NCBI GenBank assembly: GCA_028277605.1 | Contig: JANQFZ010000027.1 | Span: forward strand, 235 to 64,234 | Direction of reading: 5' to 3' | Origin: Vallitaleaceae bacterium | Lineage (GTDB): Bacteria > Bacillota > Clostridia > Lachnospirales > Vallitaleaceae | Length of the DNA stretch: 64,000 nucleotides | In this document: one piece after another, positions 1-64,000 of the stretch | How the letters are laid out: every line of letters starts with the position of its first letter | Position numbering within the stretch: position 1 is the stretch's first letter | Notes under the pieces: model-generated | The model's database searches: none | What the model saw: the letters and a program-made list of their open reading frames with translations, nothing else | Told to the model about the DNA's origin: nothing | Position numbers and translations under genes: made by a program

Positions 1-343
1 ACTTCTGATGGTTCAGCTATACATCACTGCATAGGTTGTTATTTCAAATTTCATTTCCACAACTTATCCATCAGACCTCCCCAGGTAAGAACGTAATCTT
101 TCATCCCATATATCTGCCACATTTACTGCAATAACTTTCGGGTGATACGGACTTTGTTTTGTTATGCAAACTCATCCAACTATTACAGCCTTATATGTGA
201 TTCGTGTTCCTCAGACCGGAATTTTGCCTCCAGCTTCCTTCAGATTCCACCTCACGATGGACACCCTTGCTCTTGGCTAACACCTATATCACCTTCGGTG
301 TTCGGGACTTTCACCCTATAGATTACGCCCATGCTGGGCGCAC
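1..343 (-). mobile_element. Group II intron, 5' portion (domain I onward), class C (IIC)-like; continues beyond the left window edge
   Basis: The reverse complement from 343 reads GTGCGCCCAGCATGGGCG..TATAGGGTGAAAGTCCCGAAC..GGAATCTGAAGGAAGC..TAACAAAACAAAGTCC..TTACCTGGGGAGGTCTGATGG. This is a GUGYG 5' end plus domain-I motifs that, from memory, closely resemble the Oceanobacillus iheyensis IIC intron. The segment is GC-richer than its flanks and has no long ORF. Confidence 0.8.
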
Positions 344-347
344 ATAA

Positions 348-383
348 AAGAAGTACAGTCATGCAATTCAACTGTACTTCTTA
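348..383 (-). terminator. Rho-independent terminator of the sugar ABC operon; also the probable intron homing motif
   Basis: Perfect 12-bp stem AAGAAGTACAGT/ACTGTACTTCTT with an 11-nt loop, followed on the minus strand by TTTTAT. It lies 25 nt after the permease stop codon. Confidence 0.7.
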
Positions 384-407
384 ATATATCCATTCTATCT
401 TGTGATA

Positions 408-1283
408 TTAGCCTTTAACCGCTCCTGATACACCTTCTACATAATATCTCTGTGTAAATAAAAATACAATAGCAATAGGAATGGAAATAATCACACATCC
501 CGCATAAAACTGAGTATAATGATATTCAATAAATTCTGGTTCTAACATACTCCACAACCCTATAGCAACGGTATAGTACGCCCTATCTTGCCCTAAAATA
601 ACTTTTGCAAAAATATAATCAACCCAAGGTCCCATAAATGATGTTAAAAGGGTTAGAACAATAATAGGCTTAGATAAAGGAATACTAATTTTGGTGAAAA
701 CATCCCATTTGGTTGCTCCATCAATATAAGCAGCTTCATCAACCGACTTTGGTATAGTATCAAAGAAGCCTTTTGCAATATAAAATAGCAGTGCTGATCC
801 CGCCGAATAAACCATCACCAGGGCTACCAATTTCAGTGTTCCCACTTCTAATAATCCAAAACCCTTTAATATATAATAAACAGCAATCATTGCCATGAAT
901 CCAGGAAACATTCCTAGTATCATTGCGATATTCAAAAGCTTTTTACGCATCTTAAACCTAAGTCTAGACATAACATAGGCAACACATAATACAAAAAATG
1001 CTGATAATAAGCAAGTGCAAATAGCTACTGCTAATGTATTTTGAAACCATTTTGTAAAAATCAAACTACCTGTTTGCGAAAATAATTCTTTATAATTATT
1101 TAGTGTATACCCTTTTGGAAAGATATAGCTTTTATAGGTACCACCTTCTTCACGAAAAGAAGTCAATAAAACAAAGAAAATTGGTAAAATCCATATAAAT
1201 CCAAGAATAGATAAAGATATATGGGATAGAGAATTTGTAATAAATTGTCTTGTCTTAAAAACTTTAGCTGTTTTCTTCTTCAT
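408..1283 (-). CDS. Carbohydrate ABC transporter permease (MalG/CUT1 type)
   Basis: 291-aa multi-TM ORF with an EAA-type loop (IPKSVDEAAYIDGATKW). It lies 3 nt downstream of the partner permease. Confidence 0.85.
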   Translation of the reverse strand: MKKKTAKVFKTRQFITNSLSHISLSILGFIWILPIFFVLLTSFREEGGTYKSYIFPKGYTLNNYKELFSQTGSLIFTKWFQNTLAVAICTCLLSAFFVLCVAYVMSRLRFKMRKKLLNIAMILGMFPGFMAMIAVYYILKGFGLLEVGTLKLVALVMVYSAGSALLFYIAKGFFDTIPKSVDEAAYIDGATKWDVFTKISIPLSKPIIVLTLLTSFMGPWVDYIFAKVILGQDRAYYTVAIGLWSMLEPEFIEYHYTQFYAGCVIISIPIAIVFLFTQRYYVEGVSGAVKG

Positions 1284-1285
1284 TT

Positions 1286-2677
1286 TTACTGCAATGCCTC
1301 CTCGTCTTTATAAGATCCTGTATGGCGATAGGTTAATAAAGATAAAGTAGCAAGAATGATGAATACAATAATTCCTATAACCGCACCACTATTATAATCT
1401 TTGTTGGTAATCGTCAGCTTATAGAGCCAGGTTACTAACAAATCGGTCTTACCTGCATAATAGTAATCTATAGCCTCAGGTCCTCCTGCTGTTAACAAGA
1501 AAATCACATTGAAATTATTAATGTTACCAACAAACGTTGTGATAAGTGTTGGTGTTGTTACAAATAACATATAGGGTAAAGTGATTTTAAAAAATGTAAC
1601 AAAAGCATTTGCTCCATCTACCTTAGCAGCTTCATACAACTCTTTAGGAATATTCTGAAGTATCCCTGTCGTTGTAAGCATTGTAAAAGGCACGCCGATC
1701 CATAGATTGATGAAAATAATGGTTATCTTCGCAAATGTAGCATCAGTCAAAAATGGAATGGATTCCGTTATACCAATTAAGCCTATTGTTCTTAACAAAG
1801 CGTTAACAGGACCATTGGTATTAAAGATAGCTCTCATTGTAAGCAGAGATACAAATTGAGGCATTGCAATAGATAATACAAATAAGAATCTCCAAAAGCC
1901 TTTAAATCGTGTTCCTTTACGATTGATAAGAATCGCTAGAAGCATACCTAGAATATAGCAGGTAATTGTTGCTACAACCGCCCATAAAAGCGTCCATCTA
2001 AGTATGGGCCAAAAAGTATTGGCTAAGGCACTCCCTCTTGAAAACATGTTAACAAAGTTATCCACCCCTACCCACTCAAATAAATTTCCAGGAGGCTGAT
2101 GATCTTTATCAAAGCTGGTAAAGGCAATTAGAATCATAAAAACCAGTGGAATAACTGTAAAACATAAAACACCCATTATAGGTAAAAACAATAAGGATTT
2201 GTGAAGATTATCATGTTTCAAAGAGCGTAAGTAATCAATAAATTTTAGAATAGGTTTGCCAAGTTCTTTTCTTCTTTGTGTATTGTAGGCACTTTTTACA
2301 GATGTTACTAGAAATAGTATAAAACCAAATGTTATAAAAAGCGTAATCACGCCATAAAGCAAACAAAGCATGGAATTATCTCCCGGGATATATTCATATA
2401 TCTGCTTTGCTTCATTAAAGACTTCCTCTTGAACTCTGGTTCCTAGAGTCGTAAAGTCTATTATGGATTGTATTCCAAAAGTTATCATATAATAGATGTA
2501 TGCTATTTCCACTGATAAAAATATTAGTCCTACAACCATCTGCTTATGTACTAGATTACCTAAACCAAAAATTATCCCAGATAATTTGGTGGTTGTATTT
2601 CCTAATCTAAAGGCAGTTCCAAATCCATCTTTAATAGAAACGGAGCTCTTGGTTACTTTCCGCTTTTTGCCTGCCAT
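1286..2677 (-). CDS. Carbohydrate ABC transporter permease (MalF/MdxF type, long N-terminal extension)
   Basis: 463-aa multi-TM ORF with EAA loop IPKELYEAAKVDGANAF. Confidence 0.85.
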   Translation of the reverse strand: MAGKKRKVTKSSVSIKDGFGTAFRLGNTTTKLSGIIFGLGNLVHKQMVVGLIFLSVEIAYIYYMITFGIQSIIDFTTLGTRVQEEVFNEAKQIYEYIPGDNSMLCLLYGVITLFITFGFILFLVTSVKSAYNTQRRKELGKPILKFIDYLRSLKHDNLHKSLLFLPIMGVLCFTVIPLVFMILIAFTSFDKDHQPPGNLFEWVGVDNFVNMFSRGSALANTFWPILRWTLLWAVVATITCYILGMLLAILINRKGTRFKGFWRFLFVLSIAMPQFVSLLTMRAIFNTNGPVNALLRTIGLIGITESIPFLTDATFAKITIIFINLWIGVPFTMLTTTGILQNIPKELYEAAKVDGANAFVTFFKITLPYMLFVTTPTLITTFVGNINNFNVIFLLTAGGPEAIDYYYAGKTDLLVTWLYKLTITNKDYNSGAVIGIIVFIILATLSLLTYRHTGSYKDEEALQ

Positions 2678-2760
2678 ATTTCCACTCCTTCTTTAATTGA
2701 TATCAGAAACAGAATGTCCTAATTTAGGACATTCTGTAATTATAGTTTTGTTTTATAATC

Positions 2761-4053
2761 TTACTCTTCAACTTTTAATGTTGCAACAAATGTATCCATC
2801 TTTTCTTGGACATTATCTTTAGTTAAATCTCCAGTTCTTATCTCAGTTGCAACACCAGCGACATTAGCCCAATATCTTGAATTAAACTCTACAGATGTAG
2901 GCTGCATGACTGAAGCTGTATTAGCTTCTTCTACTATAACAGAAGCTAATGCATTACTCTGAACAACTTCTGATTCTCCTGCTTTTTTATTAGTAGGAAC
3001 TTGTGCTGTATCTATGAAACGCTGACGCTGCATTTCTTCTCCACCAATATAAGCTGCAAAAGCAACTGCTACAGCAGGATAAGTAGCCTGTGAGTTAACC
3101 CCGATAGCTTTAGAGCCATAGAACCCTTTTAGCTGATAATCATTTCCGTCAGGGTTAAAAGTAGGAATTATAGCCATCCCTAAGTTGTCCCCTAATTCTT
3201 TCTTATATAGTTCGTAATTCCAAGAACCATCAAACCAAGCACCAATCCTATGTTCACCAGCTAATTCAGATATAGATACATCGTCTTTGTAAGCACATTT
3301 AGGATTATTAATTAAATCGATTAGATAATTAGTTACAGCTATCCCTTTTTCACTATTCCAATTGCAGCCAGCCGCAAAATCTGTTTGACTTTCTCCATAA
3401 ATCGTTAACCCTGCACCATAATACCAAGAACCTAGCATCCATCCACCAGCTGAATCAAAACAGTAATTGTAGACATTATCCGCTGTTTCTTTTGCCATGA
3501 TACTCTCTATAGATTTAACATCATCTTCTGTTAAAAGCGTCTTATCATAGTACATAAAGAATGTATTATGAGTAAATGGTATAGCATAAATTGCATCATC
3601 AACCGTTACTGTTTTAACTACCGCATCTGCCATAGTAGTTTTAACCATTTCAGCTGTTGAGCCACCTAATTTAGCAATAGATCCAGCTTTAACAAGCTCT
3701 GATAATTGGTCATTAGCAAAGAAAAAAACATCTCCTGCCGCTGTAATATCCTTAAGAATTTCATCCTTTGCTTTATCTTCACCTTGTGCTTCCACAGTAA
3801 AGTCTATATCCCATTCAGGATGTAATGCTTGGAAAGATTGAATCATAGAATCTATTGAACCTGTTTGTATAGCACGCTCTGGTGCCCAGATTTTTAGTGT
3901 AACTGCTTCTGGTTGATTATTGTCAGTCTCTGAATTATTATCAACTGTATTTTCTCCTCCACTGGTGTTTTGTGTGTTGTCAGAGTTTCCACATCCAATA
4001 ATTGAGAACATTAATGTAGCAACCATAAGTAATGATAACAATTTCTTTTTCAT
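2761..4053 (-). CDS. Extracellular sugar-binding lipoprotein of the ABC transporter (MalE/MdxE-like)
   Basis: 430 aa with a lipoprotein signal ending IIGC. It is the first gene of an SBP-permease-permease operon downstream of a LacI gene. Confidence 0.8.
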   Translation of the reverse strand: MKKKLLSLLMVATLMFSIIGCGNSDNTQNTSGGENTVDNNSETDNNQPEAVTLKIWAPERAIQTGSIDSMIQSFQALHPEWDIDFTVEAQGEDKAKDEILKDITAAGDVFFFANDQLSELVKAGSIAKLGGSTAEMVKTTMADAVVKTVTVDDAIYAIPFTHNTFFMYYDKTLLTEDDVKSIESIMAKETADNVYNYCFDSAGGWMLGSWYYGAGLTIYGESQTDFAAGCNWNSEKGIAVTNYLIDLINNPKCAYKDDVSISELAGEHRIGAWFDGSWNYELYKKELGDNLGMAIIPTFNPDGNDYQLKGFYGSKAIGVNSQATYPAVAVAFAAYIGGEEMQRQRFIDTAQVPTNKKAGESEVVQSNALASVIVEEANTASVMQPTSVEFNSRYWANVAGVATEIRTGDLTKDNVQEKMDTFVATLKVEE

Positions 4054-4143
4054 TTATTCTTTCTCCTTTTCTATGTAACCTTATTATTTTATTATAAAAT
4101 GTGTATCCACATCTTACTAACTGTTCAAAAATACTTTTCACAT

Positions 4144-5139
4144 TTATCTGTTAATAATATCAAAATAATTGATTGTACACACATCATAGGGTATCTCAAC
4201 ATACCGCCCTTTATCTCCATCCAAAAGCCTTTTTAATTCATCAAAAGCTATCATAGATTTCTTTTTAAAATTTTGCTTGACTGTATTCATTGTACTACTT
4301 ACATACCCGACTAATGTTATTCCATCAAAACCGCATACTGGTTTGGTTATACCATTTTCAATTAATACAAATTGTGCTCCTATAGCCATCAAATCAGATG
4401 CACATATAATTATATCCACATCATTTATATACTCTAGGGTAATTGCTCTCGCTTTGCTTTCATTAAAATCTCCATATCTAATAGTAAGTTCAAATTCAAG
4501 CTCCTGCTTAAGCCTCTTTATAGCATTTAATCTCTGAGTGGTAATATACCCACCCTGACCTCCTGCTATATATAATACCTTATCAGCCTTGTGGGTTTGT
4601 TCTATAGTCTTCTTAGCAACCTCATATTGAGCCATATAGTGATTAATAGATACTGAAGAAGTCTTAGGATTTACATAGTTGGAGTCTACTAAGACACAAT
4701 TGAAATCTTGTTTTTCAATGATGTCTATAATATTTTTATTTTCCGTAGACAAATTATAGATGATTAAGCAATTAATACTATGAGACTTTAAAGTAGCACT
4801 AACTTGTTTAGATGTCATATCATCAAATTGTGAACTAAAAAAGGTAATAACGTCGATACGATAGTCTTTTGCTTTTTCAAATGCCCCAATAAAGTAATGC
4901 ATATCAATTTCATCAAGAAATTGACTGTTATGACGTATATCCATAATAAGTCCAACTCTATTAAACTCCTTTTTTGAAAGTGAAACAGCAACGGAGTTTG
5001 GAACATAATTGAGTTCTTTTACAGCTTTTTCTACCTTTAATCGTGTTTCTTCACTAACCAGCTGATAATGATTCAATACTTTTGATACTGTTGATTTTGC
5101 TACACCAGCTTTCTTAGCCACATCATTGATAGACGTCAT
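4144..5139 (-). CDS. LacI family transcriptional regulator
   Basis: HTH MTSINDVAKKAGVAKSTVSKVLN plus a sugar-binding domain. I prefer the ATG at 5139 (AAGGAGA RBS about 7 nt upstream) over the longer ORF start at 5184. Confidence 0.85.
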   Translation of the reverse strand: MTSINDVAKKAGVAKSTVSKVLNHYQLVSEETRLKVEKAVKELNYVPNSVAVSLSKKEFNRVGLIMDIRHNSQFLDEIDMHYFIGAFEKAKDYRIDVITFFSSQFDDMTSKQVSATLKSHSINCLIIYNLSTENKNIIDIIEKQDFNCVLVDSNYVNPKTSSVSINHYMAQYEVAKKTIEQTHKADKVLYIAGGQGGYITTQRLNAIKRLKQELEFELTIRYGDFNESKARAITLEYINDVDIIICASDLMAIGAQFVLIENGITKPVCGFDGITLVGYVSSTMNTVKQNFKKKSMIAFDELKRLLDGDKGRYVEIPYDVCTINYFDIINR

Positions 5140-5406
5140 AATTAATCTCCTTAGGAAAACGGTTTCTTTATTGATATTATACAACTACAGTTTTTACTTG
5201 TCAATTATTTTTTGACATTTTTTATGCTAATTCTCTATAGACTCATGTTTTTTGACAAATTTATGAAATTAATTATGTGAAATTATTCCAGTTTAACACC
5301 AGGATATTCAAGTATTATAATCCCTTTGATAGAATGCCTTCATTAAATGATTCACACGTAATCTACTATTATTTAATAAGATTTTACTATAAGTATGAGT
5401 GGATAG

Positions 5407-5437
5407 AAAATAACACCTCCTAATAACAGGAGGTGTT
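5407..5437 (-). terminator. Rho-independent terminator after oppF
   Basis: Stem AACACCTCCT/AGGAGGTGTT with a 6-nt loop and a U-rich tail on the minus strand, directly after the oppF stop. Confidence 0.6.
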
Positions 5438-5443
5438 TACAGA

Positions 5444-6391
5444 CTATTTTCCTTGTAATTCTACTTCATAATCATTTAACTCACTATCTGAACCGTATAT
5501 CCAATGTCCTTTTCGTATTTCTAACCACTTAGGCTTTTCTTGGCTATAATTATGAATCGATGGATCATATCCTATACGCTTACGTCTTCTTTCCGTTCTT
5601 GGATCTGGAAGAGGAATAGCGGAAAGTAAAGATTTAGTATACGGATGTAGAGGTGCATGATAAAGCTCATCACTCGGTGCAATCTCTACAATCTTACCCT
5701 TGTTCATAACCGCAACACGGTCACTGATATATTTGACCATAGATAAGTCATGAGCAATAAATAAATAGGTCAATCCTCTTTCTTTTTTTAGTTGATTCAT
5801 TAGATTAACAACCTGCGCTTGTATAGATACGTCAAGGGCTGATATTGGCTCATCAGCTATAATAAAGCTTGGTTCAATGGCCAGTGCTCTTGCAATACCA
5901 ATTCTCTGTCTCTGACCACCTGAGAATTCATGAGGATATCTATTAGCATGCTCTCTGTTTAGCCCTACCGTTTCAAGCAGTTCAAAAACTTTATTAAGTC
6001 TATCCTTTTTTGAAGTTGCTAAATTATGAACATCTATACCCTCTGCTATAATATCTTCAACTTTCATTCTTCCGTTTAAGGACGCTTGAGGATCTTGAAA
6101 TATCATTTGCATTTTTTTATTAAAAGCTTTCTTTTTAGAATGTGACAATTTCGTGTCTACTCTCTGACCCTCAAACCAAACCTCACCACTTGTCGGCTGA
6201 TACAGCTTTATAATCGCTCTACCTGTAGTAGATTTACCAGAACCAGATTCCCCTACTAATCCGAAAGTTTCCCCTTTATATATTTCGAAGGATATATCAT
6301 CTACAGCTTTTACGACAGAACGCTTATCTAATCTAAAGTATTGTTTTAAATGCTTAACCTCTAGTATAACTTCTCTTTCTTCTACGCTCAT
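5444..6391 (-). CDS. oppF: Oligopeptide ABC transporter ATP-binding protein OppF
   Basis: Walker [10 protein letters not shown], signature FSGGQRQR, Walker B IIADEP and the C-terminal oligopeptide-type extension. I prefer the ATG at 6391 (AAGGAGGG RBS, TAATG overlap with oppD). Confidence 0.85.
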
Positions 6392-7422
6392 TATTTCCCT
6401 CCTTCTGCCCATAGCTTCTGAATAACAGATGGCGGTGTTACTTTGGGCGCATTTTCATGTAATAACCACGTCGCCGCATAATGTGTGTCTGTTATTTTAA
6501 AGAACGGCGGCTCTTGCTCATGATCAATCTTCAATGCATATTGACTTCTAAGTGCAAACGCATCTCCGACAGGAGGGTTTAGTAAGTCTGGTGGTGAACC
6601 TGGAATAGAATACAACGCTTCATCATCTGTATCTAAACTAGGCATAGATGCTAATAGTCCCCATGTATAAGGATGCTGCGGCTGGTAAAAGACTTCATCG
6701 GATGTACCGATTTCAACAATCTTACCTGCATACATAACAGCAACTCGGTCTGCAACATTAGCAACAACACCTAAATCATGTGTAATAAATATAACTGCTA
6801 CACCCGTCTTTGCCTGTAAATCTTTAATTAACTCAAGTATTTGAGCTTGAATGGTAACATCTAAAGCAGTGGTAGGTTCATCTGCAATAAGTATTTTCGG
6901 GTTACAAGACAAAGCTATAGCAATAACAATCCTCTGTCTCATACCACCTGAAAATTGGTGTGGATATTGCTTAAATCTCTTGTCTGGCTGGTCAATACCA
7001 ACCAATTCAATAAGCTCTATTGCTTTCTGTCGAGCTTCACTTCTATTTAATCCCTGATGCTTAATGATACCTTCCATAATTTGCTTGCCTATAGTCATAA
7101 CAGGGTTAAGTGACGTCATAGGATCTTGAAAAATCATAGCGATATCTTTTCCACGCACTTTTTGAAGCTCATCTTCATTTAATTGTGTTATCTCTTTCTC
7201 TTCAAATAAGATTGATGAATCTTTTTTTATTTGACCATTAGAAGCAATAATACCCATTAAGGCTTTTGTTGCTACTGATTTACCAGAACCTGATTCTCCA
7301 ACAATAGCTAAAGTCTCACCTTCATGCAAGTCAAAAGTAATCCCTCTAACTGCCTGCACTTCTCCTCCATGCGTTTCAAAGGAGACTTGTAGATTTTTAA
7401 CCTGTAATATTTTCTTTGCCAT
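6391..7422 (-). CDS. oppD: Oligopeptide ABC transporter ATP-binding protein OppD
   Basis: Walker [10 protein letters not shown], signature FSGGMRQR, Walker B LIADEPT. The ATG at 7422 has AAGGAG 8 nt upstream. Confidence 0.85.
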
Positions 7423-7437
7423 GAACAATTCTCCTTT

Positions 7438-8739
7438 CTATTTATTACGCAACTTAGGATCTAGTGCATCTCTTAATCCATTAGCAAATAAGTTTAAAGC
7501 TAACATTAATAGACATATAACGGTTGATGGTATAATCATTAAGTATGGATAACCAGCCCTGAGTAATTGATATCCTTCATTTATAAGAACACCTAAGGAT
7601 GCTTGAGGTGCTGGAAGTCCTAAACCTATGAAAGCTAAAAATGCTTCATAAAAAATAGCATTAGGAACTGAAAAAGTGGTTACAATAATAATCTGTCCCA
7701 TAACATTAGGAATCAAGTGTTTCATAATAAGCCTAGATGAACTTGTTCCTAATGTTCTAGCCGCCAAAACAAATTCTTGATTCTTCAACTTAAGGATTTG
7801 TGCACGAACTATACGCGCCATACTCATCCAGCCTGTTAAACCTATTGCTAAAGCAATAGACATAAGCCCAGGTTCAAGAATTAGGATCAAAATAGTAACA
7901 ATTACTAAAACAGGGATACTCCATATGACTTCTATAATTCTCATAAGTACAATATCTACTTTGCCACCAAAATAACCCGCACATGATCCATAGGTTACTC
8001 CAACCAGCAAGTCAATGACTGCTGCTAGTAATCCAATGAAGATTGATATTCTCGTTCCATACCAAACACGTGTAAATAAATCTCTTCCTAATTCATCTGT
8101 ACCAAACCAAAAATATTTATCTTCAATACCTAAATCCTGATACACATTAATGCCATCTCTAACTCCATCAAAAAGACCTAGCTTTTCTAGTCCAGGAACT
8201 CTAGGCGGAATCGTGTTGCCAGGAGATCTAGGCCATTCTTTACCTGTATATTTGAAATACTCAACTAACATCTGATCCAACTCATTTTCGTCAGCTGATA
8301 TTACCTTATCATGTGCATTTTCTTTAATTGCTTTCTCAACAGTTCTATCAAACTGCTTTCTTTTAGTTTCTGGATCTCTCCCCTTATCTTCCCAATACTT
8401 TTTAAATATGGTTTCTTTTTCTTCATCAGTGATTTCATCAATGATCTGAACCATAATATACTCTTTTGCTAAATCTTGTTTTTCTTCTAAAGTAAATTGC
8501 TTATCAATATAGATGGTTTCTTTGTATGTATAGGGTGATATTATAGGACCGATAATAGCAATAATTGTTAATAGAATAATTATCCAAATAGATAAAACAG
8601 CAGCTTTATTCTCTTTTAATCTAAGCCAAGCATCCTTCCAAAAACTAAGACTTGGTTTGTTTATTTTTTCCTTTAAAGTAGCGTCAACAGGAGCAAACTC
8701 AAATAGTTCTTTTGTCAGCTTTTTTTTATTAAAAGTCAA
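7438..8739 (-). CDS. oppC: Oligopeptide ABC transporter permease OppC (with a large extracytoplasmic insertion)
   Basis: 433 aa. The C-terminal 220 aa form a typical OppC/DppC permease core. TTG start with a GGAGGG RBS, overlapping the oppB stop. Confidence 0.8.
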   Translation of the reverse strand: MTFNKKKLTKELFEFAPVDATLKEKINKPSLSFWKDAWLRLKENKAAVLSIWIIILLTIIAIIGPIISPYTYKETIYIDKQFTLEEKQDLAKEYIMVQIIDEITDEEKETIFKKYWEDKGRDPETKRKQFDRTVEKAIKENAHDKVISADENELDQMLVEYFKYTGKEWPRSPGNTIPPRVPGLEKLGLFDGVRDGINVYQDLGIEDKYFWFGTDELGRDLFTRVWYGTRISIFIGLLAAVIDLLVGVTYGSCAGYFGGKVDIVLMRIIEVIWSIPVLVIVTILILILEPGLMSIALAIGLTGWMSMARIVRAQILKLKNQEFVLAARTLGTSSSRLIMKHLIPNVMGQIIIVTTFSVPNAIFYEAFLAFIGLGLPAPQASLGVLINEGYQLLRAGYPYLMIIPSTVICLLMLALNLFANGLRDALDPKLRNK

Positions 8740-9668
8740 TTTTTCATCCCTCCTGAAACGCGTATTCTAGGATCTATTACACCATAAATAACATCTATAA
8801 TAAGTAAAATCACTATAAATAGCAAACTATAAAAAATAGCACAACCTAATATAACAAAGTGATCTCGCGTATTGATACCATCTACCATTAAATTACCTAT
8901 ACCTGGTATCCCAAAAATACGTTCAATAACGGTCGACCCCCCAATGAGAACAATAGTAGCAGGACCAAGGACTGTTATAACTGGTATTAACGCATTCCTT
9001 ATTGCATGCTTATAGACAACTGCCCTTCGTGTTAATCCTTTCGCCCTAGCCAACAGAATATAGTCACTGTTAAAAATTTCAACAAGCTCAGTACGCATAT
9101 ATCGAGCAGTAGAAGCAATAATTGGATAAGCTAGTGCAACGGCAGGAAGAATAAATGACCTTGGATCACCTATTTTATAGATAATCGGAACCAAATCTAG
9201 TTTTAATCCGAAAAACAACTGTAACACTGCTCCAAATACAAAACCTGGAATGGATACTCCTAAAATAGCAACTGTAATTGTAAAATAATCCCAGAAAGAA
9301 TTTCTATTTAAAGCCGCAACAGAGCCTAAAAAAAGACCAATAACAGCTCCAATAAGTAATGCTAAGCCTCCGACTTTTATTGTATGTGGTAATTTTCCAT
9401 AAATTAAGTCTGCAACTGGAATATTTGTATTAATAATGGATATGCCAAAGTCACCCTGTACAATTTTACTTAAATAGCGAACATATTGCACTGGAAGAGG
9501 ATCGTTAAATCCATAAGCTTCGTTTAGCATTTCAATTTGTTCAGTTGTTAGTTTTTCGCTATTAAAGGGAGAGCCTGGTAATAGTTGAAGTAAAAAGAAA
9601 TTAATAGTAATAATTAAGATCATCGTAACAATACCGATCATTATACGCTCAAGTATATACTTAATCAA
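8736..9668 (-). CDS. oppB: Oligopeptide ABC transporter permease OppB
   Basis: 310 aa, 6 TM, OppB/DppB-like (LLQLLPGSPF, ARAKGL motif). TTG start with a GGAGG RBS. Confidence 0.85.
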   Translation of the reverse strand: MIKYILERIMIGIVTMILIITINFFLLQLLPGSPFNSEKLTTEQIEMLNEAYGFNDPLPVQYVRYLSKIVQGDFGISIINTNIPVADLIYGKLPHTIKVGGLALLIGAVIGLFLGSVAALNRNSFWDYFTITVAILGVSIPGFVFGAVLQLFFGLKLDLVPIIYKIGDPRSFILPAVALAYPIIASTARYMRTELVEIFNSDYILLARAKGLTRRAVVYKHAIRNALIPVITVLGPATIVLIGGSTVIERIFGIPGIGNLMVDGINTRDHFVILGCAIFYSLLFIVILLIIDVIYGVIDPRIRVSGGMKN

Positions 9669-9701
9669 GATGACACCTCCAATAATTTTTTATCATTTAC
9701 A

Positions 9702-9754
9702 AGCTTCTTACCACTAGACTTCCACTTCACGCGGAAGTTAAGTGGTAAGAAGCT
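9702..9754 (-). promoter_or_regulatory. Long compound hairpin between oppA and oppB
   Basis: Perfect 14-bp outer stem AGCTTCTTACCACT/AGTGGTAAGAAGCT enclosing an inner stem ACTTCC/GGAAGT. Confidence 0.4.
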
Positions 9755-9810
9755 GCAACACCCTTTAATTCTTTCATTAATTAAATTGTCAAAGTTACTT
9801 ATAACCAATT

Positions 9811-9844
9811 AAAAGCATTTTGCCTTAAGGCAAAATGCTTTTTA
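9811..9844 (-). terminator. Intrinsic (probably partial) terminator just after oppA
   Basis: AAAAGCATTTTGCC-TTAA-GGCAAAATGCTTTT palindrome 28 nt after the oppA stop. A/T runs on both sides make it bidirectional in form. Confidence 0.55.
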
Positions 9845-9871
9845 GACTGTTATGCTATTAATTAAAAGATA

Positions 9872-11605
9872 TTATTTCTCATAGGTGACAAACTTGAAGG
9901 TATAGTCACAGCCTATTAGGTGAAAGTTCATATTCTTAACATATGGTTGTGTTAATCTTGTTCTACCCCTTTGATAAATTGGTATAAGAGCCGCATCTTC
10001 TTCTAATAATATTCTTTCGCCTTCAAGTAATGCTTCCCATCTCTCATCTACCTTATTAGTCAACTCACCAATCATTGAATCTTCTATGATTTTATCATAG
10101 TCTGAACTTTTATAGGAACTCCTATTATGTCCAGATTCTGAGTAAAACAATTCAAGGAAAGTAGTTGGATCAAGATAATCTGGACCCCAACCAGAAAATG
10201 CAACTTCAAAATCTTTATTATCCACAAGATCTAATTTGTTTTTCCAAGGTTGTTGATTAATAATTATATCTAAGCCTTCTAAATTATCTTCCAACTGACT
10301 GGTTACATACTCAGTTAATTTCTTAGCTGTATCAGTATCAGTTGTTAGGATTTCCATTTCATAAGAATCTAATCCTAATTCTTCTTTAGCTTCAGCCCAT
10401 AGTTGCTTACCTGTTTCTACGTCAAGTTCATTATAATCAAATGCATCTTCACGAAAATCAGAACCATCTATTGGACTCGTAGCTAATCCCTTGGGTACTA
10501 AATAATCTGCCGCTACTGAACCATCATTTAATACTGTATTTTCAATATAGCTTTTATCAATTACTAAAGCCATAGCTTTTCTAGCTTTTTGATTTGTTAA
10601 GATTATATTAGCTGCTTGATTTAACTCCAAATAGAACATACTTGCCTCTAAGTTTCTTGAAACATTAGGATCATCTTTATAAGTTGTTACATCTTCACCT
10701 CTTAATGCAACGCGATCAATCTCATTGTTTAAATACATATTTAATCTTGTATTGTACTCTTTAACAACTCTATACTCTACGATATCAATGTCTACATTAT
10801 CTTTATCCCAATAAGTATCATTTTTAACAAATTTCCAACCATATTCCTTTTCCCAGTCCTCTAATACATATGGTCCATTATACAATGTCGTATCATGTGT
10901 AGTTCCGAAAGCTTCCCCTTGAGCCTCAACATATGTCTGGTTTAAAGGGCAAAAACTTTGAAAACACATTAAAGATATAAAATAAGGTACAGGGAATTCT
11001 AATTCAAAGACCAAAGTGTAATCATCTTCAGCTTTTACACCTAACTCTTCTGGTGATAGACTTCCATCCATAACACCTGCATAGTTCTTCAATCCAGCAA
11101 ACTTGACCATTGCTTGGTATTGTGACTTAGTATTTGGGTCACCTAATCTTCTTATAGCATATACAAAATCATGAGCTGTAACTGGGTCACCATTAGTCCA
11201 GACAGAATCTTGCCTTAGATTAAATGTATAAGTTTTTCCATCTTCACTTAACTGGTAATCCGTAGCAACGCCAGGTACTGGTACGTGATTTTCATCTGTT
11301 GTATATAAGCCTTCCACAATATTACCTAGTACTAAGAAAGATACTTGATCAGTTGCAATACTAGAATTAAGTGATGGAATATCAGACTTTTCTACTAATT
11401 TCAACACCTTTTGTCCATTAGACTCTGAATCATCTGTTGTATCTTGTGAATCATCCGCATCTGTATCATCATCTGTATTATCTGTCGTTCCTTGTTGTTG
11501 ATTTTCATCTGTTGATGCTGGTTTATCATCATTGCTAGAGCCACATCCAGCAAATAAACCAACTGATAGCATCGCTACCATGCATAAAGCTAAAATTTTC
11601 TTCAT
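9872..11605 (-). CDS. oppA: Oligopeptide-binding lipoprotein OppA (family 5 SBP)
   Basis: 577 aa with a lipoprotein signal ending LFAGC and an acidic linker. It is the first gene of the opp operon. Confidence 0.8.
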   Translation of the reverse strand: MKKILALCMVAMLSVGLFAGCGSSNDDKPASTDENQQQGTTDNTDDDTDADDSQDTTDDSESNGQKVLKLVEKSDIPSLNSSIATDQVSFLVLGNIVEGLYTTDENHVPVPGVATDYQLSEDGKTYTFNLRQDSVWTNGDPVTAHDFVYAIRRLGDPNTKSQYQAMVKFAGLKNYAGVMDGSLSPEELGVKAEDDYTLVFELEFPVPYFISLMCFQSFCPLNQTYVEAQGEAFGTTHDTTLYNGPYVLEDWEKEYGWKFVKNDTYWDKDNVDIDIVEYRVVKEYNTRLNMYLNNEIDRVALRGEDVTTYKDDPNVSRNLEASMFYLELNQAANIILTNQKARKAMALVIDKSYIENTVLNDGSVAADYLVPKGLATSPIDGSDFREDAFDYNELDVETGKQLWAEAKEELGLDSYEMEILTTDTDTAKKLTEYVTSQLEDNLEGLDIIINQQPWKNKLDLVDNKDFEVAFSGWGPDYLDPTTFLELFYSESGHNRSSYKSSDYDKIIEDSMIGELTNKVDERWEALLEGERILLEEDAALIPIYQRGRTRLTQPYVKNMNFHLIGCDYTFKFVTYEK

Positions 11606-11763
11606 TACTAATAATCCTCCCTTACTTTTCTTTATATATATTTAGACAGCTATCATTATATCATTTTCTTTTGTATTTTGCAATTTCTATTTTTTTCACA
11701 TTCATAATAAATAAGTTTATTTCATATAAATATACAGAAACATATTACATTATGAATAACTAT

Positions 11764-12312
11764 TTAGTTCAGTATAAGATTATCCGCAAGTTCTTTAACG
11801 TAGGTTTCATCTTTATACATTTTTAAGATTTGTAACCCAAATTTTATTGAAACTCCTGGTCCCATACCAGTGACAACATGACCATCCTGAACAACATTTG
11901 AAACTTCTATTATTGCACCTTTCATTTTTTCCTCAAATCCTGGATAACATACTGCTCTTTTTCCTTTAAGAATACCTAACTCACCTAATACACTGGGAGC
12001 TGCACAAATAGCACCTATCAGCTTGCTCTTGTTATTAAAAGACTTCAGCAAATTACCCAATCTCTCATGATTGCCTAAATTCTGGGTGCCAGGCATACCG
12101 CCAGGTAAAATAAGACCATCCACTTCAGAATAATCTACATTATTAAAACAGGTATCTGTTGTAATCTTGATACCATGTGCCCCTTCTACTGTTGTTTGTT
12201 GAGTGATTGATACACTCTCTGCTTTAAGTCCACCTCTTCTAAGTATATCTAAAATAGATATCGCTTCAATTTCTTCAAAGCCTTCTGCTAAAAAAACACA
12301 TATTTTTGCCAT
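11764..12312 (-). CDS. DJ-1/PfpI (ThiJ) family protein
   Basis: 182 aa with the nucleophile-elbow context LIGAICAAP and LILPGG. Confidence 0.8.
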   Translation of the reverse strand: MAKICVFLAEGFEEIEAISILDILRRGGLKAESVSITQQTTVEGAHGIKITTDTCFNNVDYSEVDGLILPGGMPGTQNLGNHERLGNLLKSFNNKSKLIGAICAAPSVLGELGILKGKRAVCYPGFEEKMKGAIIEVSNVVQDGHVVTGMGPGVSIKFGLQILKMYKDETYVKELADNLILN

Positions 12313-12516
12313 AGTATCATCCTTTCATTGGTTAAATATATTCTAAACTTGTTTCATCTATTCTATCATAGCAGAAGTTATGTTAAAAAAAAATATGCCA
12401 GATAAAACTAGGTTTATACAGGTTGTTTTCTATGGTATTATTTACTCGATAGCAATGAAGCTAAAATATAAATACTTTAGTAAATCTAACCATTACATTT
12501 GAAAGCAGGTATTTCT

Positions 12517-12987
12517 ATGGAAATAGAGAGAAAATATTTAGTTTCACGATTACCAAATGATATCTATCACAATCCATCTTTGACTATTCAGCAAGGTTAT
12601 ATTAGTAGATCTCCTGTGATACGTATTAGAAAAAGTAATGATGATTACTTGATAACTTATAAATCATCTGGGCTAATGGTAAGAGAAGAGTTTGAGGAAA
12701 AAATTACAAGGGAACAGTTTCAGCATCTTAAACAGAAAATTGATGATCATCTGATATACAAAACCCGTTATAAGGTTCCTATTCATTCTTATACTGCTGA
12801 GGTAGATATTTTTAAATATCACTTGAAAGGCTTAATACTTGTTGAAGTAGAGTTCAAAAATGAAAAGGCAGCAAATGCTTTCATACCACCTCATTGGTTT
12901 GGGAGTGAGGTTACGTTTGACAGCCGATATCAAAACAGCTATCTATGTACATTGACTTCTATCAATCAACTATCGGATGAAGAGTGA
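12517..12987 (+). CDS. CYTH domain protein (triphosphate tunnel metalloenzyme)
   Basis: N-terminal EXEXK motif MEIERKYLV. The ORF could start at the TTG at 12499, so the start is uncertain. Confidence 0.7.
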   Translation: MEIERKYLVSRLPNDIYHNPSLTIQQGYISRSPVIRIRKSNDDYLITYKSSGLMVREEFEEKITREQFQHLKQKIDDHLIYKTRYKVPIHSYTAEVDIFKYHLKGLILVEVEFKNEKAANAFIPPHWFGSEVTFDSRYQNSYLCTLTSINQLSDEE

Positions 12988-13151
12988 AATGAATTAACTA
13001 GTAGGCTGCTATTATGTCTACTATAGCTTATGATTCATTAGATGTATAGTTACAACTAAATATAATAGGGATTAGCAGTCATAATGAGTTATAGGGTTTA
13101 GTTAGGGTAAGTAGTCATTGAGTTTCCTTTTTGGTTTTACGAAGGACAGTC

Positions 13152-13309
13152 AAAATTTTAGCTATCGGTAACGGTCAAGGGTGAATAGTATTAGCTCCAT
13201 AACCCCCTAAACGTCCATGTTTAGTAGGGGTCACGCTTCACTCCTGTTTCGCTGTGGTGCTAATACTATTCACCCTTTCTGTTCGCACATCTCATGTTGC
13301 TAAAATTTT
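13152..13309. repeat. Palindromic intergenic repeat, largest copy (copy a)
   Basis: Perfect 19-bp arms AAGGGTGAATAGTATTAGC (13177-13195) and GCTAATACTATTCACCCTT (13259-13277) around 63 nt that contain an inner hairpin. An outer 11-bp inverted repeat lies at 13152-13162 / 13299-13309. Confidence 0.6.
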
Positions 13310-13481
13310 TCGTTCCAAAAGTTAACAGATATAGTTAAAAATATATCTAGTATAACTAGTATAAAAAGGATACAAGTATAAAGAAACTGGTACCTGATAT
13401 AGTAGTATTAGTCAATAAGAATAGTGAAATATATTTGATTAAGTAATGGAGAATTATAACTGACAAGAAAATTGAGGAATT

Positions 13482-13515
13482 AAAAAACAGTATTTTATAA
13501 AAAATACTGTTTTTT
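13482..13515 (-). terminator. Terminator of the tRNA operon (bidirectional form)
   Basis: AAAAAACAGTATTTT-ATAA-AAAATACTGTTTTTT palindrome 5 nt downstream of the tRNA-Leu 3' end. Confidence 0.7.
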
Positions 13516-13519
13516 GAAG

Positions 13520-13600
13520 TGCGGGTGAAGGGAGTCGAACCCCCACGCCAAAGGCGCTAGATCCTAAGTCTAGTGCGTCTGCCAATTCCGCCACACCCGC
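13520..13600 (-). tRNA. tRNA-Leu (anticodon UAG)
   Basis: Reverse complement GCGGGTGTGGCGGAATTGGCAGAC..GACTTAGGATC.. with a long variable arm, a GGTTCGACTCC T-arm and acceptor pairing. No encoded CCA. Confidence 0.9.
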
Positions 13601-13688
13601 TTATTCAATTAGTAAGTCATTGACCTTGTTTCTTCATTATAATGTATAATTAGATTCATAGTCAATTATCAGCTTCTTATGAAGCTTA

Positions 13689-13762
13689 TGAGCCACCCGG
13701 GACTCGAACCCGGGACACCTGGATTAAAAGTCCAGTGCTCTAGCCGACTGAGCTAGTGGCCC
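13689..13762 (-). tRNA. tRNA-Lys (anticodon UUU)
   Basis: Reverse complement GGGCCACTAGCTCAGTCGGCTAGAGC..ACTTTTAATCC..GGTTCGAGTCC, cloverleaf consistent. Confidence 0.9.
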
Positions 13763-13768
13763 ATGTAA

Positions 13769-13840
13769 CTGGGTAGGTAGGATTCGAACCTACGCATGCA
13801 GGAGTCAAAGTCCTGTGCCTTACCGCTTGGCGACTACCCA
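13769..13840 (-). tRNA. tRNA-Gln (anticodon UUG)
   Basis: Reverse complement TGGGTAGTCGCCAAGCGGTAAGGC..GACTTTGACTC..GGTTCGAATCC. Confidence 0.9.
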
Positions 13841-13845
13841 TTAAG

Positions 13846-13920
13846 GGTGGATAGTGGGATTCGAACCCACGGCCTCAAGAGCCACAATCTTGCACTCTAA
13901 CCAACTGAGCTATACCCACC
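13846..13920 (-). tRNA. tRNA-His (anticodon GUG)
   Basis: Reverse complement GGTGGGTATAGCTCAGTTGGTTAGAG..GATTGTGGCTC..GGTTCGAATCC. Has the extra 5' G(-1) typical of tRNA-His. Confidence 0.9.
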
Positions 13921-14012
13921 ATAATTACTATTAGTATTAAGCGCCGCGAGTATAAATTATACATACATTAACACATATTGTCAATAGTAAAATAAGTAAA
14001 ATTAAATCAAAG

Positions 14013-14086
14013 CGTGCCTACAGGGACTCGAACCCCGGACACGTGGCTTAGAAGGCCACTGCTCTATCCTGCTGAGCTACAGGCAC
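14013..14086 (-). tRNA. tRNA-Arg (anticodon UCU)
   Basis: Reverse complement GTGCCTGTAGCTCAGCAGGATAGAGC..GCCTTCTAAGC..GGTTCGAGTCC. Confidence 0.9.
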
Positions 14087-14092
14087 ATACAA

Positions 14093-14163
14093 AGCGGGTG
14101 ATGGGAATCGAACCCACGTATCCAGCTTGGAAGGCTGGTGTTCTACCATTGAACTACACCCGC
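14093..14163 (-). tRNA. tRNA-Gly (anticodon UCC)
   Basis: Reverse complement GCGGGTGTAGTTCAATGGTAGAAC..GCCTTCCAAGC..GGTTCGATTCC. Confidence 0.9.
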
Positions 14164-14166
14164 AAG

Positions 14167-14241
14167 TCGGGGTGACAGGATTCGAACCTGCGACTTCTTG
14201 AACCCAAATCAAGCGCTCTAGCCAAGCTGAGCCACACCCCG
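14167..14241 (-). tRNA. tRNA-Pro (anticodon UGG)
   Basis: Reverse complement CGGGGTGTGGCTCAGCTTGGCTAGAGC..GATTTGGGTTC..GGTTCGAATCC. Confidence 0.9.
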
Positions 14242-14275
14242 ATTGTTTCTTTGTTGTTTTTTAGACGCAAGAAAT

Positions 14276-14304
14276 ATTATACATAGATAATGAAGTTTTG
14301 TCAA
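14276..14304 (-). promoter_or_regulatory. Consensus sigma-A promoter of the tRNA operon
   Basis: The minus strand reads TTGACA, a 17-nt spacer, then TATAAT. The -10 hexamer ends about 35 nt upstream of the tRNA-Pro 5' end. Confidence 0.65.
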
Positions 14305-14312
14305 TGATAAAT

Positions 14313-14798
14313 CTACATTTTTTTTATTTTTTTCAATGTAACATGAGGTTTTCCATTTTCATCTATTTCTAAAACCGCATAGCCAGGGGCTTTCCCATCT
14401 CTTGGTAATGATATACTTCCTGGGTTTAACAGGGTTAAAGATGGATAGTGTTTGACTACCTGTCTATGTGTATGTCCAAAAAGTACAATATCCGCTTTCT
14501 TTTTTTTGCCAGCCTCCGCAATAGTATCAAACTCTGATTTAACACGATACATATGTCCATGGGTTAACCAAAGTTTACACCCATGAATGGTTATTAATTT
14601 ATCTTTAGGAGTCTGAGTAAAATAATCACAATTTCCTGCCACATAATCGATGGGTATAGGTATAGTATTACCCAATTCTTCTGCATCTGAATCATGATCG
14701 CCTAAATGAATAATTCTATGTATATCATTGATTTGCTTTATAAGGGCATATACATTTGATAGTTCTCTATGTGTATCACTAATAACAAGTATTTTCAT
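14313..14798 (-). CDS. YfcE/MJ0936-family metallophosphoesterase (B. subtilis YsnB-like)
   Basis: Motifs SDTH, LGDH, GNCD, THGH and GHTH. Sits after rph-rdgB, as in Bacillus. Confidence 0.8.
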   Translation of the reverse strand: MKILVISDTHRELSNVYALIKQINDIHRIIHLGDHDSDAEELGNTIPIPIDYVAGNCDYFTQTPKDKLITIHGCKLWLTHGHMYRVKSEFDTIAEAGKKKKADIVLFGHTHRQVVKHYPSLTLLNPGSISLPRDGKAPGYAVLEIDENGKPHVTLKKIKKM

Positions 14799-14823
14799 AT
14801 ATCCTCCTAATAGAATATCATTA

Positions 14824-15423
14824 TTATTTCTTCATATAGCCCTTAATTTGTTGTTTCATGGCTTTAAGAGCTTGTCCTCTATGACTGATGCTATCTTTTA
14901 ATTCAAAAGGCATATCTGCAGTGGTACAGCGATACTTAGGCACATAGAAAATAGGATCATAACCAAAACCATTTGAGCCCTGTTGAGCATGTCCTATGAT
15001 GCCTTCAATGACACCTCTAGAGGTTAGGATATCTCCATTAGGGAATGCAACTGCAACAACACATACAAAACGTGCTGTGCGTTTTTTTTCTGGCACTCCC
15101 TTTAGTTTTTCTAGTATATGTTGATTTTTTACTTTATAGGACGTTTCTTCCCCTAAAAATCTTGCAGAATAAACTCCGGGCGCTTTATCTAAATAATCAA
15201 CTTCTAATCCCGAATCATCAGATAAAGCAACCTTTCCAGAAACACGCATGACTTCTTTTGCTTTTTTTATAGCATTTTCCTCAAAGGTAACACCATCTTC
15301 AACCACATTCAGATCAATACCTGCTTCCTCCATAGAAATAAATTTATATTCCAAATGGTCTAGCATTCTATTGATTTCTTTTATCTTACCTTTATTTTTT
15401 GTTGCTAATATCATTGTGTCCAT
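14824..15423 (-). CDS. rdgB: Non-canonical purine NTP pyrophosphatase RdgB/HAM1
   Basis: 199 aa with Ham1 motifs ATKNKGKIKE, SDDSGLEVD and FGYDPIF. Confidence 0.85.
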   Translation of the reverse strand: MDTMILATKNKGKIKEINRMLDHLEYKFISMEEAGIDLNVVEDGVTFEENAIKKAKEVMRVSGKVALSDDSGLEVDYLDKAPGVYSARFLGEETSYKVKNQHILEKLKGVPEKKRTARFVCVVAVAFPNGDILTSRGVIEGIIGHAQQGSNGFGYDPIFYVPKYRCTTADMPFELKDSISHRGQALKAMKQQIKGYMKK

Positions 15424-15426
15424 GTC

Positions 15427-16146
15427 TTAATCTCCTAGGATGTTTTTCTGTACTTGAAATAATGCTTTCGTTCCTATTTCTCCAAGCTCTAAAAGCTGCT
15501 CTAACTGTTTTTTTGTAAAAGGTGCTTCTTCTCCTGTTCCCTGTACTTCAATAAACTCACCTTTATCAGTCATTACTATGTTCATATCTACTGCTGCATG
15601 ACTGTCTTCTTCATAGCAAAGGTCTAATAAAGGTACTTTATTAACAATACCTACGCTAACTGCAGCTACATAGCCATTAAGTGGAAATTTTTTAATGACT
15701 CCATTTTTTAATAGACTTTGGCATGCTAAAGATAAAGAAACATACGCCCCAGTAATAGCAGCCGTTCGTGTTCCTCCATCCGCTTGAATGACATCACAAT
15801 CCAATGTAATGCTTCTTTCACCAAGAACCTTAAAATCTACTACAGAACGAAGTGCCCTACCAATCAGTCTTTGTATTTCAACTGAACGATTATTTTTCTT
15901 GAGCTTATTTATGTCTCTATTGCTTCTTGTTAAAGTAGCCCTAGGTAGCATTGCATATTCCGCAGTTACCCACCCTTCTCCTGAATCCTTTTTAAATAAA
16001 GGTACTCTCTCCTCTACACTAGCATTACATATTACTTTTGTATTCCCCATTTCAATTAAGACAGAGCCTTCTGGATATTGTATAAAGTCTTTAGTTATCT
16101 TAATTGGTCGTAGTTCATCTTTTTGTCTTCCGTCTATTCTTGCCAT
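15427..16146 (-). CDS. rph: Ribonuclease PH
   Basis: RIDGR.. and [19 protein letters not shown] motifs. I prefer the ATG at 16146 (AGGAAG RBS) over the GTG at 16170. Confidence 0.9.
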
Positions 16147-16622
16147 ATTGTACACTTCCTTTCCTGCCACTCATCCCTAGTATACTCGTTTACAACAGCT
16201 CCTTCAACAAAAATATTATCATGACCTTGAATATATAGGGTTATTTTCTCTACCTCCTCAATACTAAAGAGCGTTGCTAAGATTTGATTTAACATTCCTG
16301 CTTCACACATGGTTCCACCATAATTTAATATTTCTTCTGAAAACTCTAACTCTAAATAACCATGCATCATAAGAATAAAAGACACCTTTACATTCTTAGG
16401 AATACAGGTTATTTTATTATTATCGTTTTCCAGCAAATGAGTCATGGTTCTGTAGATCCTATCTTCTGTTGAGCTAGAACGTATGATGATTTTTTCGTCT
16501 TTTAATTCCTCAAAACCACTATTATCTAATTCATAGTAATAGAGTGAACTCACAGTTGTCTCTAAAGGCTGAGCTGCTACAATGGATATCATAAAAAACA
16601 ACGAAATCATTTTTAAGCCCAT
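16134..16622 (-). CDS. gerM: GerM-domain (sporulation/germination) protein
   Basis: N-terminal signal/TM followed by a single GerM-like domain. Positioned upstream of rph, as in Bacillus. The ATG at 16622 has an AAGGGAG RBS. Confidence 0.55.
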
Positions 16623-16843
16623 GTTATAATCTCCCTTATTTGTAAATTTATGGTAATTATATTTTACCTTTAATCTTTTCAATTGACAACCCTTTTAATT
16701 ATGTTCAAACCATAAAAAGCAAACAAAAATAATTGTCTACAAGATATGGTATCTCCAATAGGATTAATATCCACATCTTGTTTCATAATTAATGCTAACA
16801 CTTGTTATATTCATTCTATCTAATTGCTATGTACTAAATAATC

Positions 16844-16881
16844 AAGGGTGAATAGTATGTTGTTCCATACTATTCACCCTT
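16844..16881. repeat. Palindromic intergenic repeat, minimal copy (copy b)
   Basis: AAGGGTGAATAGTATG-TTGTTC-CATACTATTCACCCTT: perfect 16-bp arms with a 6-nt loop, followed by TTTTT on the plus strand. Confidence 0.6.
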
Positions 16882-16945
16882 TTTTATAGATTAATGATAG
16901 ATACAATTATATTATTTTGTAAATGAACTATAGATGGACACCCCC

Positions 16946-19318
16946 CTATCTTCCTGTAGGGTATTGATTAAATAAATCTATGAGTGCATCATACATAGCC
17001 TTGGATGCTTTTTTATTAAAGTTTGCATCCTTCAGTTTAGCTGCATCCTGAGCATTGCTTAAAAAGGCTATTTCAAGTAAAACAGATGGCATCTTTGTAT
17101 TCTTTAGTACATAGAGATCGTCCCTTTGTTTAAGCCCTCGGTCATAGGTTCCAAGACTTGCAAGTAAATACTCTTGGAATATTGAAGCCGCTTTTTTTGC
17201 TGTTAATCCTGATGGATGGGCTGGACAACTGGGATAGTAAAGTGTTTCTGTTCCTTTGGCTTTTGTTCCAAAGGAGTTATTATGAACACTTAGGAAGAGA
17301 TCTGCTCCCACAGCATTTGCTAAATCAGCCCTTTCAGGTAATGTAGGATAGGTATCATCTAATCGTGTATAGTAGGTCTTTATATTAGGATTTTGATCCA
17401 AATATGCCTTTAAATAATGCACCATCTCAAGGTTTAGTTTTTTCTCGTATAGTCCATTTTTATTTGCTCCGCAATCTTTGCCTCCATGCCCTGCATCAAC
17501 TACAATAATGGTTGAATATAATTCCTTTGGTTGATAAGCCATCATATATAGATAGTCATCATCCTCTGTTACCTTATACGAGTATAGATTATTCTGCTTA
17601 ATCGTTAATCGTGTTATGCCTTGCTCATCATTATCAATAAGAACAGAATGTATGTTTCCATCATTGATTTTAACTTCACCGGAACCATATACGCTTGTAT
17701 AGTCACCAGGTAATGTTATGATATACTCATTTTCCAAATAATTATCTTCATGTTTTATTTTGCTAAGGTCTAAAGCTATACCCTCTACTTTTTTCAGCTT
17801 AATAGCTAATCGATCCATATTATGATATTGAAAATTGTTGTAAGAGGGTTCAATAATTCTAATTAGAGTGGATGTATCACTAGCCTTAGTAATATGATAA
17901 TCTGCTTGTCCATCCGTCTCGACAACGATTCTTGTTGTTGTTTCGTTAAACTGTGCCGTTCTAATTGACTTAACATACTGTCCCTGAGCATCTGCACTTT
18001 CGTATTTGAACATAGTCCTTGTATTAGGTAAATCAAACACAATTCTATGGGGGTGGCTTAATCGGAATACATTTACATCGGGCGATTTAAAGCCATGCAG
18101 CTTAATATAATCCCCTAGTTCATCCTGTGACAGATTGATCTCAAATATAGTATTACTAATCGCCTTCACATTAAGCTTTGTTCGATCATCGCTTAAATAA
18201 AAACTGTACTTAAATCCTTCATCCTTTAAGTCAAATACAACACGTGTGATTTTTGGATTTTCAGAAAACTGACTAGAACGAACACCGTATACTAATGGAT
18301 TATCATCATAAGCCTTTTCATATTTGTCAATTTTCCAATTAGAATTATGAATATCTACAATGAGTTTTTTATTCCATACCACATGTTCTATGGAAGATAT
18401 CTCACTTGATGCACATATTTGAAAGCCTTCTTCTTGGTCATTGATATAGTACTCCACTTGTGTTATATCTGTTATAGGGTGCTTTTCTTCTTTTATGGAT
18501 TCTTCTTTATAATACTGTGCCAGATCTTTCAACTCACCCTCATCTACCAGCCATTTAATAGGGTTATCTTTTAAGGGTGTTGGAAGAGGTCGGTTAGCAC
18601 TCCCAGATTCTACACTCTCTAGAGTTTCTAAATCATCGACACTAATCGTATCATCAGAGTTTGAATTTTCCTCTGCTTGTACTGGCTCTTCTGTTGATTC
18701 TTCAGTTGGTTCTTCCGCTGGTTCTTCTTGATTATTATTGGAATCCTCTTGATTATCAACTTCTACATCATCGTCCGTAATGTTCTCATTTTGACTATTT
18801 TCATTATTTTCTTGAACGATATTGTTCAAATAAGCAATATAGTTCTCTCCATCCCAATCCACATCAAAATCCAAATGCTCAGAAACAAATCTTAATGGTA
18901 TCATAGTCTTTGAGCAATTTTTTGAAGTATCCATAATTAATTTAGCTGGTACATCCATTTGAACAGATTCATTATTAACTAAAGCAACCGAACTATTAAT
19001 TTGCAAAACAATAATGTTATCTTGATACGTTATGTACACTTCTTTTTTTTCGCCATTCCATTGAACCTCAGCATTAAAAGCCTCTGATTCAAAGACTTCT
19101 CTAGCAGGTACTAACGTTCTGCTATTAAATATAATCGCTGGCATTTCACCCGTCTGCACCTCATGTCCATTAATGACAACTGAAACTGAACGGTTTTGAT
19201 ACACGTAGTTTTGTCCATCATACTGTAGATTCAATTGCTCTGTAGTAGCATGAGCAATGCTATGCATTGAACCTATAAATAATATCATCATGAACAAAAC
19301 TGTTACAATTTTTCTCAT
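16946..19318 (-). CDS. Secreted N-acetylmuramoyl-L-alanine amidase with an N-terminal copper-amine-oxidase-like domain and AMIN-like repeats
   Basis: 790 aa with a signal peptide, an acidic linker and a C-terminal Amidase_3 core (VVDAGHGGKDCGA..LSVHNNS..LLEIAFLSN). Confidence 0.8.
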   Translation of the reverse strand: MRKIVTVLFMMILFIGSMHSIAHATTEQLNLQYDGQNYVYQNRSVSVVINGHEVQTGEMPAIIFNSRTLVPAREVFESEAFNAEVQWNGEKKEVYITYQDNIIVLQINSSVALVNNESVQMDVPAKLIMDTSKNCSKTMIPLRFVSEHLDFDVDWDGENYIAYLNNIVQENNENSQNENITDDDVEVDNQEDSNNNQEEPAEEPTEESTEEPVQAEENSNSDDTISVDDLETLESVESGSANRPLPTPLKDNPIKWLVDEGELKDLAQYYKEESIKEEKHPITDITQVEYYINDQEEGFQICASSEISSIEHVVWNKKLIVDIHNSNWKIDKYEKAYDDNPLVYGVRSSQFSENPKITRVVFDLKDEGFKYSFYLSDDRTKLNVKAISNTIFEINLSQDELGDYIKLHGFKSPDVNVFRLSHPHRIVFDLPNTRTMFKYESADAQGQYVKSIRTAQFNETTTRIVVETDGQADYHITKASDTSTLIRIIEPSYNNFQYHNMDRLAIKLKKVEGIALDLSKIKHEDNYLENEYIITLPGDYTSVYGSGEVKINDGNIHSVLIDNDEQGITRLTIKQNNLYSYKVTEDDDYLYMMAYQPKELYSTIIVVDAGHGGKDCGANKNGLYEKKLNLEMVHYLKAYLDQNPNIKTYYTRLDDTYPTLPERADLANAVGADLFLSVHNNSFGTKAKGTETLYYPSCPAHPSGLTAKKAASIFQEYLLASLGTYDRGLKQRDDLYVLKNTKMPSVLLEIAFLSNAQDAAKLKDANFNKKASKAMYDALIDLFNQYPTGR

Positions 19319-19632
19319 TAGTGACCCCCTTTTATGAATTCTAGTTTACTCCTATTAAGTACATGTCATATATCACTAAACGTTACATGCATAAAAAATG
19401 CTTGATTTATCTTTGGTTTATGAAACCTTAAAATACGATTTAAATCCATGTAATCATCAAAAAAATTATATCAAAAAAAAAGTGCTATAAAAAGCTATAC
19501 TGGAATTATGTAACAAAAACGTAATATATAGTTTTAGATGTCATTTTTTAAAAATAAATCGCATAAAAATGTCATAGAAATGCAACTTAAATATCATAGA
19601 ATGATAACTTAAGCTAAATTAGGAACATTATT

Positions 19633-20151
19633 TTAATGAGCAAGGTATTTTATTAAATATTTGACAGCTACCCCTGTAATAACACCCGTGACTATACCTG
19701 AAACTGCTAATATTGGAAAGTACGAAAGTGCTACACTTACTTGGGTGATAATCGCTACAACCATAAGTTGTCCAATATTATGAAAAACCGATCCTACAAC
19801 ACTTATACCTATAGGACTCATTTTATTGTTAGCAAAACGAATAAGTAAAAACATGACAATTAAGCTCATCAACCCACCAGAAAGACTATAAAAAAATGAA
19901 ATAGGAGATGTGAATAAGGAGCCTAAACCAATGCGTAGTATACTTAGCAGCAAAACTTCACCAAAGCTAAAAAAATATAAACTGCATAATATGACAACAT
20001 TAGCTAATCCAAGTTTAACCCCAGGAAAGGTAAAATGAATCGGAATCATCGCTTCATAAAAGCTTAAAACAAGTGCGAGGGCTGCTAAAATAGAGATAAA
20101 TACTAATCTTTGAACCTTAGTCATTTGGGATAATTTATTCCGAAATTGCAT
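19633..20151 (-). CDS. Gx transporter family membrane protein (heptaprenyl-PP synthase component I-like)
   Basis: 172 aa, 5 TM. Overlaps and follows a NusG_II-like gene, a pairing I recall as common in Firmicutes. Confidence 0.55.
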   Translation of the reverse strand: MQFRNKLSQMTKVQRLVFISILAALALVLSFYEAMIPIHFTFPGVKLGLANVVILCSLYFFSFGEVLLLSILRIGLGSLFTSPISFFYSLSGGLMSLIVMFLLIRFANNKMSPIGISVVGSVFHNIGQLMVVAIITQVSVALSYFPILAVSGIVTGVITGVAVKYLIKYLAH

Positions 20152-20515
20152 CTAGATCCTCTCCCTCATTATCATCTCCCACAATCTGTACATAGACTTG
20201 ATGCGGTAAACACACAATAGTGCTTCCCGGTTTATGAATATGTCCAGTTTTCATACAGATTTTATTTGGACAATTGGATTCCTTCATAACAACCGATTGA
20301 TTCTCTATTTTAACAACATTGATACCACCGTCTGTTTCAATGACCACTTCTTTATCTATGTTTAATGGACTGCGATCATATAATTCATTGTTCACATAGA
20401 TTTCCACATATAATTTATTGTTCTCATCAACTCTGTTTTGCCATTGTTGAGTAAAATATATTATTACCGCTAAGACTAGGATAGCACCAATAATAATTCC
20501 ATCATTTTTTTTCAT
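20135..20515 (-). CDS. NusG domain II-like membrane-anchored protein
   Basis: 126 aa with an N-terminal TM and a beta-rich domain containing CPNKIC..C. Confidence 0.5.
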   Translation of the reverse strand: MKKNDGIIIGAILVLAVIIYFTQQWQNRVDENNKLYVEIYVNNELYDRSPLNIDKEVVIETDGGINVVKIENQSVVMKESNCPNKICMKTGHIHKPGSTIVCLPHQVYVQIVGDDNEGEDLDAISE

Positions 20516-20706
20516 GACTTCACCTATTCATTCCTGAATTATTTATTGCAAAAACATAAGTTATTCTATAAAAGAATAACTAAATATTACGCCAGCACAT
20601 TATTATTATATACATCTTAGACCAAAAACATCAGCCCTATAAGTCTATGATGAAATCACTAAGATATTGCCATAGTTAAGTATTATAAACACTATCCTAT
20701 ACCATT

Positions 20707-21630
20707 CTAAAAAACTGTTTTTATCCAGTTTAAAATAAATTGATAAACCTCCAATCGATTTATTTCATTAATCAGCTCATGTCTGCCTTCTCTAAAAAGC
20801 ATTAAGGTTACATTACAGCCAGCTGTTTTGTACTTATTATAGACATTTTGCACCCCTTTGCCAAAGTCTCCAACTGGATCTCTATCTCCTGATATTATTA
20901 ATAAAGGTAAGGTATTAGGTACTTGTTTCCAATGTCTTTTTTTTGATATTAATACCATGCCTGTAAATAAATCCACATAAAAACCTGCCGTGCAATTGAA
21001 ACCACATCTTTTATCCTTTATATATAAATCTACCTGCTTTGGATCTCGGCTTAACCAATCATAATCCGTTCGATTAGGTTTGAAATTCTTATTGAAAGCA
21101 CCAAAAACGAGATGATTCAACAATTCACTTCTATACCGCTTTCCTTTTATCATAGCTATCGTTTTAGATACACCTAAAGCCACCTTACCTAAAGCCCCAT
21201 TAGAATCACCAGTTCCAGATATAATTGCTCCTTTTACGGAAGAACCATGGAGCTGAATGTATCTTCGAGTGATAAAAGATCCCATACTATGTCCAAAGAT
21301 AAGTATTGCTTTATTAGGCTCCCTCTTTTTAATCCATTCATTAACTTTTTTCACATCTTCTACAACCGTATTAAACCCCTCATGGTCACAAAAAAAACCT
21401 AAATCTTCTTTATTTTTGATACTTTGTCCATGCCCTCTATGATCATGAGCATAAACCGCATAATTCTGTTCCACAAGAGCTTTAGCAAAGCTCTTGTATC
21501 TAACACTGTGTTCAACCATACCATGAATAATATGAATAATACCTTTTATACAATCCTGATCGGGTTTCCAAGAGATAACAAATATCTTATGATCGTACAA
21601 TCCATCTACACTATACGTTTTTTCTATCAT
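20707..21630 (-). CDS. Alpha/beta hydrolase (lysophospholipase / monoacylglycerol lipase-like)
   Basis: 307 aa with HGMVEH, nucleophile elbow GHSMGS, and a C-terminal D and H (GDRDP, GRHE). Confidence 0.75.
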   Translation of the reverse strand: MIEKTYSVDGLYDHKIFVISWKPDQDCIKGIIHIIHGMVEHSVRYKSFAKALVEQNYAVYAHDHRGHGQSIKNKEDLGFFCDHEGFNTVVEDVKKVNEWIKKREPNKAILIFGHSMGSFITRRYIQLHGSSVKGAIISGTGDSNGALGKVALGVSKTIAMIKGKRYRSELLNHLVFGAFNKNFKPNRTDYDWLSRDPKQVDLYIKDKRCGFNCTAGFYVDLFTGMVLISKKRHWKQVPNTLPLLIISGDRDPVGDFGKGVQNVYNKYKTAGCNVTLMLFREGRHELINEINRLEVYQFILNWIKTVF

Positions 21631-21683
21631 TTTTATCCTCTGCTATTCTTATTGATGTCTATAGCTTTATAAGCTATTATGTC

Positions 21684-23426
21684 TTAATTTTCTTTGGTAT
21701 CTGTACTATCTTCTTCAGCTTGGGTTTGTTCCATTTCTGTTAGCTGTTGCTCGTCAGATTGATTTTTTGTATCAGATACGGTAGTAAAAGCTTTTAGACA
21801 AATATTGCTTTTTAGCTCTTCTTCTGTTCTTTGCCAATGTGAACCATCAGAACTAATATAACCTTCACCGTCATCTATGACCACATCACCAAGCCACTCT
21901 TCTTCTCTAGCAAATTCTGCTGCAACGGGATACTCACTGTTTGGTGTTATGATTTTAACAACAACTGCAAACTTGGAATTTGCTTTCAATGGAATAGGTT
22001 CCTCTAGATCAATCGTATAATACCCTTTATAGCGGAGCTCTCCAGATGTTAAGGATACTTTCTTATCAAAATCCTCTATTGTATCAAAATCTTCTACTAC
22101 AAAAACTTCGTAGTGTGAATTTTCATCTGTGGTATAAAAACTTACAGCTTTTAGCAGCTCTTCTATATCCGAAGTTTCATAGACATTGGAAAAGTAAGCT
22201 TTGTTATCTTTATAGCCTATGCGTCCTATGACACCTAGCCAGTCTGTTTGATAAATCTTATCATATTTACCCTTATCTTCAATTTTACTATAGACAATAT
22301 TATAATCTCCTACATAGGTATCATGATAAGAAACATAGATATAACCCATTTCTCCATATTTCGTACCATAGCTGTTTTTACAGATAAAAGCGCCATCTTC
22401 AGGTGGTTCATGAACAAAATTTTCTTTGGGGTATGTATCATCCCAGCCAACAATAACAACATCATGATTAACTGGTTGAAAACCCGAGTAGTAATAAGCA
22501 TAGGTATTATGGTTATAGTACTTATTATGCTCGATTTGATGCAGACTATCAAGATATAAGGAAGTCTGTACCCCACCATATTGAATAACAGTTTTCTTAA
22601 TAGCATTGTAATCCTTAGATGGAATCATCAGTGCTTCTTGCAAGTGTTTTGGTGATTGAAGCTCCTCAACCGCCACGCCATCATAAACATCCTCTTTTTC
22701 CAAAACAGGTCCAGACCATCTTGCAAAGTAGCTTAATGCAAAGTTAAAATCTCCACCTTCATCTGGTCCTAGGTTATACCCGTGCAATAAGCTTAAATTA
22801 TCCTCTGAGAAATCATAGACTTCATCAGGCATAAGGGTGGATTCAAACGCACCTATAGAAGCAAATGCCCAGCATGTACCTCTATCCATCTGATCTTTAA
22901 CAGATGTAACTCTCAGCTCTGTTCTTAAATCATATTTCTCAGGCAGCTGCTTAATAAGAGAGGATATTCTAGTATTGATAATAACCGCTTTTTTTTGTGC
23001 ATCCCATTCCACTTGGCAGCCAAAAGACTCCATAACAATTCTTATCGGTAAATAGGTTCTCTGATTTACCACTACTGCATAAGTGTCGTTCTCTACTTTT
23101 TTTTCGTTTTTATAAATATATTTTTCACCGATTGGAACTGTAATCATAATATTATCTTTGATTGCGTAAGCTGTTTTGGTTTTATCATTCCATTGTACCT
23201 CAGCACCAAAGAATTCTAAGGTTTTTCTAAAAGGCACCAAAGTTCTATTATCATCATTGATGAAAGGATACCCATAATCTTCATTGTATTCAATAATCTT
23301 ATCATCCAATATAATTTGAATCGTCTGATTGGACTGGGTATCAGAGTTCTTTTGTGCATAAGCCTGCTTAGGCAGAAAACAGATGAATAGAATAAATGTC
23401 ATAACAATTAGTTTTGATTTTTTCAA
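21684..23426 (-). CDS. Secreted papain-family (C1) cysteine peptidase with an N-terminal copper-amine-oxidase-like domain
   Basis: 580 aa with a signal peptide, catalytic Cys context DRGTCWAFASIGAFES, a His region NHDVVIVGWD, and a beta-rich C-terminal domain. Confidence 0.75.
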   Translation of the reverse strand: MKKSKLIVMTFILFICFLPKQAYAQKNSDTQSNQTIQIILDDKIIEYNEDYGYPFINDDNRTLVPFRKTLEFFGAEVQWNDKTKTAYAIKDNIMITVPIGEKYIYKNEKKVENDTYAVVVNQRTYLPIRIVMESFGCQVEWDAQKKAVIINTRISSLIKQLPEKYDLRTELRVTSVKDQMDRGTCWAFASIGAFESTLMPDEVYDFSEDNLSLLHGYNLGPDEGGDFNFALSYFARWSGPVLEKEDVYDGVAVEELQSPKHLQEALMIPSKDYNAIKKTVIQYGGVQTSLYLDSLHQIEHNKYYNHNTYAYYYSGFQPVNHDVVIVGWDDTYPKENFVHEPPEDGAFICKNSYGTKYGEMGYIYVSYHDTYVGDYNIVYSKIEDKGKYDKIYQTDWLGVIGRIGYKDNKAYFSNVYETSDIEELLKAVSFYTTDENSHYEVFVVEDFDTIEDFDKKVSLTSGELRYKGYYTIDLEEPIPLKANSKFAVVVKIITPNSEYPVAAEFAREEEWLGDVVIDDGEGYISSDGSHWQRTEEELKSNICLKAFTTVSDTKNQSDEQQLTEMEQTQAEEDSTDTKEN

Positions 23427-23453
23427 ATGAACAACCCTCTCTTTTCCTTAGTT

Positions 23454-24596
23454 TTAATTTCTTGGTGGTTTTGGTCCATAATATTGATATAAGTTGGCTT
23501 TCATCATGCCATTATATAGTTTCCTTTTCTTAGAAGACTTTTTCCCAAAGTACCGTTCAAAATCTTCAAAGGCTGTAATGATAAAATAAGACCAGCTATC
23601 TAAGTTTAGAAAAGCACGTCCCATGTCTTGATAGAGTTTTATTACGGATTCCTTATCCTCAAGTCTTTCCCCATAAGGTGGATTGGTAATAATAAAACCA
23701 TATTTTTTAAGGCTGCTGAAATCTTGAATAGAACGCTGCTGAAAATGAATCTGCTCATCCACAGCTGCTCTCTTAGCATTTTCTCTTGCCGCTCTAAGAA
23801 TACTATCATCTATATCATACCCTTGTATGGTAAGCTTAGAATGTCTATCCCTAATATCATTCGCCTCTTCAAGCGCATTATTCCACAGCTTTTTTGGTAT
23901 GCTTTTTGTCCATTGCATTGCTGTAAAACTTCTGTTTAATCCGGGTGCTATTTTTAAGCCTATGAGAGCCGCTTCTATTGGAATTGTGCCACTACCGCAT
24001 AATGGATCGACTAACAGCCTATCCTTCTGCCATGGTGTCAATTGAACAAGTGCTGCCGCTAATGTTTCACTTAAAGGCGCTTTACTTGTTAACTGTCGAT
24101 ACCCTCTTCTATGCAATGAATCACCCGTAGTATCTATTCCAATACTGACTTGATCCTTTTTGATAAATACTCTTATAGGATAGTCTTCTTCACTTTCTTC
24201 AAACCACGATAAAGAGTAAACCGATTTTAGCCTTTCCACTATTGCTTTTTTAACAATAGATTGAATATCAGAAGCACTAAATAACTGAGACTTGATCGAA
24301 GATGCTTTTTTTACCCAAAAGCGCCCTTTCTTAGGTATCCATTTTTCCCAAGGTATTTTTTTCGTATTTTCAAATAGAGCATCAAAGCTTTTGGCTTCAA
24401 ATGCACCCATATTAACGAGAACGCGTTCAGCAGTTCTTAACCATAAATTAGAACGGCAAATACCTAACTCATCTGTTCTATAAGTTATCCTCCCATCTTC
24501 AACAGATTCTATGTCATACCCTAACTGCTTTATTTCATTTTTTAATAGTGATTCCAAACCAAAAAGGCATGGGGTGGTCAGTAAAATTTTAGCCAT
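23454..24596 (-). CDS. THUMP-domain class I SAM-dependent RNA methyltransferase (RlmL/YpsC-like)
   Basis: 380 aa with SAM motif DPLCGSGT and catalytic NPPYGERL. Confidence 0.8.
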   Translation of the reverse strand: MAKILLTTPCLFGLESLLKNEIKQLGYDIESVEDGRITYRTDELGICRSNLWLRTAERVLVNMGAFEAKSFDALFENTKKIPWEKWIPKKGRFWVKKASSIKSQLFSASDIQSIVKKAIVERLKSVYSLSWFEESEEDYPIRVFIKKDQVSIGIDTTGDSLHRRGYRQLTSKAPLSETLAAALVQLTPWQKDRLLVDPLCGSGTIPIEAALIGLKIAPGLNRSFTAMQWTKSIPKKLWNNALEEANDIRDRHSKLTIQGYDIDDSILRAARENAKRAAVDEQIHFQQRSIQDFSSLKKYGFIITNPPYGERLEDKESVIKLYQDMGRAFLNLDSWSYFIITAFEDFERYFGKKSSKKRKLYNGMMKANLYQYYGPKPPRN

Positions 24597-25047
24597 AAGT
24601 TACTCCTTATCTATTTCTATAATTTCATGCTTACTACCTTCAGCTAATACAGCTAACAACATAAATTTCTCTAAAAAAACAACCCCTCAACCAATAAAAT
24701 ATGGTATTGAGTCGTTTCTTATAATTATAAGGTAATATATGTAATTTAACAATAATTGAATGATTAAATTTATATTACTTTCCTATTTCAAATCTATCAC
24801 TTAATTATTACTGAAAAACACAAAACAGTAAACCTAGTTCTCATTAAGTAATTAACTCCTAGACTATTAAACTTTCCTATAGAGAACATTATTATTCCTT
24901 AATCCTGCCGTAAGTTTCATAGAATATTTATTATTTCTTATAAATCATGAGAAATCTCACGTCTTGCTTTATAGTTAAAAGCATATATTGATATACTCTG
25001 TAATGTATGGTACCATAACAATGACTTCGAAAAAAAGGAGTAATTAT

Positions 25048-25848
25048 ATGGAAACAAACTATCGACCTAATTTTTTTGTAAAACTATGGAAAAGTATTGT
25101 AGACTTTCGTTTTTATTCAATCATCACTCAGCAATCATTAGGTAAAGCCTTTAGCTACTTAATTATATTTTCTATTCTCATTGGCGTTATTTCTGGTGGC
25201 TTGATTGCTTGGCGATATGGGATATTAATGAAAGATACCGTTCGCTTTATTCAATCTGAAGAAATGCCGCCTTTTGAATTACGAGATGGAGAATTCGTCA
25301 TTGATATCGATGAGCCTATTGTTGTAGAAGATAGCGGCATGATTATGATCGTTGACAATCAACAGCAGTATTCGTATAACGATATTGTTGGTTACTTACA
25401 AGGTATATTGATAACAGAAAAATATATGATTGTTTCTAGAATTGGCTCACAACCAGTTACCTTAAATTTTAAAGATCTGAATAGCTTATCTTTTAATAAC
25501 AATAGCTTGGCTGGTTTTTTAAATGATATTTCTCAAATCGTAAGCATTATAATTTTATTACTTGTTATCATAGGGACACTCTTATTAAAATTATTCCAAA
25601 GTTTAATGGTGAGTATAGCGGGACTGATTATTAACTCCGTTTTGAGAACCAAAATGGCTTATGAAACCTTGTATAAAATTGGTATATATACATTAACCTT
25701 ACCCTCAACTATTATACTGTTGTGTAGTGTTTTTAATATATATTTGACCTCTATGATGAAAGTATTGATTTATAGTTTTTTAGTGTGTATTTATATGGTT
25801 AAAGTATTAAACACTATAAAACAGGACATGCCTGATTCTTTACAATAA
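25048..25848 (+). CDS. Multi-pass membrane protein (DUF1189-like)
   Basis: The ATG at 25048 follows AGGAG. N-terminus METNYRPNFFVKLWKS, and several TM segments flank a soluble loop. Confidence 0.5.
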   Translation: METNYRPNFFVKLWKSIVDFRFYSIITQQSLGKAFSYLIIFSILIGVISGGLIAWRYGILMKDTVRFIQSEEMPPFELRDGEFVIDIDEPIVVEDSGMIMIVDNQQQYSYNDIVGYLQGILITEKYMIVSRIGSQPVTLNFKDLNSLSFNNNSLAGFLNDISQIVSIIILLLVIIGTLLLKLFQSLMVSIAGLIINSVLRTKMAYETLYKIGIYTLTLPSTIILLCSVFNIYLTSMMKVLIYSFLVCIYMVKVLNTIKQDMPDSLQ

Positions 25849-25922
25849 TCAACAATAAAGAATGCCCTATCTAACGATAAGACACACAGTCTATTATCAC
25901 CTTGGATAGGGCATCTTAATAT

Positions 25923-26465
25923 TTAGAGCGTTATGCTTTTAATCACTCCACCTTCAAAATCTTTTATAGTAAAGGTATCCTGTTCCATAATACCATATGA
26001 ATTGGCAAATCCACCTTTTGGAAGTGCAATGGAGCCAGGGTTAAGTATATAGATATCATTGACCTTATCTGCTACAGGTATATGGGTATGTCCCTGAATA
26101 AATATGTCACCTTTTCTTAAACTGGGTAAATGCTCTGCATGATAGATGTGTCCATGAGATGCAAAAATTCTTCTATTATTATAAAACAACACCATATAAT
26201 CTGCCATCATAGGAAACTGTAAAAGCATTTGGTCGACTTCACTATCGCAATTACCTCTAATCCCTACGATCTGATCTGCATACCCATTGAGACACTCTGC
26301 AACTTCTTTTGGATTGTACCCTTCTGGCAAAGAATTTCTAGGACCATGATATAAAAAATCTCCTAATAAAACTAAAGAATCCGCCTGTTCCTCTTTGTAC
26401 TTTTCTAATGCTTTTTTTAAGTAAAAGCTTGAACCATGAATATCAGCAACAAAAAATAATTTCAT
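25923..26465 (-). CDS. Phosphodiesterase, YfcE-type metallophosphoesterase
   Basis: Motifs ADIHG, LGDF, GNCD, SHGH and GHTH. Confidence 0.75.
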   Translation of the reverse strand: MKLFFVADIHGSSFYLKKALEKYKEEQADSLVLLGDFLYHGPRNSLPEGYNPKEVAECLNGYADQIVGIRGNCDSEVDQMLLQFPMMADYMVLFYNNRRIFASHGHIYHAEHLPSLRKGDIFIQGHTHIPVADKVNDIYILNPGSIALPKGGFANSYGIMEQDTFTIKDFEGGVIKSITL

Positions 26466-26736
26466 ATATGTTCACTTCCTTATTTTATTATGACAGTCCT
26501 TGGACTTATTATTTTTACAAGCATAGATACATTGGCTACTAATACACCCAATAGACGTACTATAACTATACCATTTGTTTCCATATGTGACAACCAATTA
26601 GCTAAAGCTATGACAATCTATGCCAGTTTCTTACAATAGAGAGAGCAATCACTGATAATATCTTGCAAAAAACTGCTATTTATGCTATTTTTATGTTAGT
26701 CTTATAAATATTGATTGCCCTTATTAGGAGGACGAC

Positions 26737-27216
26737 ATGGATACATATTTTGTTATTATATTCTCTATCTTATTTATTTTTATCGGCTTAATCTTATTAG
26801 CTAATAATACACTGAATAGTATCATTGTGAAAAAACTTTTCAACAACACAGCTATAGCTAAATTTCTAACACGGCTTATGGGTGTTTGTTTAATTGCTAG
26901 TACTCTATTTTTAATTACAGAACAGCCAACTATTGCATTTAGTATTGTATTCTTTGTAATACTTTTATTCTGTTTTATGACTATAAAAGGTAAAGACAGC
27001 CAAAAGAAAATGATTAATGAAAAAAAAGAAGAAATGTTGCGATCGCATCAGTTAGAAATTGCAGAGAAAAAAGCTAAAATTAATGCACTTAGAGAAAAAG
27101 TAGCACAGGATAATTCTCCTACAACAATGAATAGAATCTCTTATAAGAAAAAGAAGGCTTGGAATGACGGCTCTCTAACTAATAAGGAATTAATTGAAAA
27201 ATTCAAGTCCAAATAA
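26737..27216 (+). CDS. Hypothetical membrane protein with a Lys-rich coiled C-terminus
   Basis: 159 aa with 3 predicted TM segments. GGAGG RBS before the ATG. Confidence 0.4.
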   Translation: MDTYFVIIFSILFIFIGLILLANNTLNSIIVKKLFNNTAIAKFLTRLMGVCLIASTLFLITEQPTIAFSIVFFVILLFCFMTIKGKDSQKKMINEKKEEMLRSHQLEIAEKKAKINALREKVAQDNSPTTMNRISYKKKKAWNDGSLTNKELIEKFKSK

Positions 27217-27323
27217 CGCCTTTATATATAAGTGGTATAAGCTAATTTAGATCTGATATAGTATAATAGACTATAAAATAATGGTAAAAATAGGATTGCC
27301 CTTTGGGCAATCCTTATCTGTAA

Positions 27324-28082
27324 TTAGCGTAATGCTTCGTCATTTGTTTCTACTGTATAGTTATTCCTTAGTTCATCTACTTTTGCTCTGTACACATTGG
27401 TCTGCTTTTGTGTGACTATTTGCTGTCTAATTGATTCCTTGACTTTATCATAGGATTGGATTTCTGGGTACTTGTGATCCACAACTAAAATAATATGATA
27501 TCCAAATTGTGTTTTAACTAGATCACTTATCTCTCCAACCTTTAGACTAAAAGCAGCCTTTTCAAACTCAGGAACCATTCTACCTTTACTAAAATAGCCT
27601 AGGTCTCCACCACTTTCTTTAGATGGGCAGGTTGAATACTGCTTTGCAGCTTCTTCAAAAACCAATCCTTGCTTGATTTTTTCCAATACATCTTTAGCAG
27701 TAGCTTCATCTCGAATAAGAATATGCTTTGCATTCATTTGTTCTTGAGAAACAAAAGATTTCTTATTCTGATCATAATAATCTTGAATTTCTTTTTCTTC
27801 TACTTGTATAGTTTCAAGCAGCTTTTGAATAGCATATCTCTGCAATAGATTATGCTTTGCTTCTTCCATTATTTTGTTAAATTCATCTGTGTCTTCTAGG
27901 TTATTTTCCTTTGCTTCTAAATAAAAAAGTTCACCTGCTACCATTTCCTCTAGTAATTTCTTTCTTCCTTCAAAAGTATCCATTTCTTTTTTCTGCTGGG
28001 GTGGCAACGTCTGTATGGTTTGAGCCAATCGTTGTCTTGTAATCATTATATCTTCTACTTTTGCTACTATCATTTCGTTCAT
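27324..28082 (-). CDS. Parvulin-type peptidyl-prolyl isomerase (PrsA/SurA-like, no obvious signal peptide)
   Basis: PPIC rotamase core (HILI..SGGDLGYF..FGYHIILV). Confidence 0.75.
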   Translation of the reverse strand: MNEMIVAKVEDIMITRQRLAQTIQTLPPQQKKEMDTFEGRKKLLEEMVAGELFYLEAKENNLEDTDEFNKIMEEAKHNLLQRYAIQKLLETIQVEEKEIQDYYDQNKKSFVSQEQMNAKHILIRDEATAKDVLEKIKQGLVFEEAAKQYSTCPSKESGGDLGYFSKGRMVPEFEKAAFSLKVGEISDLVKTQFGYHIILVVDHKYPEIQSYDKVKESIRQQIVTQKQTNVYRAKVDELRNNYTVETNDEALR

Positions 28083-28145
28083 ATACTATCTCCTATACTT
28101 TTATTCATCTTTCATCTTACATGAGTGCCTCCTAAATTTCAATCT

Positions 28146-28853
28146 TTATTTAAAAAATTTCTTTTTAGTTTTATAAGCTATCCTTGACTCAGTGTAGAAG
28201 TGATTGAGTTTTCTTAAGTTTATTACCCATAAAAAAATAACAAATGGAATAAATAAAACAATTAAAATTTGTAATTCCGACATTAAAATAAAATTATACG
28301 CTCCATGTAGTAATATAGGGCTTATTAAAGATTTCCTCCAATATATCTTTCTCTTTTCTTCATCTGGTGCATATTTTGCTAATGATAAATAATAACCCAT
28401 AGTTACTGCAAAAAGCATATGTGCAGGCACAGAAAATATAGCTCTTTGAAAACCAATGGTAGCTTCAGCACTATATCTAAAAACCACATAGATAATATTT
28501 TCTACTGTTGCAAAACCTAATGAGGCAAATACAGCATAGACAATTCCATCTAATTTTTCATTGAATGCAGAATGCTTGAAAGCAAATAGTATTACTATCA
28601 ATCGTTTAAAATACTCTTCTGAAAAACCAGCAACAATAAAAGCCGTGTAAGCAGCTGATACTATACCAGAAAAAATATTAAAGCTTTGTAGCAATTTTTC
28701 TAGGTAATAAATTGGAATAGTAATTAGAGCACCGCCTACAAATACTTTTACTAATAGTTTAACCGGTTCTTTATCGTACCTATCAGCTAAATAGATTGCT
28801 AAAGCTAATGCTATCCCAGGTGTAATTGCTGTCATAATTAAATCTATAGACAC
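28146..28853 (-). CDS. PrsW-family intramembrane glutamic/metalloprotease
   Basis: 235 aa, multi-TM, with motifs FSEEYFKR and HGAYNF. Confidence 0.65.
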   Translation of the reverse strand: MSIDLIMTAITPGIALALAIYLADRYDKEPVKLLVKVFVGGALITIPIYYLEKLLQSFNIFSGIVSAAYTAFIVAGFSEEYFKRLIVILFAFKHSAFNEKLDGIVYAVFASLGFATVENIIYVVFRYSAEATIGFQRAIFSVPAHMLFAVTMGYYLSLAKYAPDEEKRKIYWRKSLISPILLHGAYNFILMSELQILIVLFIPFVIFLWVINLRKLNHFYTESRIAYKTKKKFFK

Positions 28854-29113
28854 ATAGAATACCTCCTATACTAATGAACTAAACTTTTAGCTCTGTGTAA
28901 GCCTATAACCTTATTTTGTCTAAAACACAGCTAAATTATTAGAATTGGATTAATCTATGCTTTGTTACATTGTGTATCGTTTGAAAATATACTATAATAA
29001 AGTTAACAAAGCCCATTATTTATCTAATAAACGTTTAATTTATTATGATAAAATTAAGATATAGTGATGGAAATTAGAACAATTCAATAATGGAATAAAA
29101 AGGAAGTGATTGA

Positions 29114-29527
29114 ATGGCAAAAAAACTGTATCGTTCAAGAAACAATCAAGTGTTAGCTGGTGTATGTGGCGGACTTGCTGAGTATGTCAATATGGATCCT
29201 ACAATTATTAGGGTATTATGGGCAATTTTTGTTTTTTTTGGCGGCTCTGGTGTATTAGCATACATTATTTGTGCTATTATTATTCCTCAAAGTCCACAAG
29301 GTTATGAAAGTGATTCAGAGCATTATACAATATACGATAGAGATGGTCATCAGATTAATAATGAAAGCAATGCATCGTCTAGAATGACCCTAGGGATTAT
29401 ACTCATAGTTGTTGGTGTTTTGTTTTTTATAAGTAGATTTTTTAGATGGATTAGTATAGGTCAACTATGGCCAGTAGCTATTATAGGTATTGGACTATTA
29501 ATTCTATTTTCTGGAAGGAAAAGTTAA
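29114..29527 (+). CDS. PspC-domain membrane protein
   Basis: N-terminal LYRSRNNQVLAGVCGGLAEYVNMDPTIIRVLW followed by TM segments. Confidence 0.75.
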   Translation: MAKKLYRSRNNQVLAGVCGGLAEYVNMDPTIIRVLWAIFVFFGGSGVLAYIICAIIIPQSPQGYESDSEHYTIYDRDGHQINNESNASSRMTLGIILIVVGVLFFISRFFRWISIGQLWPVAIIGIGLLILFSGRKS

Positions 29528-29575
29528 ACTGGGGTTTATAAAAAAAAGAACAAATAACAAGAGGGAGAATAACAA

Positions 29576-30622
29576 ATGAATATTTCTACTGAGAGATTTG
29601 GAAAAACTAAGTATAATGAAGAAGTCATAAAATATAGTCTTAAGAATGATAAAGGATGTTATGTCAGTATATTGAATTATGGTGGTACGATTACAGAAAT
29701 TGTTGTACCCGATAAAGAAGGCATATTAGAAAATGTTGTCTTAGGTCTTAACACGATTCAAGCATATGAAGAGCAATCCCCCTATTTTGGATCACTTGTT
29801 GGAAGAATGGCTGGTCGAATATCTCATGCTCAATTTAAGATAGACGATAATACCTATTCATTAGCAAAAAATAATAATGGTCACAATTTACATGGCGGCA
29901 TACAAGGCTTTGATAAAGTCATCTGGGATGCCGAAGGTTCTGTCAATGAAAATGAGGCCACTTTATCCCTGCATTATATAAGCGAAGATGGCGAGGAAGG
30001 ATTTCCAGGTAATTTAGATGTTATCGTTCGTTATACTTTTAATAACAGTAATACACTTTTAATTAGCTATGAAGCTATAACTGACAAAAAAACACTTGTT
30101 AATTTAACCAATCATAGCTATTTTAATCTTTCTGGAAACTATAAGAGAGACATTTTAGATCATGTCTTAACCATTTATGCTAATGAGTTTGGCTGTATCA
30201 ACAACGAAGTGGTTCCAACAGGTATCAAAAGGGTTAAAGACACGCCTTTTGATTTTACTAAGTCTAAACGAGTTGGAGAAGCTATAGATTCAGACGATGA
30301 GCAGATACGCTATGGTGGCGGCTACGATCACCCCTTCCTATTAGATACCAATGCCTGTTATGCTGCTATTCTTGAAGATAATGAAAGTGGGAGAAGATTA
30401 GAAATAGAAACCGATCAAAAAAGTGTTGTTTTCTACTCTGGCAATTTTATTGATAATGAAATGACTCTTATTGGTGGAAAAAAAGGTGAGAATCGATTAG
30501 GTCTTTGTTTAGAGACTCAATACTATCCAGATGCAGTGAATCAAGAATGCTTTGATACTTACATATTAAAGCCTGAGGGTGTTTATACTGCTTTTACTAA
30601 ATATTCCTTTAAAACGAATTGA
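29576..30622 (+). CDS. galM: Aldose 1-epimerase (galactose mutarotase)
   Basis: 348 aa with motifs NNGHNLHGG, TNHSYFNL and LCLETQ. Confidence 0.85.
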   Translation: MNISTERFGKTKYNEEVIKYSLKNDKGCYVSILNYGGTITEIVVPDKEGILENVVLGLNTIQAYEEQSPYFGSLVGRMAGRISHAQFKIDDNTYSLAKNNNGHNLHGGIQGFDKVIWDAEGSVNENEATLSLHYISEDGEEGFPGNLDVIVRYTFNNSNTLLISYEAITDKKTLVNLTNHSYFNLSGNYKRDILDHVLTIYANEFGCINNEVVPTGIKRVKDTPFDFTKSKRVGEAIDSDDEQIRYGGGYDHPFLLDTNACYAAILEDNESGRRLEIETDQKSVVFYSGNFIDNEMTLIGGKKGENRLGLCLETQYYPDAVNQECFDTYILKPEGVYTAFTKYSFKTN

Positions 30623-30704
30623 GTAAAGATATTTTTTAAGAGTAGAAACTAAAAACAAAGATAATATGTAAGCCATTAGAATTCTGGCTATGCTAAAGAT
30701 TATT

Positions 30705-30736
30705 TAGATTACCTTAAGTGGGTAATCTATTTTTTT
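30705..30736 (+). terminator. Rho-independent terminator after galM
   Basis: TAGATTACC-loop-GGTAATCTA followed by a T7 run. Confidence 0.6.
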
Positions 30737-30811
30737 ATATAGTAGTTTATCGTTATCATGAAAGATAGAGTTAATTTCATATACTATGATATAGATTAAA
30801 GGAGTGAGTGA

Positions 30812-31507
30812 TTGATATTGAATACTGAGATTATCCTGTCTATTTTTTCTCCTGTTATTGGTGCTGTTATTGGCATACTTCGTAAACCTAGCCCCTCTGT
30901 TTTATATCATATGCTTGCTTTTTCAGGGGGTATTATGCTTGGCGTTACATTTCTTGACTTAATACCTGATAGTATTTATTATAGCAGCTCATCCGTATGT
31001 ATCTATGGGCTTATTATTGGTTTTTTTATCATGTATCTGCTTAAGCTGATAATACCAGAGAGTAATTCAATAAAGTCAAAAGCGTACTATTTAGCTTCAG
31101 GTATGGCTGTACATCATTTTTCTGAAGGCATAGCAATAGCAATAACTGCTACCATTAATCCCAAGATTAGTTTTATTGTTGCTATGAGTATTGCTGTCCA
31201 TAATATAGCAAAAGGTCTCTGTACCTCAGGCTCTATCTATTTTAGTGTAAGAAATAAGTATAAGGCTTTTATTCTCACTTGCTTAACAGCGTTTCCACTA
31301 TATTTAGGATATATGCTTATTCAGTTTTTTATTATCCGCATATCAACGCCCTTCTTAGGACTGCTACTTAGCATTTCTGCTGGTATCATGCTCTATATCA
31401 CAACAGCAGAATTAATACCAGCCTCTTCTAACAAAAAATCAAACTATGCTACTATGTTTTCTTTAATTTCAGGTATTATTATGGTTATGGCATTGGAGTA
31501 TTGCTGA
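30812..31507 (+). CDS. ZIP family metal (zinc) transporter
   Basis: 231 aa, 7-8 TM, with HHFSEGIA and HNIAKG metal-binding motifs. TTG start after AGGAG. Confidence 0.75.
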   Translation: MILNTEIILSIFSPVIGAVIGILRKPSPSVLYHMLAFSGGIMLGVTFLDLIPDSIYYSSSSVCIYGLIIGFFIMYLLKLIIPESNSIKSKAYYLASGMAVHHFSEGIAIAITATINPKISFIVAMSIAVHNIAKGLCTSGSIYFSVRNKYKAFILTCLTAFPLYLGYMLIQFFIIRISTPFLGLLLSISAGIMLYITTAELIPASSNKKSNYATMFSLISGIIMVMALEYC

Positions 31508-31581
31508 TATGAGTTTTTCAACCAATGCTTATTTAGCTTTAAAGCTAGTCTAGCTTTAAACACATAAGTGGGACAAAAGAA

Positions 31582-31637
31582 AAGGGAGAATAGTACTAGC
31601 TGCACAGCAAAACTGAAGCGCTTAACTATTCACCCTT
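31582..31637. repeat. Palindromic intergenic repeat, intermediate copy (copy c, inverted relative to copy a)
   Basis: Arms AAGGGAGAATAGT/ACTATTCACCCTT (1 mismatch) around a 30-nt centre. The centre aligns with the reverse complement of the right half of copy a (..TAGC.CACAGC.AAAC..TGAAGCG..). Confidence 0.5.
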
Positions 31638-31753
31638 AATTATTACTATAATTAATACTATAAGTTAGACATTAGCTGTCTTTCATAACCTTTAATAATA
31701 TAAATATATAATGCTGTAACTACTCTTTTATTTAATTCAACTTCTGATTTATT

Positions 31754-34060
31754 CTATATACTCTCATCAAGCGTTTTTAGCAGTTCATAAAGCTTATTCA
31801 CAACATCCCCTCTTGTCATGGTAGCATTCATCTTATCTGTATCACCAAGATTATAATAGTCTGCTAAAGCAACGTAACCTATATTTTCTTTATCTACCGA
31901 TGCAATGGAATTATAGATTTTGGTATATTGTGCTAGATCTTTGTGACCCATTGCATGAATCATCCATTGAACAAGTTCAAGCTGAGTAACTTTTGACTCT
32001 GGTTTGAACATCGTTTTCTTGTTTTCAATCATACCCATTTCAATTGCTTCTTTTATATATTTAAAATACTCCCCATCCTCATTGACATCTGTGTATTTAA
32101 CATCCACTACATCTTGATTTTTAGAACTATAAGGTATATGCCTAGAATATCTCAAGGATAATACTATCCACTTAATGACATCTTTTTTAGCTATCGCCAA
32201 ATTTGGAGTAAAGCTGTTATTCAATTCCTCTAAATACCCCATTTTATTCATAATTGGTATCACACGCTCCAGCTTGTGACCTTTTATGTCATTAAAACTT
32301 CTTACATACTCCTTATGCTCCTCATACTCATGACCCGAAGCATCCAAAAGCTTACCACTACCAGCATCAATATATGAAAACTGATAAGGATTTAACGTAT
32401 AGGCTAAGACTGCCTCTTTTTTAGGTACAATTAAATCTTCATTTTCTTCTCTTTCTTTATCCTTCAGAACCACTAGATACTTATTTAAACCTACGGTATC
32501 ATAAAAAATACCATTCACTTGACTTCTAGTTAATACATTGGATGGTTCTGAAATATCCAATTTATGAAACCACGTAATGGATAAATCACTGATTCCTTTT
32601 AATACAGAATCATAATGAACTTCAATGGAATTGTCCTCAAATGGTATTCCATTTAAGATTCTATTGCTGGTAAGGAGAATGGTTACTCCTTTACTATTTT
32701 GATCTTCCACCTTAAGCTGATACTCTTCTTGTTTTATTTCTGGATACATTTTACTGATTAACACCGTCGTTTGATCAATTAAGTGTTCAACATTTATATC
32801 AGTTGAATGAAAAGTGTTATTCTCAGTTGACATTTTTTCGTCGTACTCTTCCTCTGTAATCATATCTTCTTTCATTAGGCTTAAATACTTACCTATATCT
32901 GAACGATAAAGCTTGTTATTATAACTTATATTAAATACTTCCCCTGTTTTTGCATTAATCGTTGCTTTAATAAATATATTCTGTTCTTGATCTTTAAAAG
33001 TAATATACCAAAACTGTCCTTCTATACCTTTATAATAAGAATTGTAATTGCTCTTGTCGATTTTGAGTTCTGAGATATCTGTCATAAATTTGAGTTTATC
33101 AAAAACTATTTCTTGAGCTTTTTCTCTTGAAAGGACACCTTTTTCAGGAATAATTTCCATAGCACCTTCATTACCACATGTATCTTTACATGCTTGTTCC
33201 ATTGGATAATCTGAACCATACAACTCATAAAAATAAATATCATCATAATCAATAAAGTCTTTTGTATGTGCATTTAAGTAAGGACTGCCTTCATTTGTAT
33301 ACTCATAAACAGGAATGACTTGTATGGACTCTTCCTTTTGTTCCTCATCTATCTTTCTTATATATTTGAGCTGTAAGGCATTTTGCTTATAAAAGTAATC
33401 CTTTGCTGTCTTTAGGCTTATGCTATCGGGTTTTTCATTATAAGTATAATCATTCCATTTAATATCAAATGCATTGACTTTCTTAGTGATACCTGAAACT
33501 GATAGGATAATGGAATTGGCATAGAGTAATTCATCGCTCTTATTCTCAACAAATAAAAATGAATAATCCGTTCTTTTTTCATACGACATATGCTCATAGA
33601 GTACATCATCATATGTGACTCTCTTACAGCGTTTGTATTTGTCTGGGAATTTTTCTTCTAGGTACTTAACAGCAATAGTTAACGCTTCAAATTCTGTTAA
33701 TTGTATCAAGCTATCTTCGCTTTTTTCCCAATATCTATACCTTTCAAGTTCCCCTGTTTCTGCATCGACCTCTACACTTATTGAACATCCCTCTTCTGTA
33801 TTAAAATACAGTTTCCATATCTTCTTTAGATAATCATCGTCTGTCCTAACATCAGCAGAATCTAATCGATAGTTAGACCCTATATTCAGCTCTTTTCTTA
33901 CCAAACTTTCTACTTTTTCCTTTGTTAATATAATGTTTTGAACTTCTACCTTGTCTTTTGTTGATATTTTTAAGTCTTCATAGTCTTGAGCCATTATGTT
34001 TGATGTCATCATTGTGATACCTAATAAGACCCCTACTGTCTTTTTTAGTACTGCTTTCAA
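31754..34060 (-). CDS. Large secreted protein with PepSY-like repeats and three C-terminal SLH-like repeats
   Basis: 768 aa with a signal peptide. Has PepSY-like blocks (VEVDAETGELERY, INAKTGEVFNISY) and C-terminal F/YxD..G..-type repeats resembling S-layer homology modules. Confidence 0.45.
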   Translation of the reverse strand: MKAVLKKTVGVLLGITMMTSNIMAQDYEDLKISTKDKVEVQNIILTKEKVESLVRKELNIGSNYRLDSADVRTDDDYLKKIWKLYFNTEEGCSISVEVDAETGELERYRYWEKSEDSLIQLTEFEALTIAVKYLEEKFPDKYKRCKRVTYDDVLYEHMSYEKRTDYSFLFVENKSDELLYANSIILSVSGITKKVNAFDIKWNDYTYNEKPDSISLKTAKDYFYKQNALQLKYIRKIDEEQKEESIQVIPVYEYTNEGSPYLNAHTKDFIDYDDIYFYELYGSDYPMEQACKDTCGNEGAMEIIPEKGVLSREKAQEIVFDKLKFMTDISELKIDKSNYNSYYKGIEGQFWYITFKDQEQNIFIKATINAKTGEVFNISYNNKLYRSDIGKYLSLMKEDMITEEEYDEKMSTENNTFHSTDINVEHLIDQTTVLISKMYPEIKQEEYQLKVEDQNSKGVTILLTSNRILNGIPFEDNSIEVHYDSVLKGISDLSITWFHKLDISEPSNVLTRSQVNGIFYDTVGLNKYLVVLKDKEREENEDLIVPKKEAVLAYTLNPYQFSYIDAGSGKLLDASGHEYEEHKEYVRSFNDIKGHKLERVIPIMNKMGYLEELNNSFTPNLAIAKKDVIKWIVLSLRYSRHIPYSSKNQDVVDVKYTDVNEDGEYFKYIKEAIEMGMIENKKTMFKPESKVTQLELVQWMIHAMGHKDLAQYTKIYNSIASVDKENIGYVALADYYNLGDTDKMNATMTRGDVVNKLYELLKTLDESI

Positions 34061-34198
34061 AACTTTACCTCCTTTTAGAACAAGTTTATGATGCGTAGGT
34101 TTTTTATAGCGATGTTGTATAAAAACAACACTAAATAATTAGACGTATAGACATTAGAAGTTGTTCCCTAATACGCCAACTTTTTCAAATTGCTTGTT

Positions 34199-34238
34199 AT
34201 AAAAAAACACCTATAATCCCTTCTTGGATTATAAGTGT
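34199..34238 (-). terminator. Rho-independent terminator after the ftsH paralogue
   Basis: 13-bp stem ACACTTATAATCC/GGATTATAGGTGT (minus strand) followed by a T7 run. Confidence 0.6.
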
Positions 34239-34269
34239 TTTACTTCTAGTCACGATCCTAGTTATAATT

Positions 34270-35991
34270 CTATGCGCACAGTTTATCAATCTCCATACCG
34301 TCTAATGTTTCTTTCTGTAATAATTGCTCTGCTATTCTTATTAATAAGTGGCTATTTTCATTCATAATTTTTACTGTTTCATCATAGAAAATTTTCATTT
34401 GCTCCCTGCATTTATTGATGATGGCATCGTTATGATAAATATCAATCGCCTCTAAATTGAACAATCCATAGTCATCATCCATACCATATTTTACTACATA
34501 GTCTTTAATCAACTTGGATGCTTTTTCTATATCATTACTAGCACCCGTTGTCATATCCTCTTTTCCAAAGGTCAGTACCTCGGCTACTCTACCAGCAAAA
34601 AGTATCTGTATATTTGATTTCAACTCTTTTTTTGTATAATACAGTTTATCTTTAGGAACACTCATACTAAAACCTCCTGCTCCTCTTACACTTGGAATAA
34701 TTGTAACCTTGGTAATAGTATTCTCTGGAAGCAATAGTTTCGTAATCAATGCATGACCCGCTTCATGATAGGCTGTGATTTTTTTATCTTTGTCTGATAT
34801 AACACTTCTATCCTGCTTTTGCGCTCCTGCTACGACTGTATAGAAGGCAATGTCGATATGCGTTTTATTTATGACCTTGCATGCATCATTTGCAGCAGTT
34901 ATAGCCGCTTCATTCATAAGATTTTCCAGCATAGCTCCACTGAAAAAAACTGTATCTGTTGCCAGCTTATCTAGGCTAACCTCTTCATCCAATGGCTTAT
35001 TTTTAGCATGTATACCCAATATGGCTTTTCTAGCATTATAATCAGGCAGTCCAATCTCTATCTGTCGATCAAAACGTCCAGGCCTTAACAAAGCATCGTC
35101 CAGCATATCCAAACGGTTAGTGGCAGCTATTACCACAATACCCTCATTATCATTAAATCCTGACATTTCTGTGAGTAATGCATTTAGTGTTTGATCTCTT
35201 TCATCATTGCTAGCGGAAGCTCGAGCCGCTCTTTTTTTTCCAATAGCATCTATTTCATCAATAAAAATAACGGCTTTTTCACTCTGTTTAGCTTTCTTAA
35301 AAAGTTTTCTAATTCGGCTTGCACCTACACCAACATACATTTGAATAAAATCTGAGCCTGAAACTGGGTAAAATGGGGCATTAGCTTCTCCTGCTATAGC
35401 CTTAGCCATTAGGGTTTTACCCGTCCCAGGAGGTCCGTAAAACAAGATTCCCTTTGGCATTCTTGCCCCTAGCTCAGCATATTTATCTGGCATTTTTATA
35501 AAATCAACAATGTCTTTTACCATAGCCTTGGCTTCAATATTACCTGCTACATTATCAAACTTAATTCTAGAACTTTTATCAATCTTACTTTTATTGGCAT
35601 CAACAACTTTTTGCTTGTTTTCATTCATTAATCTTATAGCATACCAAGCAATTCCTGCAAAGAACAATACGCTAATAATAACCTGTACAACGGTTGTCAA
35701 CATACTTCCTGATTCATACATTATTGAGATGTTATTTAATAAAAGAAATTCTGTAAAATCAGGCTTCATTGGATTGGGTACTTGATAAAGCTGTGTATGG
35801 TCTTTGATCTTGACACTAAGCTGTTTGTTGCTGTCCAAAAAAACAACCTCTTCAACACTACCATTTTCTACATGTTGAATAAAGGATACATAACTCATAT
35901 CCTCGTGGGTTTTTTTATTAAAATTAATGAATAAGCTGCTAATGATAACAAGTATGATAACAACAACTATAATAATGGTTCTTTTCTTCAA
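34270..35991 (-). CDS. FtsH-family ATP-dependent zinc metalloprotease (short paralogue)
   Basis: 573 aa with two N-terminal TM segments, Walker A GPPGTGKT, Walker B IFIDEIDA, second region of homology, and zinc motif HEAGHAL. Confidence 0.85.
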
Positions 35992-36313
35992 GGTACTTAC
36001 CCCCTACTTTATCCTATAAAACCTAGTATAAGGGTATATAGCTATAACGTCTACAAGTAGTTTTTAGAAAAAGTGTCATATATAGTCATTACTCGTACTA
36101 CATACTCAACTGGGGTACTATTTTACATCATTTGGGATAAAATAACTGGACAATTATAATAATAAGGTTATTCCACAAAAGTAAGATGACTCATCTTTTT
36201 AGGAGAGTATTCACATAACCAGCTTATTAGAAGGGGATTACAATCTCTAATAACAGCAACGTATTATCTATTAGCAATTCAGCTTTCCAAATGTAGTCCT
36301 ATTGTATCACAGC

Positions 36314-36601
36314 TTATCCTTCATCACTAAAAATATGCTCTGCTAACTCAATCATATTTTTTATCTTGTCATTTCTTATTTGATAATACTGATACAATCC
36401 TTTTTTGTTAGAAGAAACAATTCTTGCTTCTTTTAGTATTTTTAGGTGTTGTGAGATGTTAGCCTGGCTAAATTCAATATCTTCATTTAGATGACAAACG
36501 CACTGTTCTCCCTGCCATAATCTTTTTATTATTTTTAGTCGAGTTGGGTGAGCTAATGCTTTAAATAAGTTCACTTGAAAGTCCTCTTTCATCAGTAGCA
36601 A
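36314..36601 (-). CDS. ArsR/SmtB family metalloregulator
   Basis: 95 aa with ALAHPTRLKIIKRL, a CVCHL metal site and a wHTH. Confidence 0.8.
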   Translation of the reverse strand: MLLMKEDFQVNLFKALAHPTRLKIIKRLWQGEQCVCHLNEDIEFSQANISQHLKILKEARIVSSNKKGLYQYYQIRNDKIKNMIELAEHIFSDEG

Positions 36602-36806
36602 CTCCTTCGAAAGTTTTATAAAGTACTAGTATCAAACTACGGATACCTTATTATACCATGACGACAGGTGAGTTGTAATCTATCATAGCTTATTTTTCTG
36701 TTGATGTAACCTCTCATCCTTATGAAAAATATTACTAAGAGTTGCTCAAGATTAGAATATCAGTTACACTATTTCTATAAAATAAACATTAAAATTGGAG
36801 GCTATA

Positions 36807-37706
36807 ATGAAAATAGATAGATTACTAGCAATCGTGATGATATTATTAAATAAACGCAGAGTAACAGCCAAAGAATTAGCCGAGTACTTTGAAGTATCTA
36901 TTAGAACCATTCAAAGAGATCTTGAAGCTATCACACTTGCAGGTATACCCATTATTTCCTATCAAGGGCATAACGGCGGTTATTCTATTATAGATACTTA
37001 TAAAATAGATGCTAACTTTTTTACCAGTAATGAGTTTAATCTACTTATCGCTTCACTTAAAGGATTGGATAAGCTATTGGGTAAAAAAGTTAATCCTATA
37101 CTAGATAAAATAGGAACCCTCCATAAAGACACTCAATCCAATGCTATCCTTATGGACTTTAGTTCTTGGGGAATGAATTCAAAAACACCTCAAAAAATAC
37201 ATACCCTTCATGAATCTATAGAGACTAATAAAATCGTACGGTTTGTTTACAGAGATATGAATGGACAATGCTCTGATAGAACCATTGAACCACTTAAGCT
37301 AGTGTTGAAGCTCAATGCATGGTATGTCTATGGTTATTGTGTTTTAAGACAAGATTATCGTTTGTTTAAGGTTACAAGGATGGAGCAACTGACGATTACT
37401 AGGGAAACTTTTATAAAGAGACCAATACCCCATGATTTTCTAGATGAAATGAACAGTAAGGAAACAGATATTAGGCTTAAATTGAAATTTAATAAAAAAG
37501 TAAGCAGCCATGTTTATGATATGTTTGATATGAACTATATAACACAGCTTAAGGATAGTCTTATCGTTGATGTGGCGTTTAGAGAAGATGAATGGGTTTA
37601 TGGTATGATTTTAAGCTATGGTGATAACGTTGAGGTACTTGAACCTGAGCATATCAAAGAAATTATTGTTAACAGGGCTAGAAAGCTGATTAAGCTTTAT
37701 GAATAA
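36807..37706 (+). CDS. YafY-like HTH + WYL domain transcriptional regulator
   Basis: N-terminal HTH (RVTAKELAEYFEVSIRTIQRDL) and a WYL core (NAWYVYGYC). The ATG at 36807 follows GGAGG. Confidence 0.75.
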   Translation: MKIDRLLAIVMILLNKRRVTAKELAEYFEVSIRTIQRDLEAITLAGIPIISYQGHNGGYSIIDTYKIDANFFTSNEFNLLIASLKGLDKLLGKKVNPILDKIGTLHKDTQSNAILMDFSSWGMNSKTPQKIHTLHESIETNKIVRFVYRDMNGQCSDRTIEPLKLVLKLNAWYVYGYCVLRQDYRLFKVTRMEQLTITRETFIKRPIPHDFLDEMNSKETDIRLKLKFNKKVSSHVYDMFDMNYITQLKDSLIVDVAFREDEWVYGMILSYGDNVEVLEPEHIKEIIVNRARKLIKLYE

Positions 37707-37810
37707 TAATTATGAACGAGTTATGAATGTTTTTTACCGCAATATGACATACTAGTGTCATATTCCACCTTGTATAATTAATCTATCATAATTATTTAGG
37801 AGGTCATTAT

Positions 37811-38071
37811 ATGACACATTACTGTCAAAGCTGTGGTATGCCAATGGAAAATGAACACTATGGAACCAATGCTGATAACTCACCCAATGAGGACTATTGC
37901 AACTATTGCTACCAAAATGGAGAATTTGTTAATCCTGATGAAACGGTTGAAGAAATGATAAAAAGCTGTGTTCCTCATATGGTTCAACAAGGTATGAAAG
38001 AGAATGAAGCAAAGGATTTACTAGAAAAAATGCTTCCAACTCTAAAACGCTGGAAAACAGCAAACAGATAA
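37811..38071 (+). CDS. Small zinc-ribbon domain protein
   Basis: 86 aa with CQSCGMP..YCNYCY (a CxxC..CxxC ribbon). AGGAGG RBS. Confidence 0.55.
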   Translation: MTHYCQSCGMPMENEHYGTNADNSPNEDYCNYCYQNGEFVNPDETVEEMIKSCVPHMVQQGMKENEAKDLLEKMLPTLKRWKTANR

Positions 38072-38135
38072 GATTATAGTTAGAATGATTAATTGTCAAA
38101 TAGTATAATCATTTATAAGCTTTTGGGATTGAATT

Positions 38136-38171
38136 AAAAGGCATGAAAACTCTAAAGTTCTCATGCCTTTT
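38136..38171. terminator. Bidirectional terminator between convergent genes
   Basis: AAAAGGCATGA..TCATGCCTTTT palindrome between the zinc-ribbon gene (+) and rsgA (-). Confidence 0.5.
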
Positions 38172-38174
38172 AAA

Positions 38175-39233
38175 TTAATACTTATACTTTCGTATAGATT
38201 TAGCTATTTTTTTCCGTTGTTTTTTCTGTTCACGCTGTACTCTTTTATTTACTTTACTCTCCATATATACAGCTTCTCGCTTAAGCTTAAGATAGCTTTG
38301 ATAGCGTTTCTCAGACAATATACCATCCTGAATAGCTTGCCGGACTGCACAACCTGGCTCAGATTCATGCTGACAATTCTTGAACCGACATTGACTGGCT
38401 AAGCTTTCAATGTCATGAAAAGAATGATCTACACTTTCCTCTACATCTAAAAGCTGTATTTCTCTCATTCCAGGGGTGTCTATAACACACCCCCCATTAG
38501 GAAGTGCTATTAGCTCTCTATGGGTGGTTGTATGCCTGCCTTTATCATCATTCCTTAAGCCATTGACTTTAAATTTGTCTTCATCCAACATATAATTGAT
38601 AAGAGATGATTTCCCTACCCCTGAAGAACCAATAAAAGCAATCGTTTTGGTCTCTGATGTATAGGTTTTAAGCTGCTGCAACCCTTCCATCTTAACCATA
38701 CTGGTTATTAACACATCTACCTCATAAGCATAATCTGCAATAGCATCAAGCTTCTCTGATATATCATCACATAGATCTGCTTTTGTGAGTACAATCACAG
38801 GTTTAGCACCGCTATCCCAGCATAAAACCAAATATCTTTCTAAGCGTCTTACATTAAAATCATTATTTAATGCCATGCAGATAAAAATAATATCAATATT
38901 AGCAGCTATGATTTGTTCATCACTTCTATTACCTGCTACTTTTCTTTTAATCATGCTTTTACGAGCTAGAATGTCGTGGATAACTGCCTTTCCGTGAAAA
39001 TCATCATCACGGTCGAGTACAACCCAGTCACCAACAGCTGGATAATCCTCTCTTCTACTAGCCGTATAGCCTAATGACCCTTTAACGCGTGCATATAATT
39101 CCTTCTTATTTGACATAACCTTGTATATGCCTTGACTTTCTGATAATACTCTTCCTAGAAAGAAGGCTTGTCCATAATCCTTTATGGCCTTAAGTCTTTC
39201 ATCATTTAGTCCAAATGGTACTAGTCTTTCCAA
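38175..39233 (-). CDS. rsgA: Ribosome small-subunit-dependent GTPase A
   Basis: Circularly permuted GTPase (TKADL, GSSGVGKSSLIN, DTPG) plus a zinc knuckle CRFKNCQHESEPGC. TTG start with a GAGGAG RBS. Confidence 0.85.
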   Translation of the reverse strand: MERLVPFGLNDERLKAIKDYGQAFFLGRVLSESQGIYKVMSNKKELYARVKGSLGYTASRREDYPAVGDWVVLDRDDDFHGKAVIHDILARKSMIKRKVAGNRSDEQIIAANIDIIFICMALNNDFNVRRLERYLVLCWDSGAKPVIVLTKADLCDDISEKLDAIADYAYEVDVLITSMVKMEGLQQLKTYTSETKTIAFIGSSGVGKSSLINYMLDEDKFKVNGLRNDDKGRHTTTHRELIALPNGGCVIDTPGMREIQLLDVEESVDHSFHDIESLASQCRFKNCQHESEPGCAVRQAIQDGILSEKRYQSYLKLKREAVYMESKVNKRVQREQKKQRKKIAKSIRKYKY

Positions 39234-39449
39234 ATAGTTTCTCCTCTCAAAAATAATGCTACCGATTATTAGAGAGAAGCTATTCTTTTCTCTAATAATC
39301 TATAAGTAAACCACCAAGCTTGATTTATTTTTCATAGTACAACGCCTCCCTTTCATTAATTCATGATTTTATATTACATACCTATTGTACGTTTAAATAT
39401 CCTGTACTGTCAATGTTTATAAGCAAATAATAATAGACTATAAGATTTG

Positions 39450-41204
39450 CTAGTTAGTTAGATACCTCATTTTTAACTCTTTTCCTTTAAATCCTATAGG
39501 AACTTTAATTACATGATCTACGTGATGTGTCTTTCTTATTCCTTCTACATATTTTTCATCCTTTATTTGCTTACTTGCTTGTTCTACTAAGTAATCTAGA
39601 GTTTTTTTGCTTTTCCTGCTTGCCCATTTAAATTCAAATACATAGGCAGATTTTTTGGGTTCTTTTGGTATTAATACTATATCTGGTCTACCTAAACCAT
39701 ATTCTCTATTTGATTTTATTTCGTAATGCTCAACAGCAAACATCATGAGTCCTAGAATAAAACCGTGATGAAAATTCTCTTGCTTTTCTTTTTCTTCGGA
39801 TAAGTCAACTTGCTCACCTTTATTTAATTTTACATCATTGTAACTGACATACTTCAAATATAATTCTTCTAACAATATGGCAAATGTCTCTTCATCATGA
39901 TCCTTTAGTGCTATCACGAGATGGTTAACTTTTGTTGAAATTCTAAAGTCATCTTTGAAATAATTCTTTAGCATTGCTTTATAAATGAGCGATACCTCTG
40001 TATTAGGTATTTCAAGGCTGTATCTATCGACATCATCTATTCTTCTTTTGATAGTTGTTTTTAAGTATCCTGCATGAAGCAAGAAACTCCATGCTGAATC
40101 TGGGTTTGTTTTTATTGTTTCATAAATGACGTTTTCTGCTATTTCTTTTCCTACAGGTCTTTTCTCAAGTAAATCTTGTACTACTTTTTTCCCCTCTACT
40201 TTATCTAGTTGCATAACTTCCTTTATGATTAAATTCGCACTTGTATTGATCCAGTATGGTCTTACTCCCATTTCTGGCTGGACGACATAGTTTAAGATGC
40301 TCCATGGGTTATAAATTGTAGTTTCAAGACCAAATACATAGCCATTATACCATGCTTTAACTTCTTCTTTTTTATCTTCAAGACCTCTTGATTCTAATAA
40401 TTCTTGAACCTCTTCTTCTGTAAATCCAAATTTATCTGACATGTCGTTGGTTACTACCGTATAGATTCTAGGGTTATTGAAATCGCTAAAAATACTTTCT
40501 TTTGCTACTTTCATGATCCCAGTAAGTACTCCTTGCTTTAGAGAGTTATTTCCTTTCAGCCCTTTGCCTAGCATACTTTTCATAAAGTTGATGATCTCTT
40601 TATAGTACCCATTTATATATCCCGCTTGAATTGGTGTGTCGTATTCATCTATAATTACCATTACTTTTTCTTTATAGTATCTTTCTAGATAACTGGATAA
40701 GCTAAAAATTACATCTGTATAATCACTATCAGTTGTTTCTATATTGATTATTTTTTGATATAATTCTCTTTCTTGATAATCTAATATATCAGTTTCTAAT
40801 AGGTACTTGTGTCTCTTATACTCATTGGATATTATTTTTACTAAGTTTGCATGTGTTTCTTCCCAGCTTATGTTTTTAGCGCCTTTTAATGTTAAGAATA
40901 TAACAGGATATTTACCTTGTTGTTTCCAATACTTTTCATACTTTGATATATGAAGTCCGTGAAAAAGATAAGATACATCCACATTCTCTCTTTCAAATTG
41001 ACGACATTCTGGTATCTCATAAAAGTACTTCAACATACTCATATTAAGCGTTTTTCCAAATCTTCTTGGACGTGTTATTAATAATACCTCTGCACTTGAC
41101 TCTATAATATCTTTAACCAATAGTGTTTTATCTACATAATAGTTACCATTATCTAAAAGTTTCTTAAAATTATCTACTCCTATTGCTATCTTTTTATCCC
41201 CCAC
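39450..41204 (-). CDS. AAA-ATPase-like / PD-(D/E)XK nuclease-like fusion protein
   Basis: 584 aa with an N-terminal P-loop-like RPRRFGKT and a C-terminal GRPDIVLIP..YVFEFK nuclease-like motif. The architecture resembles the AAA-ATPase_like + PDDEXK_9 family. Confidence 0.6.
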   Translation of the reverse strand: MGDKKIAIGVDNFKKLLDNGNYYVDKTLLVKDIIESSAEVLLITRPRRFGKTLNMSMLKYFYEIPECRQFERENVDVSYLFHGLHISKYEKYWKQQGKYPVIFLTLKGAKNISWEETHANLVKIISNEYKRHKYLLETDILDYQERELYQKIINIETTDSDYTDVIFSLSSYLERYYKEKVMVIIDEYDTPIQAGYINGYYKEIINFMKSMLGKGLKGNNSLKQGVLTGIMKVAKESIFSDFNNPRIYTVVTNDMSDKFGFTEEEVQELLESRGLEDKKEEVKAWYNGYVFGLETTIYNPWSILNYVVQPEMGVRPYWINTSANLIIKEVMQLDKVEGKKVVQDLLEKRPVGKEIAENVIYETIKTNPDSAWSFLLHAGYLKTTIKRRIDDVDRYSLEIPNTEVSLIYKAMLKNYFKDDFRISTKVNHLVIALKDHDEETFAILLEELYLKYVSYNDVKLNKGEQVDLSEEKEKQENFHHGFILGLMMFAVEHYEIKSNREYGLGRPDIVLIPKEPKKSAYVFEFKWASRKSKKTLDYLVEQASKQIKDEKYVEGIRKTHHVDHVIKVPIGFKGKELKMRYLTN

Positions 41205-41312
41205 TATAGTCTCTCCTCCTATTAATTGCTTTTAAAACTTATTAAAATTTATTATATCATTTTATTGGATTAGATTTAAGGGGTGCTCTAGCAATCATGC
41301 TTTTATTTATAG

Positions 41313-41343
41313 CAAAAAAGCTGATTAGTTAATACTATCAGCT
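41313..41343 (-). terminator. Rho-independent terminator after the deacetylase gene
   Basis: AGCTGATAG..CTAATCAGCT stem followed by a T6 run on the minus strand. Confidence 0.5.
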
Positions 41344-41374
41344 CTTTTAATTAATTTTTTAAATTATAAATACT

Positions 41375-42352
41375 TTAATTGCAGTCTACCTTTTTTGAAT
41401 TAATGACTTTATCATTATGATTAAATGCCTGATCTTCACCTGTTTTTATTTCTGCTAACAACTGATATAAATGTTTAACTCTTTCCCCAGAGTCTTGGAT
41501 ATGTATATAGGGAATGTCTACTTGTTTTTTTTGTAGATTTAAAAGTTCTTTCATTAACTGTGGACAAGATAGTTGATTGGAACGATTAATTCTTTTCATT
41601 AAGTATAGTTCATCTGATAATGAATTAATACCTTTGTTGGTGGTTAATGATACTTTAAACCCTAATATCTTTATTGCTGATTCTGATAAAGTATTATAAA
41701 GACCTAACGGGTATGAGAATACGACGACTTCATTACCAACATGGCTTTCAATTTCTTCTTTTAGCTTTATCGTATCATCGACCATTCGATCGACGTAGTC
41801 CTGATGACTTTCTCCTGTAAGCTGCTGAACACCTAAACCAGATTCATGCATATCAAAGGTATGGTGCTGAATATCTATCCAGCCACTTTCATACATTTCT
41901 CTCGCTTGCTCCCAAGTAAAGTGTGGAATGATTGGTGTTTCATTGTCCTTGTGTGTAGTACGTCCAACTGACCACCCTATAACTCCAATGGTTGCTTTCA
42001 TTTCTAATTCCTTTAAAATAGGATAGGCATACTCATAATTACTCATATAGCCATCATCAAATGTAATAACAATTGGATTTTTCGGTAATGGTATAGCCTT
42101 TTCCTTATACGCAATCAAATCTTTAAAATATATGGTTTCATACCCTAATATTTTTAAATACATCATATCTTGTTTGAATTTATCTGGAGATATAACTACT
42201 TCATTCCATTCTTCTGGAGCATAGGATAAGTGATGATACATCAGTATTGGAATATCTTGTTGTACTTCTGCATGAACGGATGTATGTAGTTGCATTGAAG
42301 TAAGCATAAAAACGGTTATTAAAAACACGGCTCTTATTTGCTTTTTTATCAT
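41375..42352 (-). CDS. Polysaccharide deacetylase (NodB/CE4 family), secreted
   Basis: Signal/TM followed by ITFDDGY and H..H motifs. The ATG at 42352 (GGTGG RBS) is preferred over 42424. Confidence 0.75.
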   Translation of the reverse strand: MIKKQIRAVFLITVFMLTSMQLHTSVHAEVQQDIPILMYHHLSYAPEEWNEVVISPDKFKQDMMYLKILGYETIYFKDLIAYKEKAIPLPKNPIVITFDDGYMSNYEYAYPILKELEMKATIGVIGWSVGRTTHKDNETPIIPHFTWEQAREMYESGWIDIQHHTFDMHESGLGVQQLTGESHQDYVDRMVDDTIKLKEEIESHVGNEVVVFSYPLGLYNTLSESAIKILGFKVSLTTNKGINSLSDELYLMKRINRSNQLSCPQLMKELLNLQKKQVDIPYIHIQDSGERVKHLYQLLAEIKTGEDQAFNHNDKVINSKKVDCN

Positions 42353-42630
42353 ATGTATTTCCACCTTATGGCATGTTTTGATAAATATACCTATTATTAT
42401 AGCAAATAAGTGATGGAGAAACAATGATTCATAGAATTATACCTATCAAAAGCCATCTTAGCATGATTTAATATGTATTGACTTATATCTATGTCTATGT
42501 CTATTGAGTCCCGATGTACTAAACATCTTTTAATAATAAACTGGTTGTATCATATGGAAGTAAATTGTATAATAGTAAATGTGCAGAAAAACTTTAAAGG
42601 TAGGGAGTTCATGTTTACAAGGAGAGAAAT

Positions 42631-43227
42631 ATGAAAACAATAAATAGTTATAAACCTCTTATTCTAATGGTAATAATAATAGGTTGTACATTCCTTACTG
42701 GCTGCAAAAATAAAAACATGACTGATCAGACAACCGTCAATGAAAATATAATACAAACCAAAGAGTTTATGGTAAATACTGAGTCTACAGATATCAATAC
42801 TTATGTAAAAGGAACTTTGTTCGTTAAAGGAACAGAAGAAACCCCTGAACAAATGCAAATAGTTGCTTTTATAGAAGTAGATCCTGATGATTGGGGAGGA
42901 GTTGCCTTTTATATTCCTAAAAATTGGAAAATCAATAACATCTTAAGTAGTTATTCAGAGAATGAAAGTAAAGACACTCTTCAAGATCATGTGACTACCT
43001 GGACTTGTGGTGATGAAAAACTAGAATGGCAAAAGTTTATTGAAGTCGGTAGAAATAGAAATTATGTTCCAACAGGAGGTTCTGGAACAGTGATTATAGA
43101 TTTAGTGATTGATAAAAATGATATGTCGCAATTAGAACAATATAATATTACAATAGCTGTTGGTTCTGACGAAAAAAACGGTGTGAAAATAATAGAAACT
43201 GATAGTATATCAATAGAAATACCTTAA
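42631..43227 (+). CDS. Hypothetical lipoprotein
   Basis: 198 aa with a lipobox LTGC and no recognisable catalytic motif. Confidence 0.5.
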   Translation: MKTINSYKPLILMVIIIGCTFLTGCKNKNMTDQTTVNENIIQTKEFMVNTESTDINTYVKGTLFVKGTEETPEQMQIVAFIEVDPDDWGGVAFYIPKNWKINNILSSYSENESKDTLQDHVTTWTCGDEKLEWQKFIEVGRNRNYVPTGGSGTVIIDLVIDKNDMSQLEQYNITIAVGSDEKNGVKIIETDSISIEIP

Positions 43228-43298
43228 AGTTTTCAAACTGAGCATATATTATCTGATATAGAATTTCTGTCTGAAGTATAGCTAGTTAATGTATTTGC

Positions 43299-43342
43299 AA
43301 AAACAACGGATAGCATCATTTGATAGCCTATCCGTTGTTTTT
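43299..43342. terminator. Bidirectional terminator
   Basis: AAAAACAACGGATAG..CTATCCGTTGTTTTT: 15-bp arms between convergent genes. Confidence 0.6.
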
Positions 43343-43369
43343 TACATCCATGACTAAACTAAAATAGAC

Positions 43370-43711
43370 TTATGACATACTCTCACATTCATCTGCACAG
43401 CGATGACAGATATCAGCACACTGTTGACAATGATCGGTTGGGAATTTAGCACATTCATCTCCACATGTTTTACACACATCACCACATACAGAACAAAGCT
43501 GAGAAGAGAATTCACTATCTCTTGACATAAACTGAGAGGATAATAGGCAAATATCTGCGCAATCCATATCTAGTTTTATACATTGTGCCATTGATTTTGG
43601 ATCAGGTTCATCCAAACAAGCAGTTGAACAATAATCACATGCTTTAGCACATTCCAAGCAGACATCAATACATTTTTGATACTTTTCATTACCTGTTGTA
43701 ATTGTATGCAA
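43370..43711 (-). CDS. Cysteine-rich four-helix-bundle copper-binding protein (DUF326-like)
   Basis: 113 aa with repeated CxxxC/CxxC spacing throughout. Confidence 0.6.
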   Translation of the reverse strand: MHTITTGNEKYQKCIDVCLECAKACDYCSTACLDEPDPKSMAQCIKLDMDCADICLLSSQFMSRDSEFSSQLCSVCGDVCKTCGDECAKFPTDHCQQCADICHRCADECESMS

Positions 43712-43884
43712 ATAAAAAACCTCCTTTAAATTTCTCGTATGTAGTATGTGAGAGATGAGTATAATATATTCTGATGGACTGTTGTTAGTTGAGTATAATA
43801 CTAGAAAATCATAAAATTAGTAACTCAACTTTCCCAGCACAAATCAGTAAATAAAACCTTAATAAATGTAGCTTGCTGATTAAT

Positions 43885-44328
43885 TCAATGCTGTAGTTGA
43901 CTTTTTAATAAATCCGTTGTTGTAGTAGTTATACTATCAACAAGATTTACAAATAACCTCATTAAGTTTTGAAGAGCTGTTGCTAAGTCCATATCTTGAA
44001 TGTCTTCGCAGAATAGAAAGAAAAGTTCACCAAAGGTTTTCTGATCCTTTTCTCTTCTTCGTAGCCATTCAATCATAATGTAACGGGTAAAAACAATGGT
44101 TGTATGGCTAATCATCATATCATAACTACGACCTTGAAACTTGCTGACGAGTTTCATTAAGGACTTCGTAGCTTTGAAGAATACTTCAATACTCCATCGA
44201 TTTCCATATCTACGAACGATCTCCTCATTAGACAAGGAGCAATCGGTACTAAGAATTACCAACCAGTCTTGCTTCTTATTACGGTTTTTGACATATACTA
44301 ACTTAATGGGTAATTGGATTGTCAACAC
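43885..44328 (-). pseudogene. IS4-family DDE transposase, C-terminal fragment
   Basis: 147 aa containing the Y(2)R(3)E(6)K signature YGNRWSIEVFFKATK. The N-terminal about 300 aa are missing. Confidence 0.7.
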
Positions 44329-44331
44329 TAT

Positions 44332-45075
44332 TTAGGACACTTTTTTCTCGGACATTAAATTTCTATATTCAATAGGTGATAAATAGCCTAAAGAACAATG
44401 TATTCTATAATGATTATGCCAGTGTATATAGTCAAATAAATCTGTTTCCAATTCCTCTAAAGTATTAAATATCCTATCAAAAGCAAATTCTGTTTTTATG
44501 ACCTTAAATGTGTCTTCACCTACTGAATTATCATAGGGGCATCCTTTTTTACTTAATGAATGTTAAATATTAAAGGTATATAATAATTCATCTATTGCTC
44601 TATTTTTAAATTCATCACCTCGATCAGTATGGAGAATACTTATCTGGTCTAGTGGTTGATTAATTTTAGAAAATGCTTTTAATACAAGAGTTGTGTCCTT
44701 TCTTGAACCTGCCGAATAGCCAATAATCTCACGATTAAACAGGTCAACTAATAAGCATATATAATGCCATTTACCAATAACATTTACATATGTTAGGTCG
44801 CTTACTATAACTTCCATTTGTGCCCTTTTATTTAATACTCTGTTAACTTTATTTACTATCTTATTCTCATTATACTTTGCACGATGAACCTTAAATTGCT
44901 TTACAGTGTATTGTGATACAAGTCCATATTTTTTCATGACGATACCAATACGTCTTCTAGAGACTTGATACCCTAGTTTAAATAATTCCTGCTTAATTTT
45001 TCTAGTTCCATAATTATTACGACTGACCTTAAATATCAAGAAACAAATTTTATACAACTTTTTCTTTGTGAACAC
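44332..45075 (-). pseudogene. IS3-family OrfB (integrase core) with an in-frame TAA stop; OrfA absent
   Basis: The reading frame continues through TAA at 44563-44565 (..YTFNI*HSLSKKGCPYDNSVGE..). DDE region LHTDRGDEF. Truncated upstream at about 45095. Confidence 0.75.
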
Positions 45076-45243
45076 TGGATTTATAGGTTGTTTTCAAGTG
45101 GGAAAGTTGAGTTAATAAATTAATGAAGATGGCGGCAGCAACTAAAATTCTACATTTTTCTACTTTGTATATATGATATAGTATTATAGTGAATTTATAA
45201 AATACTTAAAGGAGGAAACAAAGCAAAAAAATTATTTAGTTTA

Positions 45244-45933
45244 TTGTTAATTACTGTAATGATTATGGGTATGAGTACGAGTATTTTTGCATCAAGTGAG
45301 GTGAATCTAAATGATGAACTTCAAACGTACATAGAAAAAAATATGGTTACAAAGTCATATAATGCTGATAATGCGATTTACACAGTAACAATTGATGATG
45401 CAAATGAATTGGAAAAAATACATAATGGCAGTAATGATAAGCTTATTTCTAGAACAATTACTTACATAATTCTAAAGGAAGAAGATACATTTAAAGAAGA
45501 AACTAATATATCTAAGAATTTGACTCGTTGGGGTGATGATTGGACAATAGGAGGTTGGGAATATATAAGTAATAGATGGTATACTGAATCTGAAGGAACT
45601 CCATATAGAGTTGAAGGGGCAGCTGATATGACTGTTAAAATAACAACAGAATCAAGTTATCAACTGTTTGGTGAAGGTAGTGGAAAGGTTAAAGGCATAG
45701 TTGAGATAAAAATTGGCGGAAAAATTGATGAGAAAAAAAAGACAGAATGGTCAATTCATGTTCAAGTAGATGACGGATATTATAGAGACTTAGAAGTTTG
45801 GGAATACAAATCTAGATATGATTTTAATATCTATAAAAATGATGAATTATATGCAACTGATGGTATAGCATATAAACCTAATGGAGGCAAAAAATTAACA
45901 AATGATTTATATAAGAAAAGTGAAAATAAATAG
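45244..45933 (+). CDS. Hypothetical secreted protein (orphan, IS-flanked)
   Basis: 229-aa ORF with a signal-peptide-like N-terminus ..ITVMIMGMSTSIFASSE. An AAAGGAGG RBS lies at 45208-45215, but there is no ATG/GTG between it and the TTG at 45244. Confidence 0.4.
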   Translation: MLITVMIMGMSTSIFASSEVNLNDELQTYIEKNMVTKSYNADNAIYTVTIDDANELEKIHNGSNDKLISRTITYIILKEEDTFKEETNISKNLTRWGDDWTIGGWEYISNRWYTESEGTPYRVEGAADMTVKITTESSYQLFGEGSGKVKGIVEIKIGGKIDEKKKTEWSIHVQVDDGYYRDLEVWEYKSRYDFNIYKNDELYATDGIAYKPNGGKKLTNDLYKKSENK

Positions 45934-45950
45934 GATAGTGATAAAATAAG

Positions 45951-46136
45951 ATGTTAAAACAATATGTTAAGTATTTAATTTTGGGTTTGACGATTGGAAT
46001 CAGCATAATAATTTCTACATTGATTTATGCTCATTATAATAGGTATGAGTACCATAATTTGCATGATGGAATAGTATTTGATAAATTAACAGGACAAAAA
46101 TATTCTCCAAATACAATATCTGGCATGCCAAAATAG
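45951..46136 (+). CDS. Hypothetical small single-TM protein
   Basis: 61 aa with one TM segment, 17 nt after the preceding ORF. Confidence 0.3.
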   Translation: MLKQYVKYLILGLTIGISIIISTLIYAHYNRYEYHNLHDGIVFDKLTGQKYSPNTISGMPK

Positions 46137-46241
46137 TGACAATAAAAAAATGTAAATGTAAATTTGAAACAGCTTTCTATGATAGAAAAAATCAAGGAAA
46201 GCTGTTTTACTATAATCTTATAAATAGAAACTCTAAAATAT

Positions 46242-46407
46242 TTAGCAACAGCTCTTCAAAACTTAATGAGGTTATTTCTAAATCTTGTTGATAGTATAAC
46301 TACTACAACAACGGATTTATTAAAAAGTCAACTATAGCATTGGATTAATCAGCAAGCTACATTTATTAAGGTTTTATTTACTGATTTGTGCTGGGAAAGT
46401 TGAGTTA
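46242..46407 (+). mobile_element. 166-bp 3'-terminal remnant of a second copy of the IS4-family element (inverted relative to 43821-43986)
   Basis: About 98 percent identical to the reverse complement of 43821-43986. It includes the last about 30 transposase codons and the terminal TGGGAAAGTTGAGTTA (46392-46407). Confidence 0.7.
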
Positions 46408-46625
46408 GTAAATACAGAAAAACTGTAGTATAGACTAGTTATTAAATTTTTTTACGATAAATCAAATAAAATGGCTCCAATTTAATATAGAAACCATTGG
46501 TTAGCTATTCAACTTTATTATTATAATGAAAAGTTCCTTAAACTCTTAATAGACATTGGTGAAATAGTTGCATAAGTTATATAGTTGAAATATTAAATGA
46601 TATAAATATATATATAGCCGCAATA

Positions 46626-48635
46626 TTAGTATCGATTTAAGTTCGCTACTTGATTAAACAATTTTTCATAGGCTGATTGTTTTCTATAAAAGACTGGAGG
46701 ATAGCCTATGGGGGCTGGTATGGTATGTTCACCGCCCTTATATAAGTGTCCAGTCCAGAAGTGTACCCACTCATCTTCTGGTAAGTATACTGACCATGTA
46801 TTCTTGTTTTGTTCGTAAATCGGTGCTACTAATACTTCGGAACCAAAGAGATACTGATAAGCAATATCATAGGTTTTTGGGTCATTTTCATAATGCATAA
46901 ATAGTGGCCTTTGCATGGGCAACCCTTGGTTGGATGCCTCTTTTATTAAGCGTTCTATATAAGGCTTTAGAGCGATATGTATCTCTACCATTTTAGCTAA
47001 ATGTTTCATGGTTTCATCATCATGATAGTACTGAAAGTTCTGCTCGGGTCGATTGCCTTCATGCGTACGCATAAAGGATGTGAAAACACTCATTTCCGCC
47101 CAGCGTTGAAACAATTCCTTTGTTCGTATATTACCATGTAGACTTGTATAGCCTCCTATATCACTATGATGATATGGATTACCTATGATACCCGATGACA
47201 AAGCTCCTGGTATAACAGAAGCTAACCCATCATGAAGTGAAAAATCAACGGACTGATCGCCTGCCCATAAGGCTGTACAGTACTTTTGAGAACTATACCC
47301 ACCAGCTCGCATAAAGTAGAATATTTCTCCCAGTTTACCAGCTTCTTTGACAGCTTCATAATTACACTGCGCCCACAATACGGGCCATGCATTATGCATA
47401 ATCTTAGCATCTACCCCATTGTATAGGCAACAGTCCGTGGGCAAGTACTCACCGAAATCTGCCATCCATCCATCTAAACCAAAATCAATAAGATTCTTCT
47501 TAATAACTTCTTTATACCAGCCAAAAGCTTCAGGATTCGTTAAATCAACAATACCACAGTCAAATTCCCCAAAATCTACATCATAGTCTTCTCCATCATT
47601 TGTTTTTGCTAAATAATTTCTTTCTTTAGCTTCAGCATATAAAGAGCCATCGTTCACAACAAATGAAGTTAAATACCCCATAAATCGGATACCTTTTTCT
47701 TTTAACTCAAATATAACCTTATCTAAGTCTGGATAACGGTCTGGGTTCCATTCCCAGTTCCATCTTAACCGCTTTCCAAAAGAGGTTCTATTAATACCAA
47801 CCCAATCTTGACACCATAATCCACTCACTTGAATACCTGCTTGCTTGGCATCTTCTAAATAACCCAGAACCTTTTCGGTTCCTCCTTGAACCCCCAGCAT
47901 AACACCATCTCTGATCCAGCTTGGTAATTCTGGTAATCTACCGATATACTCTGTTAGTTTCTTTGTTAACTCTATATAGCTGCTTGCTGATTCAACAATT
48001 ACAGTTTGTGGTATATCCCAAGTTTGTAGCTCGTGAAAATCAGGATGTCTAAAGTCAAAATCAGCATAAGCTGTAGACTCTACGTGACACCAGTACTTTC
48101 TTGTTGAGATAAAAGTAGGTTCTGGATAGTTCGTTGTATAGTAGTCTCCACCCGCTCTATCTCTTGTATCTGCCAGCCAAGTGGTATAGGTGGTTTTGTC
48201 TCGTCCAACACCAGGTTCTGATGTCCACAAGGGGAAATGACGTCCACGTAGATTAAAGTAAGACATCTGCTCACCACATCCATACACCTTCTCATCCTTC
48301 TCAGCAAAAAATCTTAGCCACAAACGATTAATTTTTTTGTTTTTTTGTATAAAATCTATCAATAATCGTTCGTTTTCCTCTCTAACTTTCATAACAATTA
48401 AGGATTGTTCATCTGCTCCATGCAGCTTAAATTTAATACTATTCTCTTCTACACTAGCATAGGTTAATGGAAGGCGTTCAATAAGATAGTCTTCAATCTT
48501 GTAGTTCCCTCGATACATATCAATGCTTTCTTCCCCATATCCAATATATAGAGCTGGCTGCTCCACCGTATGACATAGTATTAACTTATCTTGTAAATAC
48601 AATGAAAAGCCTTGATCCAGTTCCACTATTTTCAT
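46626..48635 (-). CDS. yihQ: GH31 glycosidase, YihQ-type sulfoquinovosidase
   Basis: 669 aa. Long collinear similarity (from memory) to E. coli YihQ: YGCGEQ.SYF.LRG..FPLWTSE.GVGR, QDW.GI.RTSFGKRLRWNW, GWMADFGEYLPTD, WAGDQ, HHSDIGGYT. It is the last gene of the operon. Confidence 0.8.
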   Translation of the reverse strand: MKIVELDQGFSLYLQDKLILCHTVEQPALYIGYGEESIDMYRGNYKIEDYLIERLPLTYASVEENSIKFKLHGADEQSLIVMKVREENERLLIDFIQKNKKINRLWLRFFAEKDEKVYGCGEQMSYFNLRGRHFPLWTSEPGVGRDKTTYTTWLADTRDRAGGDYYTTNYPEPTFISTRKYWCHVESTAYADFDFRHPDFHELQTWDIPQTVIVESASSYIELTKKLTEYIGRLPELPSWIRDGVMLGVQGGTEKVLGYLEDAKQAGIQVSGLWCQDWVGINRTSFGKRLRWNWEWNPDRYPDLDKVIFELKEKGIRFMGYLTSFVVNDGSLYAEAKERNYLAKTNDGEDYDVDFGEFDCGIVDLTNPEAFGWYKEVIKKNLIDFGLDGWMADFGEYLPTDCCLYNGVDAKIMHNAWPVLWAQCNYEAVKEAGKLGEIFYFMRAGGYSSQKYCTALWAGDQSVDFSLHDGLASVIPGALSSGIIGNPYHHSDIGGYTSLHGNIRTKELFQRWAEMSVFTSFMRTHEGNRPEQNFQYYHDDETMKHLAKMVEIHIALKPYIERLIKEASNQGLPMQRPLFMHYENDPKTYDIAYQYLFGSEVLVAPIYEQNKNTWSVYLPEDEWVHFWTGHLYKGGEHTIPAPIGYPPVFYRKQSAYEKLFNQVANLNRY

Positions 48636-48670
48636 TATTTCACCTCTTATTCATGTCATTCTTATGATAA

Positions 48671-49486
48671 TTAACCTTTTACAGCCCCTGCTGACATACC
48701 TGCTATGAAATACCGTTGGAAAAACAGATACATCAATACCATAGGAATTGAGGCTATAGCAACACCTGTGAAAAGCATTTGATAGTCAATAACATACTGT
48801 CCTTGAAAATCTAGTAATGCCAAAGGAACTGTTTTTTTAGCCCTTTTTGTAATAAATAATAAAGGATATAATAAATCATTCCAATGCATAACAAACAAAA
48901 ATATGCCTGTTGCTGATAATGAAGGTAATGAAAGCGGCATAACAACTCTTGAATAGATCTTCCATTCATTTGCCCCATCTACTTTAGAAGCACCGAACAA
49001 TTCCTTGTGAATCGACCGCATAAAGCCTGTTAAAATAAAAACTGCCACTGGTAATGTAGATGCAATATTAGCAATAATTAAGCCTGTTAATTTATTTTTA
49101 AGACCAAAAGAAGATATCAGATTATATAGCGGTATCATATTTACTTGAGGAGGAATCATCATACCTGCTGCAAACAAAGCAAAAATAATAATTCCTAGAA
49201 TTTTATTGCATCGAATAATAAAATAAGCAGCTAAACTTCCAAAAAATAGAGTTAGAAAAACAGAGGTTAACGTGGTTTGAATACTGTTTAGAAAATAAAC
49301 AACAAACTTTTCTTCTACAAATATTTTATAGTAGTTATCAAGAGAAAAGTTTCTAGGGAGTCCAGCAATATTCTGAAATAACTCTGTACCATCTTTGAAG
49401 GTAGCAAAGAAAATGATAGATAGAGGTAATAGAATAGCCAGTGCGTATAAGCATAATACAATATTTCTTATAATTTTTTTATTCAT
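48671..49486 (-). CDS. CUT1 sugar ABC transporter permease
   Basis: 271 aa, 6 TM, with EAA-like loop HKELFGASKVDGANEW. Confidence 0.85.
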   Translation of the reverse strand: MNKKIIRNIVLCLYALAILLPLSIIFFATFKDGTELFQNIAGLPRNFSLDNYYKIFVEEKFVVYFLNSIQTTLTSVFLTLFFGSLAAYFIIRCNKILGIIIFALFAAGMMIPPQVNMIPLYNLISSFGLKNKLTGLIIANIASTLPVAVFILTGFMRSIHKELFGASKVDGANEWKIYSRVVMPLSLPSLSATGIFLFVMHWNDLLYPLLFITKRAKKTVPLALLDFQGQYVIDYQMLFTGVAIASIPMVLMYLFFQRYFIAGMSAGAVKG

Positions 49487-49498
49487 CTCATTTCCTCC

Positions 49499-50371
49499 CT
49501 AATTTGTTTCATATCTGTCAACCAGCTTAAATTGTAAAAATGTGATTGCGCCAATAATAACTAAAAAGATGATTGATTGTGCGGCTGCATAACCAAATTT
49601 GTTGCTTCTGAAGGCAACATTATAGATATTGGTAGCAATGATTTCTGTCGAGTAATTTGGACCCCCACGAGTCATAGTATAGATAAGATCAAAGGCTTTG
49701 AAGGTTTGAATCGTCGTGTAAGCAACAACAATGGTAGCCGCTGGTGCTATCATAGGCCATGTTACCCTTCTAAATGTTTGCAAAGCACTTGCCCCTTCTA
49801 TCTTTGCTACCTCGTAAAACTGCTTAGGAATGGCTTGCAAGCCTGCAACAAAGATAACAATCATCTGCCCGACATGAAACCATGCTTTAACAACTGCAAT
49901 GGAGTAAATAGCAATGGACTTATCTCCTAACCAGTCTTGTATCATCCATTCTAATCCAAGTGATTTTAACAATTGGTCAATAGGTCCAATATTAGGTGCA
50001 TATAAAAAAGTCCAAATGAAACCTACAGATACAGATGCTAATATAGTTGGGAAAAAATACAAGGCTCTAAAAAACACGTTGCTTTTAGTATTCTTTATTA
50101 ATAATAATGCTAAACCTAAGGAAAATAAAAATTGTAGTATAGAAGCAGATAACGTAAATTTTACGTTATTAGTTAATGACTTGATAAATATCGTATCATT
50201 GGTGAACAAATTAATGAAGTTTTTTAATCCTACAAAATTAAATGCAGGAGAAACCCCATCCCAATCAGTAATAGAATAAAAAAGAGATAATACGGTAGGA
50301 TATACATAAAATACACCATATATCAATAGGGCAGGTATAATGAAAAACCCTATTTTTTTGCTTGCCCTCAT
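49499..50371 (-). CDS. CUT1 sugar ABC transporter permease
   Basis: 290 aa, 6 TM, with EAA-like loop IPKQFYEVAKIEGASAL. Confidence 0.85.
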   Translation of the reverse strand: MRASKKIGFFIIPALLIYGVFYVYPTVLSLFYSITDWDGVSPAFNFVGLKNFINLFTNDTIFIKSLTNNVKFTLSASILQFLFSLGLALLLIKNTKSNVFFRALYFFPTILASVSVGFIWTFLYAPNIGPIDQLLKSLGLEWMIQDWLGDKSIAIYSIAVVKAWFHVGQMIVIFVAGLQAIPKQFYEVAKIEGASALQTFRRVTWPMIAPAATIVVAYTTIQTFKAFDLIYTMTRGGPNYSTEIIATNIYNVAFRSNKFGYAAAQSIIFLVIIGAITFLQFKLVDRYETN

Positions 50372-50632
50372 TAAGCCTCACTCCTTGAATGTAGAATATA
50401 GTGCAGGATCAAAATAATATAGACTTGATATAACGAAGAGAATTTCATCCTTTATGAAATTCTCTTCCTTATTAAATTCTGTATAGGTAGAACTAAATAA
50501 TTAGTAGACCCATTATTTAGAACCCTTCAACCTATAAGCTCAAAACATATAATGAACTTATCAATTGGTAATCATGTAAATAAAAGTTCATTATATACAG
50601 GTAACTATCTACGTATAACTATTTACTTATAA

Positions 50633-51955
50633 CTATCTACTTAATATTTCATCAATTAATTTTTGAGCATTGTCAGCAGCTTTTTGTGGTTCAGTACCGC
50701 TGATAACATCTTGAATAGAACCTAAAACAGCATTCTGAACATCTTGATCCGTGATAAAGAAACGAGGCTGTGTTCGTGTTTTTCTTGGTCCCCAAACTTC
50801 TCCAATTTCCATTAGTTCTTTAGACGTATATTCGACATCTTTCAAAGTAAGCTGTTGTCCTGTTGTGTTAGCATAATAGCTAGCTATTTCTTTCTCTGTT
50901 AAGAAATCAATAAACATAGCAGCTTCTTCTTTATGATTGGATTTCTTATTAATTCCCAATAAGAACGTTGCGTTATGAATACCATCCCAAACCTTTTCAC
51001 CTTCTGAAGCGGGGTTTGGAGAAATGATACCTAATTCTAAATCTGGATTCTTTGCTAGGATACCAGAGATAGCATAGGAACCTGTTGCAAGCATAGCTGC
51101 TTCTTCACTAGCTATCATATTAATACCATCTTGATGCTTGAGTGAGTTAGCACTGGTGTTAAAGTAACCCTTGCTGTTTAACTCATTGAAGTGAGCGAGA
51201 GTTTTAACCCACCAATCTTCGGTTATTTTTGCTTCACCACTTAAGACTCTTGCCCAAATGCCTTCATCGGGCTCTAGGTTCATCATCATACTATTCATAA
51301 ACTGACCTGGTCCAATATCTCCACCAGGGAATGCAATTGGTACATAGCCAGCATCCTTTAATTTTTGACAGGCATCTAACCAGCTATCCCAATCTTTCAT
51401 AGCTCCTTCAAAATCAACCCCAGCTTTTTCAAAGGCTTTTTTATTGTAAACTGGCTGATTATAAACCATTTGGAAAGGCACAGCGTATTGAACGCCGTCT
51501 TCTAGACCAGCTGTAATCAATGCTTCATTAAACTTAGATACAAAGCTTTGGTTGGTGATATCATCAAATAAATCACCTTTACGAATGGTTTGGAATTGAG
51601 CTCCTGGGAAGGATGTGAAGACATCGCCTGCTTCACCATCTTGAAGTAAAGTATGTGCAGTTGATACATATTGTTCGGATGTATAAATGGTTTGTTCTAC
51701 ATCAATATGAGGATATTTTTCATTAAATCTTGAAATAATTTCATCAAATGCATCTTTGTCTTCTCCACGCCAATGAACAAAGCTTAGAGTTACTTTCTTT
51801 TTGTTCTGATCTTGGTTTTGATTATCTTGGTTATTATCCTTGTCGTTATTATCAGTTACATTGGTATTTTCTGAAGTATCCGCCTTTTTCCCACATGCTG
51901 CTAATACAGGAATAACAAGCATTACAGCAAGTAATAACGCTAAAACTTTTTTCAT
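50633..51955 (-). CDS. Extracellular sugar-binding lipoprotein (candidate sulfoquinovose / SQ-glycerol binding)
   Basis: 440 aa with a lipobox LAAC and an N/D/Q-rich linker, belonging to the family-1 SBPs. Confidence 0.75.
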   Translation of the reverse strand: MKKVLALLLAVMLVIPVLAACGKKADTSENTNVTDNNDKDNNQDNQNQDQNKKKVTLSFVHWRGEDKDAFDEIISRFNEKYPHIDVEQTIYTSEQYVSTAHTLLQDGEAGDVFTSFPGAQFQTIRKGDLFDDITNQSFVSKFNEALITAGLEDGVQYAVPFQMVYNQPVYNKKAFEKAGVDFEGAMKDWDSWLDACQKLKDAGYVPIAFPGGDIGPGQFMNSMMMNLEPDEGIWARVLSGEAKITEDWWVKTLAHFNELNSKGYFNTSANSLKHQDGINMIASEEAAMLATGSYAISGILAKNPDLELGIISPNPASEGEKVWDGIHNATFLLGINKKSNHKEEAAMFIDFLTEKEIASYYANTTGQQLTLKDVEYTSKELMEIGEVWGPRKTRTQPRFFITDQDVQNAVLGSIQDVISGTEPQKAADNAQKLIDEILSR

Positions 51956-52051
51956 GAATATCTCCTCCTTAAATTTATCATAAATGTCCTAAGACATTTT
52001 TTACAAAAACTTTATGAGATTTAATCATTACTAAGTCAAGAAATACATGAA

Positions 52052-52723
52052 CTAAGCAATAGAAATAGTTGTATTACTACCAACAATTCCAATGTGCGCT
52101 TGTTGATGAATCATCCTTAAGTTCTCTGGATGTACTAAAAGCCATTTATTTCTCTTAAACAAGCGATAATCTTCTTCGCATTTTCTTAGAAAATCTTTGC
52201 TAATCTCACAATTGGTACCTCTAGGCAATACAATAATACTCTTAAATCCCTCCTCGCATACTTTACATGGTGCTAAGTGTAAAGTTGTTGAATAGATTTC
52301 TACTGCTGTTCCTCTAGGAATAAAAACGCCTTTAATAAGCTCTGATGAATATTGGTTGTTCTTAATATCCCAGACATGACCTAATAAAAGAACCAAATCT
52401 GTAATAGCAATAAGTATTTCACTTGATTTATGATGCTCTAACCCATTAAGACTTGAATTCCGACCATTGCAAAAACCAATCTGAACTTCCATACCCCCAT
52501 AGAATCTTTGCATTAATGCTTTATGTACATGAGTCTTTTCCATTTCTTCAATAGATGACTCATAGACAGTACCCTGCTCTGGAATATTGGTCTTATTAAC
52601 CATATAGCTTATTATCTCTTCAAAATCATATCCACTAACAACATTGACATATGAAGCTGTCTCAGGTTGTTCGACATGAAATATCTCCACATGTGGATTA
52701 TTTTTCTTTATAGTTTTATACAT
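52052..52723 (-). CDS. DUF4867-like cupin protein (candidate sulfoquinovose isomerase)
   Basis: 223 aa, beta-rich and cupin-like. It is the first gene of the importer/GH31 operon. Confidence 0.55.
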   Translation of the reverse strand: MYKTIKKNNPHVEIFHVEQPETASYVNVVSGYDFEEIISYMVNKTNIPEQGTVYESSIEEMEKTHVHKALMQRFYGGMEVQIGFCNGRNSSLNGLEHHKSSEILIAITDLVLLLGHVWDIKNNQYSSELIKGVFIPRGTAVEIYSTTLHLAPCKVCEEGFKSIIVLPRGTNCEISKDFLRKCEEDYRLFKRNKWLLVHPENLRMIHQQAHIGIVGSNTTISIA

Positions 52724-52872
52724 CCTGTTACACCACCATTACTCATTTTAAAACTTAAGTTATCTAAACTTCTGAACAAGCAAAACAACTCTTAAAATTA
52801 AGGGATTAAAAGATTAAACATGGATAATTGACACTAAATTAAGCCGCTTTATGATCTCATCACTAAGCTTAA

Positions 52873-52894
52873 TTAATTAATCCTTTTAATTATT
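52873..52894. promoter_or_regulatory. Candidate operator (22-nt motif TTAATTAATCCTTTTAATTATT)
   Basis: Exact 22-nt repeat of 61974-61995. Lies upstream of the DUF4867 operon. Confidence 0.45.
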
Positions 52895-52960
52895 AACCAT
52901 AGTTATATTCTACAACTAACCATCTCAAATGTCAATATCCATTTAATGTTTTATTTATTT

Positions 52961-52979
52961 ATTAAAAGGATTAACTAAT
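52961..52979. promoter_or_regulatory. Candidate operator, inverted copy (ATTAAAAGGATTAACTAAT)
   Basis: Its reverse complement contains TTAATCCTTTTAAT, the core of the 22-nt motif. Confidence 0.35.
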
Positions 52980-53046
52980 ATAGTTCGTCATTATGCCCAA
53001 AACCATTACTTTAATTCGCTTGTTATTTGAAAAAATAGGCGCACCT

Positions 53047-53102
53047 CACCTATTATCTTCTGTGGTAAGTGTACACCTATTTATGTAGTATCCATTAAGT
53101 AT
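53047..53102 (-). terminator. Rho-independent terminator after the rpiB-like gene
   Basis: The minus-strand RNA pairs AAAUAGGUGUAC with GUGCGCCUAUUU (12 bp including 2 G-U pairs, plus an inner 6-bp stem), followed by U6. Confidence 0.55.
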
Positions 53103-53111
53103 TCATAAAGC

Positions 53112-53585
53112 TTATTTAAAATTCTCTTCTTCTATTCTTTGAACCTCTTTAAAGGCTTGAGATAAGAAATCGTGTTTATGCTCTAAGCCTTCTGTAAATC
53201 CTGTATTCAACCATCTTTCTACCATATCGATGGCTTTTTGGGGAGCAATAATCCAGCCTCCCATTGTTAGAACATTTGCCTGATTAACAACTGAACACAT
53301 TTTTGATGAATAGCTGCCTTCTACAACCGCTGCATAAACTCCTTTAAACTTATTTGCCAATATGTTCATACCCATGCCCGTTCCACAAAACAGCATCCCT
53401 TTTTCATATTCTCCTGAAGCAACCCTTTTGGCTACTTTTGGTGCAACTTCATAATATGCCTTAAAATCGTTAATATCTAAGAGTCCTACATCTTCCACTT
53501 CGTATCCAATTTCTAACAAATACTCTTTAACCGCTTCCTTTAAGGTAAATCCTGATTTATCGGAACCCAGAATTATTTTCTTCAT
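53112..53585 (-). CDS. RpiB/LacA/LacB-family sugar(-phosphate) isomerase (candidate 4-deoxy-4-sulfoerythrose isomerase)
   Basis: 157 aa with the catalytic-Cys loop FCGTGMGM and NVLTMGG. Confidence 0.7.
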   Translation of the reverse strand: MKKIILGSDKSGFTLKEAVKEYLLEIGYEVEDVGLLDINDFKAYYEVAPKVAKRVASGEYEKGMLFCGTGMGMNILANKFKGVYAAVVEGSYSSKMCSVVNQANVLTMGGWIIAPQKAIDMVERWLNTGFTEGLEHKHDFLSQAFKEVQRIEEENFK

Positions 53586-53617
53586 AGTATAACCCTTCCT
53601 CTCCTGTCAGATTAACT

Positions 53618-54562
53618 TTAGCCTTTTTTACCAATGACTTCTTTAACCGCTTCTATAATATGTTTGGCTTTCATCTCATATTTGTTCATTAAGAAATCCA
53701 TTTTACCTACTTCACCAAAATGATCCTTCACACCAATCCTCTTCATTGGTACAGGATAATTCTCGGTTAGCACTTCAGCAACAGCACTACCAAGACCATT
53801 AATAATATTATGATTCTCAGCAGTTACCACAGCACCTGTATCCTTGGCGGCTTGTATAACCGCCTCTTTATCTAATGGCTTAACCGTATGAATATTAAGA
53901 ACCTTAACCGATATACCCTCTTCTTTTAGTTGGTTAGCAGCATCTAATGATTCTTTTACCATTAACCCAGTAGCCATAATCACCACATCACTGCCTTCTT
54001 TTAACTGCTCTGCCTTGCACCAGTTAAAGGTATACTTCTCATCAAAAATCTGCTCTGTTTTCTTTCTGAACATTCTTATATAAACCGGTCCATAATGATT
54101 AATGATGTGAGGCATTGCTTGTTTTAACTGAACACTATCCACAGGTTCAAATATAACCATATTAGGAATAGAGCGCATGATACCCACATCTTCAAAGCTC
54201 ATATGTGTACCACCATTTAGTTCAGCAGCTACACCTGGGTCACTGCCCATCATCTTAACGTTCAAACCTGCATAAGCAACAGAAATGGTGATTTGATCCA
54301 AACACCTTCGGGTAGCAAAAGGTGTAAAAGTATGGGTAAAAGGTATTTTACCAAATGCAGATAGTCCAGAAGCAACTCCCATCATGTTAGCTTCAGCAAT
54401 CCCTACATCTATCGTTCTTTCAGGGAATTTCTCTTTGAAGGGGAGCGACTTTGCTGCTTTCATTAAATCAGCTTCTACTAAAACAATACGCTCATCTTTT
54501 TCTGCCATTTCTATTAATGCTTCAGTATACACTTCTCTAACTTCTCTTTGTTCTAATGCCAT
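53618..54562 (-). CDS. Transketolase, C-terminal (pyrimidine-binding) subunit
   Basis: 314 aa. Split-transketolase B subunit (DVGIAEANMMG, FEPVD), adjacent to the A subunit. Confidence 0.85.
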   Translation of the reverse strand: MALEQREVREVYTEALIEMAEKDERIVLVEADLMKAAKSLPFKEKFPERTIDVGIAEANMMGVASGLSAFGKIPFTHTFTPFATRRCLDQITISVAYAGLNVKMMGSDPGVAAELNGGTHMSFEDVGIMRSIPNMVIFEPVDSVQLKQAMPHIINHYGPVYIRMFRKKTEQIFDEKYTFNWCKAEQLKEGSDVVIMATGLMVKESLDAANQLKEEGISVKVLNIHTVKPLDKEAVIQAAKDTGAVVTAENHNIINGLGSAVAEVLTENYPVPMKRIGVKDHFGEVGKMDFLMNKYEMKAKHIIEAVKEVIGKKG

Positions 54563-54563
54563 A

Positions 54564-55412
54564 CTAAATCACCTCTCCTTCATCAAGCATGGCGACAGCT
54601 TTTTTCCACATCTCTTCTGTAACAGGCATATTATGAGAGCCAACTAAGCCTTCAGCAAAATACGCACCTTTTCCTTTAATGGTATTGAGTATAATCATAG
54701 ATGGACGACCTTTTTCATCATCTGCTCTTTCAATACTATCTAATATTTGTTGGATATCATGACCGTCAATCACCTGCACATGCCAGCCAAACGCTTTCCA
54801 TTTTAAATCCAAAGGCTCCAAACCATTAACCTCTTGGGTATAGCCATCAATCTGCATCTTGTTGTAATCGACAAAAGCAATCACATTGTCTAGTTGCTGA
54901 CTACCAGCAAGCATAGCAGCCTCCCATATCTGTCCTTCTTGACTTTCTCCATCTCCAATTAAAGTAAATATTCTACAGGGGTTTTTATCTATTTTTGCCC
55001 CTAATGCCATACCTATAGCAGCTGAAAACCCTTGTGCAAGTGAACCTGCTGTCATATCTACTCCAGGTGTTAAGATTTTATCACAATGACTTGGGAGGTT
55101 CGTATTAGAACGATTTAAAGTATCTAAAAGCTGAATATCAAAATAACCTCTATGTGCCAGCGCAGCGTAAAGAGCTGGTCCACCATGTCCTTTAGATAGG
55201 ATAAACCTATCTCTTTCCTGCCAGTCTTTATTACTTGGATCGATTTTCATGACATCAAAATAAAGAGCAGATAACACATCACAAATAGATAAACAGCCGC
55301 CAATATGACCAACGCCTAATTTTCCTATCATTTCAATGGTTGATTTTCTTAGTTCCACAGCCTTAGCTTCAAGCTGTTGGATGCGTTCTTTTTGATTCGT
55401 TATTTCCGCCAT
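54564..55412 (-). CDS. Transketolase, N-terminal (ThDP-binding) subunit
   Basis: 282 aa with GHIGG, SKGHGGPA, and the ThDP motif GDGESQEG..N. Confidence 0.85.
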   Translation of the reverse strand: MAEITNQKERIQQLEAKAVELRKSTIEMIGKLGVGHIGGCLSICDVLSALYFDVMKIDPSNKDWQERDRFILSKGHGGPALYAALAHRGYFDIQLLDTLNRSNTNLPSHCDKILTPGVDMTAGSLAQGFSAAIGMALGAKIDKNPCRIFTLIGDGESQEGQIWEAAMLAGSQQLDNVIAFVDYNKMQIDGYTQEVNGLEPLDLKWKAFGWHVQVIDGHDIQQILDSIERADDEKGRPSMIILNTIKGKGAYFAEGLVGSHNMPVTEEMWKKAVAMLDEGEVI

Positions 55413-55498
55413 GATATAACCACCTTTCTTATTTTTGTTATGTAAATTTTGTGTAAAAAGTATATCACATACTCAGTGTTTTAAGCTATTCACACTCT

Positions 55499-56953
55499 TT
55501 AGTAAATATGGGTTAGGATTCCTATAACATAAATGGTTGCAGCTATTATAACCGATGAGATTACCGTTAATACAGCACCTGCTTTTGCCATATCCTTGAT
55601 AGAAAAATAGCCTGCTGAATAAGGAATGACATTTGTAGGTGTGGATGTAACTAATATGAAAGCTAAAGACGAGGTTAACGCTGCTGGCAATGTAATGGAT
55701 AGAGGATCCAACCCTAAGCTTTGAGCCAGTGCAATAATAATTGGTATAATGATAGTTGCTGTAACTGTATTACTTGAAAAAGCTATTTTTAATAAGGAAA
55801 CAATAAACACAATAGCAAATATCTGTATGAATGGATGTATACCGCCTATCTGACCTAAAAGCACTACAGAAAGCCACATAGCAGCCCCTGAGTTATAGAG
55901 CATCATGCCAAGGGATATACCTGAAACCACTAAGATAATACCACTCCAAGAAATATCTGGTTCAATTTCTTTCCATTTAATTTTTGATACACCAGGAAAG
56001 AAAAATAGGGAAGATGTTAATAAAACAGGCATTGAAATTGGGATCCCGATGCCTAACCATCTTTCAAAAAGAGGTGACGTCAGCCATAAAGCTACCGTTA
56101 ATAAAAATATAACAACGGTCTTTTTTTCTTCCAAGTTCATCTTTGGAAGCTTCAAATACTCTTCTCTTAATTGTTCTTTTGTTTTAGATAGTTTTTTCAT
56201 TTCTGGCTTGAAAAATAATAATAAAATCCCCCATGTTGGAAGCAGCAATAAAAGAGCTGAGGGTACTCCAAAGATCATCCAGTCTAGGAAATTAAGATTA
56301 ACTCCTGCCATATCCTTTAAAAATCCAATAGCCAAAGGATTAGGTCCACATCCAGCAGGCGTTCCTATACCACCAACGATAGGTCCCCATGCACATGCAA
56401 TCATCAGCGCCTTTCCAAAGTTGCTTTTTAATGGAACTACTTTTTCTTCTTCTAAGATACTTTTTCCAAGAGGCATCAGCATTGCTGCAACTGCCATATC
56501 TGTTACCCACATAGAAAGTATTGCGCCAACAAGTAAAAATCCTAGTATGATAAAATAAGTATTGTTGCCTGTTTTTGATAGAATAAACATAGAAATGCGC
56601 TTGCCTAATCCCGACCGTGTAATATAGGCAGATAAAATCAGAACACCTATAAAAAAGACAATGATATCATTACCAAAGCCAGCTTTAACAACAGCCTTAA
56701 AGGAGTCTACATTAAAGAGCGCCATCATAAAAACACCAAGTAAGCCTGTTATATGAAAGGGCAGCGCTTCTGTCATCCATAGAATCAGCGCAAATATGAG
56801 TACAGCCATGGCCGTCTGACCAGCTCTAGTTAAAGTCGCCTCTCCAGCCTGAGCTATAGATTGAGGTATGGATATCGCATTAAATATAAGTGCAATGGCA
56901 AGTGCCAGTAAAATAAAAATGATATTTTTTCTTACATTAACACCTTTTGTCAT
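55499..56953 (-). CDS. DASS/SLC13-family anion permease (candidate organosulfonate exporter)
   Basis: About 484 aa, many TM segments, with two SNT/TPTN-type hairpin-tip motifs (FSSNTVTA, TSTPTNVIP). I prefer the ATG at 56953 (GGAGG 8 nt upstream). Confidence 0.7.
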   Translation of the reverse strand: MTKGVNVRKNIIFILLALAIALIFNAISIPQSIAQAGEATLTRAGQTAMAVLIFALILWMTEALPFHITGLLGVFMMALFNVDSFKAVVKAGFGNDIIVFFIGVLILSAYITRSGLGKRISMFILSKTGNNTYFIILGFLLVGAILSMWVTDMAVAAMLMPLGKSILEEEKVVPLKSNFGKALMIACAWGPIVGGIGTPAGCGPNPLAIGFLKDMAGVNLNFLDWMIFGVPSALLLLLPTWGILLLFFKPEMKKLSKTKEQLREEYLKLPKMNLEEKKTVVIFLLTVALWLTSPLFERWLGIGIPISMPVLLTSSLFFFPGVSKIKWKEIEPDISWSGIILVVSGISLGMMLYNSGAAMWLSVVLLGQIGGIHPFIQIFAIVFIVSLLKIAFSSNTVTATIIIPIIIALAQSLGLDPLSITLPAALTSSLAFILVTSTPTNVIPYSAGYFSIKDMAKAGAVLTVISSVIIAATIYVIGILTHIY

Positions 56954-57845
56954 CAAAGCGTTCCTCCTTAATGCATCTATTTAAAAGCTGTCCAACCAAA
57001 CTAGGTTTCTTAGCTACTAACGCACCTGCTGATTCTAAAGCCTTGATTTTGTCTTCTACAGAACCTTTACCTCCCGATACAATAGCACCTGCATGACCCA
57101 TTCTTTTACCTTTTGGTGCTGTTCTTCCGCCAAGAAAGGCTACTAAAGGCTTTGTAAAGGTGCCATTTTGAATTGCTTCTGCAACTTCTTCTTCCATGGT
57201 TCCCCCTAGTTCACCTATAATGACAACCGCATCGGTTTCTTCGTCCGCTTGATAAAAGGGTAGCATTTCTGCAAATCGTGTACCGGGTACTGGGTCACCC
57301 CCTACTCCAATTAATGTAGAGACACCATACCCTGTCTTTACTACCATAGCTGTTACTTCATTGGTTAAAGAACCGCTTCTAGTCATGATACCAATTCTAC
57401 CTGGCTTATAAACCCGTTTTATCCAATAGGGAAAGAATCCCATCATAGCTTTACCCGGTGATATAACTCCAGATGTATTGCCACCTACGACATAAGCACC
57501 TGCTTTTTTTGCTTCTTGCCTTATCTGTATGGCATCATGTAAGGGTATACCATCCGCAACGGTTACAATTTTCTTAACCCCTGAATCTAATGCTTCCAAA
57601 ACAGCATCCTTTGTAAATCTAGGTGGAACAAATAACATAGATGCATCCACATCATAGGTGTTAACCGCTTGTCTAACCGTATTAAAAACAGGTATGGATT
57701 CCACTTGTTGTCCTGCTTTTCCCGGCGTAACACCAGCAACAATCTGTGTACCCATCTCCTTCATATGCTTCGTCCAATAGCTTCCTTCCTTGCCTGTTAT
57801 CCCTTGAATGAGTACCTTTGTACTCCGCTCAATAAAAATACTCAT
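56937..57845 (-). CDS. ADP-forming acyl-CoA ligase, alpha subunit (SucD-like)
   Basis: 302 aa with CoA-binding GITGKEG and the phosphohistidine loop MGHAGAIV. ATGA overlap with the beta subunit gene. Confidence 0.8.
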   Translation of the reverse strand: MSIFIERSTKVLIQGITGKEGSYWTKHMKEMGTQIVAGVTPGKAGQQVESIPVFNTVRQAVNTYDVDASMLFVPPRFTKDAVLEALDSGVKKIVTVADGIPLHDAIQIRQEAKKAGAYVVGGNTSGVISPGKAMMGFFPYWIKRVYKPGRIGIMTRSGSLTNEVTAMVVKTGYGVSTLIGVGGDPVPGTRFAEMLPFYQADEETDAVVIIGELGGTMEEEVAEAIQNGTFTKPLVAFLGGRTAPKGKRMGHAGAIVSGGKGSVEDKIKALESAGALVAKKPSLVGQLLNRCIKEERFDDKRC

Positions 57846-58969
57846 GATACCATCCCTCCTTGAGCAATTTCAACCGCTCGTTGAACCGCCTCTTCTGTGT
57901 CAAACAAGCATTCTAGACCAGCTTCTTGCAGCAATTCGACTGCTTTTTCTTCATTAGTACCTCTGATACAGGCAACAATGGGTCTATCTGGCTTCAATTT
58001 TGCAATAGCATTCACCACACCTTCTGCCATCACATCTGCTCTAGCAATGGTACCGAATGTCACGATTAATATAACTTTAGATTCATTCTTAAGACATAAG
58101 GACATGGCTTTTTCAGCTTTTCTATAGTTAGGTCCGCCAAATTCTAAGTAATTGGCAACTGTTCCACCTGCATAATGAATGAGATCATAGACCGTAGTAG
58201 TCAAGCCAGCACCTGCACACATAAGGCTGATATCACCATCAAATTGTATATAAGGAATCCCTTCTAAGGCTGCCTCATATTCAACTTCATTATCATAATA
58301 AGCGCTTGTTTTTTCATAGGTAGTTTGTCTGTAGGATGCATTATCATCAATAATTAGCTTACCATCTCCAGCTACCACATGTCCCTCTTGAGTTATAAAC
58401 AGCGGATTGATTTCTACTAATTCTGCATCATACTTTCTAAAAACTGTATATAATTTCTGCACTATAGGTATCACCTGTTTAGCATAAGGTGTATCTAAAC
58501 CAAGATTGTAAGCAATATTTCTACTATTAAAGCCTTGGATACCTAAATTAATATCGATTGGCTCTTTGATTATTTTCTCAGGCGAAGTCACAGCTAAGGC
58601 TTCAATATCAATTCCCCCTTCTTCACAAGCGATGATAAGGGCTTTGGAATCAACCGGATCCACAGTTACAGATAAATAAAGCTCTTTTTCTATATTGACT
58701 GCACGCTCAACCAATATCTGTTTAACATGATACGCACTATTAAAGATCTCCTCAGCCTTATCTTTTGCTTCATCCAAAGTTTCCACCAACTGTATAAGTC
58801 CTGCTTTACCTCTTCCGCCTTGAAGTACCTGTGATTTGAGTACACATGGTAGACCAACCTGACGAACTGCATCATCTAATTGGGATAGTTCATTGATGAG
58901 ATGTCCCTCAGGAATAGGAATGCCAGCTTCTTTGAACACTTCTTTTGCTTGATATTCAAATAATTTCAT
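57842..58969 (-). CDS. ADP-forming acyl-CoA ligase, beta subunit (SucC-like ATP-grasp)
   Basis: MKLFEYQAKEVFKEAGIPIP N-terminus. I prefer the ATG at 58969 (GGAGGAG RBS) over 59017. Confidence 0.8.
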   Translation of the reverse strand: MKLFEYQAKEVFKEAGIPIPEGHLINELSQLDDAVRQVGLPCVLKSQVLQGGRGKAGLIQLVETLDEAKDKAEEIFNSAYHVKQILVERAVNIEKELYLSVTVDPVDSKALIIACEEGGIDIEALAVTSPEKIIKEPIDINLGIQGFNSRNIAYNLGLDTPYAKQVIPIVQKLYTVFRKYDAELVEINPLFITQEGHVVAGDGKLIIDDNASYRQTTYEKTSAYYDNEVEYEAALEGIPYIQFDGDISLMCAGAGLTTTVYDLIHYAGGTVANYLEFGGPNYRKAEKAMSLCLKNESKVILIVTFGTIARADVMAEGVVNAIAKLKPDRPIVACIRGTNEEKAVELLQEAGLECLFDTEEAVQRAVEIAQGGMVS

Positions 58970-58983
58970 GGGTGATTCTCCTC

Positions 58984-60390
58984 CTATTTTCCATATTGCT
59001 TCCAATACTCTCCCCACATGTCTTCATCTGTGGGCTTAACTGGTGGTATTGGATATGAAACCCAAGTAATATTTAGAAAATGTTTATAATTGATATTTTC
59101 TGTTGTAATATTACCACCCCATGTACCACAACCTAATGTTACAGTTGATGGCATACCATTGAAAAAATTCCCTCCATTAGCTGGTGCTTGTGGCTGTCTC
59201 ACCATAATACGGCTTGTTTTCATCTCCATGGCAAGCTGATGTATATAAGCATCATTAAACGTATGTATACCACAGGAATGACCTGTTCCAGCAACGGTTG
59301 TAAGCTTGATAAGAATATCCAATCCTTCTTCAAACGTTGAATATTTCCATAGGGTTAATACAGGAGATAGTTTTTCTTCAGCAAACGGGTCAGAATCAAC
59401 TGGCAGTTTTCCTTCAACCATGAGCATGGTTGTGTTGTTAGGAATCATTAATCCTGCATCAGTTGCAATCACTTGAGCTGACTTAGCTACAATCTTTGCA
59501 TTTAATGCGATATGACCCTTTTTATTAGGAACCCACATCCATTTTTGCAGACGTGTTTTTTCAGTTGTATCACATAAATAAGCATCCTTTTGCTTAAAGG
59601 TTTCGATAACTTTATCATAAATGCTTTCATGAACAATAATAGAATTTTCTGATGAACAAGAGGTTGCATGATCGAAGATTTTGCTTATAGTTACTTTTTG
59701 AACAGCATCTTCAACATCTGCATCTTCTGCGATGATTTGTACTGAGTTGCCAGGTCCAACACCATAGGCAGGTGTACCGCTAGAGTAAGCCGCTTTAACC
59801 ATGGCATTTCCACCTGTAGCAATGACCAAATCCACTTGATTCATTAAAAGATTCGTCGCTTCTATTGAGGGGATTTCTACAATTTGTATTAAATCCTCAG
59901 GAGCGCCAACCTTCTTCAACCCTTTTCTCATAAAATCTACAGCCAATTTAGAACTTACTTTAGCTTTTGGGTGAGGAGCAAAAATAACGGCATTTCTTCC
60001 TTTTAGTATAGATAAAGCATTACTTGCTGGTGTCGCTGTGGGATTGGTTACGGGTGTTAGAGCACCAACTACCCCAACAGGCTTAGCATACTTAAATATT
60101 TTTTTCTCATCATCCTTCTCAATAAGACCTACAGACTTGACATTCTTAATATCGTTTAAGACCCCCATAACCTTAACTTTGTGTTTGGTAATTTTGTGTT
60201 CTACCAGCCCCATACCTGTTTCTTCAACCGCTTTTTTAGCAAGCTGTTCAATGCTATCATCCTTATAAACCTGCCAGCCTACCGCTAGGCAAACCTCATC
60301 GATTTGCTCCTGTGTGTACCCTTCGATTTGCTTCTGAGCTTTTCTTGCTCTTTGCAATAAATCTTCAATCATTTTTTTGCTTTCTTCCAT
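58984..60390 (-). CDS. CoA-acylating aldehyde dehydrogenase (EutE/PduP-like; candidate sulfoacetaldehyde dehydrogenase)
   Basis: 468 aa of the ALDH superfamily, with catalytic Cys context FDHATSCSSENS. It is the first gene of the operon and has a GGAGG RBS. Confidence 0.75.
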   Translation of the reverse strand: MEESKKMIEDLLQRARKAQKQIEGYTQEQIDEVCLAVGWQVYKDDSIEQLAKKAVEETGMGLVEHKITKHKVKVMGVLNDIKNVKSVGLIEKDDEKKIFKYAKPVGVVGALTPVTNPTATPASNALSILKGRNAVIFAPHPKAKVSSKLAVDFMRKGLKKVGAPEDLIQIVEIPSIEATNLLMNQVDLVIATGGNAMVKAAYSSGTPAYGVGPGNSVQIIAEDADVEDAVQKVTISKIFDHATSCSSENSIIVHESIYDKVIETFKQKDAYLCDTTEKTRLQKWMWVPNKKGHIALNAKIVAKSAQVIATDAGLMIPNNTTMLMVEGKLPVDSDPFAEEKLSPVLTLWKYSTFEEGLDILIKLTTVAGTGHSCGIHTFNDAYIHQLAMEMKTSRIMVRQPQAPANGGNFFNGMPSTVTLGCGTWGGNITTENINYKHFLNITWVSYPIPPVKPTDEDMWGEYWKQYGK

Positions 60391-60553
60391 AAGAACACCT
60401 CCATATGAATTATAAGCTTAATTTATAGCTCAACTCTCCCATGGTATTATCTGAATAGGAATGGGAAAGAGCATAGACGCCATGAATACTTTTACTATTC
60501 TCTAAGTATAAAAGAATAACTAATTCACTATCGTATAAGTTTATTGGTATTTA

Positions 60554-60571
60554 TTAAACTTTTTAATTAAT
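60554..60571. promoter_or_regulatory. Degenerate copy of the candidate operator (TTAAACTTTTTAATTAAT)
   Basis: Matches TTAATCCTTTTAATTATT at 15 of 18 positions. Lies upstream of the aldehyde-dehydrogenase operon. Confidence 0.3.
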
Positions 60572-60593
60572 AGCTTAAAAAAATAATAGCCAA

Positions 60594-61814
60594 TTATGAG
60601 ATAGCTGTTGCACCTGTTTTATAAAATAATTCTTTGACAACTAAGACAATCCCACCAATACAACGTCTATTATCCAAAACACTACTTTCTATTTTATCCA
60701 TAATGTTATCAACGTGCGCCAGTTTATTAATTTCTTGTATGAGCTTATCTAAGTAACTCTTGTTTCTAAAAAAATCACTATATATAATGATCTTATGTGG
60801 ATCATACAATCTTATCATATTCACAATACCTATTCCAAAGTATCTCCATATTTGGTTGACTTTTTTTACAATCTCCACTTCTCCTAGGTCATAACCTTCA
60901 ATAATGCTAGCTGTATTAATTGCCGATTGGTTACCATCAACCAACTTATGTAGAATCGGATAACACTCCTGTGTAAATTCATCTTTAATGGTTTGTTTCA
61001 AAGTTCTGATAGATGCAACCGTCTCAAGGCATCCTCTCTGTCCACATTTACACTCTTTCCCATTCGGTACAATAATCATATGTCCTAATTCTCCAGCATT
61101 ATTATAAGAGCCTTTATATATTTCTTTATTGGTTATAGCTGCCGATCCAATACCAGGTCCATATTTAATAAAAACCATATTCTCTATATTTTTATGAGAA
61201 GTTAACTCCATCTCTGCTAAAGCTAAGGCTCTAACGTTATTCTCAACAACCACTGGTATATTCAATTCCTTTGATAGTATGGACTGAATGTCGACTTCAT
61301 GTTTCCATAAACCATAGGCACGTTTACTAAGACCTTTTTTACTATCTACAATACCTACAATACCAACTCCAATACCTAGAACATCACTTTTGGAGATATT
61401 CAAGTTCCACAGCATAGACATACATATATCTACGATTATTTTCATAATATCTTCAACTGACATGCCATTAATTTCTTTATCCATATATTCTATAATTTCA
61501 TATTTTAAGTTTGAAATACCTATGCTTAGCGAATTGGGTTCAATATTGACACCAATAACATATTTGTAGTCCTTTTTTAATTCTATAAATATTTTCTTTC
61601 TTCCGACTCTCATCGTATCTTCAATTTGACCGCTTTCTCTTATACAGCCATCCTGAATCATTTCGTTAACAAGTATTGTAACTGCGGCAGGTGTTAGTTT
61701 AATCTTTTCAGCAATATCTTTCCTTGACTTTTTCCCTTTTTTTAGCTGATTTAAGATTAAAGTTCTATTATTTATCTTAACATCACTCATGTTGACACCT
61801 GATGTTCTTCTCAT
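60594..61814 (-). CDS. ROK family transcriptional regulator
   Basis: N-terminal wHTH (SRKDIAEKIKLTPAAVTILVNEM) and a ROK domain with zinc motif GHM..CKCGQRGCLE. The start could instead be the ATG at 61790. Confidence 0.8.
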   Translation of the reverse strand: MRRTSGVNMSDVKINNRTLILNQLKKGKKSRKDIAEKIKLTPAAVTILVNEMIQDGCIRESGQIEDTMRVGRKKIFIELKKDYKYVIGVNIEPNSLSIGISNLKYEIIEYMDKEINGMSVEDIMKIIVDICMSMLWNLNISKSDVLGIGVGIVGIVDSKKGLSKRAYGLWKHEVDIQSILSKELNIPVVVENNVRALALAEMELTSHKNIENMVFIKYGPGIGSAAITNKEIYKGSYNNAGELGHMIIVPNGKECKCGQRGCLETVASIRTLKQTIKDEFTQECYPILHKLVDGNQSAINTASIIEGYDLGEVEIVKKVNQIWRYFGIGIVNMIRLYDPHKIIIYSDFFRNKSYLDKLIQEINKLAHVDNIMDKIESSVLDNRRCIGGIVLVVKELFYKTGATAIS

Positions 61815-61973
61815 TTCAGCTCACTCTTTTCTATATTTAACGGTATTAAAAAAATTATATTAATAGCGAAAAATTTTTAACCACGACTGTTTGTTAACAA
61901 CTAAGATTTTAACTATGTTTTATACTATTATCTTATCTATAATATTACACTATATAAGCTATAAAATCAATAT

Positions 61974-61995
61974 TTAATTAATCCTTTTAATTATT
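61974..61995. promoter_or_regulatory. Candidate operator (22-nt motif) upstream of the ROK gene
   Basis: Exact 22-nt match to 52873-52894. Confidence 0.45.
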
Positions 61996-62014
61996 TACCT
62001 AAAATTTTTAACTT

Positions 62015-62341
62015 TTATCCTTCACCTAAATAGAAAATTCTAAAATAAGTTTCCAAAGCTTCCCACAATTCCTTTTTTTCTCTTTGTTTCTGCTTCACTT
62101 TTAAATGACTTCCAATCTCATCATACAGAAGATCCTCTTCATTTGCTTTAACTTCTATGAAAATAGTGCCATTTTCTTCAAATCCCACACTGAGTGTACC
62201 TCCAACCTCTTCTGTATGGGTTACACACAATATCTTTAACTCATTTCTAACTTCTTCTGGAAGCTGATCAAAATCTTGGTTAAAATAGTATTTTTTAGAA
62301 TAATAGCTTGCAGCACAGAGTACTACTCTTTTATCGTTCAT
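62015..62341 (-). CDS. Hypothetical small acidic protein
   Basis: 108-aa ORF 17 nt downstream of birA, with no motif I recognise. Confidence 0.4.
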   Translation of the reverse strand: MNDKRVVLCAASYYSKKYYFNQDFDQLPEEVRNELKILCVTHTEEVGGTLSVGFEENGTIFIEVKANEEDLLYDEIGSHLKVKQKQREKKELWEALETYFRIFYLGEG

Positions 62342-62358
62342 AATACACTCCTTTTGAT

Positions 62359-63336
62359 TTAAACATAACCATGGATGCCCCGTACTGAAACTTCTCCCGC
62401 ATGAATAATCTCTTTTTGTCCATTGGTTTCTATAACAAGTTCTCCTGTATCCGTTACATTAAGGGCTTGACCTACTAGTGTTTGTTCACTATTAATAACC
62501 TTAACTTCTCTCCCAACATTAATGCAGTATTGATTATAATCGTCTATAAAAAGAGATAAATCCAATGTTTCTAAATAACTTTCATACAACTCTTCAAAAT
62601 GCTGTAAAAGCCCTTTTACAATATCCGCCCTCTTATATAAACGCTTACTCTCAATACATAGAGATGTAGCAATGTTAGAAATCTCTTCTGGAAATGTTTT
62701 TATATTAACATTAATACCTATGCCTACAACAACATAATTAATATAGTCTAATTCGGAACTCATCTCAGTAAGAATACCGCATATTTTTTTGCCATTTAAA
62801 ATAATGTCATTCGGCCATTTAATATAAACCTCTTGTCCAGTTGATTCTCGAATTGCACGACAGACCGCCAGCCCTGCTACTAATGTTATCCTAGAAGCAT
62901 GATTAGGGTTAATGGGAGGTCTTAGTAAAAGTGACAGCCATATTCCAGTATTGGGCTCAGATACCCAATGTCTTCCTCTACGTCCTTTCCCTTTTACTTG
63001 CTGATTGGCAATAACAACTAAGCCTTCATTTTCACCTTGTAGTGCTAATTTTTTAATTTCTTCATTGGTTGAACCAACCGATTCAAAAAACATCAGTTTA
63101 CTGCCAATGGTTTTGGTTGCAAGGTGATATTGAATTTCCTCAGGGGTTATAGTATCAGGGCTTTTTATTAATCTATAACCTTTTTTGGTTACAGATTCAA
63201 TAACATAGCCTTCGAGTTTTATATTTTTTATGGTTTTCCATATAGCCGTTCTTGATACACCTAGCATTTGACTCATATATTCACCAGAAATATATCCTTC
63301 GGCTTCTTTTAATAAACATAGTATTTTTTCTTTCAT
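62359..63336 (-). CDS. birA: Bifunctional biotin-[acetyl-CoA-carboxylase] ligase / repressor BirA
   Basis: 325 aa with an N-terminal HTH (GEYMSQMLGVSRTAIWKTI) and biotin loop KGKGRRGRHW, plus a C-terminal SH3-like tail. Confidence 0.85.
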   Translation of the reverse strand: MKEKILCLLKEAEGYISGEYMSQMLGVSRTAIWKTIKNIKLEGYVIESVTKKGYRLIKSPDTITPEEIQYHLATKTIGSKLMFFESVGSTNEEIKKLALQGENEGLVVIANQQVKGKGRRGRHWVSEPNTGIWLSLLLRPPINPNHASRITLVAGLAVCRAIRESTGQEVYIKWPNDIILNGKKICGILTEMSSELDYINYVVVGIGINVNIKTFPEEISNIATSLCIESKRLYKRADIVKGLLQHFEELYESYLETLDLSLFIDDYNQYCINVGREVKVINSEQTLVGQALNVTDTGELVIETNGQKEIIHAGEVSVRGIHGYV

Positions 63337-63505
63337 TAATATCTTCTCACTTTATCATTCTGTATTGGATAATGCTAAAGGATAGGTCATATATCATTAT
63401 TTAATTATTCATTATGACTTTTAAAAATTATGACCTTTATATTTTTGTATTATACGCTTATTTTGCCGTTTATTCAAGGGAGCAAGTGTTTGCTATAAGG
63501 TAGTC

Positions 63506-63541
63506 AAGGGTAAATAGTATGTGCTAATACTATTTACCCTT
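63506..63541. repeat. Palindromic intergenic repeat, minimal variant copy (copy d)
   Basis: AAGGGTAAATAGTAT-GTGCTA-ATACTATTTACCCTT: perfect 15-bp arms. Relative to the other copies, G>A in the left arm is mirrored by C>T in the right arm. Confidence 0.55.
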
Positions 63542-63647
63542 CTCTCAACTCATTCCATTTAAACATGTATAAATTTTTTTCTGAGCAATAACTGTATAAA
63601 ACTATAATAAAAACTGTATAAAACTATGAATATCTATACTCAATGAG

Positions 63648-64000
63648 TTAGCCTAATGTAGCTACCATAACTGCTTTAATTGTATGCATTCTATTTTCTG
63701 CTTGATCAAATATTGTATCCGCATGGGTTTCAAAAACATCCTCTGTGACTTCATTCCCTTTTACCGCTGGTAAGCAATGCATCAATACTGTTGATGTTTT
63801 TTTTGTCATAGCCATTAATGAAGCATTGACTTGATAAGGCTTAAGGAGCTGAATCCTATCTTTTGCTTTGTCCTCTTCTCCCATAGAACACCATACATCT
63901 GTATAGATAACGTCAGCGTTTTCAACAACTTCTACTGCATCACTCATTAAAATCGTGCTTCCGGATTGCTTAGCGTAGTTATTACATGTTTCAAGTAAAT
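63648..64000 (-). CDS. argF: Ornithine carbamoyltransferase, C-terminal part (gene continues beyond the window)
   Basis: HCLPA motif context (LMHCLPAVKGNEVTEDVFE). The frame stays open to the window edge. Confidence 0.7.
   Translation of the reverse strand, partial: LLETCNNYAKQSGSTILMSDAVEVVENADVIYTDVWCSMGEEDKAKDRIQLLKPYQVNASLMAMTKKTSTVLMHCLPAVKGNEVTEDVFETHADTIFDQAENRMHTIKAVMVATLG

Follow-up and report, generated by a model that had tools for sequence, protein, structure and literature searches.

The window, a 64,000-nt stretch of DNA from a Vallitaleaceae draft genome (C59:235 to 64234, in an assembly of 86 contigs and 3.34 Mb), begins on its minus strand with what can be identified, with high confidence, as the 5′ part of a selfish class C group II intron retroelement (positions 1 to 343) that lies in sense orientation 4 nt past an operon terminator hairpin and belongs to a family with at least 11 members in the genome, divided between subfamilies A and B. 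The element is a group II ribozyme, with the domain I to IV structure and the 5′ GUGYG sequence of this group. Rfam covariance models gave two group II matches (RF02001 and RF01998; Table 1), and the second, which is cut at the window edge, is complete at 76.8 bits once 234 further bases of the contig are added. The initial annotation had quoted four IIC domain I motifs in this segment and described it as richer in GC; all four motifs were found, and the GC content is 43.7%, versus 33.3% in the flank and in the genome. The intron start had also been placed correctly at 343, 4 nt past the hairpin, with GTGCG at 343 to 339.

The intron follows the last gene of a sugar ABC transporter operon, a permease gene that stops at 408 on the minus strand as first annotated (TAA at 410 to 408), and a second permease gene and a solute-binding protein gene lie upstream in the same direction. 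Twenty-five nucleotides separate the stop codon from the first hairpin arm, AAGAAGTACAGT (382 to 371), which is fully complementary over 12 bp to the second arm, ACTGTACTTCTT (359 to 348). The perfect 12-bp stem of the initial annotation therefore stands, but its span, given as 383 to 348, was off by one. Similarly, the letters TTTTAT reported after the hairpin are present, but the first two T's are the end of the stem, and the unpaired spacer is TTAT only (347 to 344), directly after which the intron 5′ end, GTGCGCCCAGCATGGGCG, begins at 343.

The folding energy of the hairpin (−15.7 kcal/mol by RNAfold) is reached by 0.3% of random 45-mers of this genome. A consensus terminator scan of the window did not flag the hairpin at 382 to 348 because its loop is longer than 8 nt and its T run is broken by the intron. 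This hairpin is the structured part of the DNA target of the intron and stands in place of IBS2. The DNA target had been considered defined by this arrangement, which is true of its 5′ half (the hairpin and the IBS1 sequence TTAT) but not of the remainder, as this copy has its 3′ exon on a different contig. The main value of the finding is for annotation, as the position of the intron marks the real terminator of the sugar ABC transporter operon.

No other introns were found in the rest of the 64-kb window. A 13-bp hairpin at 2709 to 2737, which separates the solute-binding protein gene from that of the first permease, may serve as an attenuator within the operon or as an RNA stability element, and seven tRNA genes are clustered at 13520 to 14241 on the minus strand.

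TABLE 1 Coordinates of the intron, its insertion site and the nested introns of contig C38 (window positions unless the contig is named)
Feature	Position	Strand	Basis or detail
Intron positions 1-343: 5′ GUGCG, domain I, domain II, J2/3 linker	1..343	−	Sequence and Rfam
RF02001 (group-II-D1D4-3), domain Ic-Id, full-length model match	90..261	−	152.1 bits, E=3.5e-33
RF01998, start of domain II/III module, cut at window edge	1..38	−	Rfam match
AGGAA-bearing bulge AUCUGAAGGAA, 11 nt, IIC-specific ε′ region	235..245	−	Unpaired in Rfam structure line
EBS1 AUAA, intron positions 179-182, domain Id terminal loop UGC-AUAA-C	162..165	−	Covariation; E. rectale positional homologue
EBS3, A221 in GUA(A)AUG (base in parentheses), pairs with first 3′-exon base	123..123	−	Covariation; homologue of E. 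rectale A231
IBS1 TTAT, final 4 nt of 5′ exon	344..347	−	Pairs with EBS1 AUAA
Operon terminator-type hairpin, perfect 12-bp stem, 11-nt loop	348..382	−	Arms 382-371 and 359-348
Sugar ABC transporter permease, 291 aa, BPD_transp_1, last operon gene	408..1283	−	ORF; TAA at 410-408
Second permease, upstream, same direction	1286-2677	−	Same sugar ABC transporter operon
Solute-binding protein, upstream, same direction	2761-4053	−	Same sugar ABC transporter operon
C38 outer intron	C38: D1D4-5, 7354-7156; RT N-terminal ORF, 6656-5775; ORF remainder and GIIM, 3864-2974; domain V, 2960-2876	−	
C38 inner intron, complete, inside outer ORF	C38: D1D4-2, 5742-5627; 414-aa IEP, 5260-4016; domain V, 4014-3939	−	

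BLAST and motif searches of the whole assembly located 11 intact 5′ junctions in the draft genome. Six identical junctions are of the A type (C59, C9, C74, C28, C67, and C19), each after ...TTTTAT, and five are of the B type (GTTTGCCC...; GTTTGCCCAGCATGGGCG...), each after ...TTA (C39, C18, C10, C5, and C3). Subfamily B is 76% identical to subfamily A over 96 nt. In addition, nine identical 3′ junctions, ending in ...CCUACUCGAU/...CCUCCUACUCGAU and followed by T, were found on C18, C23, C32, C36, C51, C52, C60, C77, and C85. All 5′ and 3′ junctions are located at contig ends, and multicopy IIC introns explain the break points of at least 20 contig ends in the draft genome. The C59 5′ junction could be matched to no partner among the nine 3′ junction contigs. 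Because its ends are identical at at least 11 sites, the intron family was judged to have probably been active recently in this genome. The five subfamily B junctions begin with GUUUG rather than the GUGYG consensus; the Sedimentibacter relative L040 also starts with GUUUG, and L046 starts with GUUCG, the ε′ bulge sequence being the same.

Class C introns insert behind intrinsic terminators (or attC), in sense orientation and outside genes (PMC1702495, PMC4424553), and target placement in this genome matches this pattern. At ten of the 11 sites, the 5′ flank contains a hairpin within 45 nt (−11 to −20.5 kcal/mol), followed by a T run; none of these ten energies lies above the 2nd percentile of 3,000 random 45-mers of this genome (mean, −4.2). 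The exception is C74, whose flank (−3.6 kcal/mol) is without a strong hairpin within 45 nt. The nearest upstream ORF (≥90 aa) is on the intron strand at every one of the 11 sites and ends 38 to 126 nt ahead of the insertion point at nine of them. Placement after a hairpin and T run is also seen in ~55 related loci. The initial annotation had claimed homing of class C introns behind a terminator stem-loop and had pointed to the possibility of further copies behind terminators elsewhere in the genome; with strong hairpins and T runs at 10 of 11 junctions, all in sense orientation, both are borne out.

Contig C59 continues for 234 nt to the left of the window and contains the intron up to position 577, including domain III, the base of domain IV, and the start of the gene for the intron-encoded protein (IEP). 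This gene has a Shine-Dalgarno sequence (AGGAGG), a TTG start, and 54 open codons, which are 87% identical to the N terminus of the 469-aa IEP of L036, a Tara Oceans scaffold of 1,915 nt that is essentially one whole intron with a few flanking bases. The RT/maturase ORF that was to be looked for by leftward extension is represented by its first 54 codons, just outside the window. The assembly lacks intron positions ~579 to 1819, a stretch of ~1.2 kb that is essentially the RT gene. Searches of the genome with PF00078, PF08388, and RF00029 and by tblastn and blastn with a full-length relative recovered no introns other than unrelated ones on C38 and C68; a scan of JGI metagenomes for the intron interior with an exact 43-mer found nothing; and a search of the protein collection found relatives but not the IEP of this genome.

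The shared 3′ end, present on nine 3′ junction contigs that are not physically linked to the window copy, folds with a z score of −6.4. Domains V and VI were identified there through folding and covariation because RF00029 does not detect them, giving no match on domain V/VI of this lineage even at E values of up to 0.1. The domain V triad on these contigs is CGC with a central G·U wobble; the bulge measures 2 nt, the distal stem 3 bp, and the loop 4 nt. In domain VI, an A is bulged out 7 nt before the 3′ end. Among 27 relatives, the CGC triad is invariant and compensatory changes occur in the helices of both domains. The initial reading had been staked on an RT ORF, domain V/VI, and a covariance model match, and the outcome was covariance model matches, the start of the ORF on the same contig, and domain V/VI on nine other contig ends.

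The window copy could be a dead or truncated derivative (3′ truncated, internally deleted, or with a disrupted ORF), given that only 577 nt of it are assembled and that relics exist in this genome, one on C23 (where 20 nt of a 5′ end are joined to an ORF-end/domain V half) and another on C52 (a degenerate 5′ fragment). This is nevertheless unlikely, as the first 87 to 92 nt are identical to those of five other copies and the 577 nt are colinear with full-length relatives, with small scattered gaps and no large deletion. Furthermore, the ORF is open through all 54 assembled codons, and the 3′ junction contigs carry the last ORF codons (...GTA TGT TAA) and an intact domain V/VI. A repeat present 11 times would be expected to lose its ~1.2-kb interior during a k~99 assembly or during binning. 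The window copy is presumably full length and active.

Target recognition was analyzed by aligning domain I and its flanks for about 20, and then 56, related introns. In the terminal loop (UGC-NNNN-C), the four variable bases show covariation with the final four of the 5′ exon. The EBS1/IBS1 pairs include AUAA/UUAU in the window copy and UUAA/UUAA, UGAA/UUCA, CACA/UGUG, AAAA/UUUU, UAAA/UUUA, CAUA/UAUG, UAGA/UCUA, GCAA/UUGC, and others elsewhere. With one copy counted per lineage (37 lineages with 24 distinct EBS1 sequences), 129 of 148 EBS1-IBS1 positions are paired, compared with a mean of 81 and a maximum of 100 when the flanks were shuffled 10,000 times (0 of 10,000 shuffles reached 129). 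EBS3 and IBS3 pair in 34 of the 37 lineages, including an A-to-G change with a matching T-to-C change and pairs of U with A or G. The first base of the 3′ exon is T at all nine 3′ junctions, which are not linked to the window copy, and this T pairs with EBS3 A221. The related loci form a natural series of retargeted EBS1/IBS1 pairs (24 EBS1 variants), and this series agrees with the recognition rules in the structure of the Eubacterium rectale RNP. Another EBS1 candidate, GGAUAAGU at 70 to 61, was rejected, as it is within domain II and shows no covariation with the flanks.

The precision of this pairing also bears on whether the junction in the window is an assembly artefact, in which a chimera at the contig end would have linked part of an intron to the operon. 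The intron does stand at a contig end and is a collapsed repeat, but the site fits the EBS1 rule exactly, and an identical permease-hairpin-TTAT-GTGCGCCC junction is found in two independent Logan assemblies of metagenome runs (SRR20820739 and SRR20820740). Because both assemblies carry the same junction, a chimera is highly improbable.

In class C introns, the ε′ region is an 11-nt bulge with a conserved AGGAA, and domain V has CGC instead of AGC and a distal stem that is 2 bp shorter (PMC1702495). The 11-nt AGGAA bulge is present at 245 to 235 (AUCUGAAGGAA), and the CGC triad and short distal stem of domain V are present on the nine 3′ junction contigs, unlinked to the window copy. In addition, IBS1-EBS1 pairing is of the 3- to 4-bp type (AUAA at 165 to 162 with TTAT at 347 to 344), there is a single EBS3-IBS3 pair, and a stem-loop is found at the IBS2 position in 10 of 11 sites. 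The assignment to class C made in the initial annotation is therefore upheld by the AGGAA bulge, the 4-nt EBS1, EBS3, and the CGC of domain V.

The IEP of Vallitalea guaymasensis contains RVT_1 and GIIM only and matches TIGR04416 at 426 bits. Among solved structures, it scores highest against the GsI-IIC RT (6AR1; 462 bits), followed by the E. rectale IIC maturase at 422 bits (7UIM), and it also matches the Roseburia intestinalis and E. rectale RT domains; scores were 171 bits versus LtrA (IIA) and 133 bits versus a IIB maturase. The IEP relatives (83 to 91% nucleotide identity) have RVT_1 and GIIM but no endonuclease domain and match the solved IIC RTs best, and in this genome only 54 codons are assembled. 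Terminator placement by itself is no proof of class, but membership of this hairpin-seeking group II intron in another class is barely credible in view of the 11-nt AGGAA bulge, the 4-bp EBS1, the CGC triad with a shortened domain V, and endonuclease-less IEP relatives that match solved IIC RTs ~3 times better than IIA or IIB proteins.

IEPs of this lineage have a conserved N-terminal extension of ~50 aa (MKDTKxYVESRQLHKEGYS...SLTSDRKQND) ahead of RT0. It is encoded at C59:2-163, just left of the window, is present in proteins P0001 to P0120, and overlaps the domain IVa region; it is missing from the GsI-IIC RT and the E. rectale maturase.

A tentative explanation for the two subfamilies is that A and B differ by a one-base register shift in target reading, enabling stacking at one terminator, and that their 3′ parts are shared or exchanged; this is possible rather than probable. 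Subfamily A has EBS1 AUAA and inserts after ...TTAT, whereas B has a predicted EBS1 of UAAA and would insert after ...TTTA. If this is true, a terminator filled by A (..TTTTA/T/GTGCG) would offer B a fresh site one base upstream, resulting in stacked introns. The motif ...CUCGAU-T-GUGCG..., which C23 shares with four or more unrelated genomes (L038, L044, L047, and L086), would be the footprint of such one-base-shifted stacking. The right end of C23 (L119) carries a fresh IIC 3′ end, a T, and an intron relic, in that order; in the relic, 20 nt of an A-type 5′ end are fused to ~55 nt of the ORF end and the 5′ half of domain V. This suggests that a terminator already filled was used again, with insertion one base upstream, by an element reading IBS1 in a register displaced by one base, which is the prediction for B. 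Sharing, or exchange, of 3′ parts between A and B is also suggested because no more than six of the nine assembled 3′ junctions, all identical, can be from A copies.

Head-to-tail stacking is recurrent in this lineage. In L061, L038, L044, L047, and L086, the 5′ end or a fragment of another intron comes after an intron 3′ end, either immediately or with a single T in between. A different arrangement occurs in V. guaymasensis (L033, 3292 to 3339), where one palindromic hairpin (CTGTAATCT..AGATTACAG) has two diverging IIC introns, one per strand. Between each intron and the shared hairpin is a separate spacer, the end of which is a 4-nt IBS1.

Other intron remains were found outside the window. 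The degenerate 5′ fragment of C52 (GTATGCCTAGGATGGGCAT) is behind a hairpin on the minus strand, at position 67058 of the reverse-complemented contig (L118), and C68 contains a decayed intron 3′ fragment (3390 to 3742; L117), consisting of a GIIM region with a TAG stop and a weak domain V match (37.6 bits). The minus strand of C38 (2876 to 7354; L116) contains a nested pair of non-IIC group II introns (Table 1).

The mechanism proposed for the intron takes all of its biochemistry by inference from homology to B.h.I1 and the E. rectale IIC RNP. The intron would be transcribed by read-through from the upstream sugar ABC transporter operon, and its predicted RT/maturase of ~469 aa, with no endonuclease domain, would aid lariat splicing and remain bound to the intron RNA. 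The resulting RNP would locate a single-stranded DNA hairpin followed by a T-rich sequence, with EBS1 (AUAA) pairing with TTAT and EBS3 (A) pairing with the next T. It would then reverse splice into the DNA and be copied from a replication fork primer; priming of cDNA from the replication fork is proposed because the IEP is predicted to be without an endonuclease. The predicted ligated exons would be ...CTTCTTTTAT/T....

The findings add a multicopy IIC family in Vallitaleaceae and leave knowledge of class C introns unchanged. B.h.I1 of Bacillus halodurans is the prototype self-splicing IIC intron (Toor et al. 2006, PMC1702495; Robart et al. 2007, cited in PMC4424553). As described there, B.h.I1 shares with the present intron insertion a few nucleotides past an intrinsic terminator stem-loop, an IBS1-EBS1 pairing of 3 to 4 bp, EBS3 as in IIB introns, the 11-nt AGGAA ε′ bulge, a CGC-containing domain V whose distal stem is shorter by 2 bp, and an endonuclease-less IEP (here, the IEPs of relatives). 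The same description gives B.h.I1 no IBS2, and here a stem-loop stands at the IBS2 position. Unlike B.h.I1, the intron has a Lachnospirales (Vallitaleaceae) host, an IEP with the ~50-aa N-terminal extension, and at least 11 copies in two subfamilies.

The E. rectale IIC intron-maturase RNP (PDB 7UIM/7UIN; Chung et al. 2022, PMC10190682) provides a structural counterpart, in which A184 to G187 and A231 pair with DNA just past the stem-loop (PMC10190682). EBS1 is a 4-nt sequence in the domain Id terminal loop in both introns (184 to 187 in E. rectale and 179 to 182 here), and EBS3 is a single A in the coordination loop that pairs with T (A231 and A221, respectively). The E. rectale RNP targets a DNA stem-loop with a spacer, as is predicted here from the sequence, and the E. 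rectale maturase is homologous to the IEP of the closest full-length relative (422 bits). The two differ in EBS1, which is AUAA here (target TTAT) but AAAG in E. rectale (target CTTT), and in the N-terminal IEP extension, found here only. The GsI-IIC RT of Geobacillus stearothermophilus (PDB 6AR1), for which only the protein was compared, is the best solved match (462 bits over residues 83 to 498) and has the same RT-thumb-DBD architecture without an endonuclease as the relative's IEP, with 428 aa versus 469 aa.

Among natural relatives, L036, which encodes a 469-aa IEP, shows 91% identity to the 577 assembled nt and 93% identity to the 3′ end. The V. guaymasensis introns (L032 and L033), from a complete genome of the same GTDB family (Lachnospirales, Vallitaleaceae), are 83% identical and full length at 1.9 kb, and the intron of a Sedimentibacter MAG (L040) is 97% identical to the first 96 nt of subfamily B. 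These full-length relatives (L032, L033, L036, and L040) are all ~1.9 kb, encode 469-aa IEPs, and lie behind hairpins, but they differ from the window copy in their EBS1/IBS1 pairs (UUAA, UAAA, and others) and in their hosts.

Follow-up and report, generated by a model that had tools for sequence, protein, structure and literature searches.

The four palindromic intergenic sites that an earlier note had picked out in this DNA are probably members of a dispersed, non-coding and non-autonomous repeat family of the REP/MITE kind, which folds as a nested hairpin and decays by deletion. We regard as real the undescribed superfamily of structured repeats of this kind, marked by a conserved twin-hairpin core, to which they point. 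The window, by which is meant the whole 64,000 nt stretch analysed, corresponds to C59:235-64234 of a draft genome of 3.34 Mb and 33% GC. All four loci were found to read as described, including the lengths of their arms, loops and centres (Table 1), and three of the copies have the flank (G/A/T)TCAAGGG in common. Half-sites of the 12-mer GGGTGAATAGTA, allowing up to one mismatch, occur eight times in the window where 0.41 would be expected by chance, a number attained by none of 100 shuffles. The motif also recurs beyond the window, with 72 half-sites at the same tolerance, or around 36 paired elements, genome-wide. A nhmmer profile detected 47 loci across the genome (E <= 0.05), several of them at contig ends and none lying within an ORF. 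Around 20 copies in the genome are full or near-full-length, and around 25 are fragments or short hairpins; a covariance model recovered 24 core-bearing copies. The copies align widely outside the stem, with a pairwise identity of 0.89 in the core, and together with the genome-wide repetition this supports the earlier reading of a REP/MITE-type or structured-RNA family. Nor has a name been found for it: Rfam gave no match at the gathering threshold and, at E <= 10, nothing beyond chance snoRNA and IMES-5 matches far below the cut-offs, whilst the literature searched contained no description of it.

Table 1. Positions within the window of the full-length element, its component parts and the shorter copies.
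Feature	Position	Strand	Details
Full-length nested-hairpin element	13139..13319	+	nhmmer profile positions 3-184, 195 bits; 18-copy alignment
Outer stem left arm AAAATTTTAGC	13152..13162	+	11 bp inverted repeat; conserved GAC(A/G)GTC precedes
Left internal loop	13163..13176	+	short variable linker, then GGTAAC-GGTCA
Inner stem left arm AAGGGTGAATAGTATTAGC	13177..13195	+	helix 2; 19 bp
63 nt core	13196..13258	+	almost invariant across 18 copies; kept in genus g4 and low-copy relatives
Core hairpin 1	13204-13230	+	CCCC-CTAAAC-GTCCAT-GTTTAG-T-AGGGG, loop 13213-13218
Second core motif CACTCCTGTT	13239-13248	+	CGCT repeats on flanks
Inner stem right arm GCTAATACTATTCACCCTT	13259..13277	+	helix 2; 19 bp
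Right internal loop	13278..13298	+	conserved TCTGT, then 15-18 nt without sequence constraint
Outer stem right arm GCTAAAATTTT	13299..13309	+	11 bp inverted repeat; then TCGTT(A/C)C
Short copy	16844..16881	+	16 bp arms, 6 nt loop, flanks TCAA/TTTT
Internal-deletion derivative, opposite orientation	31582..31637	-	13 bp arms with one mismatch between them, 30 nt centre; retains core GCACAGC-AAAC-GAAGCG
Short copy	63506..63541	+	15 bp arms, 6 nt loop; compensated G>A / C>T arm change; flanks GTCAA/TTCT

At 13.2 kb the inverted repeats had been placed correctly, but the true element is larger than they are, spanning about 13139-13319; alignment of the long copies with wide flanks gives a unit length of around 180 bp. 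From the outside inwards, this comprises a weakly conserved left end (TTACGAAAGAC-GTC), the outer 11 bp stem (AAAATTTTAGC/GCTAAAATTTT), a left loop with GGTAAACGGTCA at its end, the 19 bp inner stem and the 63 nt core, which contains two small hairpins, followed by a right loop of TCTGT plus 15-18 bases and then TCGTTACGAA. The left-loop motif TTTG(G)TAAAC is common to this element and to the families of a related genus, g4. The window copy lies downstream of a + strand CYTH-like gene, convergent with a tRNA operon, and has a predicted + strand fold of -65 kcal/mol (z = -8.2; for the - strand, z = -6.8). Its outer inverted repeat, its size and the lack of a conserved ORF are MITE-like traits. 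Sharply defined termini could not be demonstrated from the aligned copies; TTACGAA is present at both ends of some of them, as element sequence. A small ORF starting from an NTG in the loop was considered and rejected, as it has no RBS, indels disrupt its frame and no conservation of the peptide is seen from one genus to another.

The pairing of the two stems is maintained despite extensive change in their sequence. In the alignment of the 18 full copies, pairing extends to 95.8% of cells and double changes affect 12 pairs (33 cells), values attained by none of 500 shuffles and far above those of slid controls. The outer helix (helix 1) is 87% paired, with double changes at three pairs, and the inner (helix 2) 98% paired, with compensatory double changes in eight of its 23 pairs; at least ten independent compensated arm variants were counted by eye, and a subfamily of three copies has a wholly different inner stem around the same core. 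In the g4-type families, double changes are found in 23 of 39 pairs, with around two G-U cells in total. The stems vary through Watson-Crick-preserving double substitutions only, with the loops and core fixed. Mean pairwise identity falls from 0.89 for the inner stem and core to 0.74 for the outer parts and to 0.41 for the variable loop, which indicates that unconstrained positions are near saturation whilst the rest is held. The variable 15-18 nt segment is not complementary to the left loop (permutation p = 0.65), and its own flanks are neither identical nor complementary to it beyond expectation; roles for it as a guide, a capture resembling a target site duplication or a pairing partner were therefore rejected. 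Mismatches on the + strand are more often G-T than A-C (14 against 7), a weak hint that this is the strand that folds. No two copies in this genome are identical, hence there is no sign of recent activity.

The earlier note also held the copies to be related by descent, as deletion derivatives in both orientations. When the 3' half of the full centre, together with the arm, is reverse-complemented, the centre of the 31.6 kb copy matches it at 26 of 30 positions (p = 0.017 in a centre-only shuffle), and this copy is one of seven among 17 short copies that retain significant fragments of the core, in either orientation. Some short copies can be demonstrated to be internal-deletion derivatives. 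For the two window copies with 6 nt loops, descent is shown by the arms and 4-6 flanking bases only. The copy at 16844-16881 lies 65 nt past a - strand amidase gene and scores as terminator-like on both strands (by a hairpin and U-run criterion); that at 31582-31637 is found between convergent genes, and upstream of that at 63506-63541 the left outer region persists as a degenerate remnant. Adjacent or tandem copies occur elsewhere in the genome, at C53:124481-124882 and C57:21000-21275, as two full copies 58 nt apart and as a full copy beside a right-half copy.

Full copies are found within housekeeping operons, at the junctions gatC|gatA, trpE|trpG, rplQ|ecfA and ftsY|ylxM and in the rplA|rplJ leader, as well as at lepA|hemN, galK|galE, rsgA|rpe and lepB|rbgA, the gene names having been assigned through reading translated ORFs rather than by family search. 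Many begin within around 35 nt of a stop codon, and the flanking genes have no common function. The spacer between gatC and gatA is 411 nt here, compared with -9 to 28 nt across eight further genera of the family, which indicates that the element was inserted. At this locus (C80:29546-29745), around 195 nt of unique, non-repeated DNA separates the element from gatA, and this stretch too has no counterpart in the tight junctions of the relatives. In the aligned copies, a search for target site duplications revealed no variable direct repeat flanking them. In comparisons between strains, other samples have the identical locus present, with their contigs breaking in the repeat, and the JDSF/JMSU comparison yielded a 211 nt deletion only.

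The orientation of the copies relative to genes, another check proposed for the family, is biased for the full copies and unbiased for the short ones. Full copies are co-oriented with the upstream gene in 18 of 21 cases and with the leading strand in 18 of 23, such that the + strand of the element is on the lagging-strand template; the window copy follows the local + strand gene, against the replichore. As orientation tracks both transcription and the leading strand, readings based on RNA and on single-stranded DNA are confounded. An outward promoter at the right end was rejected as an explanation for the bias, as TGnTAnAAT is present in only seven of 18 copies, has a poor -35 and is absent from the g4 families.

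The covariance-model search of related genomes that had been suggested for the family found the same architecture in six of the 11 genera of the bacterial family, at between one and 66 copies per genome. The exact core pattern is present in five of 401 genomes in the order, namely this one and four species of genus g4, and also in two metagenome-derived assemblies. The model (R1), built from elements of both genera, has matches in all seven g4 species (66 in G011, 48 in G032, 31 in G020, 27 in G024, 26 in G016, eight in G003 and one in G028) and in four further genera with two to four copies each. The g4 elements have the same plan and core with different arms, of which there are at least five variants, and their conserved loops are GGCTAGAGGTTT, TTTTCAG and GATATTGACGTT. 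In the low-copy genomes all the stems differ, and both small hairpins retain RTCC(R)T loops; between lineages, stems have been replaced and the hairpin loops RTCCRT kept. Such turnover in the low-copy relatives, with the loops kept, looks more like a host-level constraint than a selfish repeat and counts against the REP/MITE reading. The relatives' copies favour the 3' ends of genes: seven of ten low-copy sites are between convergent genes, and 60 g4 copies include 23 at convergent and five at divergent sites. In tandem contexts orientation differs by species, at 10:1 in G011, 2:7 in G020 and 4:3 in G032; shell and core appear to be of like polarity in the example copies, and a tally of motifs left most copies unclassified. 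One subfamily, with arms GATAGACTAGGTTTAGC, appeared near-identical by eye in three g4 species (L155-L158, L176-L178 and L207 in G011, G020 and G016), which would point to either horizontal transfer or very strong constraint.

Several known groups of repeats resemble the nested element in part. Like the Correia elements of Neisseria (PMC2649163, PMC5039591) and the bcr, RUP and BOX elements of Firmicutes (PMC3184786, PMC3049150), which are non-autonomous sequences of 100-200 bp, it has terminal inverted repeats and a conserved core, is probably co-transcribed with its neighbours, forms long hairpins and exists in shorter, internally deleted forms. It differs from them in that no TA or other target duplication is seen, and in that an outward extended -10 is confined to the seven copies mentioned above. 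Moreover, its free stems and fixed loops are the reverse of the MITE pattern, in which the terminal inverted repeats are conserved and the interior is free.

One alternative is that the core is a structured RNA module used by the host, its - strand providing CsrA sites that act in cis, or decoys, which a repeat vehicle has dispersed; we consider this unlikely. On the - strand, the loop of each core hairpin reads A(N)GGA(Y) with a C-G closing pair, and hairpin 1 reads ACANGGACGU, a perfect match, conserved across genera, to the CsrA/RsmE consensus (A/U)CANGGANG(U/A) as quoted from Schubert 2007 in PMC6849547. Hairpin 2, reading CCAUGGACGG in g4 and ACAGGAGUG here, carries GGA. The loops are the only sequence retained where low-copy genera replace all the stems, and the core is constrained whilst neutral positions are saturated. 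The presence of csrA in all 12 element-bearing genomes is not discriminating, as the gene is found in 30 of 35 genomes. However, the strand bearing GGA is antisense to the operon transcript in 18-20 copies here, with no internal promoter seen for it; the species-dependent orientation described above, the lack of a shared function among flanking genes and the near absence of G-U pairs from the stems, which is unusual for a selected RNA, also weigh against this reading. The CsrA-binding RNAs of the CsrB/RsmZ type (consensus in PMC6849547) likewise have C-G closed ANGGAN loops, of which the - strand of the element has two; the differences are that each unit here has two sites only, and that units are nested in a long hairpin, dispersed as repeats and mostly antisense in this genome. 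In its most specific form, with the core as a portable twin-hairpin CsrA-binding module, bearing C-G closed ANGGAN hexaloops on one strand, that a repeat vehicle would have scattered to gene ends in a family of low-GC anaerobes, the proposal seems rather unlikely. If true, it would supply CsrA with RNA partners, as cis sites or decoys, in Firmicutes. The known antagonist of CsrA in Firmicutes is a protein, FliW, and to our knowledge no sponge RNA for CsrA has been described in them.

A second alternative, which we judge distinctly unlikely, is that a REPIN-like element is moved by the single Y1 (HUH) transposase of the genome, of the RAYT/TIRYT type, through recognition of a folded single strand on the lagging-strand template. 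The search for a cognate TnpA(REP) did uncover one RAYT-like gene: its 269 aa product matches the NCBIfam 'REP-associated tyrosine transposase' model with 85.9 bits (cut-off 80) and has E. coli TnpA-REP (4ER8) as its best match in the PDB. No tie to the nested element emerged, apart from one direct link: the right-inner-arm 12-mer GCTAATACTAGT occurs six times in the genome, on five occasions within an element and on one where it overlaps the stop codon of RAYT. The excess of + strands on the lagging-strand template, the G-T bias in + strand mismatches and the GACGGT(C) tags ahead of both left arms are also in keeping with such mobilisation. On the other side, it is a different repeat, TGGGGACGGTTC, present in around 35 copies, that stands ahead of the RAYT gene; the profile of this repeat does not match the nested elements, and the RAYT genes of relatives are flanked by a hairpin of the TGGGGACGGTTC type without the nested element. 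There is no conserved GTAG tag; any GTAG in the element is a chance occurrence within a variable site (AG[CTA]AGGGG), and CGTC is in a loop rather than at the foot of the hairpin. Furthermore, G011 and G024, with 66 and 27 copies, have no Y1_Tnp domain (PF01797), whilst G028 has 30 Y1 matches and one element; it is the element-rich genomes without the domain that make mobilisation by RAYT unlikely. An apparent co-occurrence, in which the exact core pattern tracked an intact RAYT in g4 (4/4 against 0/3), was withdrawn once the covariance model found many variant-loop copies in RAYT-free genomes.

The REP/BIME and REPIN-RAYT systems of E. coli and Pseudomonas (PMC3116915, PMC3337134, PMC5581495) are similarly composed of small extragenic palindromes at the 3' ends of genes or between cistrons, with symmetric changes that preserve hairpin pairing and a single-copy RAYT-like gene in the genome. 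The nested element differs from them in lacking the GTAG tag, in not consisting of two inverted REP units, in not flanking the RAYT gene, in being abundant in relatives without a Y1 transposase and in having the conserved, asymmetric 63 nt core. The likeness to TIRtrons and their TIRYTs (TnpA-Y1 subclass 2.1; PMC3733652, PMC6006769) belongs to the second repeat family, which has no significant similarity to the nested element: the long Y1 protein has an extended C terminus, and before its gene is a GGGG-led repeat, GGGGACGG, comparable to the GGGGWSAS consensus, which is moderately abundant and sometimes forms inverted doublets. This second family (aAGCa.TGGGGACGGTTCtTTTTGCTT) has its roughly 35 copies outside the window, one of them 57 nt upstream of the RAYT/TIRYT-like gene (C37:64319-65182, locus L052). 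In relatives the RAYT genes have flanking hairpins with the same GGGGACG(G/T)TTC loop as this family and species-specific stems, and the motif is enriched in several of the genomes. The second repeat and RAYT together make up a TIRtron-like system in a Firmicute family.

Other candidates for a mobiliser were not sustained. No IS with matching ends was found, the outer termini occurring 16 times in elements and three times elsewhere, never beside a transposase. A transposase adjoining a truncated g4 copy was rejected as an autonomous parent, as it belongs to an unrelated IS4-like insertion; this element (L122:1745-3420, JMSU01000070.1), encoding a 440 aa DDE_Tnp_1 protein, lies inside a g4-type nested element and has TIRs of its own, 17 bp long (AATGTCATTAAGTTAAG); at the second GTCC hairpin, 11 bp are duplicated (GTCCGTGGCAC). 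Breaks at this point in two further contigs suggest a target preference. At the start of the window there is a group II intron (90-261, - strand; Rfam RF02001, 152 bits), preceded by an unrelated 12 bp terminator hairpin at 348-383; a connection with the repeat was discounted, as the target hairpin of the intron is unrelated. Finally, that the sites are independent intrinsic terminators convergent on one stem, as the terminator scores of the 16844-16881 copy on both strands and the many copies of relatives lying between convergent genes might suggest, is hardly credible and, for the whole family, is refuted by the alignment of around 180 bp between copies, unpaired loops included, in addition to which a U-tract is missing from most copies and full copies lie inside the gatCAB and trpEG operons, where termination would harm.

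For a dispersed REP/MITE-kind family folded as a nested hairpin, the unit would be both recognised and propagated in the form of a folded single strand. DNA is likelier than RNA to be that strand, given that the covarying stems contain almost no G-U pairs, and the conserved loops may be contact sites for a factor that copies or protects it. Once inserted, large copies would decay through arm-to-arm deletion into short perfect hairpins, a step for which the core fragments in some short copies provide part of the evidence; some of these hairpins may now occupy sites at which terminators are needed, the one that scores as a terminator being an example. Full copies in transcribed intercistronic spacers, lying in the sense orientation, would form stable RNA hairpins within operon transcripts.

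Knowledge of small structured repeats is good for Proteobacteria and poor for Clostridia-like Firmicutes. The present family is unusual in that its stems are free whilst its loops and core remain fixed from genus to genus, and in having no tie to a transposase of the RAYT type, the explanation for similar repeats elsewhere. Its members disrupt short-read assemblies, with contigs terminating within them and long unannotated spacers resulting. It offers a tractable case in which to ask what copies such elements, whether selection or templated repair from arm to arm maintains their pairing, and whether repeats within essential operons, such as gatCAB, trpEG and those of ribosomal protein genes, alter expression.

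Follow-up and report, generated by a model that had tools for sequence, protein, structure and literature searches.

The question raised by this locus is whether an island of 13 genes, situated in a 64,000-nucleotide stretch of DNA (the window), can serve for the breakdown of the plant sulfosugar sulfoquinovose (SQ) when the gene of the SQ isomerase is missing from it. The canonical transketolase-dependent (sulfo-TK) route requires this isomerase, SqvD, a PF02952 protein (PMC9594981, PMC11659671). The region is read here, with a probability of about 0.8, as a catabolic cluster for SQ or SQ glycosides of the oxidative sulfo-TK type, probably belonging to a relative of Vallitalea, with sqvD displaced and a ROK protein as the putative repressor.

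Gene content and predicted pathway

An ORF check of the island recovered all 13 minus-strand ORFs where the original prediction had placed them, and a Pfam profile search of the 13 ORFs bore out their domain content:

60594..61814, minus strand: ROK gene, N-terminal winged helix-turn-helix plus sugar-binding ROK domain (Pfam)
58984..60390, minus strand: SqwD-like CoA-acylating sulfoacetaldehyde dehydrogenase (Pfam Aldedh)
57842..58969, minus strand: SucC-type (beta) subunit of an ADP-forming CoA ligase, SqwKL/SauCD-like (Pfam ATP-grasp_2 and Ligase_CoA)
56937..57845, minus strand: SucD-type (alpha) CoA ligase subunit (Pfam CoA_binding and Ligase_CoA)
55499..56953, minus strand: DASS-family anion permease, SauI-like (TIGR00785)
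54564..55412, minus strand: SqwG-like transketolase N-terminal subunit (Pfam Transketolase_N, 7.5e-52)
53618..54562, minus strand: SqwH-like transketolase C-terminal subunit (Pfam Transket_pyr and Transketolase_C)
53112..53585, minus strand: SqwI-like RpiB-family isomerase (Pfam LacAB_rpiB)
52052..52723, minus strand: DUF4867 cupin protein, SqvB/SftX family (Pfam DUF4867, 1.3e-69)
50633..51955, minus strand: CUT1-type sugar-binding lipoprotein of an ABC importer (Pfam SBP_bac_1 and SBP_bac_8)
49499-50371, minus strand: ABC permease gene 1 (Pfam BPD_transp_1)
48671-49486, minus strand: ABC permease gene 2 (Pfam BPD_transp_1)
46626..48635, minus strand: predicted GH31 sulfoquinovosidase, YihQ/SftG family (Pfam, NCBIfam, and PDB matches)

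The predicted division into one regulator gene and two operons holds as well, the second unit having a strong promoter-like site of its own. The same order from the ROK to the GH31 gene is found in an uncharacterised cluster of Vallitalea pronyensis (locus L002; CP058649.1, 3758149-3778982), the island orthologues being 54-80% identical.

The genes are read directly from the sequence; the steps that follow are assigned by homology to characterised enzymes. A CUT1 ABC system, comprising the binding protein, two permeases, and an ATPase encoded elsewhere, would import SQ or sulfoquinovosyl glycerol, and the GH31 sulfoquinovosidase would set SQ free. SqvD, supplied from the displaced locus, would isomerise SQ to 6-deoxy-6-sulfofructose, from which the split transketolase SqwGH would transfer C1-C2 to glyceraldehyde-3-phosphate. 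The 4-deoxy-4-sulfoerythrose would be converted to the ketose by the RpiB-like SqwI, and a second SqwGH cleavage would give sulfoacetaldehyde, to be oxidised to sulfoacetyl-CoA by SqwD; the SucCD-like ligase would then release sulfoacetate with formation of ATP, and the DASS permease would export it. SqwGH, SqwI, SqwD, and SqwKL have all been described (PMC9594981, PMC12890257, PMC11659671), and with the gene content they lend good support to the predicted breakdown of SQ to a C2 sulfonate, namely sulfoacetate, by this already known transketolase route. The disposal of the C2 sulfonate, also predicted originally, is not new: according to the papers citing Chu et al. 2023 (PMC12890257, PMC11659671), recombinant Acholeplasma enzymes had served to characterise the oxidative branch by which SqwD and SqwKL lead to sulfoacetate.

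The GH31 protein, a well-supported candidate sulfoquinovosidase, behaves as a YihQ-type enzyme in every sequence test applied. It matches NF007746 over its full length (NCBIfam, 1005 bits, cut-off 553), a model to which E. coli YihQ presumably belongs and which the profile search output labels merely 'alpha-glucosidase', and its PDB matches include 8r56 (E = 7e-292) and YihQ itself (5aed, E = 5e-254). The translation contains each of the four blocks named in the original prediction (FGKRLRWNW, HHSDIGGYT, WMADFGE, and WAGDQ). In a preset alignment check the Arg/Trp/Tyr triad (R289, W292, Y496) and the catalytic aspartates (D393, D460) match YihQ, and with Q276 all six diagnostic residues are conserved within ungapped alignment blocks (YihQ Q288, R301, W304, D405, D472, and Y508 for Q276, R289, W292, D393, D460, and Y496).

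The SqwG-like subunit is 77% identical to its V. pronyensis counterpart, and homologues at 63-77% identity are common. The SqwI-like protein scores 114 with the rpiB equivalog, under the cut-off of 138.65, and its active site is remodelled for a member of the RpiB family: Cys66 and Asp9 are retained, His10 is replaced by Lys, His99 by Val, and GER by GGW, while the cluster of Arg residues at the C-terminus is missing. Even in model systems the isomerase activity of SqwI is a putative one (PMC9594981).

The best NCBIfam model for the SqwD-like dehydrogenase (74% identity to V. pronyensis) is NF047625, which represents the acylating sulfoacetaldehyde dehydrogenase SauS and gives 544 bits with a cut-off of 600. 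The SucC-like subunit remains under the succinyl-CoA ligase cut-offs (NCBIfam sucCoAbeta, 342 bits, cut-off 375), and the SucD-like subunit is 79% identical to that of V. pronyensis. Since the SqwD-like and SucC-like scores lie under curated cut-offs, both substrate assignments rest on gene context. The start of the SucC-like gene was revised from 59017; it is most likely the ATG at 58969, given its GGAGGAG ribosome-binding site and its fit to the V. pronyensis N-terminus, while that of the DASS gene is most likely the ATG at 56953. The DASS permease itself exceeds the TIGR00785 cut-off (243.5 versus 198.6 bits), and its linkage to dehydrogenase-SucC-SucD homologues in about 40 metagenome loci and its likeness to Bilophila SauI make it a probable sulfoacetate carrier; that it works as an exporter is an assumption.

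The DUF4867 protein (PDB 9gyy, E = 4.5e-70) keeps all 33 invariant columns of its family, among them E96, H98, E102, and H149. It is 54% identical to the V. pronyensis orthologue, whose branch is equally long, so that the gene itself, rather than this genome, accounts for the low identity. The sugar-binding lipoprotein is 76% identical to that of V. pronyensis; its matches in the PDB at E <= 0.001, headed by 4zs9 (E = 7.7e-24), include none named as a sulfoquinovosyl-glycerol-binding structure. No ABC_tran gene for the importer ATPase was found within 46.6-62 kb (ORF list and Pfam).

The ROK regulator and its predicted operator

The combination of ABC importer, DASS permease, and ROK regulator had been presented as uncharacterised, which holds for one component. 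ABC import has been assumed for sulfo-TK before (PMC11659671), and SauI, a DASS-family carrier adjoining SauS/SauCD homologues in Bilophila, was proposed to be an importer (PMC10413351), whereas the sulfoquinovose literature that could be searched contains no mention of a ROK regulator. The ROK protein (Pfam ROK, 2.3e-44; HTH_24 at residues 19-59) has the zinc motif GH...CKCGQRGCLE and shares 72% identity with the orthologue that occupies the corresponding place in V. pronyensis. An N-terminal winged helix, ROK domain, and zinc motif are common to it and the NagC/Mlc-type repressors, though it scores just 134-156 bits with the NagC and Mlc equivalog models (cut-offs 650 and 530), and its predicted effector is a sulfosugar. 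The control elements of the island are as follows:

61973..61995: operator-like palindrome AATAATTAAAAGGATTAATTAAA, just upstream of the ROK promoter
61942-61970: promoter of the ROK gene, TTGATT-17-TAATAT, read by eye
60549..60571: operator-like palindrome ATTAATTAAAAAGTTTAATAAAT, ROK-dehydrogenase intergenic region
53030..53082, minus strand: putative intrinsic terminator hairpin and U-run at the end of the first operon (RNA folding)
52957-52979 and 52872-52894 (region 52872..52979, minus strand): operator-like palindromes around the second-operon promoter (palindrome search)
52907-52935, minus strand: promoter of the second operon, TTGACA-17-TAGAAT, a strong promoter-like site

The new element is a 23-bp palindrome, ATTAATTAA-N5-TTAATTAAT, shared by the three promoter regions of the island. 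The window contains five such sites against 0.06 expected, four of them in island promoter regions, so that all three are marked. In V. pronyensis the same promoter and the same palindromes occur in the same three intergenic regions (five palindromes in the orthologous gaps against 0.02 expected), and another locus, L088, has two against 0 expected. The site at 61973..61995 corresponds to L002 3316-3338 and L088 3440-3462, and that at 60549..60571 to L002 4674-4696 and L088 4907-4929. The palindromes are the conserved blocks of the intergenic alignments with V. pronyensis, the one at 60549..60571 being the sole strongly conserved block in the ROK-dehydrogenase gap; the second-operon promoter and its downstream operator are conserved too. 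Because the palindrome recurs at orthologous positions in two other organisms, it is likely to be the operator of the ROK regulator. Operators of NagC and Mlc are likewise 23 bp long, and the island sites resemble them in being AT-rich palindromes at the regulator's own and target promoters, paired at some. The ROK protein would repress its own gene, the sqwD operon, the DUF4867-to-GH31 operon, and the displaced sqvD gene, presumably leaving the DNA when a sulfosugar binds.

A terminator had been predicted after the RpiB-like gene at 53047-53102. A hairpin does exist there (-25.5 kcal/mol, z = -3.15), but at 53030-53082 it overlaps that interval only partly, and a simple terminator scan makes no call for it. 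Downstream of the GH31 gene no convincing terminator was found by the scan and inspection.

The probably displaced sqvD gene and alternative readings

The island had been described as complete and as encoding isomerisation, with no enzyme named for the step from SQ to sulfofructose. This does not hold, since sqvD is absent from the island and from the whole 64-kb window. In V. pronyensis sqvD (438 aa, PF02952) is flanked by sqwI and the DUF4867 gene, while in the island no remnant is left in this gap (52872..52979 region). From this ancestral slot sqvD would have moved to another locus. A candidate is P0134, a homologue 63% identical to V. pronyensis SqvD, which at E <= 1e-10 matches a single NCBIfam model, that of the sulfoquinovose isomerase SftI. 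Its contig, L170, comes from run SRR20820739, as does a contig that matches window positions 52050-55697 with 100% identity. Upstream of P0134, two operator copies (0.01 sites expected) flank the promoter TTGACA-17-TATGAT. As the homologue on another contig carries these copies, the SQ regulon looks split rather than broken, and the displaced sqvD is apparently under the same predicted repressor as the island. From the common run, the compatible composition, and the common operator we infer one genome for L170 and the window, although the run could be a metagenome with two related organisms; neither G+C content (32.4% versus 33.7%) nor tetranucleotide correlation (r = 0.76, the window's own chunks giving 0.77-0.91) discriminates.

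It is unlikely that the island is self-sufficient, as originally assumed, with SqvD dispensable and SQ isomerised by SqwI, acting on both C6 and C4 sulfosugars, or by the DUF4867 cupin. RpiB/LacAB enzymes do include hexose-6-phosphate isomerases, for instance LacAB, and E. coli RpiB with allose-6-phosphate as its substrate. SqwI is remodelled at phosphate-binding and ring-opening positions, yet its motifs are of identical type in clusters with and without SqvD. The DUF4867 protein has an intact metal site and no assigned function, but when proteins of this family were assayed, neither mutarotase activity on SQ or sulfofructose nor sulfofructose-kinase activity was seen, and ligand binding was undetectable (PMC11968277), these assays concerning activities other than SQ isomerisation. 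Clusters without SqvD recur (L088 and L089, which consist solely of ROK-SqwD-SqwKL-DASS-SqwGH-SqwI-GH31, as well as L121, L124, and L125), but these are partial contigs and sqvD may sit elsewhere there too. Moreover, the homologue with the same operators in the same run speaks for a continuing need for the isomerase and for its co-regulation.

Two further readings are far less probable still. Decay, in which the pathway went out of action once sqvD was lost and the other genes drift, would agree with the traceless loss from the ancestral position, the transposase fragments past the GH31 gene, and the low identity of the DUF4867 protein. Against it stand 13 of 13 full-length ORFs, intact catalytic and substrate-recognition residues in GH31, SqwI, and DUF4867, conserved promoters and operators, and the equally long DUF4867 branch of V. 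pronyensis. It is just as improbable that the dehydrogenase-SucCD-DASS module works reductively, taking up and activating sulfoacetate for C2-sulfonate use rather than SQ breakdown, as SauS-SauCD-SauI does in B. wadsworthia (PMC10413351); human-gut contig loci do have DASS-dehydrogenase-SucCD without transketolase genes. In the island, however, the module apparently shares an operon with SqwGH and SqwI, the sulfoquinovosidase operon adjoins under the same operator, and neither the island ORFs nor the other window ORFs covered by the family scans included an isethionate sulfolyase, Xsc, or sulfoacetaldehyde reductase.

Relation to known systems

The oxidative cluster of the favoured reading has its counterpart in the Acholeplasma sulfo-TK system, which, in the parts described by the citing papers, has in common with the island the split transketolase, RpiB-type isomerase, CoA-acylating dehydrogenase, SucCD-type ADP-forming ligase, GH31 sulfoquinovosidase, DUF4867 gene, and ABC importer genes, and likewise has no SqwF reductase. 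Homologues of the island proteins at 49-74% identity are found in Acholeplasmataceae and Izemoplasmatales (L006, L007, and L009). Unlike the island, these complete Mollicutes loci, as well as L004, have a divergent SqvD-type gene adjoining the transketolase genes; a MatC/CitMHS permease replaces DASS in L005, L006, and L007; and a ROK gene is found in none of the three Mollicutes loci, Erysipelotrichaceae L005 giving a weak partial ROK-like match (28%). The ROK-SqwD-SqwKL-DASS-SqwGH-SqwI module recurs in L003, L088, L094, L121, L124, and L125.

The reductive sulfo-TK system of Clostridium sp. MSTE9 (Liu et al. 2021, as cited in PMC9594981) has a YihQ-type glycosidase, SqvB (DUF4867), SqwGH, and SqwI as in the island, but in that account its last components are the reductase SqwF and the exporter SqwE, with isethionate as the product. 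The island lacks both and has SqwD, SqwKL, and DASS instead, and its predicted product is therefore sulfoacetate. In Bilophila wadsworthia, SauS, SauCD, and SauI form a homologous three-part module of an acylating sulfoacetaldehyde dehydrogenase, a sulfoacetate-CoA ligase of the ADP-forming type, and a sodium:sulfate-symporter-family carrier (PMC10413351). It runs reductively into isethionate sulfolyase, whereas the island module, beside transketolase and sulfoquinovosidase genes, is predicted to be oxidative with export.

The surroundings of the cluster also differ: tRNA synthetases and an AraC-family gene flank it in V. pronyensis, and birA, a DUF6145 gene, and IS fragments flank the island, with transposase fragments lying 1.5-2.7 kb past the GH31 gene.

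Layout of the island and its predicted sulfoquinovosidase

The G+C content of the window is ~34%. ORF calling and Pfam searches bear out the 13 co-oriented minus-strand ORFs of the original prediction at 46.6–61.8 kb, at exactly the coordinates and with the domains it had listed. In gene order, the Pfam assignments are ROK with a winged helix, aldehyde dehydrogenase (ALDH), SucC-like, SucD-like, DASS (Na_sulph_symp), Transketolase_N, Transket_pyr/Transketolase_C, LacAB_rpiB, DUF4867, SBP_bac_1 (a binding protein), two BPD_transp_1 permeases, and GH31; Rfam gave no match inside the island. The most likely start of the SucC-like gene is the ATG at 58969, preceded by a GGAGGAG site, and that of the DASS gene the ATG at 56953. 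The division into one regulator gene and two operons is a fair reading, since the second unit has its own near-consensus promoter, TTGACA-17-TAGAAT (52907-52935). The terminator predicted after the RpiB-like gene exists as a hairpin (folding z = -3.15), but it spans 53030-53082, including the U-run, and not 53047-53102. The 261 bp separating the binding-protein gene from the first permease gene contain two strong inverted repeats (50435-50467 and 50547-50596), neither with a U-run; as hairpins these could stabilise or attenuate the mRNA and so raise the expression of the binding protein over that of the permeases.

Just beyond the GH31 gene (43885-45075 and 45244-45933) there are two transposase fragments, one of 170 aa with rve and HTH_21 domains and the other a DDE_Tnp_2-like piece of 147 aa, and a plus-strand ORF of 229 aa with no family match. 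The flanks are unlike those of the syntenic cluster of Vallitalea pronyensis (CP058649.1), and this, together with the transposase fragments, suggests that the cluster moved or that the region was rearranged.

The GH31 protein matches model NF007746 over its full length (residues 3-666, 1004.9 bits against a cut-off of 553); in the profile library this model carries only the name 'alpha-glucosidase', and E. coli YihQ is presumably one of its members. Its end-to-end matches among solved sulfoquinovosidases are 8r56, 6pnr, YihQ itself (5aed/5aeg; E = 5e-254 for 5aed), and the Agrobacterium enzyme 5ohs. All four sequence strings quoted in the original prediction (FGKRLRWNW, HHSDIGGYT, WMADFGE, and WAGDQ) are found in the protein. 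In the alignment with YihQ, whose residue numbers are higher by 12 throughout the blocks concerned, D393 (GWMADFGE) and D460 (WAGDQ) fall ungapped on D405 and D472, which we take from the YihQ structural papers to be the catalytic nucleophile and acid/base. The residues that we likewise take to form the sulfonate-recognition set, YihQ Q288, R301, W304, and Y508, are all conserved (Q276, R289, W292, and Y496), so that the Arg/Trp/Tyr triad, whose absence the original prediction had named as a ground for refuting it, is retained. Asp405 of YihQ has been named as catalytic (PMC11968277). Model score, structural matches, and residues together support the predicted assignment of the protein as a YihQ-type sulfoquinovosidase.

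A predicted oxidative sulfo-transketolase route

In the sulfo-transketolase (sulfo-TK) pathway, described in three reviews and papers, the sulfoquinovose (SQ) isomerase SqvD converts SQ to sulfofructose, the split transketolase SqwGH passes a C2 unit to glyceraldehyde-3-phosphate, SqwI (PF02502) isomerises the resulting sulfoerythrose, and a further SqwGH step produces sulfoacetaldehyde. The enzyme SqwF reduces this aldehyde to isethionate in Clostridium sp. MSTE9. In the variant characterised with recombinant Acholeplasma enzymes (Chu et al. 2023, as cited in PMC12890257 and PMC11659671), the CoA-acylating SqwD oxidises the aldehyde, after which sulfoacetate is set free by the ADP-forming ligase SqwKL and ATP is gained. 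The transketolase and isomerase genes of the island, identified with Pfam, are as follows.

Sulfo-TK genes of the island
54564-55412, minus strand: SqwG-like transketolase subunit
53618-54562, minus strand: SqwH-like transketolase subunit
53112-53585, minus strand: SqwI-like RpiB-family isomerase, adjoining the SqwGH genes

The island appears to have the enzyme set of the Acholeplasma variant (SqwD and SqwKL type) and has, unlike Clostridium sp. MSTE9, no PF00465 reductase: Pfam found no SqwF match in any of its ORFs. The best NCBIfam model for the ALDH is NF047625 (acylating sulfoacetaldehyde dehydrogenase SauS), at 543.9 bits under a cut-off of 600, and gene context backs its assignment as a SqwD/SauS-type enzyme. 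The CoA ligase subunits have SucC and SucD architectures, respectively (Pfam). Scored against succinyl-CoA ligase models, a set that holds no sulfoacetate-specific model, the beta subunit stays under the cut-offs, while the alpha subunit exceeds one (351 vs 336) and falls below another (344 vs 353). Because of the predicted SqwD/SqwKL enzyme set, the missing PF00465 reductase, and the SauS model ranking best for the ALDH, the island is, judged from its sequence, a putative oxidative variant of the sulfo-TK pathway. The chemistry itself is already known; what the cluster adds is a Clostridia-type case of the transketolase route to sulfoacetate.

The permease encoded between the SucD-like and transketolase genes belongs to the DASS family (TIGR00785, 243.5 bits; cut-off 198.6), and its gene is linked to those for ALDH, SucC, and SucD in ~40 metagenome loci, some of which have transketolase genes while others do not. 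SauI, also a carrier of this family, is the proposed sulfoacetate importer of the Bilophila wadsworthia sulfoacetate cluster (PMC10413351), and three Mollicutes-type and Erysipelotrichaceae loci (L005, L006, and L007) have a MatC/CitMHS permease where the island has DASS. The protein is best regarded as a probable sulfoacetate carrier, which would act here as an exporter. The alternative that the ALDH-SucCD-DASS module runs reductively, as in Bilophila, is contradicted by its placement, apparently in one operon, with SqwGH and SqwI, and no desulfonating enzyme was found among the island ORFs or the other window ORFs scanned. Contigs L151-L168, several of them titled human gut metagenome, do carry DASS-ALDH-SucC-SucD modules that lack transketolase genes; the identity of their DASS proteins to the V. 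pronyensis query is 41-43%, and the modules look like Bilophila-type sulfoacetate utilisation clusters. As for uptake, the island has no ATPase gene for its ABC system, and no solved sulfoquinovosyl-glycerol binder is named among the PDB matches of the binding protein.

The ROK regulator and its predicted operator

The ROK protein comprises an N-terminal winged helix (HTH_24, residues 19-59) and a ROK domain (117-392) in Pfam, and has the ROK zinc motif GHMIIVPNGKECKCGQRGCLE. With 156 bits against the NagC equivalog (cut-off 650) and 134.5 against Mlc (cut-off 530), it is a member of neither and represents a different ROK subfamily. Three exact copies of a 14-mer are present in the window, each of them in a promoter region of the island; the motif extends to a 23-bp palindrome, ATTAATTAA-N5-TTAATTAAT, of which five sites were found in the window with up to three mismatches allowed, against 0.06 expected.

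Sites of the predicted 23-bp operator in the window
61973-61995: operator site abutting the ROK promoter
60549-60571: operator site in the ROK-ALDH gap
52957-52979 and 52872-52894: operator sites bracketing the second-operon promoter
49073-49095: operator-like site with 3 mismatches inside the second permease gene

The last copy could be due to chance or be an internal auxiliary site. V. pronyensis also has five sites (0.02 expected), all in the three orthologous gaps, and in intergenic alignments the conserved blocks (phylogenetic footprints) are the palindrome sites. The same palindrome precedes the ROK and ALDH genes in a more distant cluster, that of contigs L088 and L089; in L088, where the ROK protein shares 53% identity with that of V. 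pronyensis, both sites are of perfect symmetry and none is expected. We conclude that the ROK protein is most probably an autoregulated repressor of the SQ system, acting at the predicted operator and presumably responding to an effector from the sulfosugar pathway. No ROK regulator was linked to sulfoquinovose in the sulfoquinovose literature searched, to which this adds, in a testable form, a ROK-family repressor with a defined predicted 23-bp operator.

The sulfoquinovose isomerase gene, absent from the window, and other features

The observation behind the original prediction is confirmed, and its interpretation is supported in part: the island, called complete, lacks sqvD, as does the whole window. 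Among named organisms, V. pronyensis has the transketolase N subunit nearest to that of the window (77%), and its syntenic cluster has the order ROK, ALDH, SucC, SucD, DASS, TK-N, TK-C, RpiB, SqvD, DUF4867, binding protein, two permeases, and GH31. All of these except SqvD (438 aa, PF02952) have orthologues in the window at 54-80% identity and in the same order. A tblastn search with SqvD over the 64 kb gave no match at E <= 0.1, Pfam found no PF02952 domain in the large ORFs of the window, those outside the island being unrelated, and a search for an sqvD remnant gave only noise in the 388-bp gap between the RpiB-like and DUF4867 genes and across the whole window. Still present in the gap are the promoter and operator found ahead of sqvD in V. 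pronyensis. Among the matches listed for a SqwH query against genome contigs, mostly generic split transketolases, an SqvD-type gene is kept beside the transketolase genes in Halanaerobiales, Erysipelotrichaceae, Acholeplasmataceae, and Izemoplasmatales loci. The simplest history is that sqvD was lost from this position in the lineage of the window.

The V. pronyensis SqvD query retrieved a homologue of 63% identity (P0134) on a 4.4-kb Logan contig (L170) of run SRR20820739; another contig of this run, L001, is 100% identical to positions 52050-55697 of the window over 3,648 bp. The closest SqvD relatives, at 64-67% identity, proved to belong to sulfo-TAL clusters of other samples and were set aside. 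At E <= 1e-10 P0134 matches a single NCBIfam model, that of the sulfoquinovose isomerase SftI (202 bits; 213 for V. pronyensis SqvD). Upstream of it two operator copies (894-916 and 1030-1052 of the contig, 0.01 expected) bracket a TTGACA-17-TATGAT promoter, a layout repeating that at the DUF4867 promoter of the window. The composition of the contig is compatible with that of the window, the tetranucleotide comparison being non-discriminating. We put at roughly three in four the probability that sqvD moved elsewhere in the same genome and is still in the ROK regulon, in which case the pathway would be intact though the island is incomplete. This would give an example of how cluster-based calls can misjudge a pathway as complete or incomplete when a gene has moved but stays in its regulon.

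Decay of the cluster as an explanation is contradicted by its ORFs, residues, and regulatory sites, which are all intact. The island could also be self-sufficient, with SqwI or the DUF4867 protein isomerising SQ, and clusters with the same core and no SqvD do exist. A minimal one, ROK-ALDH-SucC-SucD-DASS-TK-N-TK-C-RpiB-GH31 followed by unrelated genes (L088 3574-14520 and L089; Logan runs SRR31444225 and SRR31444214), has no SqvD, DUF4867, or ABC importer, the DASS permease being the only transporter in sight. In three JGI metagenome contigs (L121, L124, and L125), in which no SqvD was detected, ROK-ALDH-SucCD-DASS-TK-N-TK-C is accompanied by a divergent RpiB (37% identity) and flanked by GFO/IDH/MocA oxidoreductases in place of the GH31 gene. 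Action of SqwI on both SQ and 4-deoxy-4-sulfoerythrose, making SqvD dispensable, would explain the recurrence of such clusters and the tolerance of this lineage to the removal of sqvD from the operon, and would give SqwI a defined, broader role; we nevertheless consider it improbable. An sqvD homologue bearing the operator comes from the run that also yielded a contig identical to part of the window, and the SqwI motifs are identical in clusters with and without sqvD, with no residue separating the two. Self-sufficiency of the island is kept as a weakened alternative to displacement of sqvD.

SqwI scores below the cut-off of the rpiB equivalog TIGR01120 (114.2 vs 138.65 bits) and falls only within the wider RpiB/LacA/LacB subfamily (113.2 vs 88.3). 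It keeps Cys66 and Asp9 of RpiB; His10 is changed to Lys and His99 to Val, the arginine of GER is replaced, and the C-terminal Arg cluster is absent. The same changes, found in all SqwI proteins from sulfo-TK loci, would fit a sulfonate rather than a phosphate substrate. The DUF4867 protein matches a solved Bacillus megaterium protein (9gyy), with the metal ligands kept. A change of its function after sqvD loss, considered in view of its low identity (54%), was rejected because no closer relative exists among 5.8 billion proteins, every invariant residue is kept, and the V. pronyensis protein has an equally long branch.

The conserved core comprises six genes, ROK-SqwD-SqwKL-DASS-SqwGH-SqwI, to which isomerase, DUF4867, importer, and glycosidase are variably attached. 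The GFO/IDH/MocA oxidoreductases of L121, L124, and L125 might, we suppose, be NAD-dependent sulfoquinovosidases. Besides this family, uncharacterised ORFs of the SqvD-less loci include a xylose-isomerase-like TIM barrel, TRAP, MatE, and several families without a Pfam match; Pfam pointed to no obvious candidate for a replacement isomerase among them. The predicted ROK operator and regulon, the core with its variable accessories, and the apparently displaced isomerase gene are worth following up.

Just upstream of the apparently displaced sqvD homologue (L170 2-838) lies a gene, truncated at the end of the contig, for an ATP-dependent phosphofructokinase (PF00365). This family also includes the sulfofructose kinases of the sulfo-EMP2 route, and the product may be either a housekeeping PfkA or a sulfosugar kinase. 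An aldose 1-epimerase gene (29576-30622, plus strand; PF01263, to which the SQ mutarotase YihR also belongs) is found at a distance of 16 kb from the island; it probably codes for an ordinary mutarotase, since no operator copy was found ahead of it.

Elsewhere, the very start of the window (90-261, minus strand) matches group II intron domain D1-D4 (RF02001, 152 bits). It is followed by a second CUT1-type sugar ABC system (408-5184, minus strand; binding protein and two permeases), which comes with a regulator of the LacI family and likewise lacks an ATPase gene, and then by an Opp-type peptide transporter (5444-11605). Seven tRNA genes (Leu, Lys, Gln, His, Arg, Gly, and Pro) are clustered at 13519-14241 on the minus strand, a WYL-domain regulator (HTH_11, WYL, WCX) is encoded at 36795-37706 on the plus strand, and a predicted AAA-ATPase fused to a PD-(D/E)XK nuclease domain at 39450-41204 on the minus strand.

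Follow-up and report, generated by a model that had tools for sequence, protein, structure and literature searches.

A sulfoquinovose transketolase cluster in a Vallitaleaceae bacterium with a predicted ATP-yielding, sulfoacetate-forming end and a linked DASS-family carrier

A predicted sulfoacetate-forming module

Four co-oriented, translationally coupled genes in the window (the whole stretch of 64,000 nucleotides analysed) encode an acylating aldehyde dehydrogenase (ALDH), the beta and alpha subunits of a ligase, and a DASS/SLC13 permease (hereafter DASS). They are predicted to form the ATP-yielding, sulfoacetate-forming end of sulfoquinovose breakdown together with its carrier, and as an explanation of the module as a whole this reading appears reasonably probable. 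For the separate parts, ALDH and ligase very probably have the proposed roles, the activities being taken from the literature on homologues; sulfoacetate is the likely substrate of DASS, and export would be, a little less surely, its net direction. What was determined directly for the cluster is its gene content, its motifs, the families of its proteins and the conservation of its synteny; its features are as follows.

46626-61814: complete sulfo-TK (sulfoquinovose transketolase) cluster enclosing the module
55499-60390, minus strand: four-gene module
60594..61814, minus strand: ROK-family transcriptional regulator with N-terminal wHTH (PF00480, E 2e-44; HTH_24)
58984..60390, minus strand: putative CoA-acylating sulfoacetaldehyde dehydrogenase, SqwD/SauS-type, 468 aa (PF00171, E 9e-27; best NCBIfam model NF047625)
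57842..58969, minus strand: putative ADP-forming sulfoacetate-CoA ligase, beta subunit (ATP-grasp, SucC-like), 375 aa (ATP-grasp_2, E 2e-54; Ligase_CoA)
56937..57845, minus strand: ligase alpha subunit, SucD-like (CoA_binding; Ligase_CoA)
55499..56953, minus strand: DASS/SLC13 permease, 484 aa, proposed sulfoacetate carrier for efflux (PF00939, TIGR00785)
54564-55412, minus strand: split transketolase SqwG (Transketolase_N)
53618-54562, minus strand: split transketolase SqwH (Transket_pyr; Transketolase_C)
53112..53585, minus strand: RpiB/LacAB-family isomerase, SqwI-type sulfoerythrose isomerase (PF02502, E 2e-40)
52052..52723, minus strand: DUF4867 protein, SqvD-type sulfoquinovose isomerase (PF16161, E 1e-69)
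48671..51955, minus strand: ABC importer, from ORF translations, with solute-binding protein (50633-51955) and permeases (49499-50371 and 48671-49486)
46626..48635, minus strand: GH31 sulfoquinovosidase, YihQ equivalog (NF007746, 1004.9 bits vs a cut-off of 553; GH31 domains)

NF007746 (PRK10426) is presumably the model for E. coli YihQ. By domain and model searches the sulfo-TK gene set is complete, SqwGH, the RpiB-type SqwI, the DUF4867 SqvD and the GH31 YihQ being co-located, and the module lies between the ROK regulator and the SqwGH, SqwI, SqvD, ABC and YihQ genes. The ROK regulator likely controls the cluster; many related loci also have a ROK gene at the cluster's edge. In such loci the ABC importer homologues carry the annotations SBP_bac_1 and BPD_transp_1. 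The roles of SqwI (sulfoerythrose isomerase) and SqvD (sulfoquinovose isomerase) are those given in PMC9594981.

In the proposed pathway, sulfoquinovose would enter via the ABC system, YihQ would release it from its glycosides, and SqvD, the split transketolase SqwGH and SqwI would convert it into two xylulose-5-phosphate and sulfoacetaldehyde. ALDH (SqwD-type, Cys245) would then form sulfoacetyl-CoA from sulfoacetaldehyde, NAD+ and CoA, and the ligase (SqwKL-type, His251 of alpha) would yield sulfoacetate, ATP and CoA from sulfoacetyl-CoA, ADP and Pi. DASS, made from the shared transcript right after ligase alpha, would export the dianionic, non-metabolisable sulfoacetate.

The aldehyde dehydrogenase and the ligase

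The original prediction of an acylating ALDH with a catalytic cysteine agrees with the PF00171 match and with the motif FDHATSCSSENS (residues 239-250). Its catalytic Cys245, within the CSSE codons at 59647-59658, aligns to the CSSE cysteine of acylating SucD from C. kluyveri (8cei, the best PDB match, E 2e-116); the protein has the ALDH-superfamily fold with the catalytic cysteine of the acylating (AdhE-N/SucD-like) branch. The label EutE/PduP-like was imprecise: the best NCBIfam model is NF047625 (AcylSulfactDhSauS), matched end to end with 543.9 bits, 90 bits above the next model, versus 231 bits for the EutE-type model. The score lies below the equivalog cut-off of 600, as a near-miss and not an exclusion. 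ALDH homologues are widespread at 66-76% identity and are named 'sulfoacetaldehyde dehydrogenase' by JGI, and its homologues SqwD and SauS are known to oxidise sulfoacetaldehyde in an NAD(P)+- and CoA-dependent manner (PMC12890257, PMC10413351).

The ligase, predicted as a SucCD-like pair retaining the phosphohistidine loop MGHAGAIV, indeed has the two-subunit SCS architecture, with this loop (57078-57101, phosphohistidine His251) in alpha and ATP-grasp in beta; the solved SCS alpha 2yv1 has exactly the same loop, GKRMGHAGAIV. The real start of beta is ATG 58969 behind a GGAGGAG RBS, in preference to the GTG at 59017, which was rejected, and the alpha and beta genes share 4 nt. The family-specific beta motif FGTIARAD (58034-58057) is kept in 73 of 74 homologues, the remaining one having FGTIAKAD, at the position where SCS beta of T. 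aquaticus (3ufx) has FGGITRAD. On the sucCoAbeta model beta scores 342.7 bits, below the cut-off of 375.55, while alpha passes the generic SCS-alpha cut-off (351 vs 336). With the FGTIARAD signature and the low beta score as proxies, the ligase would be of the SauCD/SqwKL type. SauCD of B. wadsworthia is specific for sulfoacetate, with 20% activity on 3-sulfopropanoate, 7% on malonate and zero on the other sulfonic and carboxylic acids tested, succinate among them (PMC10413351). The predicted route from sulfoacetaldehyde through sulfoacetyl-CoA to sulfoacetate plus ATP is well supported by homology (SauS, SauCD/SqwKL type) and by context.

The DASS permease

The DASS gene starts at ATG 56953 and overlaps ligase alpha by exactly the 17 nt first noted, with an AAGGAGG RBS inside the end of the ligase gene. 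The assignment to the SLC13/DASS family (TC 2.A.47) was confirmed by both PF00939 (E 4e-58, 198 bits vs a cut-off of 27) and TIGR00785 (243.5 bits, above the cut-off of 198.6). The closest solved relative is VcINDY (E 1e-42). The nearest characterised relatives (VcINDY, SLC13) are Na+-driven importers, an observation that speaks against export.

The family signature is a pair of conserved Ser-Asn-Thr motifs, one at the tip of HPin and one at that of HPout (PMC7553777). Two SNT-type motifs had been claimed for this protein, but only one is canonical. The motif of the second hairpin (HPout) is S394-N395-T396, with K389 ahead of it (together 55766-55789). The first hairpin (HPin) reads S147-M-W-V-T151-D152-M153 (56495-56515), with T151-D152-M153 at the motif position in the VcINDY alignment. 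Another candidate, 'STPTNV', was rejected as an SNT motif, being the TM10 loop motif. Over 87 family members the HPin pattern is T, then N (55), D (28) or A (4), then M or T. Compared with VcINDY, the P-x-N loops of TM5 and TM10 and the second-hairpin SNT are conserved, and P201 is replaced by Gly. The DASS-C Na+ cotransporter subgroup is marked by Na1 and Na2 ligands (S146, N151, T373 and N378 in VcINDY) and by the lack of basic surrogate side chains; of these ligands S146 and N378 have their counterparts here, N151 is replaced by D and T373 by I. The Na2 ligand T373 is I, V or L in all 87 members, the Thr ligand being gone, and Lys389 is invariant (87/87), inserted at the place of the Na2 ligand or beside it as judged by alignment. 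Judged from sequence, DASS family membership stands and the canonical binding-site signature does not.

Conserved neighbourhood

The order ligase beta, ligase alpha, DASS is kept in 64 of the 68 DASS-seeded loci with enough upstream DNA (about 80 species), and the split transketolase is co-located with the module in 46 of them, across Spirochaetota and Clostridia. Most cluster proteins shared with Vallitalea pronyensis are 72-80% identical in amino acids to those of the window, DUF4867 being 54% and ligase beta 67% identical. DASS is present in three of four ALDH-seeded contexts, cultured V. pronyensis included; the fourth has in its place a MatC_N/CitMHS carrier, which shows no relation to DASS in BLASTP (E 0.83). 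This MatC-type (malonate-carrier family) protein is a non-orthologous replacement of DASS in one widespread lineage, and because sulfoacetate is an isostere of malonate, the replacement fits a sulfoacetate carrier. By conserved synteny, the predicted role of DASS as a sulfoacetate carrier is strongly supported. The ligase-DASS pair is also found away from transketolase genes, beside amidohydrolases or an XDH-type Mo enzyme, and therefore in some contexts the substrate may be something other than sulfoacetate. In about seven sulfo-TK loci, ligase and DASS occur with ALDH absent.

Direction of the module

Of the proposal that DASS exports sulfoacetate, the carrier role is supported by the 64/68 synteny and the MatC replacement; for the proposed direction, export, the sole ground is that enzymes for C-S cleavage or for reduction are missing. 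As predicted, no alcohol dehydrogenase/reductase gene was found in the cluster (46626-61814) or in the other window ORFs scanned, and the same holds for TauE, for sulfoacetaldehyde reductase (TauF/SqwF) and for the C-S lyases IseG and Xsc; the window cluster has no TauE/SafE (SqwE-type) exporter or PF01925 membrane protein. Around some 48 related sulfo-TK loci (157 neighbouring ORFs), Fe-ADH was absent from the 25 most frequent families listed (of 66 and 73 matched), and in related loci TauE matched two of the 69 short ORFs nearby.

These absences bear directly on a reductive, catabolic module as in Bilophila, in which a SauI-like DASS would import sulfoacetate, the ligase would activate it with ATP and ALDH would reduce sulfoacetyl-CoA to sulfoacetaldehyde. 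The homologous SauCD and SauS work in this way beside SauI, a proposed importer of the Na:sulfate-symporter family (PMC10413351), the nearest DASS structures are of Na+-coupled importers, and the ligase-DASS pair occurs outside sulfo-TK clusters. Yet the reductase and lyases to follow are missing from the cluster and the scanned ORFs, Fe-ADH does not appear in the listed recurrent families of neighbours, and the genes sit between the regulator and transketolase genes of the SQ regulon, which itself makes sulfoacetaldehyde, so that reduction of sulfoacetyl-CoA would feed a dead end. Such a module is unlikely.

It is quite unlikely, too, that DASS is a precursor/product antiporter like CitT/TtdT, taking up sulfoquinovose (or another anion) in exchange for sulfoacetate moving out. 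The family includes exchangers with basic side chains replacing Na+ (PMC7553777), which the invariant Lys389 and the missing Thr ligand recall, but the cluster has its own ABC importer, DASS groups by sequence with the cotransporters (the only exchanger-type structure matched being DiT1, E 4e-5), and an Arg equivalent was not found in the first hairpin. Ordinary succinate metabolism lying by chance beside the SQ genes (acylating succinate-semialdehyde dehydrogenase, succinyl-CoA synthetase, C4-dicarboxylate DASS) is highly improbable: it agrees with SucD as the best solved ALDH homologue, with the alpha score above the SCS-alpha NCBIfam cut-off and with C4-dicarboxylates as typical DASS cargo (PMC5413979), but not with the transketolase linkage in 46 of 68 loci across Spirochaetota and Clostridia, the SauS model as top scorer for ALDH, the FGTIARAD signature with its low beta score, the altered first carboxylate-binding SNT motif or the inactivity of SauCD with succinate.

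Comparison with known systems

The proposed oxidative module has a close counterpart. Its enzyme part matches a published sulfo-TK variant of Acholeplasma sp. that forms sulfoacetate (Chu et al. 2023, AEM 89:e00617-23); the original prediction, too, had mentioned a sulfoacetate-forming variant as already reported. As summarised in three reviews, ATP is formed in that variant while SqwD and SqwKL oxidise sulfoacetaldehyde to sulfoacetate (PMC12890257, PMC11489063, PMC11659671). Both share logic and enzyme classes, namely an acylating sulfoacetaldehyde dehydrogenase and an ADP-forming two-subunit sulfoacetate-CoA ligase within a SqwGH/SqwI/SqvD/YihQ cluster, and both are without the SqwF reductase and SqwE. 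The likeness to Acholeplasma SqwD/SqwKL is by enzyme class and gene context, not sequence identity, and the host differs, the window being from a low-GC Clostridia relative of V. pronyensis. These three reviews do not name an exporter for the variant, and the only fresh element is probably the tightly linked membrane carrier predicted to export sulfoacetate. Its novelty is modest because SauI, of the same superfamily and encoded beside SauS/SauCD, is already a proposed sulfoacetate importer in Bilophila (PMC10413351); the claim of a new assignment holds only in part.

The sulfoacetate cluster of Bilophila wadsworthia (SauS, SauCD, SauI, SauXYZ; PMC10413351) shares with the window its enzyme families, a Na:sulfate-symporter-family carrier, and sulfoacetyl-CoA and sulfoacetaldehyde as intermediates; the authors of that work call the Sau enzymes close homologues of sulfo-TK enzymes. 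By family match and synteny, the window DASS resembles SauI as described there; a context with C-S cleavage genes (IseG or Xsc) would also be expected of SauI, and neither gene lies in the window cluster. Names of Desulfovibrionaceae were not returned by the representative search and cluster look-ups in the comparison with SauI (UniRef50_G1UPV2). Bilophila runs in the reverse direction, with ATP-consuming activation, reduction, and then TauF and IseG; SauI is a proposed importer, and the window is without TauF, IseG and the TTT transporter.

With the isethionate-forming sulfo-TK pathway of Clostridium sp. MSTE9 (Liu et al. 2021) the upstream half is common (SqvD, SqwGH, SqwI, YihQ, importer). 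There the end is NADH-dependent reduction to isethionate by SqwF and export by the sulfite/sulfonate transporter SqwE, whereas in the window cluster, with Fe-ADH and TauE both absent, it would be oxidative, gain ATP and use a DASS carrier. The 3-sulfopropionate branch of Enterococcus gilvus (HpfX/HpfYZ; PMC11489063) likewise uses an acylating ALDH and an ADP-forming SCS-like ligase to yield a sulfo-carboxylate and ATP, and has its own putative exporter, there TauE-type and not DASS; its substrate is one carbon longer, and HpfYZ is inactive on sulfoacetate. The Na+-coupled DASS cotransporters VcINDY/SLC13 (PMC5413979, PMC7553777) share the fold family of the window DASS, which differs in its altered first-hairpin SNT and in its proposed function, efflux of a sulfonate-carboxylate instead of C4-dicarboxylate uptake.

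Organization of the sulfo-TK cluster

All genes of the sulfoquinovose transketolase (sulfo-TK) cluster (window 46626-61814) are aligned in one direction, with the four-gene module inside. The gene order is ROK regulator, aldehyde dehydrogenase (ALDH), ligase beta, ligase alpha, DASS permease, split transketolase (N and C subunits), RpiB/LacAB isomerase, DUF4867, ABC solute-binding protein with two permeases, and GH31. The ORFs of the original prediction were all found on the minus strand at the predicted coordinates, and the module is composed of the following genes.

58984-60390, minus strand: ALDH, 468 aa, PF00171
From ATG 58969, minus strand: ligase beta, with ATP-grasp_2 and CoA-ligase domains
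56937-57845, minus strand: ligase alpha
55499-56953, minus strand: DASS permease, 484 aa, above the Pfam Na_sulph_symp and TIGR00785 cut-offs

The GH31 protein scored 1004.9 bits (cut-off, 553) against PRK10426, which we take to be the model of E. coli YihQ. The cluster contains the genes described for the sulfoglycolytic transketolase pathway, namely SqvD, SqwGH, SqwI and YihQ (PMC9594981). As predicted, no alcohol dehydrogenase or reductase was detected in the cluster or among about 20 other ORFs of the window scanned, and the same set contained no TauE/SafE protein.

The counts of promoters and terminators did not exceed those of shuffled sequences, and thus the operon boundaries are drawn from spacing and overlaps only. 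A near-consensus promoter-like element (TTGACA-17-TAGAAT, 11 of 12 matches) is located at 52907-52935 on the minus strand, within the 388-nt gap between RpiB and DUF4867, suggesting that the isomerase, ABC and YihQ genes are transcribed separately, as a second unit. Just past the GH31 end of the cluster, a truncated integrase-core ORF (44563-45075, minus strand; rve and HTH_21) is accompanied by unassigned small ORFs at 42631-45933, which hints at a mobile-element scar at this boundary. An aldose 1-epimerase gene (29576-30622, plus strand) is located about 16 kb off the cluster.

Enzymes at the probable sulfoacetate-forming end

The best curated model for the ALDH was NCBIfam NF047625 (acylating sulfoacetaldehyde dehydrogenase SauS), which aligned end to end with 543.9 bits, below the 600-bit equivalog cut-off yet 90 bits above the next model. 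The nearest solved structure was the CoA-acylating succinate-semialdehyde dehydrogenase of Clostridium kluyveri (8cei, E 2e-116), and Cys245 in the ALDH motif FDHATSCSSENS aligns with the cysteine of its CSSE motif.

The ligase beta gene starts 14 nt past the ALDH stop, at the ATG preceded by a GGAGGAG ribosome-binding site; GTG 59017, given as the start in a mechanical listing, is not the real one. The ligase alpha and beta genes overlap by 4 nt. The predicted phosphohistidine loop of ligase alpha was confirmed, its sequence GKRMGHAGAIV being the same as in the solved succinyl-CoA synthetase (SCS) alpha subunit 2yv1. Residues 305-312 of ligase beta (window 58034-58057) are FGTIARAD, where the SCS beta subunit of T. 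aquaticus (3ufx) has FGGITRAD. This motif was kept in 73 of 74 extracted ligase beta homologues, the remaining one having FGTIAKAD. The position presumably touches the acid substrate, as in the SCS-succinate structure, and FGTIARAD is a motif that may set the specificity for sulfoacetate. Together with the score of ligase beta below the SCS-beta cut-off, the motif fits a ligase subfamily with an acid specificity of its own.

The conversion of sulfoacetaldehyde into sulfoacetate plus ATP, with which the original prediction ended the pathway, agrees with the gene arrangement of a published variant (SqwD and SqwKL) and is for that reason not new. In the passages of PMC12890257, PMC11659671 and PMC11489063 that report Chu et al. 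(2023), some sulfo-TK clusters are described as being without the isethionate-forming reductase SqwF and the exporter SqwE, and recombinant enzymes of Acholeplasma sp. as converting sulfoacetaldehyde into sulfoacetate with formation of ATP. The homologous SauCD and SauS of Bilophila, studied in the same laboratory, catalyse the reverse reaction (PMC10413351). SauCD acts specifically on sulfoacetate; its activity is 20% with 3-sulfopropanoate, 7% with malonate and nil with the other acids assayed, succinate among them (PMC10413351). The enzyme chemistry of this pathway end is already established in the literature, and the window adds mainly one more carrier of the known pathway, a Vallitalea-like Clostridium.

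Linkage of the DASS gene to the ligase genes

More than 1300 homologues of the DASS permease were found, the best 120 being 63-81% identical and the named ones among them coming from Spirochaetota and Clostridia. All of these 120 were of the sulfo-TK type, and look-ups of sequence clusters aimed at the Bilophila carrier SauI brought up no Desulfovibrionaceae name. A DASS-seeded scan of species-representative genomes gave 80 loci, and linkage was counted wherever 2.3 kb or more of upstream sequence was available, at 68 DASS-seeded loci including four contexts from contig look-up. Ligase beta followed by ligase alpha was located directly upstream of DASS, in the same order, at 64 of the 68 loci; the ALDH was also present at 51 and transketolase at 46. 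The four lone DASS genes have uninformative neighbours (Pat-like acetyltransferase, SNF transporter, FeoB).

Co-occurrence was also examined in the reverse direction, by four contig look-ups seeded from ALDH homologues. An ALDH-seeded metagenome scan was discarded for this purpose, as the back-translated pattern matched only generic acetaldehyde dehydrogenases (37-42% identity). In the complete genome of Vallitalea pronyensis (CP058649, 3762588-3783994), the genes are arranged as in the window from the ROK regulator as far as RpiB. Most of the shared proteins are 72-80% identical, with ligase beta at 67% and DUF4867 at 54%, and one extra ORF stands ahead of DUF4867. The extra ORF that V. pronyensis has over the window is Fucose_iso_C-like and 438 aa long. 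As a cultured isolate, this organism offers a ready experimental system. Two large metagenomic contigs likewise carry DASS. The remaining look-up (ALDH homologue P0227, 32 index blocks; loci L168-L170) detected a widespread sulfo-TK variant with ALDH and ligase and without DASS, in which a 413-aa CitMHS/MatC_N carrier, unrelated to DASS (BLASTP E 0.83), is inserted between the RpiB isomerase and the ALDH. MatC proteins make up the malonate-carrier family, and malonate is isosteric with the sulfonate sulfoacetate.

A census was made of 157 other ORFs adjoining about 48 related sulfo-TK loci. The 25 commonest families listed (of 66 and 73 matched) did not include Fe-ADH. Two of the 157 ORFs matched TauE, and one ORF, at one related locus, matched the malonate/Na+ symporter subunit MadM.

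Binding and ion sites of the DASS permease

The DASS start codon (ATG 56953) overlaps the end of the ligase alpha gene by exactly the predicted 17 nt, and its ribosome-binding site, AAGGAGG, sits within ligase alpha. Of the two SNT-type motifs predicted for the permease, alignment with VcINDY, the closest solved relative (E 1e-42), retained a single canonical one, S394-N395-T396 of the second hairpin. In the first hairpin (residues 147-153, window 56495-56515), the SNT position is occupied by T151-D152-M153. The sequence STPTNV, considered as the second SNT-type motif, was rejected because it belongs to the TM10 loop, where VcINDY has ATPPNA.

Among 87 members of the DASS family, the first hairpin reads T, then N (55 members), D (28) or A (4), then M or T. 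In all 87, the position of VcINDY T373, a functionally critical Na2 ligand (PMC5413979), is occupied by I, V or L, and a lysine (K389; residues 389-396, window 55766-55789) is inserted beside it. At the K389 position, K or H is also seen in more distant relatives, to about 36% identity, and canonical cotransporter-like sequences have T-E. In VcINDY, one carboxylate is bound by N151 and T152, which also contribute to Na1 (PMC5413979). DASS exchangers carry basic side chains in place of Na+ ions (PMC7553777). By these alignments the carrier is a DASS protein by family, but its binding and ion sites are non-canonical. Since it matches VcINDY and SLC13 at about 1e-42 and the sole exchanger-type structure matched, DiT1, at 4e-5, it groups by sequence with the cotransporters and not with the exchangers. 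Hypothetically, Na+ coupling could be weaker in a protein that has lost both the first SNT and the Na2 threonine and has an invariant lysine.

Substrate and direction of transport

The conserved order of ligase and DASS genes, the reverse test and the neighbour census together indicate that the substrate of this candidate carrier is probably the acid of the ligase, sulfoacetate. For the direction we infer export: sulfoacetaldehyde is made in a cluster without a reducing or C-S-cleaving enzyme, and sulfoacetate would therefore be an end product that needs an exit. In the simplest model, DASS would be a cotransporter driven outward by the product gradient. A more far-reaching proposal, which we hold as tentative and rather doubtful, is that the DASS clade serves the oxidative sulfo-TK branch as its dedicated carrier for sulfoacetate efflux, with ion sites reworked in a way that loosens or changes Na+ coupling. 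K389 might then act as a fixed surrogate for Na+ at Na2, and product efflux would be feasible and possibly ion-motive-force-generating. If so, this would be the first DASS-C-type protein with the export of a sulfonate-carboxylate as its physiological job.

Ligase-DASS genes in other contexts

About seven spirochaete sulfo-TK loci (L017, L022, L035, L041, L050, L069 and L073) carry transketolase, RpiB, ligase beta, ligase alpha and DASS, in this order, with no acylating ALDH within about 10 kb; at five of the seven, a scan of neighbouring ORFs gave no substitute ALDH. Outside sulfo-TK clusters, the ligase beta-ligase alpha-DASS trio follows an XDH-family molybdenum enzyme (MoCoBD_2, FAD_binding_5, Fer2_2) and TRAP DctM in three Oscillospiraceae MAGs (L053, L054 and L059). 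In three spirochaete MAGs (L012, L019 and L060), its upstream neighbour is an amidohydrolase gene, which in L019 is divergently transcribed and located past a GntR regulator. The ligases of both contexts retain FGTIARAD. In a neighbour-joining tree, the amidohydrolase-context DASS sequences are interleaved with the transketolase-linked ones, and the three XDH-context sequences form a clade of their own, sister to a transketolase-linked Oscillospiraceae sequence. Given these contexts, the view that the cassette serves sulfoquinovose-derived sulfoacetate everywhere should be held with caution; in them it may mark other sulfoacetate-forming or -using pathways.

Significance and comparison with known systems

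Sulfoquinovose is produced at about 10 Pg per year, and the sulfonate released by the primary degrader sets which secondary degraders follow and how much H2S is formed. The DASS protein is a useful addition here; the searched literature names no sulfoacetate exporter, and it offers a concrete candidate with wide conservation. The three-gene marker (ligase beta, ligase alpha and DASS) could help to recognise sulfoacetate-producing sulfoglycolysis in metagenomes more precisely, and confirmation would widen the range of substrates and directions of the medically studied SLC13/DASS family.

The original prediction regarded a DASS exporter as a new assignment. The literature search, for which Chu et al. 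(2023) lay out of reach, gave no DASS exporter assigned to the sulfoacetate-forming end, and for a sulfoacetate exporter, or sulfoacetate with symporter, DASS or SLC13, only PMC10413351 matched. In that study, SauI of the Na:sulfate-symporter family, which adjoins the homologous SauS and SauCD, is already proposed to transport sulfoacetate (PMC10413351), and the transporter assignment is, on good support, modestly new. The Bilophila SauI is a proposed importer, whereas the DASS permease of the window is a proposed exporter.
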